DNA of 64,000 nucleotides. Origin: an uncultured Clostridia bacterium. GTDB lineage: Bacteria > Bacillota > Clostridia > TANB77 > CAG-508. The stretch's first letter is position 1, and each line of letters opens with the position of its first letter. Where the stretch lies: positions 1,982 through 65,981 of the forward strand of contig CAKPBB010000007.1 in the NCBI GenBank assembly GCA_934140005.1. Direction: 5' to 3'. The translations under genes were made by a program, and so were the position numbers. This document shows positions 1 to 64,000 of the stretch, piece after piece. A model generated the notes under the pieces. That model saw only the letters and a list, made by a program, of their open reading frames with translations. It was not told the DNA's origin and made no database searches.

Positions 1-446
1 ATTTTATCAGAATCTAAGGTATCTATATCTGAATATTTTCCAAATAGCTTTGAAGATTTATAGTTCAACTTCAAACTTGCATTTTTATCTGGTGTTTCTA
101 GCTTTATATTATCAATATATAATTTATTTACAGTATTTCGCTCTGTTAAATCTTGCTGTTTGCTTTTATTATCTATATAAATTGCTATATCTGTATATTG
201 TGAAATTGATAAGTTTTTCAAACTACTATCTTGGCTATTATCTTTTGCAGTTGCACTACTATACATCAAAATTTGATTTATTCTGAAATTTGAGCTTTGG
301 TTATCATTAAAATTAGCTACAACTTGCTCGGAAAATTCTTGTATTGCCTTATTCTTTTTTAAAATATAATAATAACACAAAATTACTAATATTATGATTG
401 CAATTATAATAACAGTTTTTACAATTTTTTTTATATTATTTTTCAC
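1..446 (-). CDS. Partial CDS (C-terminus off the left edge): N-terminally membrane-anchored hypothetical protein, last visible gene of the T4SS-like cluster
   Basis: Absent from the ORF track because it has no stop in the window. The reverse strand reads GAGGAGA (451-457), 4 nt, GTG (446), then VKNNIKKIVKTVIIIAIIILVILCYYYILKKNK..., open to position 1. A hydrophobic anchor follows the start directly. Confidence 0.5.
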   Translation of the reverse strand, partial: MKNNIKKIVKTVIIIAIIILVILCYYYILKKNKAIQEFSEQVVANFNDNQSSNFRINQILMYSSATAKDNSQDSSLKNLSISQYTDIAIYIDNKSKQQDLTERNTVNKLYIDNIKLETPDKNASLKLNYKSSKLFGKYSDIDTLDSDK

Positions 447-496
447 AATTTCTCCTCATTCATAAAACTTATTATTTAACAAAATTAAAATAAACT

Positions 497-1930
497 TTAT
501 GGTGCAATTTTATCATATAAACTTTTCATTGTATTATACACTTTTGTTGCCCAATCTGGATCACTTGCATATCTAACATTTACTCCTTTTGCTGTTGAAC
601 CATTGTAAAAACTACCAACTGCTACATCATCATCTGAAATACTCGTTCCTGCTGGATTCAAATAATATTTTGACAACATTTTAGTCACTGTATTTATTCC
701 ACTAGCATATCCATCAAAATTAACAGATGAATTATATGGATCTGAATCATAAGCACCATAGCCAAATAAATTATTCTTGTTTCGTGAAATAGTAGATGTC
801 CCCCATGCACTTTCATGAACACCAATAGCTGCAACAAATAAACCATTTACATTATATTTCTGTTCTGCATTATAAAAATTTTCTGCATTTTGTTCAAATA
901 TTTTATATGTATCTCTTGAATTATTAGAAAATATTTTTTTATAATCATCTAAAGTTAGTCCACTTTTTTGATTCATGCTCATATCTTCGTTTACATTTAC
1001 AATAATTTTTTGTTTTCTATTTTTTTCTACTATATCTGGTTCAATATTAGCAGATACAAAGTATTTCTTTTCTGCATATCCTACATAATCAAATATTTGT
1101 ACTTTGCACCAGTCTCCTTCTATATCAAGTAAACGTACATCATAATATTTTAAAATAATTCCTATTAGTTCTGAACTTGTATTCATTTCCTTATATAGAG
1201 ATGCATTTTCCTTTGCATATAAAGAATCTCCTATATGTATCTTTTGTTCTGCTAAATATTCATTAGTTCCTACATCAATTATTTGTGTTGTTGGCTCTTG
1301 AATAGTTTTTATACCAATTATTGTATCATTTACAATTTCTGAATTTGTTGAAGTTCTAATGAAAGAGACTTCTTCGATTCCTTGAACTCCCTCTCTACTA
1401 ACTTTTTGTTCGTCTTTTGGCAATTTTGAATTTTCAACATATTCTGTTTCAAAATCAATATTTCTTTGTGTTGTTAATAATTCTTTACTTTCAGTAGTAT
1501 TTATATTATCTATTAATATTTGTTGTATATTGATTATATTTTCATTTTTTTCAAAAGTTCCAATTATTTCTTTTTTCTTATTTTCATTATTACTTTCATC
1601 TTCTTTTGCAAATATATAATTACTTGAAAACATTGTAATACCAAGTAAAGCTACAACTGTTAACATTGCAATACTTAAAGGATCTCTGCCCTTAAATATT
1701 TCAATAACATTTATTTTTTGTTTAGGTATAGATTTATTTTTTTCTTTTAATTTTTTTCCAACACTTTTTTTATTGTGTGCTTTTTTTCCATTTTTTTCTT
1801 CTAATTGCTGTTTTATTTGAGCATCTCTACTTTTCTCTAACTCTTTAAACACATCTGGAAGGGATCTTAGTTGATTTTCTGAACTTCTTTCAGATTTTTG
1901 AATATTTTTCTTTTCATCTAAATTATTCAT
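497..1930 (-). CDS. Secreted or membrane-anchored peptidoglycan hydrolase: G5-like and SH3b-like segments plus a C-terminal N-acetylglucosaminidase (LytD/FlgJ-type) domain
   Basis: C-terminal GVHESAWGTS...NNLFGYGAYD...YASDPDWATKV matches the glucosaminidase signature. GDWCKVQIFDYVGYAEKKYF looks SH3b-like. The start was moved to ATG 1930 (MNNLDEKK), which is preceded by GGAGGGGG. Confidence 0.8.
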   Translation of the reverse strand: MNNLDEKKNIQKSERSSENQLRSLPDVFKELEKSRDAQIKQQLEEKNGKKAHNKKSVGKKLKEKNKSIPKQKINVIEIFKGRDPLSIAMLTVVALLGITMFSSNYIFAKEDESNNENKKKEIIGTFEKNENIINIQQILIDNINTTESKELLTTQRNIDFETEYVENSKLPKDEQKVSREGVQGIEEVSFIRTSTNSEIVNDTIIGIKTIQEPTTQIIDVGTNEYLAEQKIHIGDSLYAKENASLYKEMNTSSELIGIILKYYDVRLLDIEGDWCKVQIFDYVGYAEKKYFVSANIEPDIVEKNRKQKIIVNVNEDMSMNQKSGLTLDDYKKIFSNNSRDTYKIFEQNAENFYNAEQKYNVNGLFVAAIGVHESAWGTSTISRNKNNLFGYGAYDSDPYNSSVNFDGYASGINTVTKMLSKYYLNPAGTSISDDDVAVGSFYNGSTAKGVNVRYASDPDWATKVYNTMKSLYDKIAP

Positions 1931-2126
1931 TTTTCCCCCTCCTTCATTATATAGTTTCATTCTATTATACCATAATTATTTTATATCAATTAGTTATTTA
2001 TATCAATAGTAAATTTTAGATAATTTCGCAGCCTTTGTTCATGTGCAAAATTTATGTAATAACTTCTCTGTACATTTTTATCGAAAACTTTTATATAGTA
2101 TGCAATGTAAAGTACTTTCCTTGTAT

Positions 2127-2168
2127 AAAAAAACTGCCTATAAATTACTCATTTATAAGCAGTTTTTT
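2127..2168 (-). terminator. Rho-independent terminator after the 1382-aa hydrolase gene
   Basis: 17-bp stem (2129-2145 / 2151-2167, one mismatch) with a 5-nt loop and a flanking A/T run. Confidence 0.65.
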
Positions 2169-2179
2169 ACTATTTCATT

Positions 2180-5100
2180 TTAAGGATCTTCATTTTCATC
2201 TTCTGATTTCTCTGTATCACTTCCATCATCATTTTCTTCTTCGTTATCTTCATTTTCATCGGTTGATGTTGATGTTACAGAACTTTCAATTTCCAAATAA
2301 TCCTCTACATTTTCTAATATTGTATCTTTATTTGCTGTTCCATTTGCTCCATCTTCACTAGTTCTTAAGATTAATCTTATATAGTTTCCATTTGGTAAAT
2401 TATATTCTTTTCCATCGTCTGTTACATCTGTTTTCTTAGTCATCTTTGAAATACCAGGTCTTACTTTTGCATCATCTGGAAATTGATGAGAACCATTATC
2501 TCTTGATACAGAAGTTGGTGTTCCTTCATCTGTATATGTCTTTCCAAGAACTGTGCCTGCTTTTACAAAGAATTTACCATCAGATGTCTGGATATAAGGT
2601 TTTGCTTGTTCCATTACATCTTGTCGTTTTTCAAGTCGTTCTCTTGTATCTTTAGAAATTGACGAGTCATAAACCTCTCTTGTATAGAAATTTGCGATCT
2701 CTCCTGTCGAAGATTTATGTCCACTCTCATCTGTTACTTCTCCCATAAGAGCTTCATCATTAGTAAAGTTTAAGTTTTCGTCAACAATTCTAACGTCAAA
2801 GCCTTCTATATATAAAATGTAATCTGTTATTCCAGCCAAATTATAAGCTTCATAAAAATATTTATATCCTCTATAATCATCATTATCTGCATCAATATAA
2901 GCTTCTACATCAGATTTATTTATTGCTCTTATTTTAACGAATCCAACTTCTTCCTCAACTTGTGTTTCTATATTTTCTATTTTTGTTGTTCCAGCTTCAA
3001 TTATTTCACCTGTAATTGGTGATACAACATTTTCATATCCATCAAATCCAGTAAATTGTTTTGCAGCATTTTCAATTCTTATAATTTTTCCAGGAGCGTC
3101 TGGTGCATCAGCACCACTAGCAAATCCATTCCATCTAAATCCATTAATATATTTACTTTCCCAGTGCGTTGCTTTTCCGCAGTCATAAGTTATTATATCT
3201 CCATTTGGCGCAATTTCTTTTATTATTTGCATATGATGAACGTCACCACTTTCAGATACTCTAACCAGAATATCTCCCGCCTGTAACTTACTTCTACAAT
3301 CTTCATCATTACCAATTACTATTTCTTCCCAACCATATTTTGCATTCCAATCAGTATCTGTGAAAGTAGATGTACTTACAGTAGTACTTCCAAATTCATC
3401 ATATCCATACTCATATAAAACCCATGCAACATAACTACTACAATCAATTCTATTACTATCTTGGTATGGAGCTGGCTTTCCAGGAAATCTATATACATAA
3501 TCTCCTTTGTTTACAATATATTCCCAAACAGCTTTAGCTGTCTCTAAAAAAGTACCTCTTTGTAAACCAGAACCATTACCAGTACCATCAGCCGCATATA
3601 AGGCTTCCAATCCTGCTATCGGACTTATCAAATCTAAATTAATTACATTATCTTGGTCATTTTTCTCTGGTAATTTTTTATTATTTTCTTCAGCCAACTG
3701 TATTGTATCTGTTTTTCCAAAGATGTCTAAATCAAAATCTGGTGCAGTAGGTAAATCTCCATCTCCTGTATCAGAAATAATTGGTGTTAAAGCTTGATCT
3801 CTTTCTTTTAAGTTTACTAAATCTACTGTTGAATGAATTAATGTACCATATGTATCTGTACTTTTGTCAAATCTTTTTACTGGCCAGCCAGCTGAACCAG
3901 TTTCTGGTAATAGCCATTCACCAATATCTGTTGGTGCTTGTGTTAAATCTTCTTTATCAAAGTAGTTAAGCTCTACTATTAATTCTTTAAAATCTCTATA
4001 TATTGAATCAGAATCAAAAGTATTCATATTGGTTAGTATATTAAATGCTGTTAATGAATCTCTTGTTACTGAGAAATTTCCTATTAAGCTTGGATCTCTC
4101 TCGTCTTCTGGTGTGTTATCTTTTGACCTATCTGTATTTGCTTTATCTGCTGTAATTTTATCGGCTCTGTCTTTAGTACCATCATATTGATAATATTTAT
4201 TAGTTGAAAATATTTTTTTGATTGTTGCATTTGTTTCAGTTCTTTGAGCATCTTGTATTTGTGTTGGAATTTGTGACATATCAATACTCATCCACAAGTC
4301 TTCTAAATCACTTTTTAATAAATTCTTGCACATACTTTCAAGGTCTATTTCAATTCCTGCAGCATGTAATGCAGCTTGTACTAACTGAATAAATTCCTTT
4401 ATTGGCATCCATTCTGTTGGTGGTACAGTCAAATCATATGCACTCCAAAAGCCAGGATTAGTTAAATAATTTCCTTCTGCTTCTTCTGTAATAACTTTTG
4501 TTACAGCTTTTTTAGCAACTCTTATTCCTTCTTTTTCAGCATCTTCAGTTGTACCATTATATACTTCATCTGTTAAATTACCATCATTATCAAGTTTATA
4601 TAATGTATATTTAACATTTCCTTCGTCATCAACTGTGTTTTCATAATTTGTCCATCTTTCTTTTGTTAAAGTCTCATAATCATAATCATTGCTTACAACA
4701 GACATTAATAGTGGGGCTACAAAATAAACATCTCTAAACCAATGATCAGTTACTTTACTTATATATGGATAATAAGTTTTATTTTTTCCTAAAGATAATA
4801 TTTTCAAATCTGACATAGTATTGTCTATAAAGGTTTGACAATTACTACATACATCTGAAAATTCTTTTTCTCCTGATTGTATTTTTGGATCTTCTAATTC
4901 TGATACAGCTTTTTCTTTGCAACCACTTGTGCAATTGTTATTATCAAAAGTACTATTTATGAAATTTGCAGGTGTATAAGCAAGAACTGCACCATATCCC
5001 CCAGCCTCTTTATATTCTTTTAATTGTTTATAGGTTACGCAGTCATTTCCTAAAAGTATTAATTTCCTATTTTTAAAACCACCTATTATAGTGAATTCTG

Positions 5101-6328
5101 TCTCATGTAAAAGAACTACTACTTCTGTATCAAAGGACTTTGCCAAATCAATTGCTAAGTCCGGTGACATACTTGTCAAATGTACAGCTAATAAAAATTC
5201 TAAAGGTATCCCGTATCTAGCAGTCCATCCATCTAAGTTATAAGTAAAAGTTCCTACTGTTCCTGAAATATTTTTATCTCTTAATCCTAAATTAGAAAAT
5301 AATAATCCAAGGGCAGAATTATTATTATCTGTTTGCTCATTACTTGCTTTAGATGTAATTTTTAAAGTTTTAGTTTCTCCATCTATTTCAATGTCATATC
5401 TACTAAAAAAAGCATCTCTATATGGTTTACCAGTTAATCCAATTTTTCCTTCTCTCAATAAACTATCTTTTTCTTCATATAGTCCTAAAAGTCCACTACC
5501 CCACTTTTGTCTATCAAATATTCCAGATAGTAGTGTTCCTAATGAAGAAAATGCTTTTTTTACATTTTTATTAAAGTTTTTACAAGTATATACATAATTA
5601 TCTGAAATTAAATACGTTTTTAATATATCACTATCAATATTGGTTATCCCATCAGAAGTTCTTCCTATTCCATATTCATCTACATAAGCATTAGTTGCCA
5701 TATTCAAATATTTCTTATAATCAACATCATCTTCTTTATCTTCTGAATTCGAGTTAGAAGAATCACTATCTGAATCATTATCATTATTTTTAGTAAATTT
5801 GTCTTTTAATTCTTCAAAAAAATCTTTTGAATATGGTGAATTTACTTTTCCAGTTAAAAATCCATATTGATATAAATCATATCCCATACTTTCCAAATAA
5901 TCTGCAACATCTATAACATCCTGCATTTTTACAGTAGCTTTTTCTTCTCCTACAAAAAAAGCAGCTATTTTTTCGCCAAAGCTTTGTAGTATTGCATTTA
6001 GTTTTCCCATTAAAGCTCCTGGTAGTGTAAGTATAAACATTAGCAAACCAATGATTATAATAATAGCCACTATTACTAAAATAATAGGAACTAAATATGG
6101 CCCAATAATCTTTAGCACTGAAGAAATTACAGACATTCCCTTTGTATTACTCATTTTTTGCAAAATTTTCTGTTTTCTCATTTGTTGGTCTAAAAATTCT
6201 TTTGTTTTATTTTGAGCTATACTTGTATTTTGTTGTGTAGTTTCTTCTTCTTGATATTCATTTTGCTCAGATTCTTGTTCTACATTTTCTTCTGGTAATT
6301 CGTTATTTTCATCTTCTGAATAAAACAT
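2180..6328 (-). CDS. Giant (1382 aa) T4SS-associated cell-wall hydrolase paralog 1: acidic N-terminus, one TM, large unknown region, NlpC/P60-CHAP-like Cys peptidase, degenerate M23/LytM-like C-terminal domain
   Basis: IDCSSYVAWVLYEYGY ... GDILVR...HHMQII suggests a Cys/His NlpC/P60-like site. VVSPITGEIIEAGT...FVKAGTVLGKT...NYIRLILR is an M23-like beta scaffold with no obvious HxH. RBS AAGAGGA precedes the ATG. Confidence 0.7.
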   Translation of the reverse strand: MFYSEDENNELPEENVEQESEQNEYQEEETTQQNTSIAQNKTKEFLDQQMRKQKILQKMSNTKGMSVISSVLKIIGPYLVPIILVIVAIIIIIGLLMFILTLPGALMGKLNAILQSFGEKIAAFFVGEEKATVKMQDVIDVADYLESMGYDLYQYGFLTGKVNSPYSKDFFEELKDKFTKNNDNDSDSDSSNSNSEDKEDDVDYKKYLNMATNAYVDEYGIGRTSDGITNIDSDILKTYLISDNYVYTCKNFNKNVKKAFSSLGTLLSGIFDRQKWGSGLLGLYEEKDSLLREGKIGLTGKPYRDAFFSRYDIEIDGETKTLKITSKASNEQTDNNNSALGLLFSNLGLRDKNISGTVGTFTYNLDGWTARYGIPLEFLLAVHLTSMSPDLAIDLAKSFDTEVVVLLHETEFTIIGGFKNRKLILLGNDCVTYKQLKEYKEAGGYGAVLAYTPANFINSTFDNNNCTSGCKEKAVSELEDPKIQSGEKEFSDVCSNCQTFIDNTMSDLKILSLGKNKTYYPYISKVTDHWFRDVYFVAPLLMSVVSNDYDYETLTKERWTNYENTVDDEGNVKYTLYKLDNDGNLTDEVYNGTTEDAEKEGIRVAKKAVTKVITEEAEGNYLTNPGFWSAYDLTVPPTEWMPIKEFIQLVQAALHAAGIEIDLESMCKNLLKSDLEDLWMSIDMSQIPTQIQDAQRTETNATIKKIFSTNKYYQYDGTKDRADKITADKANTDRSKDNTPEDERDPSLIGNFSVTRDSLTAFNILTNMNTFDSDSIYRDFKELIVELNYFDKEDLTQAPTDIGEWLLPETGSAGWPVKRFDKSTDTYGTLIHSTVDLVNLKERDQALTPIISDTGDGDLPTAPDFDLDIFGKTDTIQLAEENNKKLPEKNDQDNVINLDLISPIAGLEALYAADGTGNGSGLQRGTFLETAKAVWEYIVNKGDYVYRFPGKPAPYQDSNRIDCSSYVAWVLYEYGYDEFGSTTVSTSTFTDTDWNAKYGWEEIVIGNDEDCRSKLQAGDILVRVSESGDVHHMQIIKEIAPNGDIITYDCGKATHWESKYINGFRWNGFASGADAPDAPGKIIRIENAAKQFTGFDGYENVVSPITGEIIEAGTTKIENIETQVEEEVGFVKIRAINKSDVEAYIDADNDDYRGYKYFYEAYNLAGITDYILYIEGFDVRIVDENLNFTNDEALMGEVTDESGHKSSTGEIANFYTREVYDSSISKDTRERLEKRQDVMEQAKPYIQTSDGKFFVKAGTVLGKTYTDEGTPTSVSRDNGSHQFPDDAKVRPGISKMTKKTDVTDDGKEYNLPNGNYIRLILRTSEDGANGTANKDTILENVEDYLEIESSVTSTSTDENEDNEEENDDGSDTEKSEDENEDP

Positions 6329-6437
6329 ATTAATCCTCTTTCGTTTTATTAATACAATTTTCTATCTTTTTTATCATTTTACATTATTTTTCAATATGTA
6401 GCAATAGAAATAGTTAACAAATTTATTTCTTTGCATA

Positions 6438-6486
6438 AAAAATAACCTACTCTATTAAATTTTATTTAACAAAATAGGTTATTTTT
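6438..6486 (-). terminator. Probable terminator after the 1398-aa hydrolase gene
   Basis: 12-bp perfect stem AAAAATAACCTA / TAGGTTATTTTT (6438-6449 / 6475-6486). The 25-nt loop is large, so confidence is moderate. Confidence 0.45.
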
Positions 6487-6492
6487 AATTAT

Positions 6493-9400
6493 TTAATTCT
6501 TGATTTGACTATCTAATAAATCTTCAACTGCATTTTCATCTTCCTCATTTGTATCTTCATCTTCATTTTCCTTGGTTTCATTTGAACTTGAAGCGGTTTC
6601 TATTTCTAAATAGTCTTCAACATTTTCTAATATAGTATCTTTATTAGCAGTTCCATTTGCTCCATCTTCACTAGTTCTTAAAATTAGTCTAATATAATTT
6701 CCGTTTGGTAAGTTATATGTTTGACCATCTTCTGATGTATCTGTTTTTTTCTCCATAGTTGCAATTCCAGGTCTTGCTTTTGCATCAGCTGGGAACTCTT
6801 GTGAATCTTCTTCTGTACTTGAAGTAGGTGTTCCTACATCTGTATATGTTTTTCCAAGAACTGTACCTGCTTTTACAAATATCTTTCCATCAGATGTCTG
6901 GATTACAGGAAGTGCTTGTTCCATCTTATCCTGTATTTCTTCTAGTCTTTCTCTTGTTGCTTTAGTTAATGTAGAATCATATATTTCTCTAGTATACATA
7001 TTTGCTATTTGACCTGTTGATGTTTCATTTCCATTTTCATCTGTTGTTTTACCCATAATAGCAGAATCGTTAAGTAAACTTAAATTTTGATCAACAATTC
7101 TTAAATCGAATCCTTCTATATATAAAATGTAATCTGTAATACCTGCTGTTTCATATTCTTCATAAAAATACTTATATCCTTCATAGTTTTCATCATTTTC
7201 ATTTATATAAGCTTCTACATCTGATTTATTTATTGCTCTTATTTTAATAAATCCAACATTTTCTTTTTGATTTGTTTCAATATTTTCAATCTCTGTTGTA
7301 CCAGCTTCAATAATTTCACCTGTTATTGGAGTTACAACATCTTCATAGCCATTGAAACCTGTAAATTTGTTTATCGAATCTTCAATTCTAATAATTTTTC
7401 CAGCACCATATAGTGTACCATTTATTTCACCAGTTCCTTTTGCAAATGCAGACCAGCTTGTATATCCATTTCTATATTGATTAGCCCAGTGAGTATCATT
7501 TCCACAATCATATGCAACTACATTACCATTTGGTGAAATTTCTTTTATAATTTGTATATGTCCATGTTTTTTATCTGCTGTTTGTCTTACTAATAAATCG
7601 CCTGGTTGTAACTTACTTGTACAATCTTCTCCTGCCTCAACATCTATTACTTCCCAACCATATTTTGCAGCCCAATCAGTACTAACATAAGTACCTGTAT
7701 AATATGTTGTTTGTCCAAATTCTTCGTATCCATATTCATATAAAACCCAAGAAACGTAGCTACTACAATCTATTACACTACTATTTTGATATGGAGCAGC
7801 TGTTCCTGGAGCGCCATAACTGTATTTCTTTGCATCAACAATATATTCCCAAACAGCTTGTGCTGTATCTAATAATGTATCTCTTTGTAGTCCTGATCCA
7901 CTACCATTTATATCTGCTGCATAAACTGCCTTAAGTCCAGCTACTGGACTTACTAAGTCCAAATTTATTACATTATCTTGCTCATTTTTTTCAGGTAATT
8001 TCTTTTCAACTGTAGTTGCAAATTCTAATACATTTGAATCTCCTGTTGTTCCATCTTCTACATCTGGGGCAGTTGGCTCATTACCATCTGTTTCGCCTGC
8101 TCCTATTATTGGATTTAATATATCATCTCTTTCTCTTAAGTTAGTTAAATCTGCTTTTGAATGAATTAGAGTTCCATAATAGTTTTCATTTTTGTCATAT
8201 TTTTTAATTGGCCAGCCAGCTGAACTTGTTTCCGGTAATAGCCATTCGCCAATAGAAGTTGGAATTTGTGTTAAATCTTCTTTATCAAAATAGTTAAGCT
8301 CTACTATTAATTCTTTAAAATCTCTATATATTGAATCAGAATCAAAAGTATTCATATTTGTTAATATATTAAATGCTGTTAATGAATCTCTTGTTACAGA
8401 AAAGCTTCCTATTAAATTTGGATTTCTCTTATCTTCTGCAGTATTATCTAATTTTCTATATCCTTCTGTAGCTTTCTTATCTTTTTCAATATCATCTGCT
8501 CTCTTTTGAGTTCCATCATACTGGTAATATTTATTAGTTGAAAAGATTTTCTTAATTGTTGAGTTGGTCTCAGTTCTTTGAGCATCTTGTATTTGTGTTG
8601 GAACCGCAGACATATCAATACACATCCATAAATCTTCCAAATCACTATTTAAAAGATCCTCACACATTTGCTCTAAATTAACATTTATACCTGCTGCTTC
8701 TAATGCTGCTTGTGCTAATTCAATAAATGCTTTTAATGACATCCATTCTGTCTCTGGTGTTTCAACATCATATGCTGACCACATATTTTCGCCAAAAATT
8801 GCTGCATTTGATACACCTTCTGCTTCGTCTTCAATACTTTTTGTAATAGCTTTTTTAGCAACTTTTATACCTTCTTTTTCAGCATCTTCAGTTGTACCAT
8901 TATATACTTCGTTAGTTAGTTCACCATCATCATTTAACTTATATAGTTTATATGTTCCATCATCATTCATTTCATAAGATGTCCAACGCTCTTTTGTACG
9001 CAATTCATAATCATAATCATTACTTACTACTTTCGTCTTATTGGGAGCTACAAAATAAACATCTCTAAACCAATGTTCTGTTACTTTACTAATGTATGGA
9101 TAGAAAGTCTCATTTTTTCCTAGTGATAGCACTCGTAAATCCGAAATTGTATTATCTATAAAAGTTTTACATTCACTGCAAACATCTGAAAATTCCTTTT
9201 CACCTGATTGAACTTTTGGATCTTTTGCTTCATCAATTGCTTTTTGTTTACATCCACTTCCACAGTCACTTGATTTGAATGAGCTTGGTGTATAAGCAAG
9301 AACAGCTCCATATCCACCATTTTCTTTATATTGTTTCAATTTATCATAGGTTACCCTATCTCCACTACTAGTTAATGAATTTTCAGCCTTCAAAAATCCA

Positions 9401-10689
9401 CCTTTAATTGAATATTCTACTTTATGTAGTAAAACAACAACTTCTGTATCAAAAGAAGTAGCTAAATCTAGAGCTAAATCTGGTGACATACTTGTTAAGT
9501 GAACTGCTAGTAGGAATTCTAATGGTATACCATATCTTGCTGTCCAACCATCTAAACTATATGTAAATGTTCCTATAGTTTTCTTATCTGAGGCTATTTT
9601 ATCTAAAATTCCACTTTGCGTAAACAACAATCCAAATGCTGAGTTATTATCATCTTCTTGAGTATTACTTTTCTTTGAAGTAATTGATAAAGTTTTATTT
9701 TCTGCATCAATTGTAATATCATATCTACTTCGAACACCATTTCTATAAGCATTACCTTGTTGTCCAATTTTTCCTTCTTTTTGTAGACTTACATCTTCTT
9801 CATAAATACCTATCAGTCCTGAACCATAGTCATTAGTTGTAATTTTTCCTAATGATATTAAATGTTTAACAGTAGACCATAAAGAACCAATAAAATTGCT
9901 CATACTTGCAAATACATTTTTTAAGTTTGGATTGAAATTTCTGCAACAATAAACATAATTATCTGATAATAAATAAGCTCTTATCGTTTCACTGTCAATA
10001 TTTGTAATGCCTTCAGATACTCTTCCAATTCCATTGTTATCAATATATGCTTCATTTGCAAGCATCTTTTGAAGCTTCTTTTCTTCAGCTTCTGTTAGAC
10101 CAGTTGTTGCCGTTCCGTCTGAATTGTCAGCACTATCACTTTTAATTTTTTCTAATTCTCGTTGATATTTATTGCTTTTAGCCGCATTAACTTTTCCAGT
10201 TAAAAATCCATATTCATATAAGTCATATCCCATACTTTCTATGTAATCTGCAACATCTATTATATCTTTATCTTGTATATTAAATTCTTCAGTTCCTTCT
10301 ACCATAGAAGCCAAATTTTTAAATATCTCTGCTAATTCGTTTCCAACACCTTTCATTATTGAATTTAGTTTTCCCATCAATACACCTGGCATTGTTAAAA
10401 CAAACATTATCAAACCAATTATAATAATAACTGCTACAATAAATAAAATGATTATCCATAATTTTGGCACTATTATTTTTAATAAAGATGACACAACTGA
10501 CATTGCTTTTGTATTACTCATTTTTTGCAATACTTTTTGACTTCTTAATTTTTGATTAACAAAATTTTTTACATTTTCCTCAGCCGTATTCGTTGTTTCA
10601 CTACTAGTATTTTCTTCTTGAGTCTCAGTTGTTCCATTTTCTACTTCTTCGTTTTCATCATCTGTTTCATTCTCATCTAAATAAAACAA
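6493..10689 (-). CDS. Giant (1398 aa) T4SS-associated cell-wall hydrolase paralog 2, with the same architecture as 2180-6328
   Basis: Collinear with the neighbouring paralog over its full length (MFY.. N-terminus, same TM, IDCSSYVSWVLYEYGY, VVTPITGEIIEAGT). The TTG start is supported by AAGAGGTGA upstream and by the paralog's MFY start. Confidence 0.7.
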   Translation of the reverse strand: MFYLDENETDDENEEVENGTTETQEENTSSETTNTAEENVKNFVNQKLRSQKVLQKMSNTKAMSVVSSLLKIIVPKLWIIILFIVAVIIIIGLIMFVLTMPGVLMGKLNSIMKGVGNELAEIFKNLASMVEGTEEFNIQDKDIIDVADYIESMGYDLYEYGFLTGKVNAAKSNKYQRELEKIKSDSADNSDGTATTGLTEAEEKKLQKMLANEAYIDNNGIGRVSEGITNIDSETIRAYLLSDNYVYCCRNFNPNLKNVFASMSNFIGSLWSTVKHLISLGKITTNDYGSGLIGIYEEDVSLQKEGKIGQQGNAYRNGVRSRYDITIDAENKTLSITSKKSNTQEDDNNSAFGLLFTQSGILDKIASDKKTIGTFTYSLDGWTARYGIPLEFLLAVHLTSMSPDLALDLATSFDTEVVVLLHKVEYSIKGGFLKAENSLTSSGDRVTYDKLKQYKENGGYGAVLAYTPSSFKSSDCGSGCKQKAIDEAKDPKVQSGEKEFSDVCSECKTFIDNTISDLRVLSLGKNETFYPYISKVTEHWFRDVYFVAPNKTKVVSNDYDYELRTKERWTSYEMNDDGTYKLYKLNDDGELTNEVYNGTTEDAEKEGIKVAKKAITKSIEDEAEGVSNAAIFGENMWSAYDVETPETEWMSLKAFIELAQAALEAAGINVNLEQMCEDLLNSDLEDLWMCIDMSAVPTQIQDAQRTETNSTIKKIFSTNKYYQYDGTQKRADDIEKDKKATEGYRKLDNTAEDKRNPNLIGSFSVTRDSLTAFNILTNMNTFDSDSIYRDFKELIVELNYFDKEDLTQIPTSIGEWLLPETSSAGWPIKKYDKNENYYGTLIHSKADLTNLRERDDILNPIIGAGETDGNEPTAPDVEDGTTGDSNVLEFATTVEKKLPEKNEQDNVINLDLVSPVAGLKAVYAADINGSGSGLQRDTLLDTAQAVWEYIVDAKKYSYGAPGTAAPYQNSSVIDCSSYVSWVLYEYGYEEFGQTTYYTGTYVSTDWAAKYGWEVIDVEAGEDCTSKLQPGDLLVRQTADKKHGHIQIIKEISPNGNVVAYDCGNDTHWANQYRNGYTSWSAFAKGTGEINGTLYGAGKIIRIEDSINKFTGFNGYEDVVTPITGEIIEAGTTEIENIETNQKENVGFIKIRAINKSDVEAYINENDENYEGYKYFYEEYETAGITDYILYIEGFDLRIVDQNLSLLNDSAIMGKTTDENGNETSTGQIANMYTREIYDSTLTKATRERLEEIQDKMEQALPVIQTSDGKIFVKAGTVLGKTYTDVGTPTSSTEEDSQEFPADAKARPGIATMEKKTDTSEDGQTYNLPNGNYIRLILRTSEDGANGTANKDTILENVEDYLEIETASSSNETKENEDEDTNEEDENAVEDLLDSQIKN

Positions 10690-10712
10690 TCTATCACCTC
10701 TTTTGCTACAAA

Positions 10713-11669
10713 CTACTTTTCAACAGATATGCTCATTGCTAATTTTGCAACTGCATTTGCAAGAGCATCTTCTATTTCTTCATCATTTGCATTAGATCCA
10801 TAATATTCATTTAAAACTCTTATTTGATTAAATCCAATTGAATAAGCTGTATCATTATCATCAACAAATTTGTCAAATGAAAGTGTTAATTCCTTTGTTT
10901 CTCCAGGTTCTAAAATAATAGAATCCGTTTGTGAAACTAATCTATTTTCTTTAGATAAATTTAATACGATTTCATCATCTACTTTTTTGTCTAAAACTGT
11001 AATACTATATTCACTTCTATTAGTGAATACTATGTCATACTTTTCTGTACCATAGTTTATAGTTTTATCTTTTACTTCTATCTTTAAATATTCATTTTCT
11101 GTTGATATGCCTAGGTTCTCATGTTTAATATAATTTCCAACAGTCATATCAAATGTTCCTTCAGAATTTTTTGTAAAAGCCATTTTTTCTTCTGTATAAG
11201 TATATTTGCTATTAGTTAATCCTGTTGCTAAGATATCATCAGTATATTTAACAGCATAAATATACATATTATCCATATTTGAGTAATCTTGAATAAAATA
11301 TTTTTTAGGAGTATACATTATAACTTTTAAATGTTTTATAAAATCAGAAAAAGTTGGATATGCATACTTTTTACAATCTGCTGAAATCATTTGATATGCT
11401 TTATCAAAGTCATTATTATTACAGTATGTAACATATTTATCAATCATTTCCTCTATTTCATTTTGATACTTTTCTGGCACTTTACTTGTAGAATCCATAA
11501 CTGAAGTATGTGGTTCATATGTTGTTTCAAGATTTTTAGCAGGTGTATATAATTTCAAAAGTTGATTTATTAAAAATATAACAAGCCAAACAACTACTAT
11601 TATGTATATTATTTTTTTATTTTTTCTAAAAAAATGTCTGATTTTCAATCTAAAATCTGTAAAATTCAT
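10713..11669 (-). CDS. Membrane-anchored extracytoplasmic protein, unknown function (possible VirB8/TcpC-like NTF2-fold component)
   Basis: N-terminal TM (IIYIIVVVWLVIFLI). The segment YVTYCNNNDFDKAYQMISADCKKYAYPTFSDF resembles NTF2/DUF4878-type openings. GGAGG RBS. Confidence 0.4.
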   Translation of the reverse strand: MNFTDFRLKIRHFFRKNKKIIYIIVVVWLVIFLINQLLKLYTPAKNLETTYEPHTSVMDSTSKVPEKYQNEIEEMIDKYVTYCNNNDFDKAYQMISADCKKYAYPTFSDFIKHLKVIMYTPKKYFIQDYSNMDNMYIYAVKYTDDILATGLTNSKYTYTEEKMAFTKNSEGTFDMTVGNYIKHENLGISTENEYLKIEVKDKTINYGTEKYDIVFTNRSEYSITVLDKKVDDEIVLNLSKENRLVSQTDSIILEPGETKELTLSFDKFVDDNDTAYSIGFNQIRVLNEYYGSNANDEEIEDALANAVAKLAMSISVEK

Positions 11670-11678
11670 ATTATCCTC

Positions 11679-12227
11679 CTATTCTTCTGTAACATTGAAA
11701 GATAAATCTATATCATTTACATCATTTTCTCTTACAACAAATGTATATTCTTTTCCTGCATCATCTTTTTTACCATTTATTAAATCTTTTATTGTTACCC
11801 ATAAAATATATGTATTTCCGTTGCGTTCAATATTATCAAATTCTAAATTTCCCATGCTTGGAAATTCTTTTTTTACATAATTTTCAAATTGTCCAGCTGT
11901 TGGAAAATAATTTTTTTGAAAATCTGTGTATAATAAATCATAGGCTTCTTCATATTTCTTTTTTTCAACAAGATTTATAAAATTAGAAACATAATATTCC
12001 ATTCTGCCTCTTTCAGTCATATTAATAAGTTTTTCTTTCATATTATTAGCAGTAATTTCATTGTAATTAGCATCTGTTTGAATAACATCATTTGAAATCG
12101 TTATATTAGCTGTTTTTTTATTCTTTGAAGCATTTCTATTAACATAAACTAATATAGTTATTAGTATTATTAAAATTACTAATAAAATTATTATACTTGT
12201 TAGTATCTTATTTTTTTCATCTTTCAT
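11679..12227 (-). CDS. Small membrane-anchored protein (possible VirB8-like NTF2-fold component)
   Basis: TM ILTSIIILLVILIILITILVYV, then FINLVEKKKYEEAYDLLYTDFQKNYFPTAGQFENYV, the same motif style as the downstream gene. Confidence 0.4.
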   Translation of the reverse strand: MKDEKNKILTSIIILLVILIILITILVYVNRNASKNKKTANITISNDVIQTDANYNEITANNMKEKLINMTERGRMEYYVSNFINLVEKKKYEEAYDLLYTDFQKNYFPTAGQFENYVKKEFPSMGNLEFDNIERNGNTYILWVTIKDLINGKKDDAGKEYTFVVRENDVNDIDLSFNVTEE

Positions 12228-12252
12228 TTGCTAATCACCCTATCTTTTTTAT

Positions 12253-14913
12253 TTATCCGTTATAATGAACACCATTTTTTGATGTAGCTTCAACTTGAGC
12301 ATTTAAATTTTGTCTCATTTGATTTATTGCACCTAATTGTGTTGCAGTTAAAGTTCCAGCTGTTCCACCATCTCTTGTATCCTCTAAATTTGAAATTGTT
12401 TGATTTAATCCATTTACGAGATTACTTACTTCATTTTGTGTTGTATCTTTAATTTTATCCATTTCTCTATTTACTTCAGCAATTTTATTATCTACTTCTG
12501 TTAAGTTTGTATAAGTAACTGTTGTAGTTGTTTTTTGAATATCATATTGATGAATTTGAGGAGTTGCAGTTGATTTTGTATCTGCCATTCTACCAACCAT
12601 ATCCTCTGGTTCAACATTCACACTTGAAGCTGTTTTCATTGAATTGTATAAGCTTGCATTTGCATATGTTGTCATAAAATCTCTCATTTTTTGTTTTAAA
12701 TCTCCTAAGTCAGAAGCCTTCATATCATTTACTGTGTTTTCTCCTAAAGTTGTTTTCATTGCATTCTCAAATTCTTTATCAAAATTAAATGCACCTGGAT
12801 TATTAGCCCAGTTACCTTGTATATTAGTTGCTACCATTTCAGCTTGTTCTTGACTTATACCTTGTTTCAAACCTTGAAGTTCATTTGTAAATCTATTTAA
12901 TATATCACTCAATTGTTTTTGATCAAATTTTCCATTATCACCCATCTGTTTAACATATAACATATGCTTTAATTTTTCTTCATTTGTTTTATATTCTTGA
13001 CCAGTAACACTTGTAACACCTTGTAAAGTATTAGATGTTTCTTTTGATAATTCTTTCTTAGTATGCTTTAAAAATTCATTAGTTGCACCATAAGCTCCCA
13101 TACCAGTCATTATTGAAGAAATAGCATTACTTGAGCTTAATCCATACATTGCAAGTCCAGCACTTGCACCAACAACGGTTGATATATATTCTTTATCATG
13201 TAAATGAGAGCTTATACTTCCTTTTGCACCTGATATACCTTTCTTCATTTTCTCGCCAACTAATTTACCTATATCTTTACTTATAGCATGTTCAGCTGAG
13301 AATTGTGCACTTGCTCTTTCTTTATATGAATTTTTCTCTTCTTCTGTAAGTGAATCCCATGTTTTACCATCACCATGAGCTAATTGCTCTGCTCTTCCAG
13401 GATTTCCATTTGATCCTTCTACATAAGCTCTTCTTGCTGCCTCAAATGTTTTTATACTACCACTAACACTTTTATATGCTTTAGTATTGGTTACTGCATT
13501 AGCAATTTTACCTGGTGCTGATGCAACAAATTTTGCACTACCAGATACTGCATTTCCAACTACAACAGCAGCTCCTGCAACTTTTCCAAGAGGAGTATTA
13601 GTAGCTGCAACTCCTTTTACTTTGTTTGCAAAACTGCTTGTTGCTTTAGAAATTTTACTAGCTGTTCCACCAAACATATTTCCCATCATCTTTCCAACAC
13701 CAGAAGCACTCTTACCTAATTTTCCAGCATTATTAGCAAGTGTTGTTACAGCTGCAGTTGCAGCAACCATATCTGTTAATGAAGAAGCTTTGCCAAATCC
13801 GAAAATTTGTCTAATAATCTTTTCACCATCATTTACGAATTGTATACAAATTACTGCTAATAATCCAGCTGCCAATGTATTTGTTCCTACAACACTTGTC
13901 ATAAAATTTATATTTACAAACATTGTATCTAAAGATGCTGTATCAATTAAACTAATTGCAATATTTACAAAAGCCAAATACATAATACAATGGAATGGTT
14001 GTATTAAAATATTATAGCAAAACTCTTTCATCCAAGTATTTAAGGCTTGTGCTCTTTGGTCACCTATTTTATCTATTGAATATGTAATTGTAATTAATGG
14101 TGATATTATAATTAAAAATCCAATTGTTAGCATTCTTTTTAGATAAACAAATAGAAATTTTAATGTTTGCCATACAATTATAGCATAAATAATTGTACTT
14201 GCTATTCCAGCAAATCCACTAATAGGTGAAACTGAACTTACTCCTATACTTGAAATCCATTGTATAAAATTTCCAATATAATCGTCTGCATTTCCAACAG
14301 TTTTTAAAATACCTATCAATACACTATTTATTTTTGTTACGAATATAATAAAATAATGTAGCAAATATAGTAATGCTAAACTTGAAGCCCAATCTACAAG
14401 CATCTTTTTATATATAACCTTATCTTGAGCAATTGTAGATAAAGCCATTCTTATTCCTATATATATTAATATTACTAGAAGAATTACAGTAGCTATGATT
14501 CTGATTACATAATACCAAGTTGCAACTTGCGTTCTAAAATCAAGTATCATACTAGGTAATCCTGAATCAAAATTCATAAAGTCTACATCTAATAAAGGTA
14601 CTTGATTAAAGAATATTGTAAATGGAGTTACTAATACACCATCAGAAACACCTCCTAAACTTACAATACCTGATATTAAAACTTGTGCAGCTGCACAAAT
14701 TGCAACAACACCAACTCTTAGTCCCCAAGTAGCAAATCCTACGAAAGCTCCAAGTAAATTAACTAAAAGATTATACATCGTATTAAACAATTCTGCTGCA
14801 GCACTTGTACCACTACTAGATCCATCTGTGCCATATGCTAATGTTGTAAAATTGAATACTGTTAAAAATATCAAAAAACACGCTAAAATTTTGAAAAGCG
14901 ATTTTTTTCTCAT
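12253..14913 (-). CDS. VirB6/TrbL-like polytopic membrane protein (paralog C) with a ~500-aa Gly/Ala/Ser-rich and coiled-coil C-terminal extension
   Basis: Shares VATWYYVIRIIATVILLVILIYIGIRMALSTIAQDK...WMKEFCYNILIQPFHCIMYLAFV with the two other paralogs. The start is ambiguous (TTG 14925, GTG 14922 or ATG 14913). Confidence 0.6.
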   Translation of the reverse strand: MRKKSLFKILACFLIFLTVFNFTTLAYGTDGSSSGTSAAAELFNTMYNLLVNLLGAFVGFATWGLRVGVVAICAAAQVLISGIVSLGGVSDGVLVTPFTIFFNQVPLLDVDFMNFDSGLPSMILDFRTQVATWYYVIRIIATVILLVILIYIGIRMALSTIAQDKVIYKKMLVDWASSLALLYLLHYFIIFVTKINSVLIGILKTVGNADDYIGNFIQWISSIGVSSVSPISGFAGIASTIIYAIIVWQTLKFLFVYLKRMLTIGFLIIISPLITITYSIDKIGDQRAQALNTWMKEFCYNILIQPFHCIMYLAFVNIAISLIDTASLDTMFVNINFMTSVVGTNTLAAGLLAVICIQFVNDGEKIIRQIFGFGKASSLTDMVAATAAVTTLANNAGKLGKSASGVGKMMGNMFGGTASKISKATSSFANKVKGVAATNTPLGKVAGAAVVVGNAVSGSAKFVASAPGKIANAVTNTKAYKSVSGSIKTFEAARRAYVEGSNGNPGRAEQLAHGDGKTWDSLTEEEKNSYKERASAQFSAEHAISKDIGKLVGEKMKKGISGAKGSISSHLHDKEYISTVVGASAGLAMYGLSSSNAISSIMTGMGAYGATNEFLKHTKKELSKETSNTLQGVTSVTGQEYKTNEEKLKHMLYVKQMGDNGKFDQKQLSDILNRFTNELQGLKQGISQEQAEMVATNIQGNWANNPGAFNFDKEFENAMKTTLGENTVNDMKASDLGDLKQKMRDFMTTYANASLYNSMKTASSVNVEPEDMVGRMADTKSTATPQIHQYDIQKTTTTVTYTNLTEVDNKIAEVNREMDKIKDTTQNEVSNLVNGLNQTISNLEDTRDGGTAGTLTATQLGAINQMRQNLNAQVEATSKNGVHYNG

Positions 14914-14935
14914 AACTACCACCAAACTCTCCTAT

Positions 14936-17900
14936 CTATTTTCTTCCTTTTCCAATTTCTTCTATTAATGCAGATATATCTGTCATTGGTTTTTCTAAAC
15001 CAGAATTTAATTCTCTACTTCTAATTGTACCATTTTTTCTTCTTTGTGTCACTATATTTGTTGAATTTTGTCCATTTGCCCCTGTATTTCCAACATTTTT
15101 TCGTCCATTTGGTGTATTACCTTGTGCTCCATTTGGTGTAAATTGATGTTCCCTTACTGAAGTATCTTGTTCACCAACTCTACTTTCTGGATTTGTTCCA
15201 CTTCCTCTGTACTCTCCAAATATAGATTCCTTTTTTATCTTATTTAAAGAATTAACCACATCTTCAGTATTTCTTGGCTCAAATTCAAGATGTTTAGCCT
15301 GTTTGCCTCTTGATTTATCTTGTGCAGCATAAATATTATTTCTTTCTATTTCAATTGTCATATATGCAAGTTCTTGTACAGGTTCTGGTACACTTGATAT
15401 TAATTCTTTTCTACGTTCTTCATCTTTTTCAGCTATTACTGCTGTTAACATATCTGCCATATCTTTATGTCTTTTTTCTTCTACTAATCTCTTCATTTTT
15501 TCAGTTGTAGCAGTATCTGTATTTTCACTTACTCTTGCACTATTTAATCTAGTAAAAGCTTGATGTCTTGCTTGTACTGATGAGTTTACTGTTTCTTCAA
15601 TATTTCTTCCACCTAATATTGGTTGTGCTATTTTTCTTGTGCCATCTGTTTCTGCAACTTGTCCAAATAATGGTGTATTTTGTTGTTTCTGTACTCCTGG
15701 TATACTTGAAATTGTTTTCTTCTTAGCTGATAAATTATCTAAAACAGATGCAGTTTGATTTGGTACAGCCTTAACCCAGTTTTCTAATTTTTGAGCTGTT
15801 CTTTCTTGTACATCTGTAACTTTTAAATCTCCTACTGATTTTACATCATTTTCATCTACTATTTCTTGGAATGATTGTGTTGTAAATTCGCTTACAACCA
15901 TATCTGTTTTTACCTTTTCAACTCTTGTTTTTAATGCTTTTGTAAGCTCTTGTACATCTTCTTTTTTAGCATCTTTACCAAGAACAATGTTCTGTAATCT
16001 TTGTTCCACAGCTACTACACTTGCATCATTTGTTGTAAATTCTGAAATTGATTTTTTACTATTTGCAGCTGCTTCTGAAATAGCTTGTTTAATCATTTGG
16101 TCTGTAACCAAAATTTTCTTATCATTTACTTCTACAACTGTTGCTGTTGCATGTTCATCATTTCCATCAGCTGTTTTATTTCCAACACTATCTGAAAAGG
16201 CTTTTATTATGTCTTCTGCTGTTGCATAGTCTTGTGCATTAATTTGAGTACCATTAATTTCACCTATTACATTTGGATTTTGTAATTTTAATTTAATAAG
16301 TTCATTTGCAAATCTTTCTAAAGTCATATTTTCTGCGGCAACAACTATTGGCTCTTCTACTTCTTCTGCATTTTTCTTTTCTTCAAGAGCTTTTTCCATA
16401 GATTTTACATCTTGTTCTTTATCTGTTGTAGGAATATACATTCCATTAACTTCAACAGCTGTTCCTGTTTCAACAGCAGCTGCTTTATAGATTTCATTAG
16501 TATCGTCACTAACTTCACTAATCTCAATAGCACCAGTTTTTATTGCATTTGCTAAAGCTATTCCAACAACTTTTCTTTCTAATGCCTTTGTTTCCTTAGT
16601 TATTTCAGTACTATTATAAAATAATTTTTCTCTTTGAGCATATGAAAAGCCACCACTTTTTATTCTCTTGTATGTAGTAGGAATTCGCTTTCCTGGTTTA
16701 ACACCTTCAATTAGGTTTGCTCCAAAAATATTACCAGTTGCAACTACTGTTCCTTTTGTAAGAGCCTTAACAAATTTCTGATGTTTAGTTGAAATTTCAT
16801 TCACTATGTATTGGTCTTTTGCAGATTCTGTTTGAATACGAATATCTCTTGCATAATTTTCTACATCTTCAAGGGTAAAGCCAGCATCTAAATCAATTAT
16901 ATCCATTGGTACATATTCTGCTTTTGCACTCTTCCTTACATGTTCATAAGATTTTGATAATGCTGAAAGAGAAGTAAACATAGCAGAAAAGCCTATAACA
17001 GGATTTTCCACTGAAGTTGGAATAGAAGCTAACATTCCCGCAAATCCAGTAAGTAAATTTTTTATAGCATCTAATTCTCCTGTAATTACTTGTTTGTCCG
17101 TATCATTCATTCCAGTTAGTTTATTCAAATTTATATTAGCTTTCATTCTATTTTTCAAGCTATCTTCTGTTAAAGAATCTTCAGAGAATAATTTTTCTGC
17201 AAATGATAATTTCTTTCTTTCTACATATTTAACTTTACCATTTTCATCAGTATAATATCTACCTTTATATTTTGTTCTAAAACCAACGTATTTTCCTTTT
17301 TCCTCGTCATATTCAACATATTTACTTGGATCAAAAACATCTTTTATTCTTTGATTCATAGCAAAAGTTCTAGCTAATTTTGTCTTAGAGAATTTATCAT
17401 TTAATTCTTTTAATTTTGCTTCTTCTATCTTTTGAAGAATATCAAGTTCTTTATCATCAACATGTCCAACTCCTGTTTCTCTTTCTAAATCACTATTTTC
17501 CCTTTCAAGTTCTTCATTCTTATTTTGAAGTGCATCAATCTCATCTTCTATAGCATCAATATCTTTTTCAAGACCTTTTAATATTCTTTCTCTTTTTCTC
17601 TTGATTTCGGCTTTATTTTTTTCAATAATTCTTCTATTATTTTTAATTCTTTCTATTTTATTTATTTTCATACCTTTATCAACAATTTCTTTTACATCAT
17701 CATTATTTTCAAATTCTTGATAATCTTTTTCTGTAAAATTTGTTTCATTTCCAGCAATATCAACATGCATTTCCTCATCACTCGGATTTGCTTCCCTATT
17801 GTTCATTCTCCAAGCCATAACTCCACCAAACGCTTTTCTAGCTGGATTATAAAATAATTTTTCTCTTTCCCAGTTAGCAATTCCTTTTATTGCTTTTCCA

Positions 17901-18895
17901 CCAAGATATGCTTTTGTTATTCCTTTAAAGCTATTCATTAATTCTCTACCAACATTTCTATCTGCAATGTCATCTACTAAACTTCCATTTCCACCAAAAG
18001 CAAATATCTTTCTGAATATTTTATCCGCATTACTCATGAAACTTAATAACATAAATGCAAGTAACATACCAGAAATTGAATTCAATGATAATTGTAAAGC
18101 ATTCATTACAAAAGTAACATAAATTATAGCATGTACTGATTGAAGAATAACATTTAAAAAGTATTCTTTAAGCCATGTTGAAAATATTTTTGTTTTTCCT
18201 GATAAAACTTTGTTTAAAGCATAAGATACTGCAACAGCAGGTGACATTAATGTTAGCACAGCAACTGTTAAATATCTCTTAAAATATATAAATACAAATT
18301 TATAAGAATAATATACAAGATATGCATACATAACAAGTCCAGACATTCCATTTACTAATTTTGGATCATATGCTCTTGTTCTAATAGTATCATAAATACT
18401 TACTTCAATATCTTCATCTGTTTTTTTAGTATTATCTTTATTGTCTTTAGTTTCTAAAGAACCATATTGGTCAGGACTAGCTTCGTATACAGCTTCGGCT
18501 GTATCTTGTACCATTTCCACTAATAATTCATTCATATTTATAATAAATAGCATTATATAATGGATTCCAAAAACAAGTACCATTCCAGCAACCCAATCCA
18601 TAAGCATTCTTTTATAAAAAGCTCTGTCTGAAGCTACGGATGTAATTGCCATTTTTATACCTATAAAAATTAGAACTAGAAGCATTATTACTATTGATAT
18701 TACTCTTATAATATAATACCAAGTCGCAATTGCTTCTTTTAAGATAAGTACTGTATTTATTCCATCTTCACTCACTCCAGTTGCACCATTGCTTGCAGTC
18801 ATTGTTGCTGATAATGAAAAAGTAGGTAAAATAACAATAATTGCAAAAATGGCTATTATAAATAAAATCATATATTTTTTACTATTTTTCATCAT
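14936..18895 (-). CDS. VirB6/TrbL-like membrane core (paralog B) fused to a ~1000-aa Lys/Glu-rich coiled-coil extension of unknown function
   Basis: IATWYYIIRVISIVIMLLVLIFIGIKMAITSVASDR...WLKEYFLNVILQSVHAIIYVTFV. Residues beyond ~330 have no motif I recognise. Confidence 0.6.
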   Translation of the reverse strand: MMKNSKKYMILFIIAIFAIIVILPTFSLSATMTASNGATGVSEDGINTVLILKEAIATWYYIIRVISIVIMLLVLIFIGIKMAITSVASDRAFYKRMLMDWVAGMVLVFGIHYIMLFIINMNELLVEMVQDTAEAVYEASPDQYGSLETKDNKDNTKKTDEDIEVSIYDTIRTRAYDPKLVNGMSGLVMYAYLVYYSYKFVFIYFKRYLTVAVLTLMSPAVAVSYALNKVLSGKTKIFSTWLKEYFLNVILQSVHAIIYVTFVMNALQLSLNSISGMLLAFMLLSFMSNADKIFRKIFAFGGNGSLVDDIADRNVGRELMNSFKGITKAYLGGKAIKGIANWEREKLFYNPARKAFGGVMAWRMNNREANPSDEEMHVDIAGNETNFTEKDYQEFENNDDVKEIVDKGMKINKIERIKNNRRIIEKNKAEIKRKRERILKGLEKDIDAIEDEIDALQNKNEELERENSDLERETGVGHVDDKELDILQKIEEAKLKELNDKFSKTKLARTFAMNQRIKDVFDPSKYVEYDEEKGKYVGFRTKYKGRYYTDENGKVKYVERKKLSFAEKLFSEDSLTEDSLKNRMKANINLNKLTGMNDTDKQVITGELDAIKNLLTGFAGMLASIPTSVENPVIGFSAMFTSLSALSKSYEHVRKSAKAEYVPMDIIDLDAGFTLEDVENYARDIRIQTESAKDQYIVNEISTKHQKFVKALTKGTVVATGNIFGANLIEGVKPGKRIPTTYKRIKSGGFSYAQREKLFYNSTEITKETKALERKVVGIALANAIKTGAIEISEVSDDTNEIYKAAAVETGTAVEVNGMYIPTTDKEQDVKSMEKALEEKKNAEEVEEPIVVAAENMTLERFANELIKLKLQNPNVIGEINGTQINAQDYATAEDIIKAFSDSVGNKTADGNDEHATATVVEVNDKKILVTDQMIKQAISEAAANSKKSISEFTTNDASVVAVEQRLQNIVLGKDAKKEDVQELTKALKTRVEKVKTDMVVSEFTTQSFQEIVDENDVKSVGDLKVTDVQERTAQKLENWVKAVPNQTASVLDNLSAKKKTISSIPGVQKQQNTPLFGQVAETDGTRKIAQPILGGRNIEETVNSSVQARHQAFTRLNSARVSENTDTATTEKMKRLVEEKRHKDMADMLTAVIAEKDEERRKELISSVPEPVQELAYMTIEIERNNIYAAQDKSRGKQAKHLEFEPRNTEDVVNSLNKIKKESIFGEYRGSGTNPESRVGEQDTSVREHQFTPNGAQGNTPNGRKNVGNTGANGQNSTNIVTQRRKNGTIRSRELNSGLEKPMTDISALIEEIGKGRK

Positions 18896-18916
18896 TCTAC
18901 CTCTCTTTTCATAAAT

Positions 18917-19390
18917 TTATTCTGCATCAGATTCTTCATTGTTTGTTGTATCTGAAAAATTAAATATATTAACATCAAAAATAGGAATCTTATTAAATAC
19001 TATTTTTTCTATTGTTACTCTGTTATCAACATCTGTTATACTTTGAAATATGTCAAATGCAAAAAGTTTATCACTTGTTGCCATATCTGTTTTGCAAATT
19101 GCGTCAATTGTTCTTACTAATACCCATTCAAACAATTCTATCCAACCTACAAATACCGCTCTAACACCCATTGTCATAATACCAAGAATCCAATCTGCAA
19201 TTCCTGCTAAAACATCAACTATATTTCTTCCACCTTTTGCAGAAACTGAATATGAAGATGATGAAGTTCCTTTATAATAAAAATCATCAATTTTTCCTGC
19301 TGCGTAAGTCGGTGCAGTGGCAAGGAATGTTGAAAAAGTAGTTACTATTATTGCTATTACTAAAATTTTTATAAATATTGTTTTTTTCAT
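18917..19390 (-). CDS. Small secreted or membrane protein equivalent to the N-terminal module of the VirB6-like paralogs
   Basis: The C-terminal VTIEKIVFNKIPIFDVNIFNF aligns with FTIEKTVFNEIGLFNIDYFDF (422-aa paralog) and FTIFFNQVPLLDVDFMNF (890-aa paralog). It ends 21 nt before the next gene. Confidence 0.55.
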   Translation of the reverse strand: MKKTIFIKILVIAIIVTTFSTFLATAPTYAAGKIDDFYYKGTSSSSYSVSAKGGRNIVDVLAGIADWILGIMTMGVRAVFVGWIELFEWVLVRTIDAICKTDMATSDKLFAFDIFQSITDVDNRVTIEKIVFNKIPIFDVNIFNFSDTTNNEESDAE

Positions 19391-19418
19391 AAATTACTCC
19401 TTTCCACCTAATACTTAA

Positions 19419-20963
19419 TTAGAAATTTATTTGAATTTCTTTATTATCATATTTTAATAAATTATTATAACAACTTACTATTTTGAAGTCTTGCTCACCA
19501 GTTAATATCTTTCCTCTTTTATTTGATTGTAAATCGTAATAATATATACCTTTTTTATTGATACTATATATAAAAATACTATCATTAAGCCATGCAAAAG
19601 TGTCAATTGCTTCATTAATTTCTCTGTTAGGTCTTGTACTATCTTTAGATACAAAATACATTTTTTCTATGATATTATTTTCATCTTTTTCAGCATAAAT
19701 TCCATATTGTCCACTATACAAAGTATTATTTTCTGTCTTATTTGCTTCTATAAATTTATTACATTCTGTTAATAAACTATTTTCTCTTACAACTCTTGAA
19801 ACTTCATCTTCAAATACATTATCTACTTGCATTTGTGCTAAACATTCAGGCATTTCTAAACATTTTGAAGATTGAAAACTAGTCATTTTAACATTATTAT
19901 ACAAAATAATTGCATTAGTATTTTCATAGTTGCATTTTACAGAAATACCTTGTAAAGGGTATGTTATGTAGAAACTGTTCTCTTTAACTATATACTCACT
20001 ATAATTGCTCCATAAGTATGTAAGCTTATTCAAAAATTGATATATATCTGTATCTCCATTTGAGAATTCTTCTATTAAATTTATAAATTCATCATACTCA
20101 AAATTTTCTATTCTATAAATTGAAATTTCTTCTTTAGTAATAAATACATAAAACTCTTTTCCTTTATAACCATATACACCATTTTCTGTATCTTCAAAAG
20201 TTGGAGTTCCTAATTTTGCTTTTGCTAAATCAAAAGCATCTTTTACTATTATACCATTAATTACGGGATTTGTGTAGTTCTTGGTGAAAACAATATTATA
20301 TATTTTTTTATCTAGCTTTCTTATTTTTAAACCTTTTTCAATATATTGATCATATTTTTGAAAAATGCCATCTGAATTACCTAAATTTAAGTTATAATAA
20401 AGCCAATCATTTTGAAGTAAATTATTTAGTTCATCTGAATTAACTTCAAAAGAAGTTATTGTTAATTCTTTATAATCTTTTAAACTAATCTGAGATTTAA
20501 TATAAGTAAAATAATCTTCAATTCCATTGATATAAAATTTGCTAATATTATTATTAGCACAAATAACACTAACAGTTATATCATTTCTAGTATCAATTAT
20601 TCTAAAATTTTGAAAATTTAAAACACTTGCAGAAAGTTGCATCAATCTCGTATAAAAAGACTCATTTATATGTTCATCATCTTCATATGGTTTTTCTGAA
20701 AAAGTAGCATATATATCTATATCATAATCTTTTTCATTACTTTTTTCCTGTTTTATAAAAGTACAATTATAAAACTTTAATACATCTTCTATTGTTTTAA
20801 AAGAATTTACATCTATTTCATTTGATTCTGTACTATGTGAAAAATCGATATTAGAAATGGCATAATAAGTAATAGCTAATGATATTACTATACAAAATAA
20901 TATAATTAGCATCTTTTTGTCATTATTTTGATTTTTATATTTACCTTTCTTTGAATCAAACAC
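19419..20963 (-). CDS. Membrane-anchored extracytoplasmic protein, unknown function (paralog of 20975-22180)
   Basis: GTG start with AAGGAG 7 nt upstream. N-terminal TM. VLKFYNCTFIKQEKS...IDIYATF is comparable to LLEDYGCVFVKEVKS...IYLYF in its neighbour. Confidence 0.55.
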   Translation of the reverse strand: MFDSKKGKYKNQNNDKKMLIILFCIVISLAITYYAISNIDFSHSTESNEIDVNSFKTIEDVLKFYNCTFIKQEKSNEKDYDIDIYATFSEKPYEDDEHINESFYTRLMQLSASVLNFQNFRIIDTRNDITVSVICANNNISKFYINGIEDYFTYIKSQISLKDYKELTITSFEVNSDELNNLLQNDWLYYNLNLGNSDGIFQKYDQYIEKGLKIRKLDKKIYNIVFTKNYTNPVINGIIVKDAFDLAKAKLGTPTFEDTENGVYGYKGKEFYVFITKEEISIYRIENFEYDEFINLIEEFSNGDTDIYQFLNKLTYLWSNYSEYIVKENSFYITYPLQGISVKCNYENTNAIILYNNVKMTSFQSSKCLEMPECLAQMQVDNVFEDEVSRVVRENSLLTECNKFIEANKTENNTLYSGQYGIYAEKDENNIIEKMYFVSKDSTRPNREINEAIDTFAWLNDSIFIYSINKKGIYYYDLQSNKRGKILTGEQDFKIVSCYNNLLKYDNKEIQINF

Positions 20964-20974
20964 AAATTTACTCC

Positions 20975-22180
20975 TTAATCAATTTCATTAGCTCTACGTT
21001 CTTTTTCTAAATTATAAAGTGCGTCTTCTGTTGAAACTAATGTTATTTTTCCTTCTGTAATATATCTTTTAGTTGTTGCTGTAAAATAATAGTTTGAGTA
21101 TAATTTTATACCCATTGGATTATTATTTTCTATATCTATTATTACTCCTATAGCTGGATATGCTAAGTATAATTTTCCATTATCTTTATCATATTCATAT
21201 GCTTCATAGCTTTGCCATAAAGATGTTACTTGATTTGCAAATAATTCTAAATTTCTGTTTTGAATATACTCACTCAAATATGTTTCAAATTTTGTATGTT
21301 CGTAGTAACTATATCCATAGGCTGAAATTTCGTCTTCATAAATAAACAAATATAGATCTTTAGTTCTATATCCAAGCATTCCCTCCACAATACTACCAAA
21401 TGCATTGTCTGGATACTCATTTTTTATGTCATTTAAATCTGTACCAACTTTTATATCATGTAATACGTTTTCTTCAAAGCTTGATAAAAATACAATATTT
21501 CTGACTCTTCCAGCAGATACTCTAGCTTTAATTGTTTTATTCAAATAATAATTATATCTATTATCAGCAGTTCTCCCCTCTAAGTTGCCAAAATCACTTG
21601 AAATAAACATATTGTTTTCTACCAATTTAAGTAAAATATTATACGTAGATGGTATTGCTTGATATTTAGCAATCTCTGTATTTTTTTCAACTTCTACATA
21701 TAAATCTCCATCTAGTTTATCAAAATAATTACTTTGATTATTTATTTTGTAAGATAATTCTCCTTTTTCCAAATCACAATTTATTTCTATCTGTATGTCT
21801 TTTTTCGAATCATATAAGTAAAATCTTGTTACAGATAATTTTTTAGAGCAAGCATTTATTAAACTTTCAAAATAATCTTTATTATTAGTTCCATCATCAT
21901 TATATAAATTTTTTCCAAAATATAAATAAATTGCTTCTGTTGGTGATTTTACTTCTTTTACAAACACACAACCATAATCTTCTAATAATGACTTCATATT
22001 GCTATACGTAGCACTATTGTCATAAACTGAATTTTCTAAATCTTGCTTGTTTTCTAATAACTTTTTTTGTTTTTGTGTATTTTTTTCTTTCTTTAAAATT
22101 CCAAATAAAATAGAGGCTAATATAAATAGTATTATAAAACTAACTATAATAATTGTTTTAATTATCTTGTCTGTTTTCAT
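20975..22180 (-). CDS. Membrane-anchored extracytoplasmic protein, unknown function
   Basis: N-terminal TM IIIVSFIILFILASILFGIL. Shares opening motifs with 19419-20963. Confidence 0.55.
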   Translation of the reverse strand: MKTDKIIKTIIIVSFIILFILASILFGILKKEKNTQKQKKLLENKQDLENSVYDNSATYSNMKSLLEDYGCVFVKEVKSPTEAIYLYFGKNLYNDDGTNNKDYFESLINACSKKLSVTRFYLYDSKKDIQIEINCDLEKGELSYKINNQSNYFDKLDGDLYVEVEKNTEIAKYQAIPSTYNILLKLVENNMFISSDFGNLEGRTADNRYNYYLNKTIKARVSAGRVRNIVFLSSFEENVLHDIKVGTDLNDIKNEYPDNAFGSIVEGMLGYRTKDLYLFIYEDEISAYGYSYYEHTKFETYLSEYIQNRNLELFANQVTSLWQSYEAYEYDKDNGKLYLAYPAIGVIIDIENNNPMGIKLYSNYYFTATTKRYITEGKITLVSTEDALYNLEKERRANEID

Positions 22181-22209
22181 TTACTTTTATATTTCACCTC
22201 CTACATTAT

Positions 22210-23478
22210 TTAATGTTTTCCTTTAGGTTTTCCAATAGCTTTCAAGTGATCTATTGATTTACTATTATTTAATCCAAATATATTTCTTACTATTTTTTCT
22301 GCTGATGGAATTGCCATAAAGAACAATAATCCAAACATCGGTGCATATTTGGTAATTTCTCCAGCCGTAAATGCAAATATTAAATATAAAATTGCATGTA
22401 TTGGTTGAATAAATATATGTATAATTAATTCTTTAAACCAAGCACTAAATGCTTGTGCCTTATTGTCTCCCATTTTATCAATTGGATAAGTTACTGTAAT
22501 GAATGGTGCTATAATTATTAAAAATCCTAACATAATTGTTCTTTTCATATATAATAAGAAAAATCTCAAATGTGAAAAAGCGACACACCAAAGCATTAAA
22601 GTAAGTACCATTAATTGACTACCTGAAGATGTAAATAACTTAACCATTAATGTATTTACAAAATCTTGTTCAAAACTAATTGTTCCTGTAGCACTTATGC
22701 TATTTTTTATTTTATATGTAATATCAACTAATAATTTTCCAAGTACCATTATAGCTTGAATTATATATTGTAGCATAAATAATATGATAATTGATTCCAC
22801 CCAAGATATAAGCATTTTTTTATATTTTGCTCTATCTGAAGCCACTGTTGACATTGCCATTCTAATTCCAACATAAATTAATACTAAAAGTGAAATTGCA
22901 AGTGATAATATTCTTGCTATATAAAACCATTTAGCAACATTTTCTTTTATACTAATCATTGATGTAGGAATTTGAACTTCATTATCTCCATCATCGCCTA
23001 CACTACCAAAAAAATTATATTTTTTTACAGTAGAGTTAAAATCAAAATAATCAATATTGAATAATCCTATTTCATTAAATACAGTTTTTTCTATTGTGAA
23101 TGAAAATTTGTTATCTGAAGTTGTCAATGTATTTAAAATATCAGTACCACTTGCACTAACAACCGTTAGTAAAACTTCAGATGTAAGTGGAATTATATTA
23201 AATAGCATACAAACTATTCCTAATACTGCATTTATTGTAGCCCCTGCTGCTGAAAAAATATCAAAATTTTGTGTTTTTCCAGTTCTAGGATCTGATGTAC
23301 TACCTTCATATGTCAAATCATTAATCATATTGTTGCTATATGTCATATTTTGTCTTCCAACCATTGGAATAGAACTTGATGAAGCATCTGTTTCAGCAGT
23401 TTCTGCACTACAATAACTAGTAAATATGAAGTTAAACAATATTAGCACACATATAAGTGACCATAATATTCGTTTCAT
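22210..23478 (-). CDS. VirB6/TrbL-like polytopic membrane protein (paralog A, compact 422-aa form)
   Basis: Signal peptide, N-module, then VAKWFYIARILSLAISLLVLIYVGIRMAMSTVASDR...WFKELIIHIFIQPIHAILYLIFA. Lies immediately downstream of the VirB4-like gene. Confidence 0.6.
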   Translation of the reverse strand: MKRILWSLICVLILFNFIFTSYCSAETAETDASSSSIPMVGRQNMTYSNNMINDLTYEGSTSDPRTGKTQNFDIFSAAGATINAVLGIVCMLFNIIPLTSEVLLTVVSASGTDILNTLTTSDNKFSFTIEKTVFNEIGLFNIDYFDFNSTVKKYNFFGSVGDDGDNEVQIPTSMISIKENVAKWFYIARILSLAISLLVLIYVGIRMAMSTVASDRAKYKKMLISWVESIIILFMLQYIIQAIMVLGKLLVDITYKIKNSISATGTISFEQDFVNTLMVKLFTSSGSQLMVLTLMLWCVAFSHLRFFLLYMKRTIMLGFLIIIAPFITVTYPIDKMGDNKAQAFSAWFKELIIHIFIQPIHAILYLIFAFTAGEITKYAPMFGLLFFMAIPSAEKIVRNIFGLNNSKSIDHLKAIGKPKGKH

Positions 23479-23496
23479 AGCTTTCTCTTTCTTTTA

Positions 23497-25482
23497 TTAT
23501 TGTTTTTCTGCTTCTTTTCTTGCTTTTTCTAGTGCAGCTTGTTTGCTTAAATTTGTTTCCATAAATTCAAATTCCTTCTTTGTTGGTTGAATTGCAAGAA
23601 TTGCTGAATCCCCACCAACTCTAAGAAGTCCTTCACCTCTACTACATGTAATTAAGAAACTAGCTTCACCTTCACTAAGTTTGAAAACTTCTCTTAGGTA
23701 TTCTATTTCTGATTTATCTTGTGCTAAAAATAATTTTGTTTCTGAAGAAGTTAAAACTGCTTGAACCTCTTTCTTCTCATAGAAATCTTGGAATTTCTGT
23801 GAAATTACTGCAAGAGATACATTTCTTTTTCTGGCTCTTCTGGCCATTGTATTTAAGAAATCAACAGCTTCTGGATAAGGTAATAGCATCCAAGCCTCAT
23901 CAACAAGAACTCTTTTCTTAGCGGCTTTAGCTTTATCTTCACTATTTTTCTTTACATATTTTTCCCAAACCCATGAAAGCATTATTTGTTGTGCCAAAGG
24001 TCTAGCAAATCTTTCTTCTAGTTGAGAAATATCAATATTTATAAATGGCATTCCTTCTGATAATTCAAATGTTGATTGTCCGTCAAAATAAGCCATCTGC
24101 CCTTGATATTCTCTTGTATATTGTTTCATAACTTTAACTAAATAACTATAGTGGAAACGATAATCTTGGTTAGTATTTTCTTCTGCTTTTCTACAAATTC
24201 TTCTATACCAAGAGCCTATTGTAGGCATTTGTTTCTTAGTTCTTCCTAAATAATTTGAATTTATTTCAAATCTTCTATTATCATCTTTTACATATAGACT
24301 TTCTACATTATCTGTAATTCCAAGCGCTGCATATTCTTCTAAAACGGCTTCAGAAATAATTTGTTTTGTAAGTTCATTTACTTCTTTACTTCTTGTGCTA
24401 CCTCTTGCCATTGTAAGTAAACCTTGTGTAACGTCTTCAACTTTATTTTCAACACTTAAAATTGTTCTTTCTTTTCCAGTTATTTCATCTTTTATGTTTT
24501 CTGGTTCTATATCAAATAAATTAATAATTGTTTTTGATGTTGGACTTAATACAACATTAACCCCACCAAGAGCCTCAGCAACTGCACCATACTCACCTTC
24601 AGCATCTAGTGCCAAACTATCAATTCCCATTAAAATTGATGAACGTGCTGTAATTGTTTTAATTGTAACAGATTTACCTGCACCAGACTTACCAAAAATT
24701 ACCATATTATAATTTGTTAATTTTGAGCTAAAATTATCATATAATATTGGTAGTCCTGTTTGTTTATTAAAGCCTAAAGGAATTCCATTTTCATGACCTA
24801 CATCTGATGTAAAAAATGGAAATACTGTTGACATAGCTCGTCTATCAAAAGTATGTGATTTTGATATCTTATTATCAACAAATGGCATATTTGATCTAAA
24901 AGCTTCATCTTGCATAGCCCAAGCTGGTTTTACATCTATTAGATTCTTTGACATTTCACTTGATAGAAGTTCTGTATACTTTTCTAGTTCGTCCATACTA
25001 TAAGCAAATATAGTTGCTATTATTGATGAATCAAATAGCTTATTAAAGCCTGCGGCAATAGCATCTCTTAATTGTTCTGCTTCTTCTCTTTTTTGGGCTA
25101 ATATTCTTTCCCTGTTTATATCTCCTCTATCTAATGCCACAATTCTTTCTGATTCAATTTCGTTGATTGTTCTATTTAAATCTGTTTGTGAACTTGCTTC
25201 ACTAATAGGATTTATAAATACAGATACATTTAAATCTCCAAAAGTATACATTCCTCTTAAAAATTCTGGGAATGTACACATTCTTGGTAAATTTGCAACT
25301 ATCATACTTCTTGCATATCTTGTTCTTGATGAAGCTATTTCTATATGATTTGTATAACTTGCATCAATTCCACCTGGAGCAATCAAACTTTTTATATTAT
25401 TTTCATTTTTCTTGAATACACTTTTTGTTTCTTCACTTTTTGGTGTTTCTAAATCATTTGCTTCATTTTTACTTGAAAACAT
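23497..25482 (-). CDS. VirB4/TrsE-like T4SS ATPase
   Basis: Walker A IFGKSGAGKS, Walker B RVLVDEAWML. The N-terminal ...GGIDASYTNHIEI...YARSMIVANLPR... is typical of Gram-positive VirB4 homologs. Good RBS (GGAGG). Confidence 0.85.
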   Translation of the reverse strand: MFSSKNEANDLETPKSEETKSVFKKNENNIKSLIAPGGIDASYTNHIEIASSRTRYARSMIVANLPRMCTFPEFLRGMYTFGDLNVSVFINPISEASSQTDLNRTINEIESERIVALDRGDINRERILAQKREEAEQLRDAIAAGFNKLFDSSIIATIFAYSMDELEKYTELLSSEMSKNLIDVKPAWAMQDEAFRSNMPFVDNKISKSHTFDRRAMSTVFPFFTSDVGHENGIPLGFNKQTGLPILYDNFSSKLTNYNMVIFGKSGAGKSVTIKTITARSSILMGIDSLALDAEGEYGAVAEALGGVNVVLSPTSKTIINLFDIEPENIKDEITGKERTILSVENKVEDVTQGLLTMARGSTRSKEVNELTKQIISEAVLEEYAALGITDNVESLYVKDDNRRFEINSNYLGRTKKQMPTIGSWYRRICRKAEENTNQDYRFHYSYLVKVMKQYTREYQGQMAYFDGQSTFELSEGMPFINIDISQLEERFARPLAQQIMLSWVWEKYVKKNSEDKAKAAKKRVLVDEAWMLLPYPEAVDFLNTMARRARKRNVSLAVISQKFQDFYEKKEVQAVLTSSETKLFLAQDKSEIEYLREVFKLSEGEASFLITCSRGEGLLRVGGDSAILAIQPTKKEFEFMETNLSKQAALEKARKEAEKQ

Positions 25483-25498
25483 TTCTTTTCCTCCTTCT

Positions 25499-26767
25499 TT
25501 AGTTTTCTGAAGTTCTTCTTCTAACTATTTTCTTTTTTGGAGCATCTACACTTCTTGCTGTTTCTTCCTTAACCACAGGAGTATTTTTCTTTTGTTTTTC
25601 ATCTATTGTTTTTTCTACTTCTTTTTTAGCTAATTTATAAACTTTTGGATCTAATTGATCTTCATAAGTATCTAATAATTCTAATGCTTTTTCTTTTACT
25701 TTTTGATCTTTATTTAATTGTCTTGATAATTCTTCTTGTTGTTTCATCTTATCTGCTTTTAATATACTATCTGTTGCAATATCAATTGCTTCAAGATTTA
25801 TCTCTCTATCCATTTTCTCTTGTTTCTTTTGCAATACATCTTTACCTGAACTATATAGTGCATCATACTGTGCATCTAAAGCCTTTGATAATTGTAATAA
25901 TTCCGCTTCATCTCTGTTATAAGCAATATATAATAATTCTGCTAATTCTTCTGAATCTAATATTTTACTTGTAATTTGTGATGTTGCTAAAGCACTAGCA
26001 ATGTTTTGGCATCTTGTATATAATTCTGAAAAACACATATTATATATTTCTTCTTTTGTATAATTTCCAAGTCCTCCACCTATTTCAGCAGAATAATAAG
26101 AAACTACAACATAAGTCTTTTGTTGAAGTACGTTTCTATTTGAACTTAATTTTTCAACATAATCTGTAATGTTAATACCATATTCTAAAACATTTACTTT
26201 TCTTTTTCGTTCAAATTGTAATTTTTCAACTAAAGATCTATTTCCTTGTGCTTTTGCTTGTGCAATTCTTGCATCTAATTTATCAATATCTTCTGACAAA
26301 TTATTTACTCTTCCCTTATATGTAGCAATTATATCTCTCAAGTTTAAAGTTCTACTTTGAATATATAATTGAATTGGAAATCTTAAAGTATTTAAAAATT
26401 GAACAAATCCCTCTTCAACAGCTATTTTTTCTTGCTCACTCATTAAGTCATAATTTACGCCATTGCATTGAAGAACCATTATGAATTGTGTGCCATTTTT
26501 TCTAACAATCATATTATCAACAATTTCATCAAATTCCATAAATTGATAAATTGATTCTGTTGTCAATTCACCTTGAAATCTACCATAGTTATCAATTTTC
26601 TTTTCTTTTTCTTTAGAGTTATCACTATCTACATCACTGGCTATAATTTTACTTTCTTCTTTTTTAGTCTTTGGTCTTAGCAAATATATATATAATGCTA
26701 TTAATAAAAACATTATGAAAAATATTACGAAAATTAATATCTGTAACATAGGAATCATACTATCCAT
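25499..26767 (-). CDS. TM protein with a VirB4-N-terminal-like domain and a long coiled coil, but no ATPase domain
   Basis: IVDNMIVRKNGTQFIMVLQCNGVNYDLMSEQEKIAVEEGFVQFLNTLRFPIQLYIQS resembles the N-terminal domain of Tn916-Orf16-type VirB4 proteins (from memory). No P-loop. Its start abuts the stop of the PrgI-like gene. Confidence 0.4.
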   Translation of the reverse strand: MDSMIPMLQILIFVIFFIMFLLIALYIYLLRPKTKKEESKIIASDVDSDNSKEKEKKIDNYGRFQGELTTESIYQFMEFDEIVDNMIVRKNGTQFIMVLQCNGVNYDLMSEQEKIAVEEGFVQFLNTLRFPIQLYIQSRTLNLRDIIATYKGRVNNLSEDIDKLDARIAQAKAQGNRSLVEKLQFERKRKVNVLEYGINITDYVEKLSSNRNVLQQKTYVVVSYYSAEIGGGLGNYTKEEIYNMCFSELYTRCQNIASALATSQITSKILDSEELAELLYIAYNRDEAELLQLSKALDAQYDALYSSGKDVLQKKQEKMDREINLEAIDIATDSILKADKMKQQEELSRQLNKDQKVKEKALELLDTYEDQLDPKVYKLAKKEVEKTIDEKQKKNTPVVKEETARSVDAPKKKIVRRRTSEN

Positions 26768-27103
26768 CTATTTGTCCTCCTTTGTATAGCTGTAAATCTT
26801 TCTATTCTTTTTAAATTTGAAATATCTAATAATAATTTCACTTAATGGCTCTCCACCAATTTTTTTAGTAATTGGAATACTCACTATAGTTGGTATTTTA
26901 ACTGCTCCAACTACATATCCCAAAACACCACAAAGAGCTGTTATTATTAGTCCAACAGTTTTCATATTTAGTACCATAAATATTAATAAAAATATTGAAC
27001 CTATAACAGCACCTATTGCAGTTGAAATTAAAGATTTTACAGTAAATATATATAAGAATCTTGTTTCTCCTTTATAATTACGAGGTATATAATATGTTCC
27101 CAT
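26768..27103 (-). CDS. PrgI/TcpE (VirB3-like) small membrane protein
   Basis: 111 aa. Has YYIPRNYKGETRFLYIFTVKSLI followed by two hydrophobic helices, and sits just upstream of the VirB4-type genes. Confidence 0.55.
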   Translation of the reverse strand: MGTYYIPRNYKGETRFLYIFTVKSLISTAIGAVIGSIFLLIFMVLNMKTVGLIITALCGVLGYVVGAVKIPTIVSIPITKKIGGEPLSEIIIRYFKFKKNRKIYSYTKEDK

Positions 27104-27144
27104 ACATTTCTCCTTTGTTTAATAATTTTATTAAAACTTTTATT

Positions 27145-27537
27145 CTAAAATTTTTCTACAATTGAAATAACTATCTTCCAAATGAAATATGCACCAAAAA
27201 TAACAAAACCTGAAACAACTAAACCAATTAATTGTTGTTTTAATTTAGCTTGCGCTTCTGGAGTAGCTGTAATATATTTTATTCCCATATATAAAGTAAC
27301 AGCAACTAAAACACCTGCACCAATAGTTGTTAAAATTGAACCTAAATCAACTAAATCTTCAAAAATGTTTTCACCATTTACATTGCCAGCTCCATCTTTT
27401 CCTTTATTCAAAAATGTTTGTGTTTGATTTTGCATCTCACTTAATGTTAGAGCTTCTACTTTTGATGTATTCACTAAAGATAAACTTATTATAAAGAAAG
27501 CTATCAATGTAATTAAAACTTTTTTTGTTATTTTCAT
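27145..27537 (-). CDS. VirB2/TrbC-like pilin paralog 1 (most divergent)
   Basis: Signal peptide, variable segment, then TM, a charged loop and a second TM: GAGVLVAVTLYMGIKYITATPEAQAKLKQQLIGLVVSGFVIFGAYFIW. Confidence 0.6.
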   Translation of the reverse strand: MKITKKVLITLIAFFIISLSLVNTSKVEALTLSEMQNQTQTFLNKGKDGAGNVNGENIFEDLVDLGSILTTIGAGVLVAVTLYMGIKYITATPEAQAKLKQQLIGLVVSGFVIFGAYFIWKIVISIVEKF

Positions 27538-27715
27538 TATTGTTCCTCCACATACTATTTCATTTAGACCATTATAATTTTATTATAAAGAATTATTGTA
27601 CATTTTTCAACATATTTCAAGCAAAATATATATTTTTAATAGAAATGTAATAAAATTTTCAACGTAATATTTTTGTTAATTTTTATATTCATTTTTATAA
27701 AGCTTACGCATATTC

Positions 27716-27750
27716 AAAAAAAGATATGTTAGCTTTTAACATATCTTTTT
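27716..27750 (-). terminator. Rho-independent terminator after pilin paralog 2
   Basis: 13-bp perfect stem (27719-27731 / 27737-27749), 5-nt loop, T run on the transcribed strand. Confidence 0.7.
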
Positions 27751-27754
27751 AAAC

Positions 27755-28135
27755 CTATTCCGGATTTCCTAAAACTCCATTTGTAAAATTAGCAACTAAA
27801 GCAACTAAATTCACACCAGCAAATAGTAAAATGCAACCAATTACAATTGGCATTGCTTTATTTTTTATAGTAGCTTTTTCTTCAACACTTGATACCATAT
27901 ATTTAGCTCCAAGTATTGTAACCGTAATAACTGCAATTGCTGTGCCACCTAATTGTAAATAACCAATAATATCATTTAAAATTGCATTTACACCTGTATT
28001 CGTACCACCACTAGTATCTAACTTTGATACATTTTTCATTGACTCTAGGTCTAATTCAAATCCTGCTGCATTTACATTTACAGCATATATCAAGATAAAA
28101 AATATTGTTAATGTAATTACAAATATTTTTTTCAT
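27755..28135 (-). CDS. VirB2/TrbC-like pilin paralog 2
   Basis: Signal peptide, then GGTAIAVITVTILGAKYMVSSVEEKATIKNKAMPIVIGCILLFAG. Confidence 0.6.
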   Translation of the reverse strand: MKKIFVITLTIFFILIYAVNVNAAGFELDLESMKNVSKLDTSGGTNTGVNAILNDIIGYLQLGGTAIAVITVTILGAKYMVSSVEEKATIKNKAMPIVIGCILLFAGVNLVALVANFTNGVLGNPE

Positions 28136-28164
28136 AATCCATCATTCCTTTCTTAAGTTATATT

Positions 28165-28548
28165 CTATTCAACTTTTATGCTATTATCTGCAAAATCTCT
28201 TATTATTGTTACTAGGAAACTAGCTCCCATCATTACAACAGCACCTATAACATATACTGTTGCACCTTTTTTGATTTCTGCTCTATCATTTGGAGATGAA
28301 ACCATATATTTAATTGCAAGAACTGTTAACATTATAATAGCAATTGCAGCTGTTGCTATTCTTACGGCATCAAGTATTCCTGCAAATAAATTTGTAACTT
28401 CATTACTTCCTTGTAAATCAGATCCACTTGAACCACCAAAACTACTTGTAATCTCAGAACCGCTTACAGCAAAAACCTGTGAAAATATTGCAAATATAAA
28501 TAAACTTATTAATAAAAGAATACTAATTTTTTTTATATATTTCTTCAT
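28165..28548 (-). CDS. VirB2/TrbC-like pilin paralog 3
   Basis: AAIAIIMLTVLAIKYMVSSPNDRAEIKKGATVYVIGAVVMMGA. The start was moved to ATG 28548 (MKKYIKK). Confidence 0.6.
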   Translation of the reverse strand: MKKYIKKISILLLISLFIFAIFSQVFAVSGSEITSSFGGSSGSDLQGSNEVTNLFAGILDAVRIATAAIAIIMLTVLAIKYMVSSPNDRAEIKKGATVYVIGAVVMMGASFLVTIIRDFADNSIKVE

Positions 28549-28703
28549 ATAAATCTTTCCCTTCACTATTCATATAAGGCTATATGTTCCTTTACACACT
28601 ATTATATTAATTATAAACTATTTAAATATTTTTTTCAACATCAGTGCTAAAATTTATCAAATCATTTTCTTTTACTGAATTTTTCGACATATTTTTTATT
28701 TTC

Positions 28704-28734
28704 ATACCATATATGTCATTTTATATGGTATAAT
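28704..28734 (+). promoter_or_regulatory. Extended -10 promoter (TGgTATAAT) overlapped by a 10-bp perfect inverted repeat
   Basis: TGGTATAAT lies at 28726-28734, 27 nt before ATG 28762. ATACCATATA (28704-28713) and TATATGGTAT (28722-28731) are perfect inverted arms. Confidence 0.4.
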
Positions 28735-28761
28735 ATCTAAAAATTTATTTGGAGGTTTAAA

Positions 28762-30366
28762 ATGAAAAAAATATCAAAAAATAAAGTATTTTTTATTTTT
28801 TCATGCTTAGCAATTGCCTTTTTCACAGCAGCATTAGTTCCAAAAACATTTCAAAATGATACTTTTTTCAATATTTCTATTGGAAAATATATTTTAAATA
28901 ATGGTATTGATATGCAAGAACATTTTTCATGGGTACCAAATCTAGCTTATACTTATTCCCACTGGGCATTTGATATAATTATATATCTTTTATACAATTG
29001 TTGGAATTTTACAGGTATCTATGTTTTTACAATTATTTTTTCAGCAATTATAGCTGTTACTTTATTTACTCTATTATCAAAAGCATATAAAACTCCTGTT
29101 TCTGCTTTTTTAGTAACAGCTGTTTCTGTCTTCGTAGTAAAAGATGCATTTACAGCACGTTCACAAATAATATCTTTCTTATGTTTTATAATTGAAATAT
29201 ATTGTTTAGAACAATTTATAGAAACAAATAAAAAAAGATATCCTTTAATATTAGTTGCATTATCAATAGTTATAGCAAATTTTCATGCAGCAACTTGGCC
29301 TTTAATTTTAGTTTTATTTTTACCATATCTTGCTGCTGGATTTTTCAATCTAATTTCTTGTAAAAACATTTATACTTTTTTAGCTAATTTTAAAGAAAAA
29401 CAATTACAAAAATTAGATATAAATTCTTCTAAGGCAACTAAATGCAAAGAAGATATTGAATATTATAAAAAACTAGCAAAAGATAAAATTTTATCTGATA
29501 AATCAAAATTACAATTAAGAAATGATTACAACTTTAAAAATTTAATTATTGTGTTCATCATAATTTCACTTACAGGTTTAATTACACCAATACATGGTGT
29601 ACCTTATACATATATAATAAAATCTATGACTGGAACAAGCAATTTTGAAAATGCAGTTTCAATTGATTACATTAGTGAAATGCAACCAATTATTCCCGTA
29701 GGCAGTTTAGCATTTTTTGTTTTTTTAAGTTTGATTATTTTTACACTAGCATTCATGCCAACCAAAATAAAAGTAGAACATGGATTTTTAATACTAGGTC
29801 TTTTAATAATGACACTATATAGCAGACGCTATGTATATTTATTAGTTCTACTTAGTGCATTTCCAATTTGTGAACTTATTTCACAATGTGTTAACAAAGA
29901 TACGGAAAAGCAAATTGAAAATTCCATATTATCATTTATATTATGTATATGTTCAATAATCTTTCTATTTGTAAGTATTTTTAATAAACAAGAAGATCCT
30001 TATGTAGATGAAACAAAATATCCTACAAAAGTAGTAGATTATATAAAAGAAAATGTAGATTACAAAAATATGAGAATTTATAATTCTTATGATAATGGAA
30101 GTTATTTGATGTTAAATGATATTCCTGTTTTCATAGATTCTAGGCTAGATGTTTATTGTAGCGAATTTAATGATACTGATGTTTTTAAAGACTACATCTA
30201 TGTAACAGCTGGAAAAGCAAATTATGAGAATATTTTCTCAAAATATGATTTTACACATATTTTATTATATAAAAAAGAAATTGCTAATCAATATATTACA
30301 AATGATACAAATTACAAATTATTATATGAAGATGAATATTTCTCTTTTTATCAAAAATTAAATTAA
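28762..30366 (+). CDS. Polytopic membrane protein with a C-terminal soluble domain; possible GT-C-fold glycosyltransferase, embedded in the pilin array on the opposite strand
   Basis: About 11-13 hydrophobic helices, a first-loop acidic/aromatic motif (QNDTFFNISIGKYIL) and a GGAGG RBS. The functional call rests on topology only. Confidence 0.35.
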   Translation: MKKISKNKVFFIFSCLAIAFFTAALVPKTFQNDTFFNISIGKYILNNGIDMQEHFSWVPNLAYTYSHWAFDIIIYLLYNCWNFTGIYVFTIIFSAIIAVTLFTLLSKAYKTPVSAFLVTAVSVFVVKDAFTARSQIISFLCFIIEIYCLEQFIETNKKRYPLILVALSIVIANFHAATWPLILVLFLPYLAAGFFNLISCKNIYTFLANFKEKQLQKLDINSSKATKCKEDIEYYKKLAKDKILSDKSKLQLRNDYNFKNLIIVFIIISLTGLITPIHGVPYTYIIKSMTGTSNFENAVSIDYISEMQPIIPVGSLAFFVFLSLIIFTLAFMPTKIKVEHGFLILGLLIMTLYSRRYVYLLVLLSAFPICELISQCVNKDTEKQIENSILSFILCICSIIFLFVSIFNKQEDPYVDETKYPTKVVDYIKENVDYKNMRIYNSYDNGSYLMLNDIPVFIDSRLDVYCSEFNDTDVFKDYIYVTAGKANYENIFSKYDFTHILLYKKEIANQYITNDTNYKLLYEDEYFSFYQKLN

Positions 30367-30387
30367 ATCTTATTTCTATGCACATAT

Positions 30388-30430
30388 AAAAATACTGTTG
30401 ATATATTTTCTCTTATCAACAGTATTTTTT
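30388..30430. terminator. Bidirectional terminator between convergent genes
   Basis: 16-bp perfect stem AAAAATACTGTTGATA / TATCAACAGTATTTTT with a 10-nt loop. Confidence 0.75.
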
Positions 30431-30445
30431 ATATTTTTAAAATTA

Positions 30446-30829
30446 CTATGCCTTTATATTTCCTTGTGCAAATTTTTGAATAATTGCTAAAATTCCAGAT
30501 GCTGCAAACATTACAACTGCCCCAACTATATAAACAACTGCATATTTTTTTATCTCTGCTTTTTCGTTTGGTGCTGATGACATATATTTAATTGCTAATA
30601 CAGTTAGCATTATTAAAGCTACACCAACTGCTACTATTCTTGCAACTTGTAATATTGCACCAACAATATTAGTAGTTGAACTAGCAGCTGCACTATTATC
30701 TGTTTTTCCATCAATTGCTGATATTTTGCTTCCAAAATCATATCCATCGGCATATACCATTGGCATGAAAGCACTTACAACAGTAGTGAATATAATTATA
30801 GACACTAAAACTATACTTAATTTTTTCAT
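30446..30829 (-). CDS. VirB2/TrbC-like pilin paralog 4
   Basis: VGVALIMLTVLAIKYMSSAPNEKAEIKKYAVVYIVGAVVMFAASGIL. Confidence 0.65.
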   Translation of the reverse strand: MKKLSIVLVSIIIFTTVVSAFMPMVYADGYDFGSKISAIDGKTDNSAAASSTTNIVGAILQVARIVAVGVALIMLTVLAIKYMSSAPNEKAEIKKYAVVYIVGAVVMFAASGILAIIQKFAQGNIKA

Positions 30830-30846
30830 ACTTCTCCTCCTAACTT

Positions 30847-31239
30847 CTAACTAGCTGATATATTGCTAGAGAATTTTTCAATTATTTGTAAAATTCCTGC
30901 TGCTCCGAATAGTACAATTGCACCTACTACATATACAACTGCATGTTTTTTTATAGAAGCTCTATCATTTGGTGCTGATGACATATATTTGATTGCTAAT
31001 ACAGTTAGCATTATTAAAGCTACACCAACTGCTACTATTTTTAGTATGTAAAAAACTGCGCCTATTACATTGCCAACAGAATCTGCTGCAGCTGAATTTC
31101 CAGCACCTTCAATTGAAGATATATCTGGCATTGCACTTCCTTCTGCAAAGACATTACCTTGAAACGCAACTAATACTGTTGAAAAAATTATTAGTGCTAT
31201 TGCAAGGATCATTCCTTTTTTTAATAAAATCTCCTTCAT
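30847..31239 (-). CDS. VirB2/TrbC-like pilin paralog 5
   Basis: VGVALIMLTVLAIKYMSSAPNDRASIKKHAVVYVVGAIVLFGAAGIL. Lies 17 nt from paralog 4. Confidence 0.65.
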   Translation of the reverse strand: MKEILLKKGMILAIALIIFSTVLVAFQGNVFAEGSAMPDISSIEGAGNSAAADSVGNVIGAVFYILKIVAVGVALIMLTVLAIKYMSSAPNDRASIKKHAVVYVVGAIVLFGAAGILQIIEKFSSNISAS

Positions 31240-31262
31240 ACTTTTTCTCCTTTTTTATATTT

Positions 31263-31634
31263 CTATGCTTGCATGTTTGAATTTACAAATTTTTCGATTA
31301 TTTGTAAAATTCCTGCTGCTCCAAATAGTACAACAGCTCCTATAACATATACAACTGCATTTTGTTTTATTGTAGCTCTTTCGTTAGCAGAAGAAGCCAT
31401 ATATTTAATTGCTAATACAGTTAACATTATTATTCCAGCTCCTACTGCAACAATCTTAATAATATACAATAATGTTCCAGCTGCTGTTTCTATTGAATTT
31501 CCAATTTGTCCACTATTTCCGTTATCAAAAGCTTTAACATCATAATTGTTATTGCTTGCAAAACTTGGAATAGATAATACAATGCAACTTAATAACAAAA
31601 AGATTGTAACACAACATATCAATTTTTTGCTCAT
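31263..31634 (-). CDS. VirB2/TrbC-like pilin paralog 6
   Basis: VGAGIIMLTVLAIKYMASSANERATIKQNAVVYVIGAVVLFGAAGIL. Lies 23 nt from paralog 5. Confidence 0.65.
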   Translation of the reverse strand: MSKKLICCVTIFLLLSCIVLSIPSFASNNNYDVKAFDNGNSGQIGNSIETAAGTLLYIIKIVAVGAGIIMLTVLAIKYMASSANERATIKQNAVVYVIGAVVLFGAAGILQIIEKFVNSNMQA

Positions 31635-31835
31635 ATCAAGCTCCTTTCAAATTGATTCTTAATTTAAATTATATAACATATTTACATTCTTTTCAATATT
31701 ATATAAATACAATTCCATTAAATATTTTATCTTTTTACAATATTTTTTGTCAATAAATTATAATTTTTGTAATCTAAAAGATATGTTAGAAATTTAAACT
31801 AAGCAATCTTCAAATATTTATAGTATTAAAAAAGC

Positions 31836-31862
31836 AAAAAAAGACTCTCTGTAAAGAGAGCC
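31836..31862 (-). terminator. Rho-independent terminator after pilin paralog 7
   Basis: The minus-sense RNA reads GGCUCUCU-UUAC-AGAGAGUC followed by UUUUUUU. Confidence 0.75.
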
Positions 31863-31877
31863 TTCTTCTTTTCAAAT

Positions 31878-32270
31878 TTAGTTGTTAGGACCTTGGATAT
31901 TTTTTGAAAAAGATTTGATAATTTGTAAGATACCTGTAGCGGCAAATAATACAATTGCACCTACAACATATACAACAGCATGTTTTTTGATATCTGCTTT
32001 ATCACCAGGAGCTGCTGAAATATATTTAATAGCAAGAACTATTAACATAATAATAGCAACACCAGTACCAATGATTTGGACAATATTAATTAAAGCACCA
32101 ATAATATTTTGTGAACTTTCAGATGCACCAGAAGTATCTTTTCTGTTATTAAATTGTCCAATATTAAGTCCATCATCAGATTGTGTTGCAAAAACAACTT
32201 GTGTTCCAACAGCTACTACCATCATTGCTACTAATAAAATAGCAACTATTTTCATAACTTTCTTTGTCAT
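31878..32270 (-). CDS. VirB2/TrbC-like pilin paralog 7 (monocistronic)
   Basis: TGVAIIMLIVLAIKYISAAPGDKADIKKHAVVYVVGAIVLFAATGIL. It has its own terminator. Confidence 0.65.
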   Translation of the reverse strand: MTKKVMKIVAILLVAMMVVAVGTQVVFATQSDDGLNIGQFNNRKDTSGASESSQNIIGALINIVQIIGTGVAIIMLIVLAIKYISAAPGDKADIKKHAVVYVVGAIVLFAATGILQIIKSFSKNIQGPNN

Positions 32271-32492
32271 GGTTTTTTTCCTCCTTTATTTTATACTCAT
32301 ACTTATAATTTATTATAAACCTTTTTTGGCTAAATTTCAATATAAGTATATATTTTTTCATATAATGATATTTTAGCATATATCTATTTTTTTGTAAATA
32401 TTAAATTTTGTTTAATTTTTGTTTTTCAACATTTTTATACTTTTTTCTGTTAATTTTACTTCTTAAAAAAATATATTCTATAACATCTCGAC

Positions 32493-32855
32493 TTATTTTT
32501 TTATTTTTTTCCATTCTTCTTGTTTAAAACCTAACAATACATTGCCCGTTTCAATTTCAATTAAAATAGGTCTTTTTATTAGCATACCATTAGATGCAAG
32601 CATTACTATTTTTTCGTCATCTGTTAATTTTTTTATTTCTTCTTTTAAATTCATACTTTTATATAATAAACCACTTGTATTAAAAAATTTTTTAATTGGT
32701 AATTTACTTTTTTCAATCCAAATTTTTAATTCTTCTATTGTTGGTGTTTCAGTAACTATATTTCTACTTTCAAAATTTATACCATTTTCTTTCAAAAACT
32801 TTTCAGCATTTTTACATGTACTACACTTTGGATATTCTATCAATAAATATTTCAT
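32493..32855 (-). CDS. ArsC/Spx-family (YffB-like) thioredoxin-fold protein
   Basis: MKYLLIEYPKCSTCKNAEKFLKENGINFESRNIV...IKRPIL. The start was moved to ATG 32855, preceded by GAGGAAA. Confidence 0.8.
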   Translation of the reverse strand: MKYLLIEYPKCSTCKNAEKFLKENGINFESRNIVTETPTIEELKIWIEKSKLPIKKFFNTSGLLYKSMNLKEEIKKLTDDEKIVMLASNGMLIKRPILIEIETGNVLLGFKQEEWKKIKK

Positions 32856-33005
32856 AAATTTCCTCTTTTCTAATATAATTTTATATAAGTTTAATGTTTC
32901 AGATTTTATTGTAATGTTTTTATGTATATCACATATTAATTTTATCATATTTTTGATAATTTATCCAGCTATTTTAAAATTTTCCATATTTTTTTGCATA
33001 AAGTA

Positions 33006-33034
33006 TTGACTTTTGCATATAATGATACTATAAT
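33006..33034 (+). promoter_or_regulatory. Consensus sigma-A promoter of the tRNA gene
   Basis: TTGACT (33006-33011), exactly 17 nt, then TATAAT (33029-33034). The tRNA 5' end lies 12 nt downstream. Confidence 0.7.
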
Positions 33035-33045
33035 AAAGAAGTCAT

Positions 33046-33121
33046 CGCGGGGTGGAGCAGTTGGCAGCTCGTTGGGCTCATAACCCAAAGGTCGTAAGTT
33101 CGAGTCTTACCCCCGCAACCA
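33046..33121 (+). tRNA. Initiator tRNA-fMet (anticodon CAU)
   Basis: CGCGGGGTGGAGCAGTTGGCAGCTCGTTGGGCTCATAACCCAAAGGTCGTAAGTTCGAGTCTTACCCCCGCAACCA. It shows a C1:A72 mismatch, three G:C pairs in the anticodon stem (GGG/CCC), a CAU anticodon and an encoded CCA. Confidence 0.93.
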
Positions 33122-33150
33122 AAAAACACCATTTTATAAATGGTGTTTTT
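33122..33150 (+). terminator. Rho-independent terminator after the tRNA
   Basis: AAAACACCA-ttttataaa-TGGTGTTTT followed by a T run. Confidence 0.75.
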
Positions 33151-33346
33151 ATTATTTTCTATTTAATTTAACTCAAAAAATCAAGTTGTCGACCATTTTT
33201 TGATATATTAGTATCATTTTTGGTCAATAACTAACCTTTTTAGCTTCTATATTTACAATAATTGCTTTGCTATATATTTTATGATAAAATGTTAATAATT
33301 TAATAAAAATCGCATTATTTTGTAGCATAAATAAAGAAAGGTACGT

Positions 33347-34771
33347 ATGAATTCTAAAAAAACAAAAATTAAAAATATTATATATATACTAATTTACAGT
33401 ATTCTAATTATTAGTATTGGAATGTTGCATGAACCATGGAGTGATGAAGCACAATCTTGGCTTATTGCAAGAGATGCTAATTTTCATGACATATTCTTTA
33501 AATACACATCATATGAAGGTTGCTTTCCATTATGGATATGCATATTAAAAATGTTTATAATTTTAGGTGGAAAATATAAATATCTACACATAATTTCTAG
33601 TGTAATTACCATTATTTCAGCTTATTTAATTATTTCTAACCAGAAAATAAAAAAAGAATTTAGATACTTAATCCCTTTAAATTTTTGGTTTTTCTATCAA
33701 TATGGAATTATCTCACGAAACTACTCTTTGATTACATTATCATTTTCGCTCTTTTTATTCTTATATGAAGATAGGCATAATAAAAAAATTAAATATACAA
33801 TTCTACTAATCTTTATTTCAATGATAAATATGTATGGAATGATTATTTCCGGAATTTTATTTTTACAATTATGTATTGAAAATTTCAAGAAAAAAAATCT
33901 ATTAAACTTATACTACATTCCAATAGTAATTACATATATTTTTGAAATTTTTGTACTAATGCCACAAAAAGATTTGTTAATATACTTTTATTACCAATCT
34001 GGCACTTTACAAATATTTTGCAATTTATTTTTACGAATTATAACATGCCAAAATAATATGCTTATTCAATCATGTAATTTAATAACTGTTGTTTTAATTG
34101 TTTCTATTATTATATCACTTAAAAAATATAATAAAATAAACATTTTCTCATTTATGGAACTTTGTATACTTATATTTTTCCTATTAGTACGTGGCACTAG
34201 CCACCATTTTGGAATTTTATTTTTTATAATAATTGCTGACTTAATTTTTTATACTCCAAAAATAACCAACATAAAGGAAAAACATATTGTTGAAACTATC
34301 ACTACAATTATTTTAATTACATATACATTATTAAGTGTAAAATCTAGTATTGATGACATTTTTAAAGATTATTCAGGTGCTTATAATATGTCAAGATATA
34401 TATCTGAAAATAATATTCAAAATAATGAAATATTCGCAATAGGATACAAATGTACTGCAGTGCTTCCATATTTTGATGAAAATATTTTTTGCAACAGAAA
34501 CACTACATTTTATACTTGGGATTATTCTAATAATGATAACAAGTTATATAATGCCTTAGATGTGATAGAAATTCTTACTGATATGTTCAATGATTCACCA
34601 AAATATATTCTATTGCAACAACAAAACTTATCTAATACTTTTAATAGTTGTTTTAAAGATGTTATTGATGATTCAAATTTATATGAAATTATTTATGAAA
34701 CAGATGGTCAAAACTTTTTCAAAGGAAGTTATAATGAAGATGAAGGTTTTATATTATATAGGTTAAAATAA
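33347..34771 (+). CDS. Polytopic membrane protein, possible GT-C-type glycosyltransferase
   Basis: More than 10 hydrophobic helices. The first-loop motif HEPWSDEAQSWLIARD is the acidic motif style of ArnT/PMT-like enzymes. The function is inferred only. Confidence 0.35.
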   Translation: MNSKKTKIKNIIYILIYSILIISIGMLHEPWSDEAQSWLIARDANFHDIFFKYTSYEGCFPLWICILKMFIILGGKYKYLHIISSVITIISAYLIISNQKIKKEFRYLIPLNFWFFYQYGIISRNYSLITLSFSLFLFLYEDRHNKKIKYTILLIFISMINMYGMIISGILFLQLCIENFKKKNLLNLYYIPIVITYIFEIFVLMPQKDLLIYFYYQSGTLQIFCNLFLRIITCQNNMLIQSCNLITVVLIVSIIISLKKYNKINIFSFMELCILIFFLLVRGTSHHFGILFFIIIADLIFYTPKITNIKEKHIVETITTIILITYTLLSVKSSIDDIFKDYSGAYNMSRYISENNIQNNEIFAIGYKCTAVLPYFDENIFCNRNTTFYTWDYSNNDNKLYNALDVIEILTDMFNDSPKYILLQQQNLSNTFNSCFKDVIDDSNLYEIIYETDGQNFFKGSYNEDEGFILYRLK

Positions 34772-35014
34772 TTACATTGAAAGTTATAAAATATGTGTTT
34801 TGATATATCTAACTTTAATTAAACAGGCTATGCAAAAAGGTATTGAACAACATATTGAAATCTTACAAAATAATTTAAATAACGACAATCCTACCGAAAA
34901 AAAACAAATTTCGCAAAGCCAAATTTCGACTGAAGATGATACTTTGGAATTGCAATTTACTAAAATTTAATTTTTTCGATATATTTTTCATTTTAATCAG
35001 ATATTTTATTATAG

Positions 35015-35047
35015 AAATCCACAGAATAATACACAATCTGTGGATTT
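35015..35047. terminator. Hairpin downstream of the hydrolase gene
   Basis: 10-bp perfect stem AAATCCACAG / CTGTGGATTT with a 13-nt loop. Confidence 0.45.
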
Positions 35048-35092
35048 ACTTGTGTATATTCTTTAATATTTCATTAAACTATATCTATTTTT

Positions 35093-36052
35093 TCATTTTA
35101 ATTTCTCATCTAAATATTTATTTGAAAATTCTTTTACTTTGCTCCAATATACTTCTGGCTTCACTTTCGAAGATTGTATATGTTCTGCCCCATCTATTGT
35201 CAATTTTTCCTTTTCGCAACCTGCAACATTATAATTTAGCTCAAGCATATAATATGGTACAAAAGTATCTTCTGAACCATGTATAAATAATGTTGGTGTT
35301 TTTGAATTTTTTAGTTGATTAGTTACAGAAACATCTTCAAAAAAATATCCAGCTTTAACTTTAGTTACCAAACTTGCAATATTTAAAAGAGGAAATGTAC
35401 TTAATTTAAACATCTTTTTTAATTGATAACTAAACTCATCTTCTACAGAGCTATATCCACAATCTTCAATTGCACATTTTACATTTTGTGGTAACATTTC
35501 TCCAGTAGCCAACATTATTGTTGCAGCTCCCATAGATACTCCAAACAGAATAATCTCACTTTTTTCATATTTTTTACTTATATATTCAACCCAACTAACT
35601 ACATCTAATCTGTCTTGCCATCCCATCCCAATATAGTTGCTTTCACTTTTGCCACATCCTCTTAAATCTATATTTAAAACATTACAATTCATTTTAAAAA
35701 ATCTTTGAGAATATTCTCCCATTTCTAAAGCATTACTTCCATAACCATGAACAATAATACACCATACATTCGAATCTATATTTTTAATTTCATATCCATG
35801 CAAATTCACTCCATCATTTGCTATTATATCTATTTCTTCAGAATTATCTTGTATCCAATTTGAATAAATCTCTTGTTCTGTTGGATATTCTTCATTTCCT
35901 CGATTACTTACATTAGACAGTAATTCTGTTTTATCAATGCTTGTACTTATTGTATATTCATACATATAATTTCCTATTATAAACATAATAGTAGTGCAAA
36001 AAATTAAAAATACTAGCAGAATTATTAAAAATGTTTTTAATACTTTTTTCAT
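35093..36052 (-). CDS. Membrane-anchored alpha/beta hydrolase
   Basis: IIVHGYGSN oxyanion region, nucleophile elbow GVSMGAA, and a later FIHGSEDTFVP. N-terminal TM. Confidence 0.8.
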   Translation of the reverse strand: MKKVLKTFLIILLVFLIFCTTIMFIIGNYMYEYTISTSIDKTELLSNVSNRGNEEYPTEQEIYSNWIQDNSEEIDIIANDGVNLHGYEIKNIDSNVWCIIVHGYGSNALEMGEYSQRFFKMNCNVLNIDLRGCGKSESNYIGMGWQDRLDVVSWVEYISKKYEKSEIILFGVSMGAATIMLATGEMLPQNVKCAIEDCGYSSVEDEFSYQLKKMFKLSTFPLLNIASLVTKVKAGYFFEDVSVTNQLKNSKTPTLFIHGSEDTFVPYYMLELNYNVAGCEKEKLTIDGAEHIQSSKVKPEVYWSKVKEFSNKYLDEKLK

Positions 36053-36072
36053 ATTATCCCTTTTATTATAAT

Positions 36073-36669
36073 CTAAACTCTAATTTTTTCCTTAATATTT
36101 TCAAATTTCTTATCACCTATTCCACTTACATTTTTTAAATCTTCAATACTTTTAAATTTTCCATTTTTATTTCTATATTCAATAATTCTTTCAGCTAAAG
36201 CTGGTCCTATACCTGGTATAGTTTCTAGTTCTTCTTTTGTAGCAGTATTTATATTTATTTTTTGTTCTTTAGTTTCAACCTTTGAATCTTCTATGACTAT
36301 ACCTTTTTCTTCAATTTCTTTTGACTCTTCTTCATTATAAATATAAATTTTCTCACCATCTTGTATAGCATATGCAAAATTCAAATTACTAGTATCTGCA
36401 TCTTCTGTAAAACCTCCAGCCTTTTCAATTGCATCTGCGAGTCTACTTCCCTCTTCAATCGAAATAATTCCTGGATTTTTTACAGCACCTGCCATATGAA
36501 CCCTTATCATATTAACCTCCTTTTTTTCCAATTCAGAAGTATATGTATTTGATATATTTTCAATTAAAACCTCTGAATTAATTTCATTATTTTTAATATT
36601 CTTAATGAATATTATTCCAATTATAAGAACAATTATACAAATTATGATCTCTAACTTATTTATTTTCAT
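36073..36669 (-). CDS. comEA: Competence protein ComEA (SLBB plus tandem helix-hairpin-helix DNA-binding domains)
   Basis: VHMAGAVKNPGI (SLBB) and NINTATKEELETIPGIGPALAERIIEYRNKNGKFKSIEDLKNVSGIGDKKFENIK. Confidence 0.85.
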   Translation of the reverse strand: MKINKLEIIICIIVLIIGIIFIKNIKNNEINSEVLIENISNTYTSELEKKEVNMIRVHMAGAVKNPGIISIEEGSRLADAIEKAGGFTEDADTSNLNFAYAIQDGEKIYIYNEEESKEIEEKGIVIEDSKVETKEQKININTATKEELETIPGIGPALAERIIEYRNKNGKFKSIEDLKNVSGIGDKKFENIKEKIRV

Positions 36670-36768
36670 ATTTACACCTTCCTTTTAATTATTAATTTTT
36701 TAAATATCATTGAAATTTATTTAAATTTAAGTTATTATAAATTTTGATTATGTTTATAGGAGAATCAA

Positions 36769-38019
36769 ATGAAGAAATTTAAAAAAATAATATATATTTT
36801 ACTAGTATTTTTAATATTACCATTTTTGATAGCCAATTTTTCTTTTGCAAGTGAGCAATTAGAAACATATTCTGCAGCAGATCTTATTGTAGAAAGTTCA
36901 ACAGGAAAAATAATATACGAAAAAAATTCAAAAGAAAAACGATATCCTGCAAGTACAACCAAAGTAATGACTGCTCTACTTACTTTAGAAAAATGTAATC
37001 TATCAGACATAGCTACTGTAAGTGCAGATGCTATTATTCTACCAAGTGGATATTCAAATGCAAATTTGCAAGCAGGTGAACAAATATCAATTGAAAATTT
37101 ACTATATGCTTTACTTGTAAAATCTGCAAATGAAGCTGCAACAGTTCTTGCTGAACATATTGCTGGAAGTGTAGAAAATTTTTCCAATATGATGAACGAA
37201 AGAGCAAAAGAATTAGGTTGTGAAAACACTCATTTTGTAAATGCAAACGGAATTCACAATGAAGACCATTACACTACTGCTTATGATTTATTTTTAATAA
37301 CTAAAGAAGCAATGAAAAACGAAACTTTCAGAAAAATAGTTGGTACACCTTCTTATACATTACCAGCAACAAATAAATATCCTACTGCTGACAGGTACTT
37401 AAAAAACACTAATGATTTAATTAGAGTAAATAAAAGCACTCGCGCAGATAATTACTATTATCAATATGCTATTGGAGTAAAAACTGGTTATACAAAGGAA
37501 GCTAAAAATTGTCTAATTTCTGCAAGTAATAAAGATGGATTAGAATTTATTTCTGTTGTGCTTGGTGCAGGAAGTACTGAAAATGGCTTAAGTGAACGAT
37601 ATTTAGATACAATAAATATGTTTAATTATGCTTATGATAATTATGAAAACGCAACTATAAAAAATAGAGATGAGATTATTGATACTACTGAAATAAAGAA
37701 TGGCACTAAAGAAACAAAAGATTTAAAACTCTCATTAAAAGATGATTTAATAGCTTTTGTTCCAAAAGATTTCGATTCAAATAGTTTGAGCTACAAAATT
37801 AATTTAAATGATAATTTATTTGCACCTATCATCACAGGAGACACAGTTGGAACAGTTACTTATACAGTAAACGATACAGATTATACAATTGATTTATTAG
37901 CTGGAAGTACAGTATATGAAAAAACAGATATTAGCATTTACCTAGTTATTGCTGGTTTGACATTACTATTATTTGCAATTATTTTGATGCCAAAGAAAAA
38001 AAGAAATAAAAGAAAATAG
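36769..38019 (+). CDS. D-alanyl-D-alanine carboxypeptidase (S11, PBP5/DacB-like) with a C-terminal membrane anchor
   Basis: SxxK (ASTTK), SxN (KSAN) and KTG (KTGYT) motifs in the correct order. Signal peptide present. A possible TTGAAA-17-TATTAT promoter lies at 36710-36738. Confidence 0.88.
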   Translation: MKKFKKIIYILLVFLILPFLIANFSFASEQLETYSAADLIVESSTGKIIYEKNSKEKRYPASTTKVMTALLTLEKCNLSDIATVSADAIILPSGYSNANLQAGEQISIENLLYALLVKSANEAATVLAEHIAGSVENFSNMMNERAKELGCENTHFVNANGIHNEDHYTTAYDLFLITKEAMKNETFRKIVGTPSYTLPATNKYPTADRYLKNTNDLIRVNKSTRADNYYYQYAIGVKTGYTKEAKNCLISASNKDGLEFISVVLGAGSTENGLSERYLDTINMFNYAYDNYENATIKNRDEIIDTTEIKNGTKETKDLKLSLKDDLIAFVPKDFDSNSLSYKINLNDNLFAPIITGDTVGTVTYTVNDTDYTIDLLAGSTVYEKTDISIYLVIAGLTLLLFAIILMPKKKRNKRK

Positions 38020-38032
38020 TATATTTATTATA

Positions 38033-38065
38033 AATGCTTGCTCTATATAAAGCAAGCATTTTTTA
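38033..38065 (+). terminator. Rho-independent terminator after the carboxypeptidase gene
   Basis: AAATGCTTGCT-8 nt-AGCAAGCATTT followed by TTT. Confidence 0.75.
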
Positions 38066-38151
38066 TATATAAAATATTTATTGTATTTAAAATAATCTCA
38101 ATTTAATTTCATCACATTTAGTATCTTTCATTTTACCTAATATAAACTAAT

Positions 38152-39186
38152 TTATTCTTCTTCAATTTCATTGCCAGATAAATAATTATTTATTTCTTCG
38201 ACAACACTCTTTGATTTACTTTTACTATAATCATATACCCATACCTCATTTAGTTTTACAGATTCTCCCGGTAGTTGTTCCATTTTTATATTATCAGTAC
38301 TAAATTCAAAAGCATAAGGAATATATTTTTTTATAGTTTCTTCATCCAAATTAGTTTCTACATTACTAAACACTGCTGAAATTATTTTTTTGGTTTTAGT
38401 TATATTTTTGAACTGTAAAGTTTGCTTAATTGTTTCTTTTATAAATTCTCTTTGCGTTTTCATTCTACCATAATCATTATCACCATATTCTTGAGAATAT
38501 GTAGTTCCATTATTATTATGTCTAAATCTTAATAATTGCTCTGCTTTTTCACCATTTATTTTTTGTAAACCTTTTTCCAAATGTATTTGCAAACCTTGTG
38601 TTGGATCATCATAGTCCATTTTTATAGGCACATCAAATTCTACACCATCTATTATATCAACAATATTTATTAATGCTTGTGTATTAACTATTGCATAATA
38701 TTGAATGTTTATGCCTGTAATAACTTCTATTGTTGTAATTGTTTTTTCAATTCCAGAACGAGAATATAGTGCATTTATTTTATCATTTGCTTTAACAGAC
38801 TTTGGATTTTTTCCTATATAAGTATCTCTTGGAACAGAAAGTATAGACGCCCTTTGTGTCTTTGGATTATATGAACAAATCATAATTGTATCTGTTAATT
38901 TAGATTTCAAATCTTCACTTATTCCTAGCACAAGTATATTGATCTGCTCTATATTTTCATCCTTACTAGTATTCTCACCTAAAACAGTTGCTACAACGCC
39001 TTTTAGGCCTCCACCATTTTCAGAAACTTTTACTCCTGTAAAAACTCCTGAACCAACAATTACTGTTAGCACAAAAATTAATATAAAAACTTTAAATTTA
39101 GATACTTTTTTCTTTTTTCTTCTTTTACTCAATTTCAAATTTCCTTTTATTTTATTTGGTTTACTTAAATAACAAAACCATTTCAA
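38152..39186 (-). CDS. LytR-CpsA-Psr (LCP) family cell-envelope phosphotransferase
   Basis: INILVLGISED...TDTIMICSYNP...ASILSVPRDTY...NAL plus an N-terminal TM. No clear RBS at the only available ATG. Confidence 0.8.
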   Translation of the reverse strand: MKWFCYLSKPNKIKGNLKLSKRRKKKKVSKFKVFILIFVLTVIVGSGVFTGVKVSENGGGLKGVVATVLGENTSKDENIEQINILVLGISEDLKSKLTDTIMICSYNPKTQRASILSVPRDTYIGKNPKSVKANDKINALYSRSGIEKTITTIEVITGINIQYYAIVNTQALINIVDIIDGVEFDVPIKMDYDDPTQGLQIHLEKGLQKINGEKAEQLLRFRHNNNGTTYSQEYGDNDYGRMKTQREFIKETIKQTLQFKNITKTKKIISAVFSNVETNLDEETIKKYIPYAFEFSTDNIKMEQLPGESVKLNEVWVYDYSKSKSKSVVEEINNYLSGNEIEEE

Positions 39187-39376
39187 TTCTTTTTTACTAT
39201 TTTTTACTATATTTGTAAATTTATTCTCTATTTTAACTGATTATTAGGATAAAATCAATATTTTTAATTTTTCATCACTATTCCTGTAAACATTTTATAA
39301 CTGTATTATTAACTTTTGCAAAAAAATACCTTAAACTTGCAAAAACAAATCCTACAAATTTAAGATACTTTATAAT

Positions 39377-40063
39377 TTATTTGAAAAATAATTTTAATAA
39401 AACATTATTGTTATACATTGAGCTTCCTAATATTGAATCTTGTATACTACTTATAATTCCTAATTGGCTAATTATTGGTGACAATACAGAAAGTATTGCA
39501 AGAATAGCATATACTATAACAAATCCCTTAAAAATGCCAAATACTAAACCACCTGATTTATTAAATAATTTTATTATTGGCAAGTTGCCAATAAGTTCAG
39601 CTACAAATCTTACAATTGTTAGTAGCAGTCTTGAAACAATAAACAGTCCAAGCATCGTTCCAGTATAAATCATCATTATAGCAAGCTGTCCTGATACATA
39701 GCCAATAACATTTGCCTCTGTTTTATTTAAAGCTTCAGTAACAAATGAATTTATTAAATTCACAACTGATGCAGAAATATTTGTCTGATTTACATCTATC
39801 AAATTTCCATCTGCTAATGTTGTACCACTAAGATTTCCTGCTATTGCAGCACTCAGATTTTCATCTAAACTCGTATTTTCCATAATCATATTAGCAACAG
39901 GTTTATATAATACAAACATTATTATTAATGAAACAGCAAATGCTAATACTTGAAATATAACATTTACTAATCCTCGTCTATAACCCCAAAAAGCATTTGA
40001 AATTATAATCGAAATAATAACTAAATCTACTAAAATTCCACCAAATGCAACCCAGTTTATCAT
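39377..40063 (-). CDS. cvpA: CvpA-family membrane protein
   Basis: Four-helix membrane protein opening MINWVAFGGILVDLVIISIIISNAFWGYRRGLV, the characteristic CvpA N-terminus (from memory). Confidence 0.6.
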   Translation of the reverse strand: MINWVAFGGILVDLVIISIIISNAFWGYRRGLVNVIFQVLAFAVSLIIMFVLYKPVANMIMENTSLDENLSAAIAGNLSGTTLADGNLIDVNQTNISASVVNLINSFVTEALNKTEANVIGYVSGQLAIMMIYTGTMLGLFIVSRLLLTIVRFVAELIGNLPIIKLFNKSGGLVFGIFKGFVIVYAILAILSVLSPIISQLGIISSIQDSILGSSMYNNNVLLKLFFK

Positions 40064-40078
40064 TTTTATCTCTCCTTT

Positions 40079-41359
40079 TTAAAAATTGATTATTTCTATT
40101 CTGTCTTTGTAGACAACTCCTGCTATCTTTTCTCCTAATACTAAACTTTTTACCTCTTTTTCAGAAGTGTATCTTTTTATTAGCCAACCATTTGATTGTA
40201 CTATTTGAATTTCATTTCCATAATTTATACCTATATTGTTTCCATAGCACATAACACTTTTAGGCATACTATTATTCAAAATAAACAAACTTTCATTTTT
40301 GTTATTGGTTGATTTTATACGCATTTGATATGCATATGAAAAATTTCCAGAAGATTGTTTCTCTACTACTGCTATATTATTTCTCAAACTTATGTCACTA
40401 AAAATTACATCATTATTAAATTCACAATCAGTTTCATTTCCAGATTCAGAAACTTTTTCAATATAAGTATTAAACATACATACTGCATAATTTTTGTTAG
40501 AATAATCAATGTTTATTACAATTTCATCAGTTTTTGATTCATATGTATTGACAATTGCATTAACTGGATCTGATATTGCTTTTTGCATTGAAAAAATCTT
40601 TATATTTGATTTTACAATTGTTCCAGAATAATCTACATCACCAATAGCTAAATATTGATTGTCCGCAGAAATATCAGCACATATAGCATATGCAGATGAT
40701 AAATTATATCTAAATATTTCTTTTCCAGTTGGACTAAATACAATTATTACTGATTTATATGTTGTATTTTTTACAATAACACTTGTATATCCGTTTTTAT
40801 TAACACTTACCCTTGATATTTCGCCTTCAACTGTACTTTGCCAAACTGTATTTAAACCAGAAATCAAATATAATTTAGTTCCTGTTTTTTCTCCTATAAA
40901 TAAATAATTTCCTTCTGAATCGAAAATCGCAGATGAAATATTTACTTCTAAGTTGGTAACTTGCTTACCACTACTATTGTACATTTTTAGCTTACTTTTT
41001 GATAAAACAGCTATGTATTTACTAAAAGCATAAATATTTGGATTATTTTCAGAATCTATATCTATTTTTTTCAAAGTGTCACTACTAATTTCTTTTTTAA
41101 TTACTTTGGTATCAACAAAAGTTCTAAAAGATTCATCTGTAACATATCTTGCTGAAATAATTGAAATAACTATTATAATCAAAATAACTATACAAGATTT
41201 TCCAAATGATGGTAATTTTCTTCTTCCTGAGGGCTCTTTTGACTCTTCCTCATCTTCAAAATCTTCATACTCTTTATTTGAAAATTCTTTTTTTATTTTT
41301 GCATATTGTCTATTCTCTTTCCTTTTGTTCTTTCCTTTTACTTCTTGATTTTTTTTCAT
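40079..41359 (-). CDS. Membrane-anchored hypothetical protein, probably a beta-rich or propeller-like ectodomain
   Basis: Charged N-terminus, one TM (CIVILIIIVISIISA), then a repetitive beta-strand-like sequence. No motif recognised. Confidence 0.5.
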   Translation of the reverse strand: MKKNQEVKGKNKRKENRQYAKIKKEFSNKEYEDFEDEEESKEPSGRRKLPSFGKSCIVILIIIVISIISARYVTDESFRTFVDTKVIKKEISSDTLKKIDIDSENNPNIYAFSKYIAVLSKSKLKMYNSSGKQVTNLEVNISSAIFDSEGNYLFIGEKTGTKLYLISGLNTVWQSTVEGEISRVSVNKNGYTSVIVKNTTYKSVIIVFSPTGKEIFRYNLSSAYAICADISADNQYLAIGDVDYSGTIVKSNIKIFSMQKAISDPVNAIVNTYESKTDEIVINIDYSNKNYAVCMFNTYIEKVSESGNETDCEFNNDVIFSDISLRNNIAVVEKQSSGNFSYAYQMRIKSTNNKNESLFILNNSMPKSVMCYGNNIGINYGNEIQIVQSNGWLIKRYTSEKEVKSLVLGEKIAGVVYKDRIEIINF

Positions 41360-41449
41360 TTATTCAAATCACCTATTGATTTAATTTTACTATTTTACTA
41401 TACCAATAAAACGATATTTTTGCAATAGCAATTTGATTTGATACAAAAT

Positions 41450-41517
41450 TTGTGTTGCTGGAAAGCTTGTGTTGTTAGAAATTTTGTGTCACTAGAAAGC
41501 TTGTGTTGCTGGAAAGT
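41450..41517. repeat. Four tandem 17-bp direct repeats (TTGTGTTGCTGGAAAGC-like)
   Basis: Units: 41450-41466 TTGTGTTGCTGGAAAGC; 41467-41483 TTGTGTTGTTAGAAATT; 41484-41500 TTGTGTCACTAGAAAGC; 41501-41517 TTGTGTTGCTGGAAAGT. Confidence 0.85.
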
Positions 41518-41585
41518 TTCAAACTCAATTGATATTTTTATTTAATTTTTCAAAAGAATAAGTTATACTAAAATAAAGTTTATAT

Positions 41586-41613
41586 GAGCTATCAACTATT
41601 AAGTTGATAGCTC
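41586..41613. promoter_or_regulatory. Perfect 28-bp palindrome (12-bp arms, 4-nt centre) just upstream of the pyrophosphatase-VOC gene
   Basis: GAGCTATCAACT-atta-AGTTGATAGCTC, ending 23 nt before ATG 41637. No downstream T run, so it looks more like an operator than a terminator. Confidence 0.6.
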
Positions 41614-41636
41614 TAAGATTGAAAGGATTATTAGAT

Positions 41637-42395
41637 ATGGATAATAAAAAATATTTGAATAAAATTTTAAACGTTAAAATAGATAGACCTATGGGAAGCA
41701 AACATCCGAAACATGACTTTATATACCCTATTAATTATGGTTTTATCCCAAATACTATAAGTGGTGATAATGAAGAAATTGATGCATATGTTTTAGGAAT
41801 ATATGAACCACTAGATAGTTTTGTAGGAAAATGTATCGCAATTATTCACAGAACAAATGACAATGACGACAAGTTAATTATTGCACCAGAAAATAAGAGT
41901 TTTTCAGATTCAGAAATTCAAGCTCTAACAGATTTTCAAGAACGATATTTTGATAGTATTATTATTAGAGATGACAATTATATTGACTGGAATCCTATTA
42001 TTCCTGAATTGTCAGTATCTAATTTAGAAAAAAGTTTAGAGTTTTACAAAGTAGCTGATTTTACAGTAAAATACGAAAGACCTGAAAACAAATTTGCTTT
42101 TATAAGCCTTAATAAAATTCAATTTATGCTTCAAGAAATTACTGATCATGAAAAATGGGATATTGCAACACTAGTATATCCTTTTGGTAATGGAATTAAT
42201 TTTCAGCTAGAAGTGGAAAATATCGAGAAAATCTACAACAATTTTGTTGTAAATAACTACAAAATAGCATTCGATATTGAAGAAAATTGGTACAGACAAA
42301 ATGATGAATTACTAGGAAATAAAGAATTTTTAATTCAAGATCCCGATGGATATTTATTGAGGTTTTCTGAAGATCTAGGAAAGAAAAAGGAGTGA
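41637..42395 (+). CDS. Fusion protein: inorganic-pyrophosphatase-like N-domain plus glyoxalase/bleomycin-resistance (VOC) C-domain
   Basis: N: VKIDRPMGSKHPKHDFIYPINYGFIP...GDNEEIDAYVLG...DDKLI. C: IPELSVSNLEKSLEFYK...FISLNKIQFMLQE...LIQDPDGYLLRF. The start was moved to ATG 41637. Confidence 0.65.
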   Translation: MDNKKYLNKILNVKIDRPMGSKHPKHDFIYPINYGFIPNTISGDNEEIDAYVLGIYEPLDSFVGKCIAIIHRTNDNDDKLIIAPENKSFSDSEIQALTDFQERYFDSIIIRDDNYIDWNPIIPELSVSNLEKSLEFYKVADFTVKYERPENKFAFISLNKIQFMLQEITDHEKWDIATLVYPFGNGINFQLEVENIEKIYNNFVVNNYKIAFDIEENWYRQNDELLGNKEFLIQDPDGYLLRFSEDLGKKKE

Positions 42396-42553
42396 AAAAA
42401 GAGGATTGGAATTATGACCTTCGAGTTATGAGGCGTAGTTGAAAGGTTTGTGTAATTTAGTGGAATCAAGGGTTTTAGCTGATATTTCAACAAAAATTGG
42501 GGAAATGATTTTTCGAACATTTGTGTATTTTTTAGAACTTTTTTGAGAAGTTT

Positions 42554-42572
42554 TTCCCCAACTTTTCCCCAA
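42554..42572 (+). repeat. Left copy of the 19-bp direct repeat (putative attL core)
   Basis: Identical to 63737-63755. The flanks TTTTTTGAGAAG / ..ACACATA are also similar to the right copy. Confidence 0.6.
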
Positions 42573-42638
42573 GAATTTTACACATATGTTCGCAAAAAAA
42601 ATGGGAAACCAAAAAATTTATTTTGGAGGTTTTATATT

Positions 42639-42995
42639 ATGGAAAAAATTACTTATCACAAAGAAGGAGATTATTTAATACCTGATTTAAGTGTAAAAGG
42701 GACTAATTCTGATTATCATATTGGTTTATATGGTAGATTAAGATTAGAATATTTAAAGAAAAATAAACTTGGTTTATATACTGATTTAATATTAAATGGT
42801 ACACTACCAGACCTCCTAATTGAGATTGATAAAACTGCAAATGAAAGAATAAAAAAGATTATTAATGAACTTGCTAAAAAAGAAAATATTGATGAGAACT
42901 TAAAGCAAAATAATCAATTAGAGTGGGTTAGATGTATGAATAATATTAAAAATAAAGCTGAAGAAATTGTACTTAATGAGTTAATTTATTGTTAA
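42639..42995 (+). CDS. tnpV: TnpV-like transposon-encoded protein
   Basis: MEKITYHKEGDYLIPDL...YGRLRLEYLKKNK.GLYTDLILNGTL...QLEWVRCMNNIKNKAEEIVLNELIY matches the TnpV pattern as I recall it. ATG 42639 is preceded by GGAGG. Confidence 0.7.
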   Translation: MEKITYHKEGDYLIPDLSVKGTNSDYHIGLYGRLRLEYLKKNKLGLYTDLILNGTLPDLLIEIDKTANERIKKIINELAKKENIDENLKQNNQLEWVRCMNNIKNKAEEIVLNELIYC

Positions 42996-43019
42996 ATAAA
43001 ATCTGTAAAAAGTGGATTT

Positions 43020-43108
43020 CTTGTCCTAGCTAGCAAGCACTGAATTTGTTCACACGAATTTTTCGTATTTTCAAATTCTATGTAATGGGACAAGTCCCAA
43101 TCCCTTTC
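43020..43108 (+). repeat. Structured ~90-bp element, copy B; homologous in inverted orientation to 57262-57330
   Basis: Shared blocks are TTGTCCTA, CAAGCA.TGAATTT, AAATTC and AATGG.A..A..CCCAATCCC.TTT. It has an internal hairpin GAATTTG...CAAATTC (43043-43078) and an outer pairing CTTGTCC/GGACAAG. Confidence 0.6.
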
Positions 43109-43139
43109 ATAAAAAATTTAGTTAAGGAGAATAATTATT

Positions 43140-43433
43140 ATGAATTTTAGAGAAGTAAGTGAAGATGATATATTAAAAGAATGGTTAGAATATAGAGAGG
43201 AGACTGCATTTTGTACTTTATCGCCTCAAGATAAAAAGTATTGTATTAATTTTGATGAGATATCTGAAAATATATTAAAGAATGTGCCAAATCAAAATAA
43301 AAAATATGTTCAAAAGCAATTGGATATTCTTGATAAAAATTTTATGGACTATCTTTGCTATTGGAATGAGAAGTATTATAGGAATGGGTTTTGTGATGGT
43401 GTGCAGATGATTATGGGATGTATTGAAGAATAG
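43140..43433 (+). CDS. Small hypothetical protein (97 aa)
   Basis: AAGGAG RBS and a clean terminator. No motif recognised. Confidence 0.55.
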   Translation: MNFREVSEDDILKEWLEYREETAFCTLSPQDKKYCINFDEISENILKNVPNQNKKYVQKQLDILDKNFMDYLCYWNEKYYRNGFCDGVQMIMGCIEE

Positions 43434-43455
43434 AAAAAGCCCATTTGGGCTTTTC
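43434..43455. terminator. Bidirectional terminator between convergent genes
   Basis: AAAAGCCC-attt-GGGCTTTT. Confidence 0.75.
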
Positions 43456-43471
43456 TATATATTTTAAAATT

Positions 43472-46400
43472 TTAATGAATACGAAATTCATCAAGTATTA
43501 CTCCTGCCTTTTCATAATTAAATTCTATTAATATCTTTAAAATATTTTCATAGGCATCAATTAAGTCAAAATCCATTTTTATATCATCACTAAAATTCAT
43601 AAATGCTCTAGTAATAATTCTATCTATAATTATTTTTGTATCACCTTCAAACTCTACTTCAAAGTCTTTCTTATTAAATTTCAAAATTTCTTCCACAGAT
43701 ATTAATATTTCTGGTAATAATTCATCAATTTTTAATAAGTAAATCGTTCTCATTGAATTTTTTATATCGTATTTTCCATATTTACACAACTGTTCGTTTA
43801 AAAATTTTTTATCTTTATACTCGTATTCAGTTTTAATTTCAGATGGATTCCATTTTTCATATTTTCGTGGAGATAAATATAAGCATTTACATAATTTTTG
43901 TTTTACATTTTCGCATTTTATCCTTTCAATTTTTGATTCGATATATTTTATTTTTCTTTCAATTATCGTTCTCATGTTTTTATCTTTATACGAATCAAAA
44001 TATAAAGCAATAAAACAATTTAAAATCTCTAGATAAAATTCAATAGCTTCTTTTTTAAATTCTGAAAAATCACAGTCATCAAACAATAAATCAATTATTT
44101 TTTCATAACCTTTATCAATATAATCTAACTCTCTTTCAAATAATCTAATGATTTCATATTCTTGATACACATCTAAAATATTATTTTTATATTCATTAGA
44201 ATCATCGTTTTTCATCGATATTATGAGTTTTATTATCTCTTTTATTATTTTACAAAATAAATTGTCATCAAAATTTTTTCCACAATTTGCAATATGGCAT
44301 AAATTCTTTAAATCATAATCGTTAATATTAAATTCAGCTATATTTAACTCTTCCATTGAATAAAGATATTTTTCTATTATGTAATTTCTACGACTTATAT
44401 ATTTCTTTCCTTTTTCTTGGTTGATCTGTCTATCCACGCCCTTTAATCTAGGAATTTTATTTGGAACAAATTTAAAGTCATTATCTTTGTGTTTTATATA
44501 CAAAGCATTAAACTTTTGATGCTTCATTTCATCTTTAGATAACTCTATAATTGTATTAAATAATACGCTCGATAATTTTTTATCTTTTTGCAAATATTTT
44601 ATTATTTCTTTTTGTATAGAATTAATAATCCCATCATCGCCATTTGTATTAATAATATCTAAAACAATCAATTTAATTTTGTTTTTAGTTTCTATAGAAA
44701 TATCCGAATGTAATTGTTCAATTAATTTTGGAACTAAGGTTGGTTCAAATTGAAAGCTATTATTTTTAAATATTTGTTCTATTCCTTCAATCCAATAACT
44801 ACAATACTCATCTTTCTTTTCTATAGATACATTATCTTTTTGTAGTATTACTGATATCATTCCTATTATTATTTTTTCAAGTCCGATTGCTTGAATATCA
44901 TTATTATTTTTTATAGTTATAAACTCGTCAATAAGGTTTACTAATAATTGAGAGCAATCTTTTTCTTCTTTTAAATCTACACTACATTGATTTAATTTTA
45001 ATATTAAATCATCACTTATTAATTTGTTTTCTTCATGTATTTCTACTACTTTTTTTGCTTCTCCTGTCACATTAGCCTCAATACTAATTATATTGTTATC
45101 TAACTGTGTTACTTTTGCATTTCTAAAATCCATTTTCTGAATTTGGAGATATTTAGAAGCGTTTTCTTCATCATTATTAACAACAGAATATAAATAATCT
45201 AATATATTATAGCATTTTTCTATTATTTCTGAATCTGCATTTATTTGTATGTTTTGCGCATATTGTTGTATACTAATATTACATTTCGAATCTCTTGAGT
45301 ACCTATTTTTTATACCTGGAATCCCTACTTTTTGAAATATTTGTTTTTTTAGCATTTCTAATTGAGGATTTGATAAATATCTTGAATATCTGAATATATC
45401 CCATTCTACAATATCTATACTTGATATTAAATCAAGTGCATAACCTGGAAATTCCTTTTGATAATGCATTCCTATATTTTCTATCACAGTCAGTAGTATA
45501 ATATTATTAGATTCTTTATATATTTTGGTTCTTATGTATTCTAAAAATTTAAATATATCTTTATTGTATATGTTTTTATCTATGTAATTAATCATTGCTT
45601 CTTTAATATTATAAACAATATCACTTAATAAATTATGAATATGATGATCTTCTGTACATCCCATCCACATATTAGGATTTCCATAATATTCTCTTTGTAT
45701 ATTATTCTCATCTATAAAAATCAAGTTTATTTTCATAATATTTTCTGGATAATTTTGAGCATATTTTTCTACACATTCATTTACAAATTCTATTGCCCAA
45801 TCTAATCCTTTCCAAAAGTTATTTCTAAATATATTCCAAAGAAAAATATTATTTTTTACATTAGGATATAAGTGATCATAATCATCTCTTAATCCATATG
45901 GATTATCTTCTATATCATAAAATCTATCATTTTCATTTTCTTTTTTCCATATCATGCTTGCCATATTACATAATTTTTCTGGAAGATTTATAGTAAGTTT
46001 AGGCCATGAGTTTTTAATTATAAATTCAGCTATTTTTTTAGCCATTCTTTTTTTACTTGTATCAGCTCCATTATAGCATTCTATAATTTTGTCAAAAAAG
46101 GTATTTAGCCATTCTTTACAATAATTTGAAAGCTTAAAAGTTACAATTAAACATTTATTAATTTCATCTAAAAAATTAAAAGAAATTTTTTCAAAAGATT
46201 CATCTATATAGTATTGCATAATTATACATATTTTTTTTAATATTTCATCTTTCTGTTTTCTTTGATTAGTATAATCTAAACATAATTTTACTATTTTATT
46301 TTTATCTATTAAATTTTTACAATAAATATTATTTTTTTCAATAATATTTATTACATTATCTCTTCCAACTCCAGTTGGAATAAGTTGAACATCACAAAAA

Positions 46401-48190
46401 TCCTCATAATTTATAATTTTAGTATCATATGAATATAAATTAATTATATCAATAAATTCTAGTAATAAACCTTTCTCTAAAATTTCTATCTCATTCTCTT
46501 CAAAAAAAGAATTACTATAATTAGACTTTACAATTCCTATTTCTGTCTGCTTTTTCCATTCTTCTGATATTTCATTATCAAATATTAAATTATATATAAA
46601 TTTATACCTATTTTCTTTAGCTAATAATTTATTTGATATCCATATTTGATACCTTCTATATACACATCTTCCTATCTTCTCAATATTTTTATAAAATACC
46701 TGATATTTACCTTTACAATCACAATATGTATTATCAAAAAAATTTTCAAAACAAATATCTTCGTAAATATCGTATTTTAATCTAATTCCCTCATTATTAT
46801 AAGTAATAATTCCTTCAGTTTCTAAAACATTTAAAATGCTTGAATCAATATCAGTTTCTTTTGTTCCTAATGTAAATTTCTGTGCTCTATCAAAAACAAT
46901 TTTATTTACCGCATCTTCAATATCTTTTACGTTGATTTTATATTTATTTTTATTATTCTTTAAACAAATTATATTATTCCATATATACTCTCTAAATTTA
47001 TTAATATCCGTTATATTATCAATATCTACACTATTTTTTATCATTATGTTTATATAAAATGGTGTTTTTAATAAACTTTCATATATTTTATCTTGAGACA
47101 TTTTATTAATTAATGGATACTGTTTTTCTAAATCTTTTAATTCATCTTCACTAATTTCATTAACATTGTAATCAATTATATTGTATTTTGATTCTATCTT
47201 TAAAAAAGCATTTTTATCGCTTGTCCTACATGATGTTATTATATAAACATTTTCATATTGATTAGTTATATTATATAACGATTCCAATAAATCCAACTTC
47301 GTTTTAGGAGCATCTGCTATAAACTCTAAAGCATCTATAAAAAATACAATCTTTTTACCATTAAGTAATTCCAAAATATTTTTAATATCCAAATTCCAAA
47401 TATTATCTATATGGCTTTCTTCAATAAATCTTTCTGCACGTGCAAATAGTATAATATCCTCTTTTTCAATAAGCTTTTTGCATATTACTGTTTTTCCAAC
47501 ACCTTCTGTACCTTGTATTGACAAAAATTTAGCATTTTCTCTTTTAATCTTTTCTATTAATTCTGTTCTATCAATTTCATACTCATCATTAATTTTAACA
47601 TCTATATTACTAATTCCAACATTTTTGCTATCATTTACTGCTTTTTCAAACTTGTTCGAATATTCATTAAAATTTTCAAATTCCGTTTTTAGTAAATTAT
47701 ATAATTTCTCTTGAAATATTAAATCATTTTGTGCCTTTTGTATAATATCTTGTGTCGTAATTAAATTATCTTCTTTTGTAAATGATATATTTCCAATTTG
47801 TTTTTTACCTGTATAATCATTAACATTTTTTATGCTATCATTATGTAAAACAAAAAAATATACACTATTAATTTTTGTAAATCGATTCTTTTTATCATCT
47901 CTTATGTTTTCTAAAGTGTTTTTAATTTTTTGATGCACATCAATTACTGTACTTACTTGAACTAATATTTCTTCATTTTCTGAAATTAAATCGAAATATG
48001 GAAAATTACAGGTATCATTATTTAAATTATGAAAATCAATCCCATAGTATAATTTACAAATCTCTTCAGCAAATAATTCAAACATTTTTGCCGAATCGAA
48101 TAAACCATTCTTATTTGCCATTTCTATTTTTTGTTGATATGCAGATATATAATCTATAATAAATTTCATTCTATCAGCAGAATACATCAT
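43472..48190 (-). CDS. 1572-aa STAND/NACHT-like P-loop NTPase with a ~190-aa N-terminal domain (SMEK-like?) and a ~1100-aa helical C-terminal region
   Basis: Walker A SIQGTEGVGKT, Walker B KKIVFFIDALEF, sensor-like IITSCRT, and NACHT-style LLKTPFYINIM. The N-terminus, ...FAEEICKLYYGIDFHNLNNDTCNFPYFDLISENEEILVQVSTV..., resembles the SMEK-type N-terminal domain as I recall it. RBS AAAGGAGAA. Confidence 0.7.
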   Translation of the reverse strand: MMYSADRMKFIIDYISAYQQKIEMANKNGLFDSAKMFELFAEEICKLYYGIDFHNLNNDTCNFPYFDLISENEEILVQVSTVIDVHQKIKNTLENIRDDKKNRFTKINSVYFFVLHNDSIKNVNDYTGKKQIGNISFTKEDNLITTQDIIQKAQNDLIFQEKLYNLLKTEFENFNEYSNKFEKAVNDSKNVGISNIDVKINDEYEIDRTELIEKIKRENAKFLSIQGTEGVGKTVICKKLIEKEDIILFARAERFIEESHIDNIWNLDIKNILELLNGKKIVFFIDALEFIADAPKTKLDLLESLYNITNQYENVYIITSCRTSDKNAFLKIESKYNIIDYNVNEISEDELKDLEKQYPLINKMSQDKIYESLLKTPFYINIMIKNSVDIDNITDINKFREYIWNNIICLKNNKNKYKINVKDIEDAVNKIVFDRAQKFTLGTKETDIDSSILNVLETEGIITYNNEGIRLKYDIYEDICFENFFDNTYCDCKGKYQVFYKNIEKIGRCVYRRYQIWISNKLLAKENRYKFIYNLIFDNEISEEWKKQTEIGIVKSNYSNSFFEENEIEILEKGLLLEFIDIINLYSYDTKIINYEDFCDVQLIPTGVGRDNVINIIEKNNIYCKNLIDKNKIVKLCLDYTNQRKQKDEILKKICIIMQYYIDESFEKISFNFLDEINKCLIVTFKLSNYCKEWLNTFFDKIIECYNGADTSKKRMAKKIAEFIIKNSWPKLTINLPEKLCNMASMIWKKENENDRFYDIEDNPYGLRDDYDHLYPNVKNNIFLWNIFRNNFWKGLDWAIEFVNECVEKYAQNYPENIMKINLIFIDENNIQREYYGNPNMWMGCTEDHHIHNLLSDIVYNIKEAMINYIDKNIYNKDIFKFLEYIRTKIYKESNNIILLTVIENIGMHYQKEFPGYALDLISSIDIVEWDIFRYSRYLSNPQLEMLKKQIFQKVGIPGIKNRYSRDSKCNISIQQYAQNIQINADSEIIEKCYNILDYLYSVVNNDEENASKYLQIQKMDFRNAKVTQLDNNIISIEANVTGEAKKVVEIHEENKLISDDLILKLNQCSVDLKEEKDCSQLLVNLIDEFITIKNNNDIQAIGLEKIIIGMISVILQKDNVSIEKKDEYCSYWIEGIEQIFKNNSFQFEPTLVPKLIEQLHSDISIETKNKIKLIVLDIINTNGDDGIINSIQKEIIKYLQKDKKLSSVLFNTIIELSKDEMKHQKFNALYIKHKDNDFKFVPNKIPRLKGVDRQINQEKGKKYISRRNYIIEKYLYSMEELNIAEFNINDYDLKNLCHIANCGKNFDDNLFCKIIKEIIKLIISMKNDDSNEYKNNILDVYQEYEIIRLFERELDYIDKGYEKIIDLLFDDCDFSEFKKEAIEFYLEILNCFIALYFDSYKDKNMRTIIERKIKYIESKIERIKCENVKQKLCKCLYLSPRKYEKWNPSEIKTEYEYKDKKFLNEQLCKYGKYDIKNSMRTIYLLKIDELLPEILISVEEILKFNKKDFEVEFEGDTKIIIDRIITRAFMNFSDDIKMDFDLIDAYENILKILIEFNYEKAGVILDEFRIH

Positions 48191-48194
48191 TTCT

Positions 48195-49181
48195 TTATTC
48201 TCCTTTTTTATCTTTTATATTGTCAATCAATTTTTTGTACTCAATATACTTTTCTTTCATATATAATCCTAATCCTATTTCAATTTGATTATTCTTTATT
48301 TCTAATTCTGTACTTCCAGCATAAGTATATGTATTTCCATAATCTTCAATCTTATCAAAGTCTATATTGTTCATGTAATAATTTTTAAAATCTTCAAATT
48401 CATCTTCTGATTCAAATTCTATTATTATATCATTAAGATTTCTCATTGCATTTTTTTCTTCTGAATCATCATAACCTTTTGGATAATTATACAAAAAGTC
48501 TCTCAAAATAATTTCTTTAGAATTTTTTATATAATACTTATATTTATAAGTATTTCGATGATTATAATCTATAAATTCACTTGATGGTACTACTGTGGTT
48601 AGTCTTCCAGAATCAAGGCTGACAATTTGAGTTGAATATATACACGTGTCATTATATTTCAAATATAACATAGAAAAAGAAGTGCTTTCATTTGTCATCA
48701 GGTAACTATAGAATTCTGTATTATAATTATTTTCATTTATAATTTCTATTTTATAACTAGGATTCTCTTTATAATAGTACCCCTCTATATTTTCATCCCT
48801 TATTTCAGTCCAATTTTCTGTATCTCTTAGTGTTTCAAATATATATTCTAGTTTATTTTTTTGACTTAAAATAATTCTTTTTTTCAAATTATAACAAACA
48901 ATATTCTCAGTTTGATCTTTCCATGATTTTATTAACTGAACTGTATATTTATCTTCATCACTATCAATTAATTTAGCACAACTTTGACATAGCCAAATTC
49001 CATTATCAAAACTTTTTCTTTCCTCTTCAGACATATTTTTATTGTATCTTGGCCCTCCAGGTGCAGCAGTACATATATGAGCTGCAACACCTATATTATT
49101 AATGCTATTCTTACTATCTGGACCTATTGTTATTTTTCTACAATTAGGATTTGAACATATATATACTACTCTTTTTGCCAA
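48195..49181 (-). CDS. Zn-ribbon HNH (His-Me finger) nuclease with a ~230-aa C-terminal domain of unknown function
   Basis: CSNPNC...GVAAHICTAAPGGPRYNKNMSEEERKSFDNGIWLCQSCAKLID gives four Cys, the AHI catalytic His and a structural Asn. It has a TTG start with a weak RBS. Its stop lies 4 nt before the STAND gene start. Confidence 0.65.
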   Translation of the reverse strand: MAKRVVYICSNPNCRKITIGPDSKNSINNIGVAAHICTAAPGGPRYNKNMSEEERKSFDNGIWLCQSCAKLIDSDEDKYTVQLIKSWKDQTENIVCYNLKKRIILSQKNKLEYIFETLRDTENWTEIRDENIEGYYYKENPSYKIEIINENNYNTEFYSYLMTNESTSFSMLYLKYNDTCIYSTQIVSLDSGRLTTVVPSSEFIDYNHRNTYKYKYYIKNSKEIILRDFLYNYPKGYDDSEEKNAMRNLNDIIIEFESEDEFEDFKNYYMNNIDFDKIEDYGNTYTYAGSTELEIKNNQIEIGLGLYMKEKYIEYKKLIDNIKDKKGE

Positions 49182-49240
49182 TTTATTATCGTATCTGTAA
49201 AATTATCTCTTTTATTATTTTTCATTAATACCACATCTTA

Positions 49241-49903
49241 TTATTTTTTACATTTTAGAGCTACTTCTATTAATAGTTCTTCTAATCTTCGACTTCCACA
49301 ATATCTCTCAAACTGATTAAACATTTTTTTATCTTCAATTATTTCTTTTGATATCCATCCAATTACAAAAGAAATACCAATTATTGAAATTATTGCTATT
49401 GGAATCATATTCCAAAATCCTATATTCTCAGTCAGACTTTGAAGAGCTATTTCCCATATTGTTAAAAATAGTGTTCCTATAATAATTGGATTTAGATACT
49501 TAATTTCACTTTTTTCTCTTTTGCTCCTAATCTCTTGAATTAAAATTTCAATTTTATTAATTGTATTTATCTTATTATTTCTACAATATTTTATAATCCA
49601 TTGATTTTGGAATTCATCAATTTTTTTATATACACTTCTCATATATTTTAAACTAATAAAATACCTCGATGATTTACTTACTTTTATTTTTTTTCCAATC
49701 TCAACAACAAAAACTAATTGACTTACAAAAAATAGTATAATCATTATAAAAAAATATAATAATATGTAATTACTTTTCTTTAAACATATAACATTTATGC
49801 AATATATTATTGAATTTAATATTATTCCTACTTTCCAAATAATATTTGCAAAATTACTTTTGATTGCACATTCAGTATTATATTTATTTAATAATTTTCG
49901 CAT
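49241..49903 (-). CDS. Four-TM membrane protein, unknown function; first gene of the HNH/STAND operon
   Basis: Two N-terminal and two C-terminal hydrophobic helices flank a basic cytoplasmic segment. AAGGAGGAA RBS. Confidence 0.55.
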   Translation of the reverse strand: MRKLLNKYNTECAIKSNFANIIWKVGIILNSIIYCINVICLKKSNYILLYFFIMIILFFVSQLVFVVEIGKKIKVSKSSRYFISLKYMRSVYKKIDEFQNQWIIKYCRNNKINTINKIEILIQEIRSKREKSEIKYLNPIIIGTLFLTIWEIALQSLTENIGFWNMIPIAIISIIGISFVIGWISKEIIEDKKMFNQFERYCGSRRLEELLIEVALKCKK

Positions 49904-49926
49904 CTTGATTCCTCCTTATAAACATA

Positions 49927-49969
49927 AAAAGCAAAATATAAGCTAAAATTCACTATATATTTTGCTTTT
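49927..49969 (-). terminator. Terminator separating the RM/DUF262 operon from the membrane-HNH-STAND operon
   Basis: 14-bp perfect stem AAAAGCAAAATATA / TATATTTTGCTTTT with a 15-nt loop. Confidence 0.6.
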
Positions 49970-49991
49970 CTTTTGTTAAAATACTTTAATT

Positions 49992-51896
49992 TTAATTTAT
50001 TTCTAAATAATTATTTCTTATATAATCCTTAAATGATTTAACATCTTCGAATACTCTATATTTTTGTAAATTAACTTTACTAATGTTGCTATTTTCTTCG
50101 TCTATCATAATTGCAACTGGTTCACTTAAGTTGTTTTGTATTCCATCAGGCCACGCCAAATCAATAATAATACTTTCATTATCACTTACTTTTAGTTCAT
50201 AGTTAATTTCTCCACCCGAAAGTCCATTTTCTTCCATCCAGTATGATAATTCCAATATTTTTTCATCTTCATTTATATCATTTGATACACCTTTTCTATT
50301 AGCATAATCAGTAATTTCTACTTTATCAACCTTATTATCTAAAAGACTATTTAAGAAATTATTTGCACTTTCAGCTAATAATTTTCTTCTTTCATCTAAA
50401 AATCTTTCATAATTTTCTACTTTAAATAATTCTTTGTCATTTGTTGGAATCCAATGTGATTCTATTGCTCCCGGTTGTTTTTCCATATAAATTGGAATAT
50501 ATTTTTCTGGTTTTTCATCAGATATATCTTCATTTGTTTTTCTAGTAATAAACGTATAATTAGCCAAAGAATTTACTACAGATTTAGTTCTACCATTTTT
50601 ATATAATAATGCTTTAGGAAATATATGATGAATCTCCAGTGAAGAATTTTTTCCTAGTAAATAATTCTTTAATTCAATACCACTTGAAAAATCTTTTGAT
50701 TTATTCATTCGTGTTAATAAATATAGTAAAGGATAGAATCTAGCACCAGTTCCCCAGCCCCAGAAATCTTCTGGTTTTATAGTTAAATCTGCTCTATCTT
50801 GTCTTAATTGATTTATTAGTCCATCTATTCCTTCACCATTATTTACTACATTTAAGTCTCTTGCAAGAACACTCTCTGTTGATCCTGCATATCTTCCCCA
50901 TAAAAATGTATGAATATACCAATATAATAATTTGTTCCATTCCGCATCGTTTAGTTCTCTATTCTCTTTATTTAAATACCCTATCATTAATGGAATAGCA
51001 AATTTACTACTTAGCACTCTTGTATTATCTAATCCAAGTCTTGAACCAATTTGATTTAATATTTCATCTATTCTATTCTCGACATCTTTAAGACTTTTCT
51101 TAAAGTCTTCTATATCTACCTGTTCTAATTCAGAAAAATAAGCTTTGCTTGTTAAGTGAACAGTTACACATCTTAGTAACCATTCTAATTTAAATTCATA
51201 ACCAGCTTCTTTTAATCTATTTAATATACCTCTTAGCTCCTGTCTTGCTTCTGGCCATAATGCACATATTTTGGCTAATGCTAAATCACCTTTACTTAAT
51301 TTAGTACCGCCACTATTTAAATTATTAAAAATTTCAACTACAACATCTAAAGTCTTGTCTTCTCCAACAACTTCCTCTATTTGTAAATCTTTTTGTGTTA
51401 AATTTAAATAAAGTCTATTTAGTTTTTCTATATAATCCATATAAAATTCTTTTTTATCTGATTGAACAATATAGTTTGCAGCCCCTAATTTTAAAACTTG
51501 TGTTACATCTACCCAATATTGATCATCTTTCATTTTAATAGGAGCATAAAATTCAAATATTTCTGTATTCAAGTTAAAATATAAATTTTTAAATGCTTTA
51601 TCATCACCTTCAAAGAAGGAAGGGGCTTCACCTTTAATTAATCCATATAACGTTGTTATTCTTTGTTGGCCATCTAATATTAGTTTTACAGATTTGTTTG
51701 CTTGGTCAATATTTCCTCTTGTATATGATTCATCAGCTTCTGTTGTCCAAATTAGTATTCCACCTATCGGGTAACCCTTATATAAAGAATTTGCTAATTT
51801 TTTAACTTGCTCTCTATTCCATACATACCCTCTTTGGAATTCTGGTAATGCATATTGTTTCGCATCAATTTGTGCTAAAATATCAATAATTTTCAT
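49992..51896 (-). CDS. DUF262 + DUF1524(HNH-like) GmrSD-family protein (type IV restriction-like) with an extra C-terminal domain
   Basis: N: LPEFQRGYVWNREQVKKLANSLYKGYPIGGILIW and ILDGQQRITTLYGL. Middle: SLEIHHIFPKALL...NSLANYTFITRKTN. C: IIIDLAWPDG...VAIMIDEE, reminiscent of a Vsr/DUF559-type fold. Confidence 0.75.
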   Translation of the reverse strand: MKIIDILAQIDAKQYALPEFQRGYVWNREQVKKLANSLYKGYPIGGILIWTTEADESYTRGNIDQANKSVKLILDGQQRITTLYGLIKGEAPSFFEGDDKAFKNLYFNLNTEIFEFYAPIKMKDDQYWVDVTQVLKLGAANYIVQSDKKEFYMDYIEKLNRLYLNLTQKDLQIEEVVGEDKTLDVVVEIFNNLNSGGTKLSKGDLALAKICALWPEARQELRGILNRLKEAGYEFKLEWLLRCVTVHLTSKAYFSELEQVDIEDFKKSLKDVENRIDEILNQIGSRLGLDNTRVLSSKFAIPLMIGYLNKENRELNDAEWNKLLYWYIHTFLWGRYAGSTESVLARDLNVVNNGEGIDGLINQLRQDRADLTIKPEDFWGWGTGARFYPLLYLLTRMNKSKDFSSGIELKNYLLGKNSSLEIHHIFPKALLYKNGRTKSVVNSLANYTFITRKTNEDISDEKPEKYIPIYMEKQPGAIESHWIPTNDKELFKVENYERFLDERRKLLAESANNFLNSLLDNKVDKVEITDYANRKGVSNDINEDEKILELSYWMEENGLSGGEINYELKVSDNESIIIDLAWPDGIQNNLSEPVAIMIDEENSNISKVNLQKYRVFEDVKSFKDYIRNNYLEIN

Positions 51897-51897
51897 T

Positions 51898-53316
51898 TTA
51901 AACTCCTTTTTGTAGCTTTTCCTTTATTTCATTTTGATATATATCAATCTCTGCCTTTAATTTGTTCTGTTCTTCTATAGATTTTTTTATCTCTTGTGCA
52001 ATTTTTTCTTGTTCTTTTATAGGAATATCTATAATTGGAAATTCTTTTATTTGTATAGGAAATATATTTGTATTGTTTCCTAAACCTTTTTTATATGCTT
52101 CTACTATATATTGAAAATATAAGCTTCTAAAATAGTAATATGCAAATTCCCTATTATAATTTTGATTCAATCTTATTCTTATTATAAAGTCGGCAAAAAT
52201 CCCCTTATATTCATCCTCAATAATTGCTACCTTACCTATTGTCCCTTCTCCTGAACGTGCTAATAGAATATCCCCTTTTTGTATATTCTTTTCGATATTA
52301 TTTTTAGCAAATTCTTCAGATACAGTCTTAGCATTTTCACTATCAAATACATAGTTTTTTATGTCAGCCATTGAAACATAATAGTATTCTTGTCCTTCTT
52401 CATAGTCATCTGGAGAAATTGATTTTCCTAAACACATTGGTTCTTCTAAGAAATCTTTTATTTTCTTTTTAGAATTTTTCTTTAATTCTTCAAAGACAAA
52501 ATCTTTTGCCTCCTTGTGAAACTTGACACTGTTCCTTACATCTATATTATTAGAAAATTTAAGTAATGTTGTTTTATAATTTCTCTCATTTTTTAATTCA
52601 AAAAATTTATCATAGTTAAAATTAAAATATTTTCTAAATGTTTCATTAATTATGTCGTCTTCCGAGATAATTCTATCTTTTAAAGAAGAAATTTTATTTT
52701 CTATATTTAAAATTATTGAATTATATTTTTGCTCATTCTTTATTAAATTATCAACTGCCTCCTTGTTAAATTTCATATATGTCAAGTCTTTTTCATTTAT
52801 TGTAGGATATCCTTTACCTGTTCTTGTAATTGATACTAAATTTTCATAAAAATTTTCACGTAACATATAATAAATAATAGTTTTTATTTTTTTTGGAATC
52901 AAATGAATAAAAGCAGTTGTATAGTATATCTCTTTGTTTTCTTCAGTAATTCTTACATATTTTTTTAAATTTGGTCTAACCTTTGAAATTAAAATATCAT
53001 CTGTTTTTGCTTTTAAGATATCACCTTTATCTATTTTCTTATAATAATCTTCATCTTCTATTCTTCTCTCATTATTATCTAAATCAACTGGTTCAACATA
53101 GCCATTTTTATCTACATTTCCTATTTCAGAATATTTAAATTTTTCTAGCTTGTCTACACAGACTTTATTATTCATGGCAAAATCAAATAATTCTTTAAAA
53201 GAGTAATATTTCTCTTTTTTTATGTTTTTTTGAAACAATATGTATTGTACATCGCTTCTTAAAGATTTTTCTTTTCCAAAATCATTTAATTTTATATTCA
53301 TTACTTTTATAGACAT
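51898..53316 (-). CDS. hsdS: Restriction-modification specificity (S) subunit with two target-recognition domains
   Basis: Duplicated GDILISKVRPNLKKY / GDILLARSGEGTIGKVAII motifs and a coiled-coil conserved region. Lies 1 nt from the next gene and 9 nt from the methylase gene. Confidence 0.8.
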   Translation of the reverse strand: MSIKVMNIKLNDFGKEKSLRSDVQYILFQKNIKKEKYYSFKELFDFAMNNKVCVDKLEKFKYSEIGNVDKNGYVEPVDLDNNERRIEDEDYYKKIDKGDILKAKTDDILISKVRPNLKKYVRITEENKEIYYTTAFIHLIPKKIKTIIYYMLRENFYENLVSITRTGKGYPTINEKDLTYMKFNKEAVDNLIKNEQKYNSIILNIENKISSLKDRIISEDDIINETFRKYFNFNYDKFFELKNERNYKTTLLKFSNNIDVRNSVKFHKEAKDFVFEELKKNSKKKIKDFLEEPMCLGKSISPDDYEEGQEYYYVSMADIKNYVFDSENAKTVSEEFAKNNIEKNIQKGDILLARSGEGTIGKVAIIEDEYKGIFADFIIRIRLNQNYNREFAYYYFRSLYFQYIVEAYKKGLGNNTNIFPIQIKEFPIIDIPIKEQEKIAQEIKKSIEEQNKLKAEIDIYQNEIKEKLQKGV

Positions 53317-53325
53317 ATTTTCACC

Positions 53326-55710
53326 TTAATCCCATTTTATTTCTCTCATATAATCTAATACCGTCTCTTTTATTCCATCATCATACAAAATTTCTCCATT
53401 TTTACTTTCTCTGTATAATTCATTTGGCATTTTCTTAGGTTGTCCCTTTGACTTTCTTTTATATCCAACATTTTCTACTTCCGCCATAAAAATTTCATTA
53501 TTATTAGTTTGAGCAACTTGATTAAACACCCATGTTGTATTTATATATCCGAATTCATCTTTAGTTGCTTTATCGAAAGAAGAATTTTCCTGTATTTCTT
53601 CTTCATATTTTTCTAATATTTTGTTCAATTCTAATTCACGGTCATTATTATCAATTATATTATTCAATATTTTTACTATTATATTTCTTTCTTCATTTAA
53701 ACTTAGATTTTTAATTGATGGCAATTTATCTTTATTTTTTCTTCCTTTATAGACATCTACTATATTTAAGGCTCTTGTTTTTAAATCATTCCATTCCTTA
53801 CATGACTTATCCCATTCTAAATTCCATTTTTCTATCTCTTCATTAGTTTTTTTCTGAGCAAATAATATACTAGTCTTAGTAGTTGTATATGGTGCAAATG
53901 TAACTTGTGGTAAAGAAACAATAGCTTTAATTTTAAAATATTTATACAAGAATAATCTTATGTATTTATTTTCTGTTGTGTCATACACACTTTCTGGTAA
54001 TACAACTGCCATTCTACCATTTGGTTTTAGTAACTGATAATATCTCTCTATAAAAAGATTTTCTGAGTTTTTCTTATTTCCAAAAACAAAATTATCATTT
54101 AAATTCTTTTTGGTATCATCATCTAATTCAACACTAAATGGAGGATTCGTTAATATTAAGTCAAATTGTTCATTTACGTTTTTATTAAAATATAATTTAT
54201 CTATTTGAGAATATTTTAATACATTTGGAAGAACTTCTTTATTGTATGATGAAAATGGTAACAATCCATCTTTAACAAAAATATTTGTTGAACCATCTCC
54301 ATGTAAAATCATGTTTACTTTAGTGGCTATTCCCAAATTGAAATTTATTTCTGAACCATAAATATAATCCTTTGCCCACTTATTTTCCCTGTTTTCTGGT
54401 AAAAACCATTGGTTAAACTTATCTTCAATATCTCTAGTATCATCTAATTTGTCTCTATTTTCATATTTTAGATGTTTAGTAATAAATTTCATATATTCTA
54501 TTAAAAATGTTCCTGAACCTGCTGATGGATCAATCATATATGGTATTTCTAACTCTTTATTAACTTTATCAATAGCTAATTTATCAGTTTGTAATCCATA
54601 TAACATAAATTTTACAATATTAATATGTGTAAAAAATTGCCCTTTAGATTGCTTGAATCCTGTCGTTATTATCCCTTCGAAAAAATCTCCAAGTATATCT
54701 TTTCCATTTAAGCTGTTTTTTCCATCAACAAAAGAATATCTTTCTAAAGAAGATATAGCATATTTTAATTTTTGTAATGAAAATTTATTTTCATCAATAA
54801 CAAATGATTTTTCAAGTTTTTCAACATCATTTATATATAATCTTTGCTTAAGTGCTCTTCTATATAATTGATTTATTCTTTCAAATAATTGTTGATTTGT
54901 TTCTACATATTCATCATCATTATCTTGATAATACATTACTTGAAAGTCATATTTTTCTCCTGTTCTTTTTTCGCTTTCATCTTGTATCTTTGCTAATATT
55001 ATATTTGTAAGTGAAGAAAATACTTCATTATCATCAGTTCCTCCTCCACCCCATAATACATTATGTAAGTTTTGTCTCATAGAATCTAAGGTTTTATGGT
55101 TATAATCTTTTATTAAATCTTTTTTCCCACCTTTTATATATGGCTCTTTTTGAACTCTACCATATTTTTCAGGTAAATCCTCTGAATAGTTTCTATCATT
55201 CTTCCATTCTTCAAATGACTTATACTTTTCATAATCTATAATCATACACTTATCATTAATTTTATTTTCATCGCTTATATCAAGTGAATATAATACAAGA
55301 TATCTGACCTTTTTCCCTTGACCTTGCTCTTGAGATGCTAAATTAAATAATTGTTTTTCAATTATCTCATCTTTATCCTTTTCATATTCATCTGGACTTT
55401 TTAATTCCATATATAGAAAAGCATTTCCACTTTGATCTCTTACTATTACATCTATTCTTGGTTTATTTACTTTTGGTCTACCTATATCATATTCTTTTTC
55501 AATTTCTATTGCAGATTTTTCGTACCCCAATTCGTTAACGAGCTTTGATAATATATATGCTCTAACAATTTCTTCATCTCCTGTAATACTCTTTATTTTC
55601 CTATATTGCATAATATCCTTATCATATTCAATTTCTTTACCTGATACATTAATTTTTGCAACTCGATTACTACAATTAGTAATGTATTGTTCTATTACTT
55701 CCGAACGCAT
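53326..55710 (-). CDS. N6-adenine DNA methyltransferase (gamma class) with an N-terminal HsdR_N/PD-(D/E)xK-like domain; BcgI-A-like RM subunit
   Basis: Motif I MIDPSAGSGTFL and motif IV LILTNPPF. N-terminal PRIDVIV...FLYMELKSP (D...ExK). The start was moved to ATG 55710 (MRSEV), after GGAGGG. Confidence 0.8.
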   Translation of the reverse strand: MRSEVIEQYITNCSNRVAKINVSGKEIEYDKDIMQYRKIKSITGDEEIVRAYILSKLVNELGYEKSAIEIEKEYDIGRPKVNKPRIDVIVRDQSGNAFLYMELKSPDEYEKDKDEIIEKQLFNLASQEQGQGKKVRYLVLYSLDISDENKINDKCMIIDYEKYKSFEEWKNDRNYSEDLPEKYGRVQKEPYIKGGKKDLIKDYNHKTLDSMRQNLHNVLWGGGGTDDNEVFSSLTNIILAKIQDESEKRTGEKYDFQVMYYQDNDDEYVETNQQLFERINQLYRRALKQRLYINDVEKLEKSFVIDENKFSLQKLKYAISSLERYSFVDGKNSLNGKDILGDFFEGIITTGFKQSKGQFFTHINIVKFMLYGLQTDKLAIDKVNKELEIPYMIDPSAGSGTFLIEYMKFITKHLKYENRDKLDDTRDIEDKFNQWFLPENRENKWAKDYIYGSEINFNLGIATKVNMILHGDGSTNIFVKDGLLPFSSYNKEVLPNVLKYSQIDKLYFNKNVNEQFDLILTNPPFSVELDDDTKKNLNDNFVFGNKKNSENLFIERYYQLLKPNGRMAVVLPESVYDTTENKYIRLFLYKYFKIKAIVSLPQVTFAPYTTTKTSILFAQKKTNEEIEKWNLEWDKSCKEWNDLKTRALNIVDVYKGRKNKDKLPSIKNLSLNEERNIIVKILNNIIDNNDRELELNKILEKYEEEIQENSSFDKATKDEFGYINTTWVFNQVAQTNNNEIFMAEVENVGYKRKSKGQPKKMPNELYRESKNGEILYDDGIKETVLDYMREIKWD

Positions 55711-55825
55711 ATTATCCCTCCACAAATTAAACTATTTACTATTTTATATCATAAATCTCATTTTTTAACAACATTATTCTACAATTTTCTATTTCTAATT
55801 TTTCTACGTTTTTCGACAAAAAATT

Positions 55826-57241
55826 CTATCTCTCATACCTTCTATCTTTTTTCTTCTTCTCTTTTAATTTCTTCTCTTGTTCTTGTTCTTGTTCTTTTTC
55901 ATTTATCTTTTGTTTTTCTTTATCATCTACTTCTTTTATTTGTTTCTTCATCTTTGGCACGCCATCATAAATTTCATCACACAACCTAATCTCTTTTCTA
56001 ACCTTTGTCAAAACAGAAGTAACATCAATTATTTCTTTAGTAACACTATCTTTTTCATTTTCATTTTCTAATTTCTGTCTTTTGTAATATAATCTGTTCC
56101 TTACATTTAATATCTTTTGTAATTCTTCCTGTTTCTTTTCTTTCACATTATCAACATCACCCAAATTTTCAATCTTATACTTACATAAAAATCTAATTCT
56201 TTCCGAATACTCGTCCATCTTTTTTACTTCTGTTCTCATCTCAGGAGTCAATTTATATTGTGTATTATTTCTAGTGTATAACTTTAACAAATATCTATAG
56301 TAGTAATACAACGCAACAATTCCTTTTGGTTTATATTTATTTTTCACTTTATCTCTCGTTGTAAAATATTTATTTTTTATTACCTTATAAGGAATTATTC
56401 TTTCTTGTCTTATATAGTCATTTTCTAAAATTCTTCTTTTTATATTTTCCAATGAATAATCTTCTCCAAATGCTCTTTCAACTCTTATATTTCTTTTATA
56501 TGGTTCTCTTTTTATGCTTAATTTATCTGCTCTATAATAATAGTTATATCCCATTGATACTAACATCTGTTGGAATTGTTTTAATGTGTATGAATGTTGT
56601 ATTGCGTAATCTATATCTTCTTTTGCAAATTTATAATAATCTGAATCTCTCATAGATTTCTTATAAAAATTTTCAAAGTTGATTCCTGATTTACAAATCT
56701 TTTCTTTTAAAACACTTAAACCATATTCTTCACATATTTCATCAGATGTTTTTCTTAGCAATGCTGTATTTTCTAAATTACTATAATACTTCTTTCCATC
56801 TTTAAATGAAACTGAATTAATTACAAAATGATTATGAGGATGTCTAGTATTCAAATGAGTAGATACTACTACTTGAAATCTATCTCCCCACATTTCATTT
56901 GCAAGTTTTACTCCAATTTCATGTGCTATTTCTGGAGTAACTTCTCCTTCATTAAAGGATTGATAAGCATGAAACGCTAATATACCATTTTCTTTTCCAT
57001 ATATCATTTTTATAAGTTGCATTTGTTTAACTGAATCTTTTACTTCACAATTTATGCCTGTTGTATAAAATTGTTTTTCTGTTTTATCTGGATTAGTTGC
57101 ATAAGTCATTACTTGTCTGATACTATCAAACCTATCCATTCCATATTCGCTATAATTGTTTTTTGTCTTTTCTTCATTTGTCGCATAGTTGATTACATGG
57201 TCTAATCTCTTTTGTACTTTCCATATTTTTGTTGTTGCCAT
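55826..57241 (-). CDS. MobA/VirD2-family relaxase (mobilization nuclease)
   Basis: MATTKIWKVQKRLDHVINYATNEEKT opening, histidine cluster VVSTHLNTRHPHNHFVINSVSF, and a basic coiled-coil tail. Confidence 0.8.
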   Translation of the reverse strand: MATTKIWKVQKRLDHVINYATNEEKTKNNYSEYGMDRFDSIRQVMTYATNPDKTEKQFYTTGINCEVKDSVKQMQLIKMIYGKENGILAFHAYQSFNEGEVTPEIAHEIGVKLANEMWGDRFQVVVSTHLNTRHPHNHFVINSVSFKDGKKYYSNLENTALLRKTSDEICEEYGLSVLKEKICKSGINFENFYKKSMRDSDYYKFAKEDIDYAIQHSYTLKQFQQMLVSMGYNYYYRADKLSIKREPYKRNIRVERAFGEDYSLENIKRRILENDYIRQERIIPYKVIKNKYFTTRDKVKNKYKPKGIVALYYYYRYLLKLYTRNNTQYKLTPEMRTEVKKMDEYSERIRFLCKYKIENLGDVDNVKEKKQEELQKILNVRNRLYYKRQKLENENEKDSVTKEIIDVTSVLTKVRKEIRLCDEIYDGVPKMKKQIKEVDDKEKQKINEKEQEQEQEKKLKEKKKKDRRYER

Positions 57242-57261
57242 TTAGTCTCTCCTCTCATCTT

Positions 57262-57330
57262 AAAAGGGGATTGGGGAATTTCTCCATTTTGAATTTCGAG
57301 CTGACGAAATTCATTGCTTGTTAGGACAAC
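57262..57330 (-). promoter_or_regulatory. Structured element copy A just upstream of the relaxase gene (candidate oriT or leader)
   Basis: Perfect hairpin GAATTTCG-agctga-CGAAATTC (57291-57312) with a flanking TTCCCCAATCCCC. Homologous to 43020-43108 in inverted orientation. Confidence 0.5.
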
Positions 57331-57448
57331 AATATGCTCTTTTTTAGTACTAAAATTATTACTTTTCTCTATCAAATGCACACTATATTTTGAAAAACAC
57401 TTGGACTTTTTAAATCAAAATCCAAGTACTTTTCGTCTTATTTTGTTA

Positions 57449-57853
57449 TTATAAATTATCTAATTTATAATAATTTTTTCTGTGAAATTTAAAACCTTCT
57501 TCATCATTTATATCACTTTTTATTTCACACTCCTCTCCTTCTAATTTAAATATTTTATTTATTTTTCTTAACAAAATTTCTTGTTTTATATCTCTTATTA
57601 AGCATGGAACTTTGTCATATCCTAGTGCTTTTGTTGCCAATAATTTTATTCTACCATCTAGAACATAATACCCATTTTCTTTTTGAATAACTTCGAATGG
57701 TTTCTTAATTTCTTCTTTTTTTATTACCTCCATATATTTAAAAACTTTTTCTAAATTTCTGCTACATATTACGTTAGATTTATCTCCTTTTATATCTTTT
57801 AACTCTATTTCTTTATATTCTTTATAAACTTTCATATTATTAATTTCTCTCAT
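57449..57853 (-). CDS. ParB N-terminal-domain-like (ParB/Srx fold) protein
   Basis: PFEVIQKENGYYVLDGRIKLLATKALGYDKVPCLI matches the core ParB-N motif pattern. Confidence 0.55.
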   Translation of the reverse strand: MREINNMKVYKEYKEIELKDIKGDKSNVICSRNLEKVFKYMEVIKKEEIKKPFEVIQKENGYYVLDGRIKLLATKALGYDKVPCLIRDIKQEILLRKINKIFKLEGEECEIKSDINDEEGFKFHRKNYYKLDNL

Positions 57854-57947
57854 ATTATCAAATCCTTTCTTTTTTCTATTTACTTTTTTATGTTTTTATA
57901 CTACAATAATTATATAAAGATTTGGGTTAGTATTTTAGTTTTGCGGC

Positions 57948-58766
57948 TTATACTAACTCTTTTTCTTTTATATTTTTTAGCGTTATTCCATAACACGTTT
58001 GATACAATTTTGATATTATTGCATCTACCAATTGTTCATCTTGAATTTGACTAAATCTTTCTATTAATCCTTGTTTATCAAACCTAGTTGTAATTATTAT
58101 TGGTAATCTATTTTCATTTCTATTTTGAATTATTGTATACAATTTCTCTAATGCCCACTGACTTATTTTTTCTGTTCCAAGATCATCAATTATAATCATA
58201 TCTACATTTGAGTATAACTCTATTAATTCATTTTCTGACTTTGTATTGTCTTTAAATGTTTCCTTGATCATGTCCAATAATATTGTTAATCTTCCCATTA
58301 AAACGATCTTATCATTTTCTATTAATTTGTTAGCAATTGATGCTGCTAAATGTGTCTTTCCAACTCCTGACTCGCCAGTTATTATCAGTCCGTCATTTTG
58401 CATTTCTTCTATGCTTTTATTTGTATAATCTCTAGCAACTTCTACTGCAATTTCATTTCCCGAATTAATATCAAAATTTTCAAAGTTCTGTTCTTGAAAT
58501 TTTCTTCCGACATAGTTCTGCTTGTAAATTTTGTTTATAATATTTCTAAAATGTTTTCTTTTTTCCTTTTCATATTCTTGTTCATCTATCTTCTTCCAGT
58601 ATTCTTGTGCTTTATTACAATCACATCTTTCGTATTTAATTGCATCTGGAGATATATTAGCATATAAATAATCAAGTCCTATTGGGTCTAATTCTTTGCC
58701 ACAAAATTCACATTTTTTCAATTTATTGTGTATAACTTCGCTACAATTTATATTGTCTAAAACCAT
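57948..58766 (-). CDS. DnaC/IstB-like AAA+ helicase-loader ATPase
   Basis: Walker A ITGESGVGKTHLAASIAN and Walker B MIIIDDLGTE. Overlaps the upstream gene by 26 nt. Confidence 0.8.
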   Translation of the reverse strand: MVLDNINCSEVIHNKLKKCEFCGKELDPIGLDYLYANISPDAIKYERCDCNKAQEYWKKIDEQEYEKEKRKHFRNIINKIYKQNYVGRKFQEQNFENFDINSGNEIAVEVARDYTNKSIEEMQNDGLIITGESGVGKTHLAASIANKLIENDKIVLMGRLTILLDMIKETFKDNTKSENELIELYSNVDMIIIDDLGTEKISQWALEKLYTIIQNRNENRLPIIITTRFDKQGLIERFSQIQDEQLVDAIISKLYQTCYGITLKNIKEKELV

Positions 58767-59259
58767 TTTCGCTCTCCTCTCTTATATTTTCTTCTTTTTT
58801 ATTTTCTATATCTTTTGTATTCTTTTCTTCTGTGTTACCTAACGTTTTGGTAACGTTACTTTTTTCATTTTCACTTTTATGCTTTTCACGAAATCTTCTT
58901 TGTCGTTCTCGACCTTGCATCTGATACTTTTCATATTTTTCAATACTTTGATACTTGTCCCAATTTTTTATCAGAAATGTTTCCCCTTCTTTTATTAACA
59001 TTTCTAATTCTAGAAACTTTTTCAAAATTTTTTCAATTTTTTTATTAGATTTTCCCATAATCTTTGAAAAATTTTGAATTGTCATTGGATTATTTTCCCC
59101 TATTTCTAATCTTCCTTTATTATTACATTCAACTGCTAATGCAATTAACTGAATCCACACTCTAAAATAAGTGTCTCCTTCAGGAAGTTTTAGAAGTATT
59201 TGAATTTTCCTGTTTGAAAATATATTAGTTTCTGTTTTAAACCACGGTAATTCATACAT
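58741..59259 (-). CDS. Phage/ICE-type replisome organizer (DnaD-like N-terminal region)
   Basis: MYELPWFKTETNIFSNRKIQILLKLPEGDTYFRVWIQLIALA matches the replisome-organizer N-terminal pattern. Paired with the DnaC-like gene. Confidence 0.65.
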   Translation of the reverse strand: MYELPWFKTETNIFSNRKIQILLKLPEGDTYFRVWIQLIALAVECNNKGRLEIGENNPMTIQNFSKIMGKSNKKIEKILKKFLELEMLIKEGETFLIKNWDKYQSIEKYEKYQMQGRERQRRFREKHKSENEKSNVTKTLGNTEEKNTKDIENKKEENIREESENGFRQYKL

Positions 59260-59285
59260 TGCCTCCTTTCCTCACTTTCTATCAA

Positions 59286-59486
59286 TTAATATTTAATTGA
59301 TTCTTTTTCTTTGCTACTTAGATATTCATCTAACACTTGAACTCTAAATAGAAATTTTCCGCCAACTTTGGAGCATGGTATTTGTTTTCTTCTTACTAAT
59401 TGATTAATTAACAAATAAGAAATTCCTAAATACTCTGCTGCTTCTTTCATTGTTAGTGTAGTTCTTTGAACTTTTTGTAGTCCCAT
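59286..59486 (-). CDS. xis: Excisionase-family / MerR-like helix-turn-helix DNA-binding protein
   Basis: 66 aa. LTMKEAAEYLGISYLLINQLVRRKQIPCSKVGGKFLFRVQVLDEYL is the typical HTH_17 excisionase pattern. Confidence 0.7.
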   Translation of the reverse strand: MGLQKVQRTTLTMKEAAEYLGISYLLINQLVRRKQIPCSKVGGKFLFRVQVLDEYLSSKEKESIKY

Positions 59487-59664
59487 ACATTGTCCTCCTT
59501 TTCTTTAAGTTATAAATCTTCGTTAACAAGTTTTATAAAGTTTTTCGTGTTAACTAATTGAATTTTACCACGCTTTATGATAAAATCCTATTAAATTTAG
59601 TAAATTCAGTTATCAAAATGAATTTTTTGGTTATTTTACAATTTGTTAACAAGGGAGATTATAT

Positions 59665-60903
59665 ATGGAAAGAAAAAATAAAATAGGTATATCCTTTGAT
59701 GCTTCATACTTTTCTCAAATATTTATCCATACTTCTGGAGCATATTTGAGTAAGCCTATTAGTAACAATAATAATAAATATTTAGCAAATTTAGGAACTA
59801 TCCCGCCTAATGATAGATTTGGACAATTGGTTTTAGAACTTGAAAATGCAACTTCTGAATCAAAACGAGAAGAAATAATTAATGAATTGAAATCAATAGT
59901 AGAAATAGATAGGACTGCTAATACTATGCCACTTTCTTTTAAAGATAACATAGAAGAATTAAAAGGTTATATAATTTTTGAACCAACCACTGCTGTTGAA
60001 CATTATGATCTTTCTCTATTAGATTTTATAAGTTATGATTTTGATATATTTAATGATTATTTATTATTTTTTATAAATTTCTTTGATTATTTTATAGATA
60101 AATTAGATAACAAAGATATTAAATATATTGAATTAGACACCTTATATCCAGTAAATGAAATAATAGAAATAGCTAAAAAATACTATGATACAGAAAAAGA
60201 AAATTTAATATATTATCAAAGTCTTTTCAAGAAATGTATTAATTTTGTTTATTGCATTGATAATCCTTTTGATATGAAGTATTTAACTCATAAGCAAAAA
60301 TTCTTCTTATATAATCAATTATATCAAGATACTTTTGCAGAATTTAAACAAGACTTTCATTCAACAGACTTATTAGATTATCAATATAATGATTTTCCTA
60401 TAAGAAAAGAATTGATTGGACTTGAGGATATAAATGTTTTAATTTCTGCTATTGAAGAAATAGACCCTACTGGAAGAAAACTTAATAGTTTACAACAATT
60501 TGAAACTAATAATTTATTCACCAGTTTTTATATTACACTATTCAATGTAGTAGCAGTAAATAAAATGCATATTAAAATATGTGGTAATTGCAAAAGATAC
60601 TTTCTAACTTCGAAAGAAAATGTTACATATTGTGATAGAATAATTGAAAATAATATGACCTGTAAAGATATTGGAAATAAAGAATATCAAAAGAGAAAAA
60701 AAGAAAATGATACAACCTATGATAAATATAGAAAAATCGGAAGTAGAAAACAACTTCGTGCATCTCGAAATCCTGAAATAGATATGTATCAAGAAGATTT
60801 AAAACAATATAGAAAAATCGGAAAACAAATGTATAAGGATGTTTGTTCTGGTAAAATTTCTAACGAAGAATTTGCTAAATGGGTTGATGAGCAAGATAAG
60901 TAA
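59665..60903 (+). CDS. Hypothetical protein with a C-terminal Cys-cluster (zinc-ribbon-like) and basic tail
   Basis: KICGNCKRYFLTSKENVTYCDRIIENNMTCKDIG. Transcribed divergently from the xis-like gene. Confidence 0.55.
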   Translation: MERKNKIGISFDASYFSQIFIHTSGAYLSKPISNNNNKYLANLGTIPPNDRFGQLVLELENATSESKREEIINELKSIVEIDRTANTMPLSFKDNIEELKGYIIFEPTTAVEHYDLSLLDFISYDFDIFNDYLLFFINFFDYFIDKLDNKDIKYIELDTLYPVNEIIEIAKKYYDTEKENLIYYQSLFKKCINFVYCIDNPFDMKYLTHKQKFFLYNQLYQDTFAEFKQDFHSTDLLDYQYNDFPIRKELIGLEDINVLISAIEEIDPTGRKLNSLQQFETNNLFTSFYITLFNVVAVNKMHIKICGNCKRYFLTSKENVTYCDRIIENNMTCKDIGNKEYQKRKKENDTTYDKYRKIGSRKQLRASRNPEIDMYQEDLKQYRKIGKQMYKDVCSGKISNEEFAKWVDEQDK

Positions 60904-60931
60904 AAAACAAGTACAAAATGTACTTGTTTTT
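60903..60931. terminator. Bidirectional terminator
   Basis: 13-bp perfect stem AAAAACAAGTACA / TGTACTTGTTTTT with a 3-nt loop. Confidence 0.8.
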
Positions 60932-61506
60932 TATCCAACTTGATTTATCCAATCTCTTATATTAGTTCCAACTCTTTCTATATCTCTATCTCCAAGTTCT
61001 CCACCATGCATTATAACATTTCTAGATCTTTCCAATGTATTTATAATTTGTCTTGCCCAATCCAAAGATATTAAATAGTCTTCAAATTCATTCCAGTTTT
61101 GTTGAATTATATTGTTTAAATCTCCCATTTCAGTATAATTTAGTAATCTGTCTCCCCTTTGCTGATGCCATTTTATTTTTTCCTCTTCTTTCCTTCTACT
61201 CTCAGCTCTTTTTCTTATCGCTTCTGATACTGATTCTTCCCACCAATTTTCTCCTTTTTCTTCTGATAGTGTTTTTGCAATAAAATCTCTAACCATATTT
61301 TCAAAAGAAGTAATCGCAACATAAACCGAAGCCATCTTTTTGGATATTATTACATGTTCTTCATCTAACAAATCTATTGATAAATGTTCAGCAATCTCTG
61401 AATCGATGTAATTAGAATTATTAGATCTACCTAATAATTCTGTCCTTTCCATAGCTACTTTAGCCAAATTTCCTCTTAAAACAAATGAATATATCTGATC
61501 TTCCAA
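60931..61506 (-). CDS. Swt1-like HEPN-domain protein (putative RNase effector)
   Basis: C-terminal Rx4H motif (LERSRNVIMHGG). TTG start with GAGGAGAAG 6 nt upstream. Lies 14 nt after the DUF5343-like gene. Confidence 0.6.
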   Translation of the reverse strand: MEDQIYSFVLRGNLAKVAMERTELLGRSNNSNYIDSEIAEHLSIDLLDEEHVIISKKMASVYVAITSFENMVRDFIAKTLSEEKGENWWEESVSEAIRKRAESRRKEEEKIKWHQQRGDRLLNYTEMGDLNNIIQQNWNEFEDYLISLDWARQIINTLERSRNVIMHGGELGDRDIERVGTNIRDWINQVG

Positions 61507-61520
61507 TTTAATCTTCTCCT

Positions 61521-62153
61521 CTAAAATAAATGTTTTTTCATACTTGAAAAAATAGCATCATAAACAGATTCATCTCTAGTTTCTGGTAAATGAATTTGAA
61601 TATCATAATGTAATTCTAACTTTTCTTTTTTAGAGTTAGAAATTATTTTTTCTTCAACAGGCTTTGGCTCTTGACTCTTTACTTCCTCTTTAGTCTGAAT
61701 TTCTACAATTTTAGTTTTATTTTCTTTTTCATTCCAATCTGCTATTGAACATAATGCTGAAAAAGTCATCGCCATTAATGAAATAACTTTTTCCGTCTTT
61801 TGCCCTTGAGTAAGTGTTCTTAATTTATTTTTTACCTCATCTGTAGATAATGACTGAGCATTTATATTTATATTAAATAAATCCTCATAGGCCTCCCTAA
61901 TTCCTTCAGCTAAAACTTCTTTATATATTCCTTGATCTAAAAATCTATAATATCTTTCTGTTGGTGAACCACTTTCATCTAATAGTCCTAATGCTTTAAA
62001 CAAATTTATATATAGTCTATCATTGCTACTTTTAAATCCTAAATCTTCTAAAAATTTATATGTAAATCTATCTGGTGCCTTTGCTGTTAGTACAGCATTT
62101 ATTACAGGTTCTAAATTTTTAGTTGAAGTTAAATATGCATTTGTTAATGACAT
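61521..62153 (-). CDS. DUF5343-like protein
   Basis: The N-terminal APDRFTYKFLEDLGFKSSNDRLYINLFKALGLLDESGSPTERYYRFLD matches the DUF5343 pattern as I recall it. Confidence 0.5.
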   Translation of the reverse strand: MSLTNAYLTSTKNLEPVINAVLTAKAPDRFTYKFLEDLGFKSSNDRLYINLFKALGLLDESGSPTERYYRFLDQGIYKEVLAEGIREAYEDLFNININAQSLSTDEVKNKLRTLTQGQKTEKVISLMAMTFSALCSIADWNEKENKTKIVEIQTKEEVKSQEPKPVEEKIISNSKKEKLELHYDIQIHLPETRDESVYDAIFSSMKKHLF

Positions 62154-62389
62154 TTTTCATTCCTCCTTTATCTTTTGTCGCATTATATCACATTTTCTGT
62201 TAAAAGTCCAGCAATTCATTGATACGACAACTTTTGACGAATTTCGACATATCTTTATATATAATTTTTTAAAGTTTATTTTTGTTATCTATTGCATTTT
62301 GTTATCATTTATTATATAATTTATATTGTTAACAGATATATACATCCCCTCCCACACATAGGTATGCCTGAAAGGAGGTGAAAAAGGTA

Positions 62390-63583
62390 ATGGCTGGGAG
62401 TATTGAAAAAAGAGGAAAGAATAGTTACAGATTAGTTTGCCTTGCTGGGTATGACTTGCAAGGAAGACCTATTAAGAAAACCAAAACAATACACGGAACT
62501 AAAAAAGAAGCTGAAATAGAACTTGCTAAATTTGTTGCAGATGTTCAAAATGGTCTTGTAATTGATGGTAAATCTCTTAAATTCTCTGAATTTACTGAAA
62601 TATGGAAAAGAGATTATGGTTCAAAAGAACTTGCGCCTTCAACTTACAAGAGATATTGCAGAATGCTAGAAACAAGAATTTTACCCTACTTTGGACATTT
62701 CTATATTAACAAGATTAAACCTACTGATATTATGCAATTCTATGATTTACTTAGTAGAGATACTCAGTTAGTTAGAAAGAAAAGCAACAATGGTAAGAAA
62801 ACTCTAAAACCTTTATCTGGCAAAACAATTTTAGAGCATCACCGACTACTTCGTGCAATGCTACACAAAGCTATATATTGGCAATTGATTGTATCTAACC
62901 CTGCAGAACGTGTTCAACCACCAAAAGCTAAAAAGCCAAAAAGAAGATACTATGATGATGAGCAATGTAAAGTATTATTAGAAAATTTAACAACACTTGG
63001 TCAAGATCAAATAAAATATAAAGTTGCAATCATCTTAACAGTATTTACTGGTGTAAGGCTTGGTGAATTAATGGGATTAGAATGGCAAGATGTTGATTTC
63101 AAAACTGGCATTATAAGTATAAATCGTTCAAGTCAATATTTAGCAGACAAAGGTGTATTTACAAAAACACCAAAAACAGAAAGCTCTATCAGAGAAGTAG
63201 CAATTCCAGATTTCGTAATTTCCTTGCTTGAGGAATATAAGTTATGGTATGAAGAACAAAAATCCATCTACGGCGAATTATGGACTAATTCTAATAGGTT
63301 ATTTGTACAAACTGATGGCAAGCCTATGCACCCTTCTACAATTAGTAAATGGTTTGTAAAATATGTTGGACAAATAGGACTACCTGTAATTAACTTTCAC
63401 GGATTAAGACACACTAACGCTACATTATTAATAGCACAAAATATTGATGTAGCAGTTGTAGCAGCAAGACTAGGACATGCTCAAATTACAACAACTTATA
63501 ATTTCTATGTGCATCCTATTATTTCTCATAATAGATTAGCAGGAAATGCTCTAGAGAATTTGTTGCTACCATCAAAAAATTAG
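62390..63583 (+). CDS. int: Tyrosine site-specific integrase (Tn916/phage-integrase family)
   Basis: N-terminal SIEKRGKNSYRL arm-binding style. Catalytic TGVRLGEL (R), HGLRHTNATL (HxxR) and LGHAQITTTYNFYVH (H...Y). ATG 62390 is preferred over GTG 62378. Confidence 0.9.
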   Translation: MAGSIEKRGKNSYRLVCLAGYDLQGRPIKKTKTIHGTKKEAEIELAKFVADVQNGLVIDGKSLKFSEFTEIWKRDYGSKELAPSTYKRYCRMLETRILPYFGHFYINKIKPTDIMQFYDLLSRDTQLVRKKSNNGKKTLKPLSGKTILEHHRLLRAMLHKAIYWQLIVSNPAERVQPPKAKKPKRRYYDDEQCKVLLENLTTLGQDQIKYKVAIILTVFTGVRLGELMGLEWQDVDFKTGIISINRSSQYLADKGVFTKTPKTESSIREVAIPDFVISLLEEYKLWYEEQKSIYGELWTNSNRLFVQTDGKPMHPSTISKWFVKYVGQIGLPVINFHGLRHTNATLLIAQNIDVAVVAARLGHAQITTTYNFYVHPIISHNRLAGNALENLLLPSKN

Positions 63584-63736
63584 TCTAAAATCTTTTTTCA
63601 GATTTCACTAAGGCAAATCAAAAGCCATTAAACTTTTCACGATTAAAAAAGTAAAAGACTACTAAAAAATATTTTAGGTTTCCCATAGTCTTTTACTGAA
63701 TATTTATTAGAAATATAAACGTTTTATGAGGATTTC

Positions 63737-63755
63737 TTCCCCAACTTTTCCCCAA
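63737..63755 (+). repeat. Right copy of the 19-bp direct repeat (putative attR core)
   Basis: TTCCCCAACTTTTCCCCAA, identical to 42554-42572. Confidence 0.6.
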
Positions 63756-63849
63756 TTCCACATAAAAAGGCTATTTTTAGTCATTATTGTTAACTAATTG
63801 GAGGATATAAAAAATCGCTACAACTTAGATAGCTGTAACGATATAAGTT

Positions 63850-63895
63850 TGGTTGCGGGGGTAAGACTCGAACTTACGACCTTCGGGTTACGAGC
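63850..63895 (-). pseudogene. Truncated tRNA-fMet 3' fragment (att-type remnant)
   Basis: The reverse complement GCTCGTAACCCGAAGGTCGTAAGTTCGAGTCTTACCCCCGCAACCA matches 44 of 46 nt of the 3' part of the tRNA at 33046-33121. No D-arm or 5' acceptor strand lies beyond 63895. Confidence 0.8.
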
Positions 63896-64000
63896 GAACA
63901 TCAGTTCTTTTTTGTATAATATTTTATTTTGTTCTAAAATGGTGTAAATTGTTACTACTCTAAGCATTGACTTGTTATATTTTAGTGTGTTTTATTTTGC

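What the first reader, a model, noticed from the sequence alone, without database searches (positions are those of the whole stretch)
1..32270. Large T4SS-like cluster with no coupling protein, relaxase or integrase in more than 32 kb
- Twenty-four co-oriented genes plus one opposite-strand gene encode pilin-, VirB3-, VirB4- and VirB6-like proteins and hydrolases.
- I found no FtsK/VirD4/TcpA-type second ATPase. The only Walker A in the block is in the VirB4-like protein. I also found no relaxase and no recombinase.
- The cluster abuts housekeeping genes and a tRNA on its right.
- Conjugative T4SSs of Firmicutes normally carry a coupling protein and relaxase close to VirB4.
- The missing genes may lie left of position 1. 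Otherwise this is a chromosomal, non-conjugative T4SS-derived machine for a pilus or adhesion, protein delivery or DNA uptake/release. It has unusually expanded surface components: seven pilins, three VirB6-like sets and two 1400-aa hydrolases.
Basis: partly seen in the sequence, partly recalled or inferred. Interest (0 to 1): 0.68.

Follow-up and report, generated by a model that had tools for sequence, protein, structure and literature searches.

The report
Chromosomal pilus-type T4SS in gut Clostridia
An uncultured, small-genome group of gut Clostridia (TANB77) carries in its chromosome a conjugation-derived secretion machine that has seven pilin genes but no DNA-transfer genes, a design so far described only in the parasitic Patescibacteria.

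Summary
Window 1-32270 is one intact T4SS-like cluster: 22 co-oriented genes plus one on the opposite strand. It encodes seven VirB2-type pilins, PrgI/VirB3, a TraC-like protein, VirB4, three paralogous polytopic membrane proteins and three cell-wall hydrolases. VirB4 holds the only credible Walker A motif.

A metagenome contig that is 100% identical over its 11.9-kb overlap with the window shows what lies left of position 1. There is one more cluster gene, then housekeeping genes. There is no coupling protein, relaxase or integrase.

The cluster is not a mobile element. At least 80 species of uncultured gut Clostridia (Ca. Scatovivens and relatives, GTDB order TANB77) keep the same gene order. 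Their VirB4 is 71-93% identical, more conserved than the neighbouring housekeeping genes. No att-like repeats flank the cluster, and no coupling protein lies within 10 kb of VirB4 in any of the 80 species.

The closest plasmid relative (Clostridium beijerinckii, VirB4 41% identical) does carry a coupling protein.

The relaxase and integrase in the window belong to a separate 21-kb mobilisable element with its own att repeats.

Best reading: a domesticated, non-conjugative T4SS that builds a pilus or conduit, like the essential Patescibacteria T4SS. Its function is inferred, not shown.

The parts
1..446 (-). 5' part of the last cluster gene (274-aa bitopic membrane protein, no known domain); the rest lies left of the window
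   Evidence: GTG start at 446 with a GAGGAG ribosome-binding site. The full gene is called on L001 11485-12309 and is followed by housekeeping genes. No Pfam hit.
497..1930 (-). 477-aa cell-wall hydrolase: TM segment, G5, SH3-like and N-acetylglucosaminidase domains
   Evidence: Pfam Glucosaminidase 57.8 bits and G5 53.2 bits, both above cut-off. The exact product is on record in 14 contigs.
2180..6328 (-). 1382-aa giant bitopic hydrolase (VirB1-like role), with an NlpC/P60-CHAP-type Cys/His module near residues 960-1050
   Evidence: CHAP hit at E=0.0018, below cut-off. It has the 'IDCSSYV' Cys motif and a downstream His. It is about 64-66% identical to its paralogue. Orthologues in other species carry NlpC/P60, Lysozyme_like or Phage_lysozyme2 modules.
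6493..10689 (-). 1398-aa paralogue of the giant hydrolase
   Evidence: CHAP E=7.7e-5 and NLPC_P60 E=8.7e-4, both below cut-off. Single N-terminal TM segment.
10713..11669 (-). 318-aa bitopic protein: TM segment, NTF2-like domain and a beta-sandwich; candidate VirB8-type scaffold
   Evidence: AlphaFold2 model with pLDDT 89.6 and pTM 0.76. Foldseek gave only weak hits (E of 3e-3 or worse) to NTF2-like folds and beta-sandwich lipoproteins, none to VirB8, TcpC or PrgL. Conserved next to the polytopic proteins in other species.
11679..12227 (-). 182-aa bitopic protein, distant paralogue of the 318-aa protein (30% identity)
   Evidence: Co-conserved with the 318-aa gene across species.
12253..14925 (-). 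890-aa polytopic membrane protein with a roughly 500-aa hydrophilic C-terminal extension (VirB6-position paralogue 3)
   Evidence: BLASTP E=1e-48 to 1e-49 against its two paralogues. TM map. Weak homology to the 864-aa protein next to VirB4 on C. botulinum plasmid p12/29.
14936..18895 (-). 1319-aa polytopic membrane protein with a roughly 1000-aa coiled-coil-rich, hydrophilic extension (VirB6-position paralogue 2)
   Evidence: Its length varies between conspecific strains, 1318 versus 1326 aa.
18917..19390 (-). 157-aa secreted or membrane protein resembling the N-terminal ectodomain of the 422-aa polytopic protein
   Evidence: BLASTP E=1.8e-6 against residues 46-150 of the 422-aa protein.
19419..20963 (-). 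514-aa bitopic protein of unknown function
   Evidence: No Pfam hit. Paralogue of the 401-aa protein at E=2e-23. Present in most of the closer species.
20975..22180 (-). 401-aa bitopic protein of unknown function, paralogue of the 514-aa protein
22210..23478 (-). 422-aa polytopic membrane protein directly downstream of VirB4 (VirB6 position); contains a pilin-like TM hairpin
   Evidence: 6 or more TM segments. T4SS_pilin E=0.0027 at residues 179-242. 21 scanned orthologue sequences, out of 28 of this protein included, hit PF18895. Weak NCBIfam hit to the Mycoplasma ICE TM protein Mbov_0396.
23497..25482 (-). VirB4-family ATPase (661 aa), the only ATPase of the cluster
   Evidence: Pfam and NCBIfam hits. 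PDB 4AG5 at E=3.5e-25. Walker A G267/G269/K270 and Walker B D528/E529 are invariant or nearly so across 71 diverse homologues. 71-93% identical in 80 species.
25499..26767 (-). 422-aa TM-anchored cytoplasmic protein between VirB3 and VirB4 ('TraC-like', TrsD position)
   Evidence: Precomputed Pfam hit PF26593 TraC-like. Occupies the same position as TrsD in pSK41. Direct profile tests against the VirB4 N-terminal domain and TrsD were weak. The AF2 model was poor.
26768..27103 (-). PrgI/VirB3-family protein (111 aa, 2 TM segments)
   Evidence: All 34 orthologues scanned hit PF12666 PrgI, best E=2.7e-8. Topology.
27145..27537 (-). VirB2-type pilin 7 (130 aa), directly upstream of the machinery genes
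   Evidence: PF18895 at 32.8 bits. Promoter-like site matching 11 of 12 positions at 27610-27582.
27755..28135 (-). VirB2-type pilin 6 (126 aa)
   Evidence: PF04956 TrbC at 33.3 bits.
28165..28566 (-). VirB2-type pilin 5 (133 aa as listed; the true start is probably the ATG at 28548)
   Evidence: PF18895 at 35.9 bits. No ribosome-binding site before the GTG. Gene callers give 127 aa.
28762..30366 (+). 534-aa membrane protein with about 10 TM segments, on the opposite strand inside the pilin array; function unknown
   Evidence: No Pfam or NCBIfam hit. TM map. Only 24% identical to the 474-aa membrane protein at 33347-34771.
30446..30829 (-). VirB2-type pilin 4 (127 aa)
   Evidence: PF18895 at 25.6 bits, just under the 26.6 cut-off. 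About 58-60% identical to pilin 3.
30847..31239 (-). VirB2-type pilin 3 (130 aa)
   Evidence: PF18895 at 32.4 bits.
31263..31634 (-). VirB2-type pilin 2 (123 aa)
   Evidence: PF04956 at 29.2 bits and PF18895 at 26.6 bits. Promoter-like sites at 31753-31724 and 31696-31668.
31836..31869 (-). Intrinsic-terminator-like hairpin (15-bp stem followed by a T run) directly after pilin 1
   Evidence: Four terminator-like sites were found in the scanned region against 1.3 expected.
31878..32270 (-). VirB2-type pilin 1 (130 aa), candidate major pilin; appears monocistronic and is the most variable gene between strains
   Evidence: PF18895 at 37.3 bits. It has its own promoter-like site (32340-32312) and terminator. 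It is the best match for 147 pilin ORFs in other species. It carries 7-8 amino-acid changes between strains, confined to residues 32-51 and 128-130, with dN/dS of about 2.2.

Best explanation
This is a vertically inherited chromosomal type IV secretion apparatus of an uncultured, reduced-genome gut Clostridia lineage (GTDB order TANB77, family CAG-508, near Ca. Scatovivens).

**Origin (inferred).**
- It descends from a monoderm conjugation system.
- Its core gene order is pilin, PrgI/VirB3, TraC-like, VirB4, polytopic membrane protein, hydrolase. This is the same order as the staphylococcal pSK41 trs operon and as Clostridium plasmids.
- It has lost its link to a coupling protein, relaxase and recombinase.
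- It has expanded its envelope-exposed parts: 7 pilins, 3 polytopic paralogues (2 with long extensions) and 3 hydrolases.

**Proposed mechanism (inferred from what is established for these families).**
1. The hydrolases open the peptidoglycan locally.
2. The VirB4 hexamer docks at the membrane through PrgI/VirB3 and the TraC-like protein.
3. The polytopic proteins and the bitopic NTF2-like proteins form the membrane and wall channel.
4. VirB4 extracts VirB2-type pilins from the membrane and polymerises them into a pilus or conduit. Pilin 1 is probably the major, separately transcribed subunit, and the other pilins are variants or minor subunits.
5. Without a coupling protein the machine does not carry out relaxase-led DNA transfer. 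Instead it mediates contact with, or exchange with, other cells.

**Shown here:** gene content, cluster boundaries, conservation, lack of T4CP, relaxase and integrase in and around the cluster, and the pattern of strain-level variation in the pilin.

**Inferred:** pilus assembly, the substrate, and the biological role.
For: **Boundaries.** Housekeeping genes lie on both sides. Left: L001, 100% identical to the window over 11.9 kb. Right: ArsC-family gene, tRNA-Met, ComEA, DacA, LCP and CvpA.

**No second ATPase.**
- The Walker A scan finds only VirB4.
- The T4CP of the nearest plasmid relative finds nothing by tblastn in the window, L001 or the 80 related loci.
- All Walker-A ORFs within 10 kb of VirB4 in the 80 species are unrelated proteins: an ABC transporter, YqeY, AAA_14, FtsH, adhesin-like surface proteins and an AAA_21 (AbiEii-type) ATPase.

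**Core status.**
- At least 491 species-level genomes encode a close VirB4 relative. The best 80 are 71-93% identical and all are uncultured gut Clostridia MAGs.
- Gene order is conserved in all 80.
- The layout and flanks are identical in three conspecific contigs.
- VirB4 pairwise identity tracks that of an adjacent M16 peptidase (rho 0.68). VirB4 is far more conserved, at a mean of 82% against 61%.
- Between strains VirB4 shows 4-13 synonymous changes and no amino-acid changes.
- No att-like repeats flank the cluster and its GC content is not markedly different from its flanks: 28% against 25%.

**Intactness.** All ORFs are complete and nearly all have ribosome-binding sites. VirB4 catalytic residues are invariant or nearly so.

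**Pilus reading.**
- Seven VirB2-type pilins are present.
- Each has a signal peptide and two TM helices.
- Pilin 1 has its own promoter-like site and terminator.
- Strain-level substitutions fall only in its two termini. The helices and the basic loop are invariant.

**Precedent.** The Patescibacteria T4SS has the same design and is essential for epibiotic growth (PMC10633639; PMC12102498; PMC12857230).

**Ancestry.**
- The C. beijerinckii plasmid (VirB4 40.6% identical) has a confirmed T4CP 12 kb upstream of its VirB4.
- pSK41 has the same core gene order plus a T4CP.
Against: - A T4CP or relaxase elsewhere in the genome could not be searched for. In Ca. Southlakia a T4CP homologue is encoded far from virB4.
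- The same genome carries a mobilisable element with a MobA/VirD2 relaxase but no T4SS of its own. Some conjugative route into or out of this lineage therefore exists.
- There is no expression, imaging or genetic data for any TANB77 member.
- The VirB6, VirB8 and TrsD assignments rest on position, topology or weak profile evidence.
- The dN/dS figure for pilin 1 comes from only 11 substitutions.
Confidence: 0.6

Rival explanations
1. It is a working conjugation or mobilisation apparatus whose coupling protein and relaxase are encoded elsewhere. It would serve chromosomal transfer or act as helper for mobilisable elements such as the one at 42.5-63.8 kb.
For: - T4CP genes are often distant from virB4 (PMC12102498).
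- The window holds an element with a MOB relaxase but no T4SS or T4CP of its own.
- The nearest plasmid relatives are probably conjugative: a T4CP is present on the C. beijerinckii plasmid.
Against: - No T4CP lies within 10 kb of VirB4 in 80 species, nor anywhere in the roughly 43 kb examined for this genome.
- The cluster shows lineage-wide vertical conservation with VirB4 more conserved than housekeeping neighbours. That is not how conjugative modules behave.
- A seven-pilin array is not a feature of known monoderm conjugation systems (PMC12857230).
Confidence: 0.14
2. It is a T4CP-independent DNA uptake or release machine, analogous to Helicobacter ComB or the archaeal Ced system.
For: - ComB and Ced are chromosomal, conserved, and lack a T4CP and relaxase (established knowledge; PMC12102498).
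- VirB4 gives weak NCBIfam matches to CedB and CedD.
- comEA lies 4 kb away, at 36073-36669.
Against: - The CedB and CedD matches cover only the P-loop region and score far below their cut-offs.
- comEA belongs to the usual ComEC pathway, and its linkage to the cluster is not conserved across species.
- In Ca. Southlakia a comEC deletion abolished competence but did not affect viability, so the T4SS is not essential through ComEC-dependent DNA uptake.
- Three large peptidoglycan hydrolases and two extended polytopic proteins are not explained by DNA uptake.
Confidence: 0.1
3. It is a contact-dependent weapon or feeding device. Its substrates would be the giant modular hydrolases, delivered to neighbouring bacteria as in the Xanthomonas antibacterial T4SS.
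For: - The terminal giant proteins swap catalytic modules between species: NlpC/P60, Lysozyme_like, Phage_lysozyme2, and a sub-threshold GDSL-like hit. Modular swapping is typical of effectors.
- They are duplicated here.
Against: - Known antibacterial T4SSs recruit their effectors through VirD4, which is absent here (PMC8740702, abstract seen).
- The hydrolases have an N-terminal TM anchor, like the VirB1-type assembly hydrolases of monoderm T4SSs (PMC12102498).
- No immunity-gene candidates were identified.
Confidence: 0.1
4. It is a decaying remnant of an integrated conjugative element that has lost its mobility genes.
For: T4CP, relaxase and integrase are absent. A tRNA gene lies nearby.
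Against: - All 23 genes are intact.
- Gene order is kept in at least 80 species.
- VirB4 is under very strong purifying selection.
- No att-like repeats flank the cluster.
- The tRNA's 3' end faces away from the cluster.
Confidence: 0.03

Closest known systems
Chromosomal T4SS of Patescibacteria/Saccharibacteria (e.g. Ca. Southlakia epibionticum SEML1_0006-0019)
   Same: - It is chromosomal and lineage-wide in organisms with reduced genomes.
- It has a monoderm-type core of VirB3/PrgI, a TrsD-position protein, VirB4, a polytopic membrane protein and hydrolases.
- It has arrays of sequence-divergent VirB2-like pilins: 2-11 genes, detected there with PF18895 and PF04956 among other pilin profiles.
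- No relaxase and no adjacent coupling protein.

   Different: - The host here is a true Bacillota (Clostridia, TANB77), not Patescibacteria.
- The nearest VirB4 relatives that carry an organism name are Firmicutes. Placement relative to the Patescibacteria VirB4 clade was not tested.
- This cluster has three polytopic paralogues, two of them with 500-1000-aa extensions, and 1400-aa hydrolases.
- Essentiality is unknown.
pGO1/pSK41/pIP501-type conjugative T4SS of Gram-positive plasmids (MPF_FATA)
   Same: - The core gene order is colinear: a small CagC-family (VirB2-like) protein, TrsC (VirB3), TrsD, TrsE (VirB4), a membrane protein, then a CHAP hydrolase.
- VirB4 aligns end to end at 23% identity, E=6e-19.
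   Different: - pSK41 also carries a VirD4-like T4CP, a MobA/MobL-family protein (its annotated candidate relaxase), topoisomerase III and SSB, and sits on a plasmid.
- It has a single small VirB2-like gene, not an array.
- Homology of the window's 422-aa protein to TrsD is statistically weak.
T4SS-like clusters on large Clostridium plasmids (C. beijerinckii p1, NZ_CP107023; C. botulinum p12/29, NZ_KT897275)
   Same: - These are the closest annotated VirB4 relatives, at 40-41% identity.
- On p12/29 the local order is the same: a pilin-like protein, a 105-aa protein, a 334-aa homologue of the TraC-like protein, VirB4, a polytopic protein with a pilin-like hairpin, then a peptidase. The C. beijerinckii p1 gene map matches by gene sizes.
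   Different: - They are plasmid-borne.
- The C. beijerinckii plasmid has a confirmed T4CP 12 kb upstream.
- Each has only one pilin-like gene.
- Their hydrolase is a C39-family peptidase.
Rickettsiales vir homologue (rvh) T4SS
   Same: It belongs to a reduced-genome lineage with chromosomal, vertically inherited T4SS genes. It shows family expansion of VirB6 (large extended paralogues) and, in relatives, of VirB2 (PMC2653234 abstract).
   Different: - It is a diderm MPF_T system with VirB7-B11 and VirD4.
- Its genes are scattered in islands.
- It is an effector translocator into eukaryotic cells.
- The resemblance is analogy only.
Conserved Tad-type pilus cluster of TANB77 (PMC11680825)
   Same: It occurs in the same bacterial order, is conserved order-wide, and is also annotated as a pilus cluster with about seven 'pilin-like' genes.
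   Different: It is a different machine: CpaB, TadZ/CpaE, the CpaF ATPase, TadB/C, and type IV-pilin-like proteins of 143-621 aa. None of these genes is in this window, and that paper does not describe this T4SS cluster.

Membership tests
Type IV secretion system (VirB4-based) | VirB4-family ATPase with intact Walker A and B motifs | tested here: met
   Pfam P-loop_TraG, AAA_10 and DUF87 hits. PDB 4AG5 VirB4 at E=3.5e-25. NCBIfam VirB4-like families at E=1e-59 to 1e-62, below their equivalog cut-offs. Catalytic residues are invariant or nearly so.
Type IV secretion system (VirB4-based) | VirB3/PrgI-type small membrane protein next to VirB4 | tested here: met
   All 34 orthologues scanned hit PF12666 PrgI. 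The window copy itself falls below E=0.01. It has 2 TM segments.
Type IV secretion system (VirB4-based) | VirB2/TrbC-type pilin | tested here: met
   Six of seven copies pass the PF18895 or PF04956 gathering scores. Each has a signal peptide and two TM helices. A profile search of PDB sequences gave nothing useful.
Type IV secretion system (VirB4-based) | VirB6-type polytopic channel protein | tested here: inconclusive
   Three polytopic paralogues sit in the VirB6 position. There is no TrbL/VirB6 Pfam hit, only a weak Mbov_0396 NCBIfam hit and a pilin-like hairpin.
Type IV secretion system (VirB4-based) | VirB8-type bitopic NTF2-fold protein | tested here: inconclusive
   A confident model of the 318-aa protein shows a TM segment, an NTF2-like domain and a beta-sandwich. 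Foldseek found no hit at E of 1e-3 or better, and none to VirB8, TcpC or PrgL.
Type IV secretion system (VirB4-based) | VirB1-type cell-wall hydrolase | tested here: met
   The 477-aa protein has a Glucosaminidase domain above cut-off. The giant proteins give weak CHAP/NlpC-P60 hits here and strong lysozyme or NlpC/P60 hits in orthologous-position proteins.
Conjugative element (ICE or conjugative plasmid) | Type IV coupling protein (VirD4/TcpA/FtsK-like) with the T4SS | tested here: not met
   There is no second Walker A protein. Nothing appears in the 9.5 kb left of the window. tblastn with the related plasmid's T4CP is negative in the window, L001 and 80 loci. Walker-A ORFs in the flanks are unrelated proteins. 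The whole genome was not searched.
Conjugative element (ICE or conjugative plasmid) | Relaxase associated with the T4SS | tested here: not met
   None lies in or next to the cluster. The only relaxase (55826-57241) is inside a separate element bounded by att repeats.
Conjugative element (ICE or conjugative plasmid) | Integrase plus flanking att repeats, with patchy distribution | tested here: not met
   No recombinase lies in or beside the cluster. Only AT-rich 12-15-mers are shared between the two borders. The cluster is syntenic in 80 species and in conspecific strains.
MPF_FATA, pGO1/pSK41 subclass | Colinear TrsB-TrsC-TrsD-TrsE-TrsF-TrsG-type core | tested here: met
   Gene-order comparison with annotated pSK41. 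VirB4 against TrsE gives E=6e-19.
MPF_FATA, pGO1/pSK41 subclass | TrsD homologue (related to the VirB4 N-terminal domain) | tested here: inconclusive
   Precomputed PF26593 'TraC-like' hit. hhalign against TrsD gives E=0.026 with probability 1.9%; against a VirB4 profile the probability is 13.6%. The AF2 model was unusable, at pLDDT 52.6.
MPF_FATA, pGO1/pSK41 subclass | VirB4 falls inside the MPF_FATA clade in a phylogeny | not tested
   No reference VirB4 set or CONJScan profiles were available. The only indirect evidence is the best NCBIfam hits (CD1110 and Mycoplasma ICE VirB4) and Firmicutes neighbours.
Patescibacteria-type non-conjugative T4SS | Array of divergent VirB2-like pilins within a monoderm T4SS cluster | tested here: met
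   Seven pilins, 22-60% identical to one another. Arrays of 3-7 occur in related species. The definition comes from PMC12102498.
Patescibacteria-type non-conjugative T4SS | Chromosomal, lineage-wide, with no relaxase or T4CP near virB4 | tested here: met
Patescibacteria-type non-conjugative T4SS | VirB4 belongs to the monophyletic Patescibacteria clade | not tested
The relatives that carry an organism name are Firmicutes, which argues for a separate origin but does not prove it.
Patescibacteria-type non-conjugative T4SS | Required for growth or for the epibiotic lifestyle | not testable with these tools
   TANB77 is uncultured (PMC11680825).

The most novel reading that the evidence does not exclude
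TANB77 Clostridia are abundant, uncultured gut bacteria with reduced genomes, and their abundance has been linked to immunotherapy response. The novel reading is that they depend on physical contact with other cells, bacterial partners or the host, and that this domesticated pilus-bearing T4SS mediates that contact together with their conserved Tad pilus. That would be a convergent re-invention of the Saccharibacteria epibiont toolkit inside the Firmicutes, and would explain why the order resists cultivation.
Probability: 0.18. Interest if true: 0.9.

Novelty: new variant of a known kind. Interest (0 to 1): 0.65.

Why it matters
A December 2025 review of T4SSs states that the Patescibacteria systems are unique among monoderm bacteria in their potential to make conjugative-type pili. 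It also states that VirB2 is otherwise absent from Gram-positive T4SSs (PMC12857230).

This cluster shows the same design as a conserved chromosomal trait of a whole order of ordinary Firmicutes: a pilin array on a monoderm T4SS core, with no relaxase and no coupling protein. Plasmid-borne relatives that still carry a coupling protein point to where it came from.

It gives three things:
- a second lineage, probably independent, in which to ask what a T4CP-less monoderm T4SS does;
- a concrete hypothesis for the biology and unculturability of TANB77, a prevalent human gut clade of clinical interest (PMC11680825);
- a candidate surface antigen (pilin 1) that varies between strains only at its two termini.

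I found no description of this cluster in the searchable literature.

Tried and rejected
**Led nowhere**
- The first exact-sequence look-up of the 487-aa ORF failed because gene callers use the second ATG. It worked with the 477-aa form.
- The 422-aa TraC-like protein could not be tied to a known fold.
  - BLASTP against VirB4 gave nothing.
  - hhalign against a VirB4 profile and against TrsD was weak.
  - PDB sequence and profile searches were empty.
  - The AlphaFold2 model from a shallow alignment (68-94% identical sequences) was too poor to search, at pLDDT 52.6.
- The confident model of the 318-aa protein gave no significant Foldseek match. 'VirB8-like' therefore stays a fold-level suggestion.
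- PDB sequence searches with a giant hydrolase, the 422-aa polytopic protein, the 318-aa family profile and the pilin profile gave nothing useful.
- The pilin profile against pSK41 TrsB showed no detectable relation.
- I tried to learn which taxa hold the 30-40% identical VirB4 relatives. Few carried names, and those that did were Firmicutes. The relation to the Patescibacteria clade stays open.

**Considered and rejected**
- The 534-aa opposite-strand membrane protein might have been a PMT-type glycosyltransferase that modifies pilins. Neither it nor a homologue in a related species hits any family. The PMT_2 hits seen came from other ORFs.
- The tRNA-Met might have been the integration site of the cluster. 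The cluster lies on the tRNA's 5' side with a housekeeping gene in between, and no repeat of the tRNA end was found.
- The published 'conserved TANB77 pilin' cluster might have been this one. It is a Tad-type cluster with different genes.

Full report
**1. What is in the sequence**

Window 1-32270 (about 28% GC against about 25% in the flanks) is an uninterrupted run of 22 minus-strand genes. One plus-strand gene (28762-30366) sits inside it. Almost every gene has a GGAGG-type ribosome-binding site, and most intergenic gaps are under 50 nt.

In transcription order, right to left, the genes are:
- four VirB2-type pilins (31878-32270, 31263-31634, 30847-31239, 30446-30829);
- the opposite-strand membrane protein, with about 10 TM segments;
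- three more pilins (28165-28566, 27755-28135, 27145-27537);
- a 111-aa protein with 2 TM segments;
- a 422-aa TM-anchored protein;
- the 661-aa VirB4;
- a 422-aa polytopic protein;
- bitopic proteins of 401 and 514 aa, then a 157-aa secreted or membrane protein;
- polytopic proteins of 1319 and 890 aa;
- bitopic proteins of 182 and 318 aa;
- two paralogous 1398-aa and 1382-aa proteins;
- a 477-aa glucosaminidase;
- a 274-aa bitopic protein cut by the window edge.

**2. Component identities**

- *Pilins.* Six of seven pass the gathering score of PF18895 (T4SS_pilin) or PF04956 (TrbC/VirB2). The seventh is marginal, but about 58-60% identical to its neighbour. All have a signal peptide and two hydrophobic helices.
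- *VirB4.* It is secure: Pfam hits, PDB 4AG5 at 3.5e-25, and Walker A and B residues invariant or nearly so across 71 diverse homologues.
- *VirB3.* The 111-aa protein is PrgI/VirB3 by orthology. All 34 orthologues scanned hit PF12666.
- *The 422-aa protein upstream of VirB4.* It carries a precomputed PF26593 'TraC-like' hit. It occupies the position that TrsD holds in pSK41. My own profile and structure tests of a TrsD or VirB4-N-terminal relationship were inconclusive.
- *The three polytopic proteins.* They are paralogues (E from 1e-35 to 1e-49) in the VirB6 position, but hit no VirB6 profile. Unexpectedly, their first TM hairpin is pilin-like: 21 of the scanned orthologue sequences hit PF18895, out of 28 orthologues of the 422-aa protein included, and the C. 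botulinum plasmid homologue does too.
- *The 318-aa protein.* It models confidently (pLDDT 89.6) as a TM segment, an NTF2-like domain and a beta-sandwich. That fits a VirB8-type scaffold, but no T4SS structure was matched.
- *The hydrolases.* The glucosaminidase is clear. The two giant proteins have weak CHAP/NlpC-P60 signals with the catalytic Cys/His motifs present. Proteins in the same position in other species carry Lysozyme_like, Phage_lysozyme2 or NlpC/P60 modules.

**3. The missing genes are not left of the window**

- VirB4 holds the only credible Walker A motif in the block.
- A 389-kb Hadza gut-metagenome contig is 100% identical to window 1-11930 and extends 9.5 kb further left.
- After the 274-aa gene come CNNM/CorC, two M16 peptidases, Lgt, a Spo0E-like gene, MscS, patatin, an SDR and an amylase.
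- On the right lie an ArsC-family gene, tRNA-Met, a membrane protein, an alpha/beta hydrolase, ComEA, DacA, an LCP protein and CvpA.
- No att-like repeat links the two borders.

The relaxase and integrase that do exist in the window belong to a separate element. It spans about 21.2 kb and is bounded by an exact 19-bp direct repeat at 42554-42572 and 63737-63755. It carries replication genes and defence cargo.

**4. Who has it**

- Exact and near-exact copies of VirB4 occur on dozens of metagenome contigs.
- In a one-genome-per-species collection, at least 491 genomes encode a close relative.
- The best 80 are 71-93% identical. All are uncultured Clostridia MAGs from human, mouse, rabbit, ruminant and chicken guts, and several are named Ca. 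Scatovivens.
- Ca. Scatovivens belongs to GTDB order TANB77, family CAG-508 (PMC13106387). This order is uncultured and has reduced genomes (PMC11680825).
- All 80 loci keep the order pilins, PrgI, TraC-like, VirB4, polytopic protein(s). Where the 10-kb flank reaches far enough, the bitopic pair and giant hydrolase follow. Pilin number varies from 3 to 7.
- None has a T4CP within 10 kb. Walker-A ORFs in the flanks are unrelated, and tblastn with a related T4CP is negative.
- Flanking genes are housekeeping genes such as ribosomal protein S2, EF-Ts, GidA, NrdD and RNA polymerase.
- VirB4 is far more conserved than its neighbours. In the same genomes it is 87-93% identical, against 51-60% for DacA and 57-71% for the ArsC-family gene.
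- VirB4 divergence tracks that of an adjacent M16 peptidase: rho 0.68, with mean identity 82% against 61%.
- Across 1.84 billion protein-cluster representatives, the family stands apart. One representative is at 66% identity, and the next full-length relatives drop to about 40%.

This is the signature of a vertically inherited core function, not of a mobile element.

**5. Strain-level pattern**

Three conspecific contigs share an identical layout and flanks.
- VirB4 shows 4-13 synonymous changes and no amino-acid changes.
- Pilin 1 is the most variable gene, with 7-8 amino-acid changes and dN/dS of about 2.2. The counts are small.
- All its changes fall in residues 32-51, just after the predicted signal peptide, and in residues 128-130. 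The two helices and the basic loop are invariant.
- Pilin 1 also has its own strong promoter-like site and an intrinsic terminator.
- In solved VirB2/TraA pili the termini face outward and the loop lines the lumen. This is established knowledge that I did not test here.

The pattern fits an assembled, exposed filament with pilin 1 as the major subunit.

**6. Comparison with known systems**

- The core is colinear with the pSK41/pGO1 trs operon. That operon additionally has a T4CP, a MobA/MobL-family protein (its candidate relaxase), topoisomerase III and SSB.
- The closest annotated VirB4s (40-41% identical) are on large Clostridium plasmids, and the C. botulinum plasmid shows the same local order. 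The C. beijerinckii plasmid has a confirmed T4CP 12 kb upstream.
- The TANB77 cluster therefore looks like a domesticated descendant of a Firmicutes plasmid T4SS that lost the DNA-processing and coupling module.
- The only described systems with the same overall design are those of Patescibacteria. There the T4SS and its pilin array are essential for epibiotic growth of Ca. Southlakia epibionticum (PMC10633639; PMC12102498).
- A recent review calls those systems unique among monoderms and says VirB2 is otherwise absent from Gram-positive T4SSs (PMC12857230).
- The conserved 'pilin' cluster already published for TANB77 is a Tad-type pilus and a different locus.
- I found no paper describing this T4SS.

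**7. Mechanism and rivals**

Best-supported reading (confidence 0.6): a T4CP-independent T4SS that opens the wall with its hydrolases, assembles a VirB4/PrgI/TraC-like/polytopic-protein channel, and polymerises VirB2-type pilins into a pilus or conduit for contact with other cells.

| Rival | Confidence |
|---|---|
| Conjugation or mobilisation with T4CP and relaxase supplied in trans | 0.14 |
| ComB/Ced-like DNA uptake or release | 0.10 |
| Delivery of the modular hydrolases to neighbouring bacteria | 0.10 |
| Decaying ICE remnant | 0.03 |

The main untested point is whether a T4CP exists elsewhere in TANB77 genomes.

**8. Verdict**

The cluster is a new variant of a known kind: a Patescibacteria-style, pilin-array, relaxase-less monoderm T4SS. 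Here it is a core trait of a Firmicutes order and is probably of independent origin. Interest is moderately high. It challenges a current generalisation in the T4SS field, and it offers a testable hypothesis for the lifestyle of a prevalent, clinically noted, uncultured gut clade.

Noticed in passing
window 42554-63755: A separate integrated mobilisable element of about 21.2 kb, bounded by an exact 19-bp direct repeat (TTCCCCAACTTTTCCCCAA at 42554-42572 and 63737-63755). It carries a tyrosine integrase (62378-63583), a MobA/VirD2-type relaxase (55826-57241), a ParB-like gene, a DnaC/IstB-like ATPase, a phage-type replisome organiser and a DUF6076 protein. Its defence cargo comprises an N6-methylase fused to an HsdR N-terminal domain, a possible specificity subunit (no Pfam hit), GmrSD and a 1572-aa SMEK-domain NTPase. 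It has no T4SS or T4CP of its own.
   Followed up: partly
window 31878-32270, compared with L088 3207-3599 and L089 3210-3602: The first pilin is the most variable gene of the region between conspecific strains. It shows 7-8 amino-acid changes and dN/dS of about 2.2 (from only 11 substitutions). All changes lie in residues 32-51 and 128-130. VirB4 has no amino-acid changes.
   Followed up: yes
window 22210-23478, 12253-14925 and 14936-18895; also L085 13074-15668: The polytopic proteins in the VirB6 position begin with a TM hairpin that matches the T4SS_pilin family (PF18895) and the cluster's own pilins. The Clostridium botulinum plasmid homologue shows the same. This suggests a shared pilin/channel-protein module.
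   Followed up: partly
window 28762-30366 (+) and 33347-34771 (+): Two large polytopic membrane proteins with no family match. One is inserted on the opposite strand in the middle of the pilin array. The other lies just past tRNA-Met. They are only 24% identical. In several related species a homologue sits just outside the pilin array, next to the ArsC-family gene.
   Followed up: partly
window 41433-41517: Three overlapping copies of a 34-nt repeat of the form TTGTGTTGCTGGAAAGC, lying just upstream of a gene for a pyrophosphatase-domain protein (41604-42395). They could be operator or iteron-like sites.
   Followed up: no
L086 (C. beijerinckii plasmid NZ_CP107023) and L085 (C. botulinum plasmid NZ_KT897275): Large Clostridium plasmids typed 'non-mobilizable' by MOB-suite carry a T4SS cluster related to this one. 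The C. botulinum cluster includes a small pilin-like gene. The C. beijerinckii plasmid also has a confirmed VirD4-type coupling protein. These plasmids may be conjugative despite their typing.
   Followed up: partly
L090 25115-25432 (pSK41): RefSeq annotates the small protein upstream of TrsC in pSK41 as a 'CagC family type IV secretion system protein', which means VirB2-like. This sits awkwardly with the statement in reviews that Gram-positive conjugation systems lack VirB2 homologues. My profile comparison with the window's pilins found no relation.
   Followed up: partly
L038 16579-20907, L045 16802-21727 and L065 15703-19299: The giant protein at the end of the cluster carries different catalytic modules in different species: Lysozyme_like with a sub-threshold GDSL-like hit, NlpC/P60, or Phage_lysozyme2 plus NlpC/P60. 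The long N-terminal region has no family match.
   Followed up: partly
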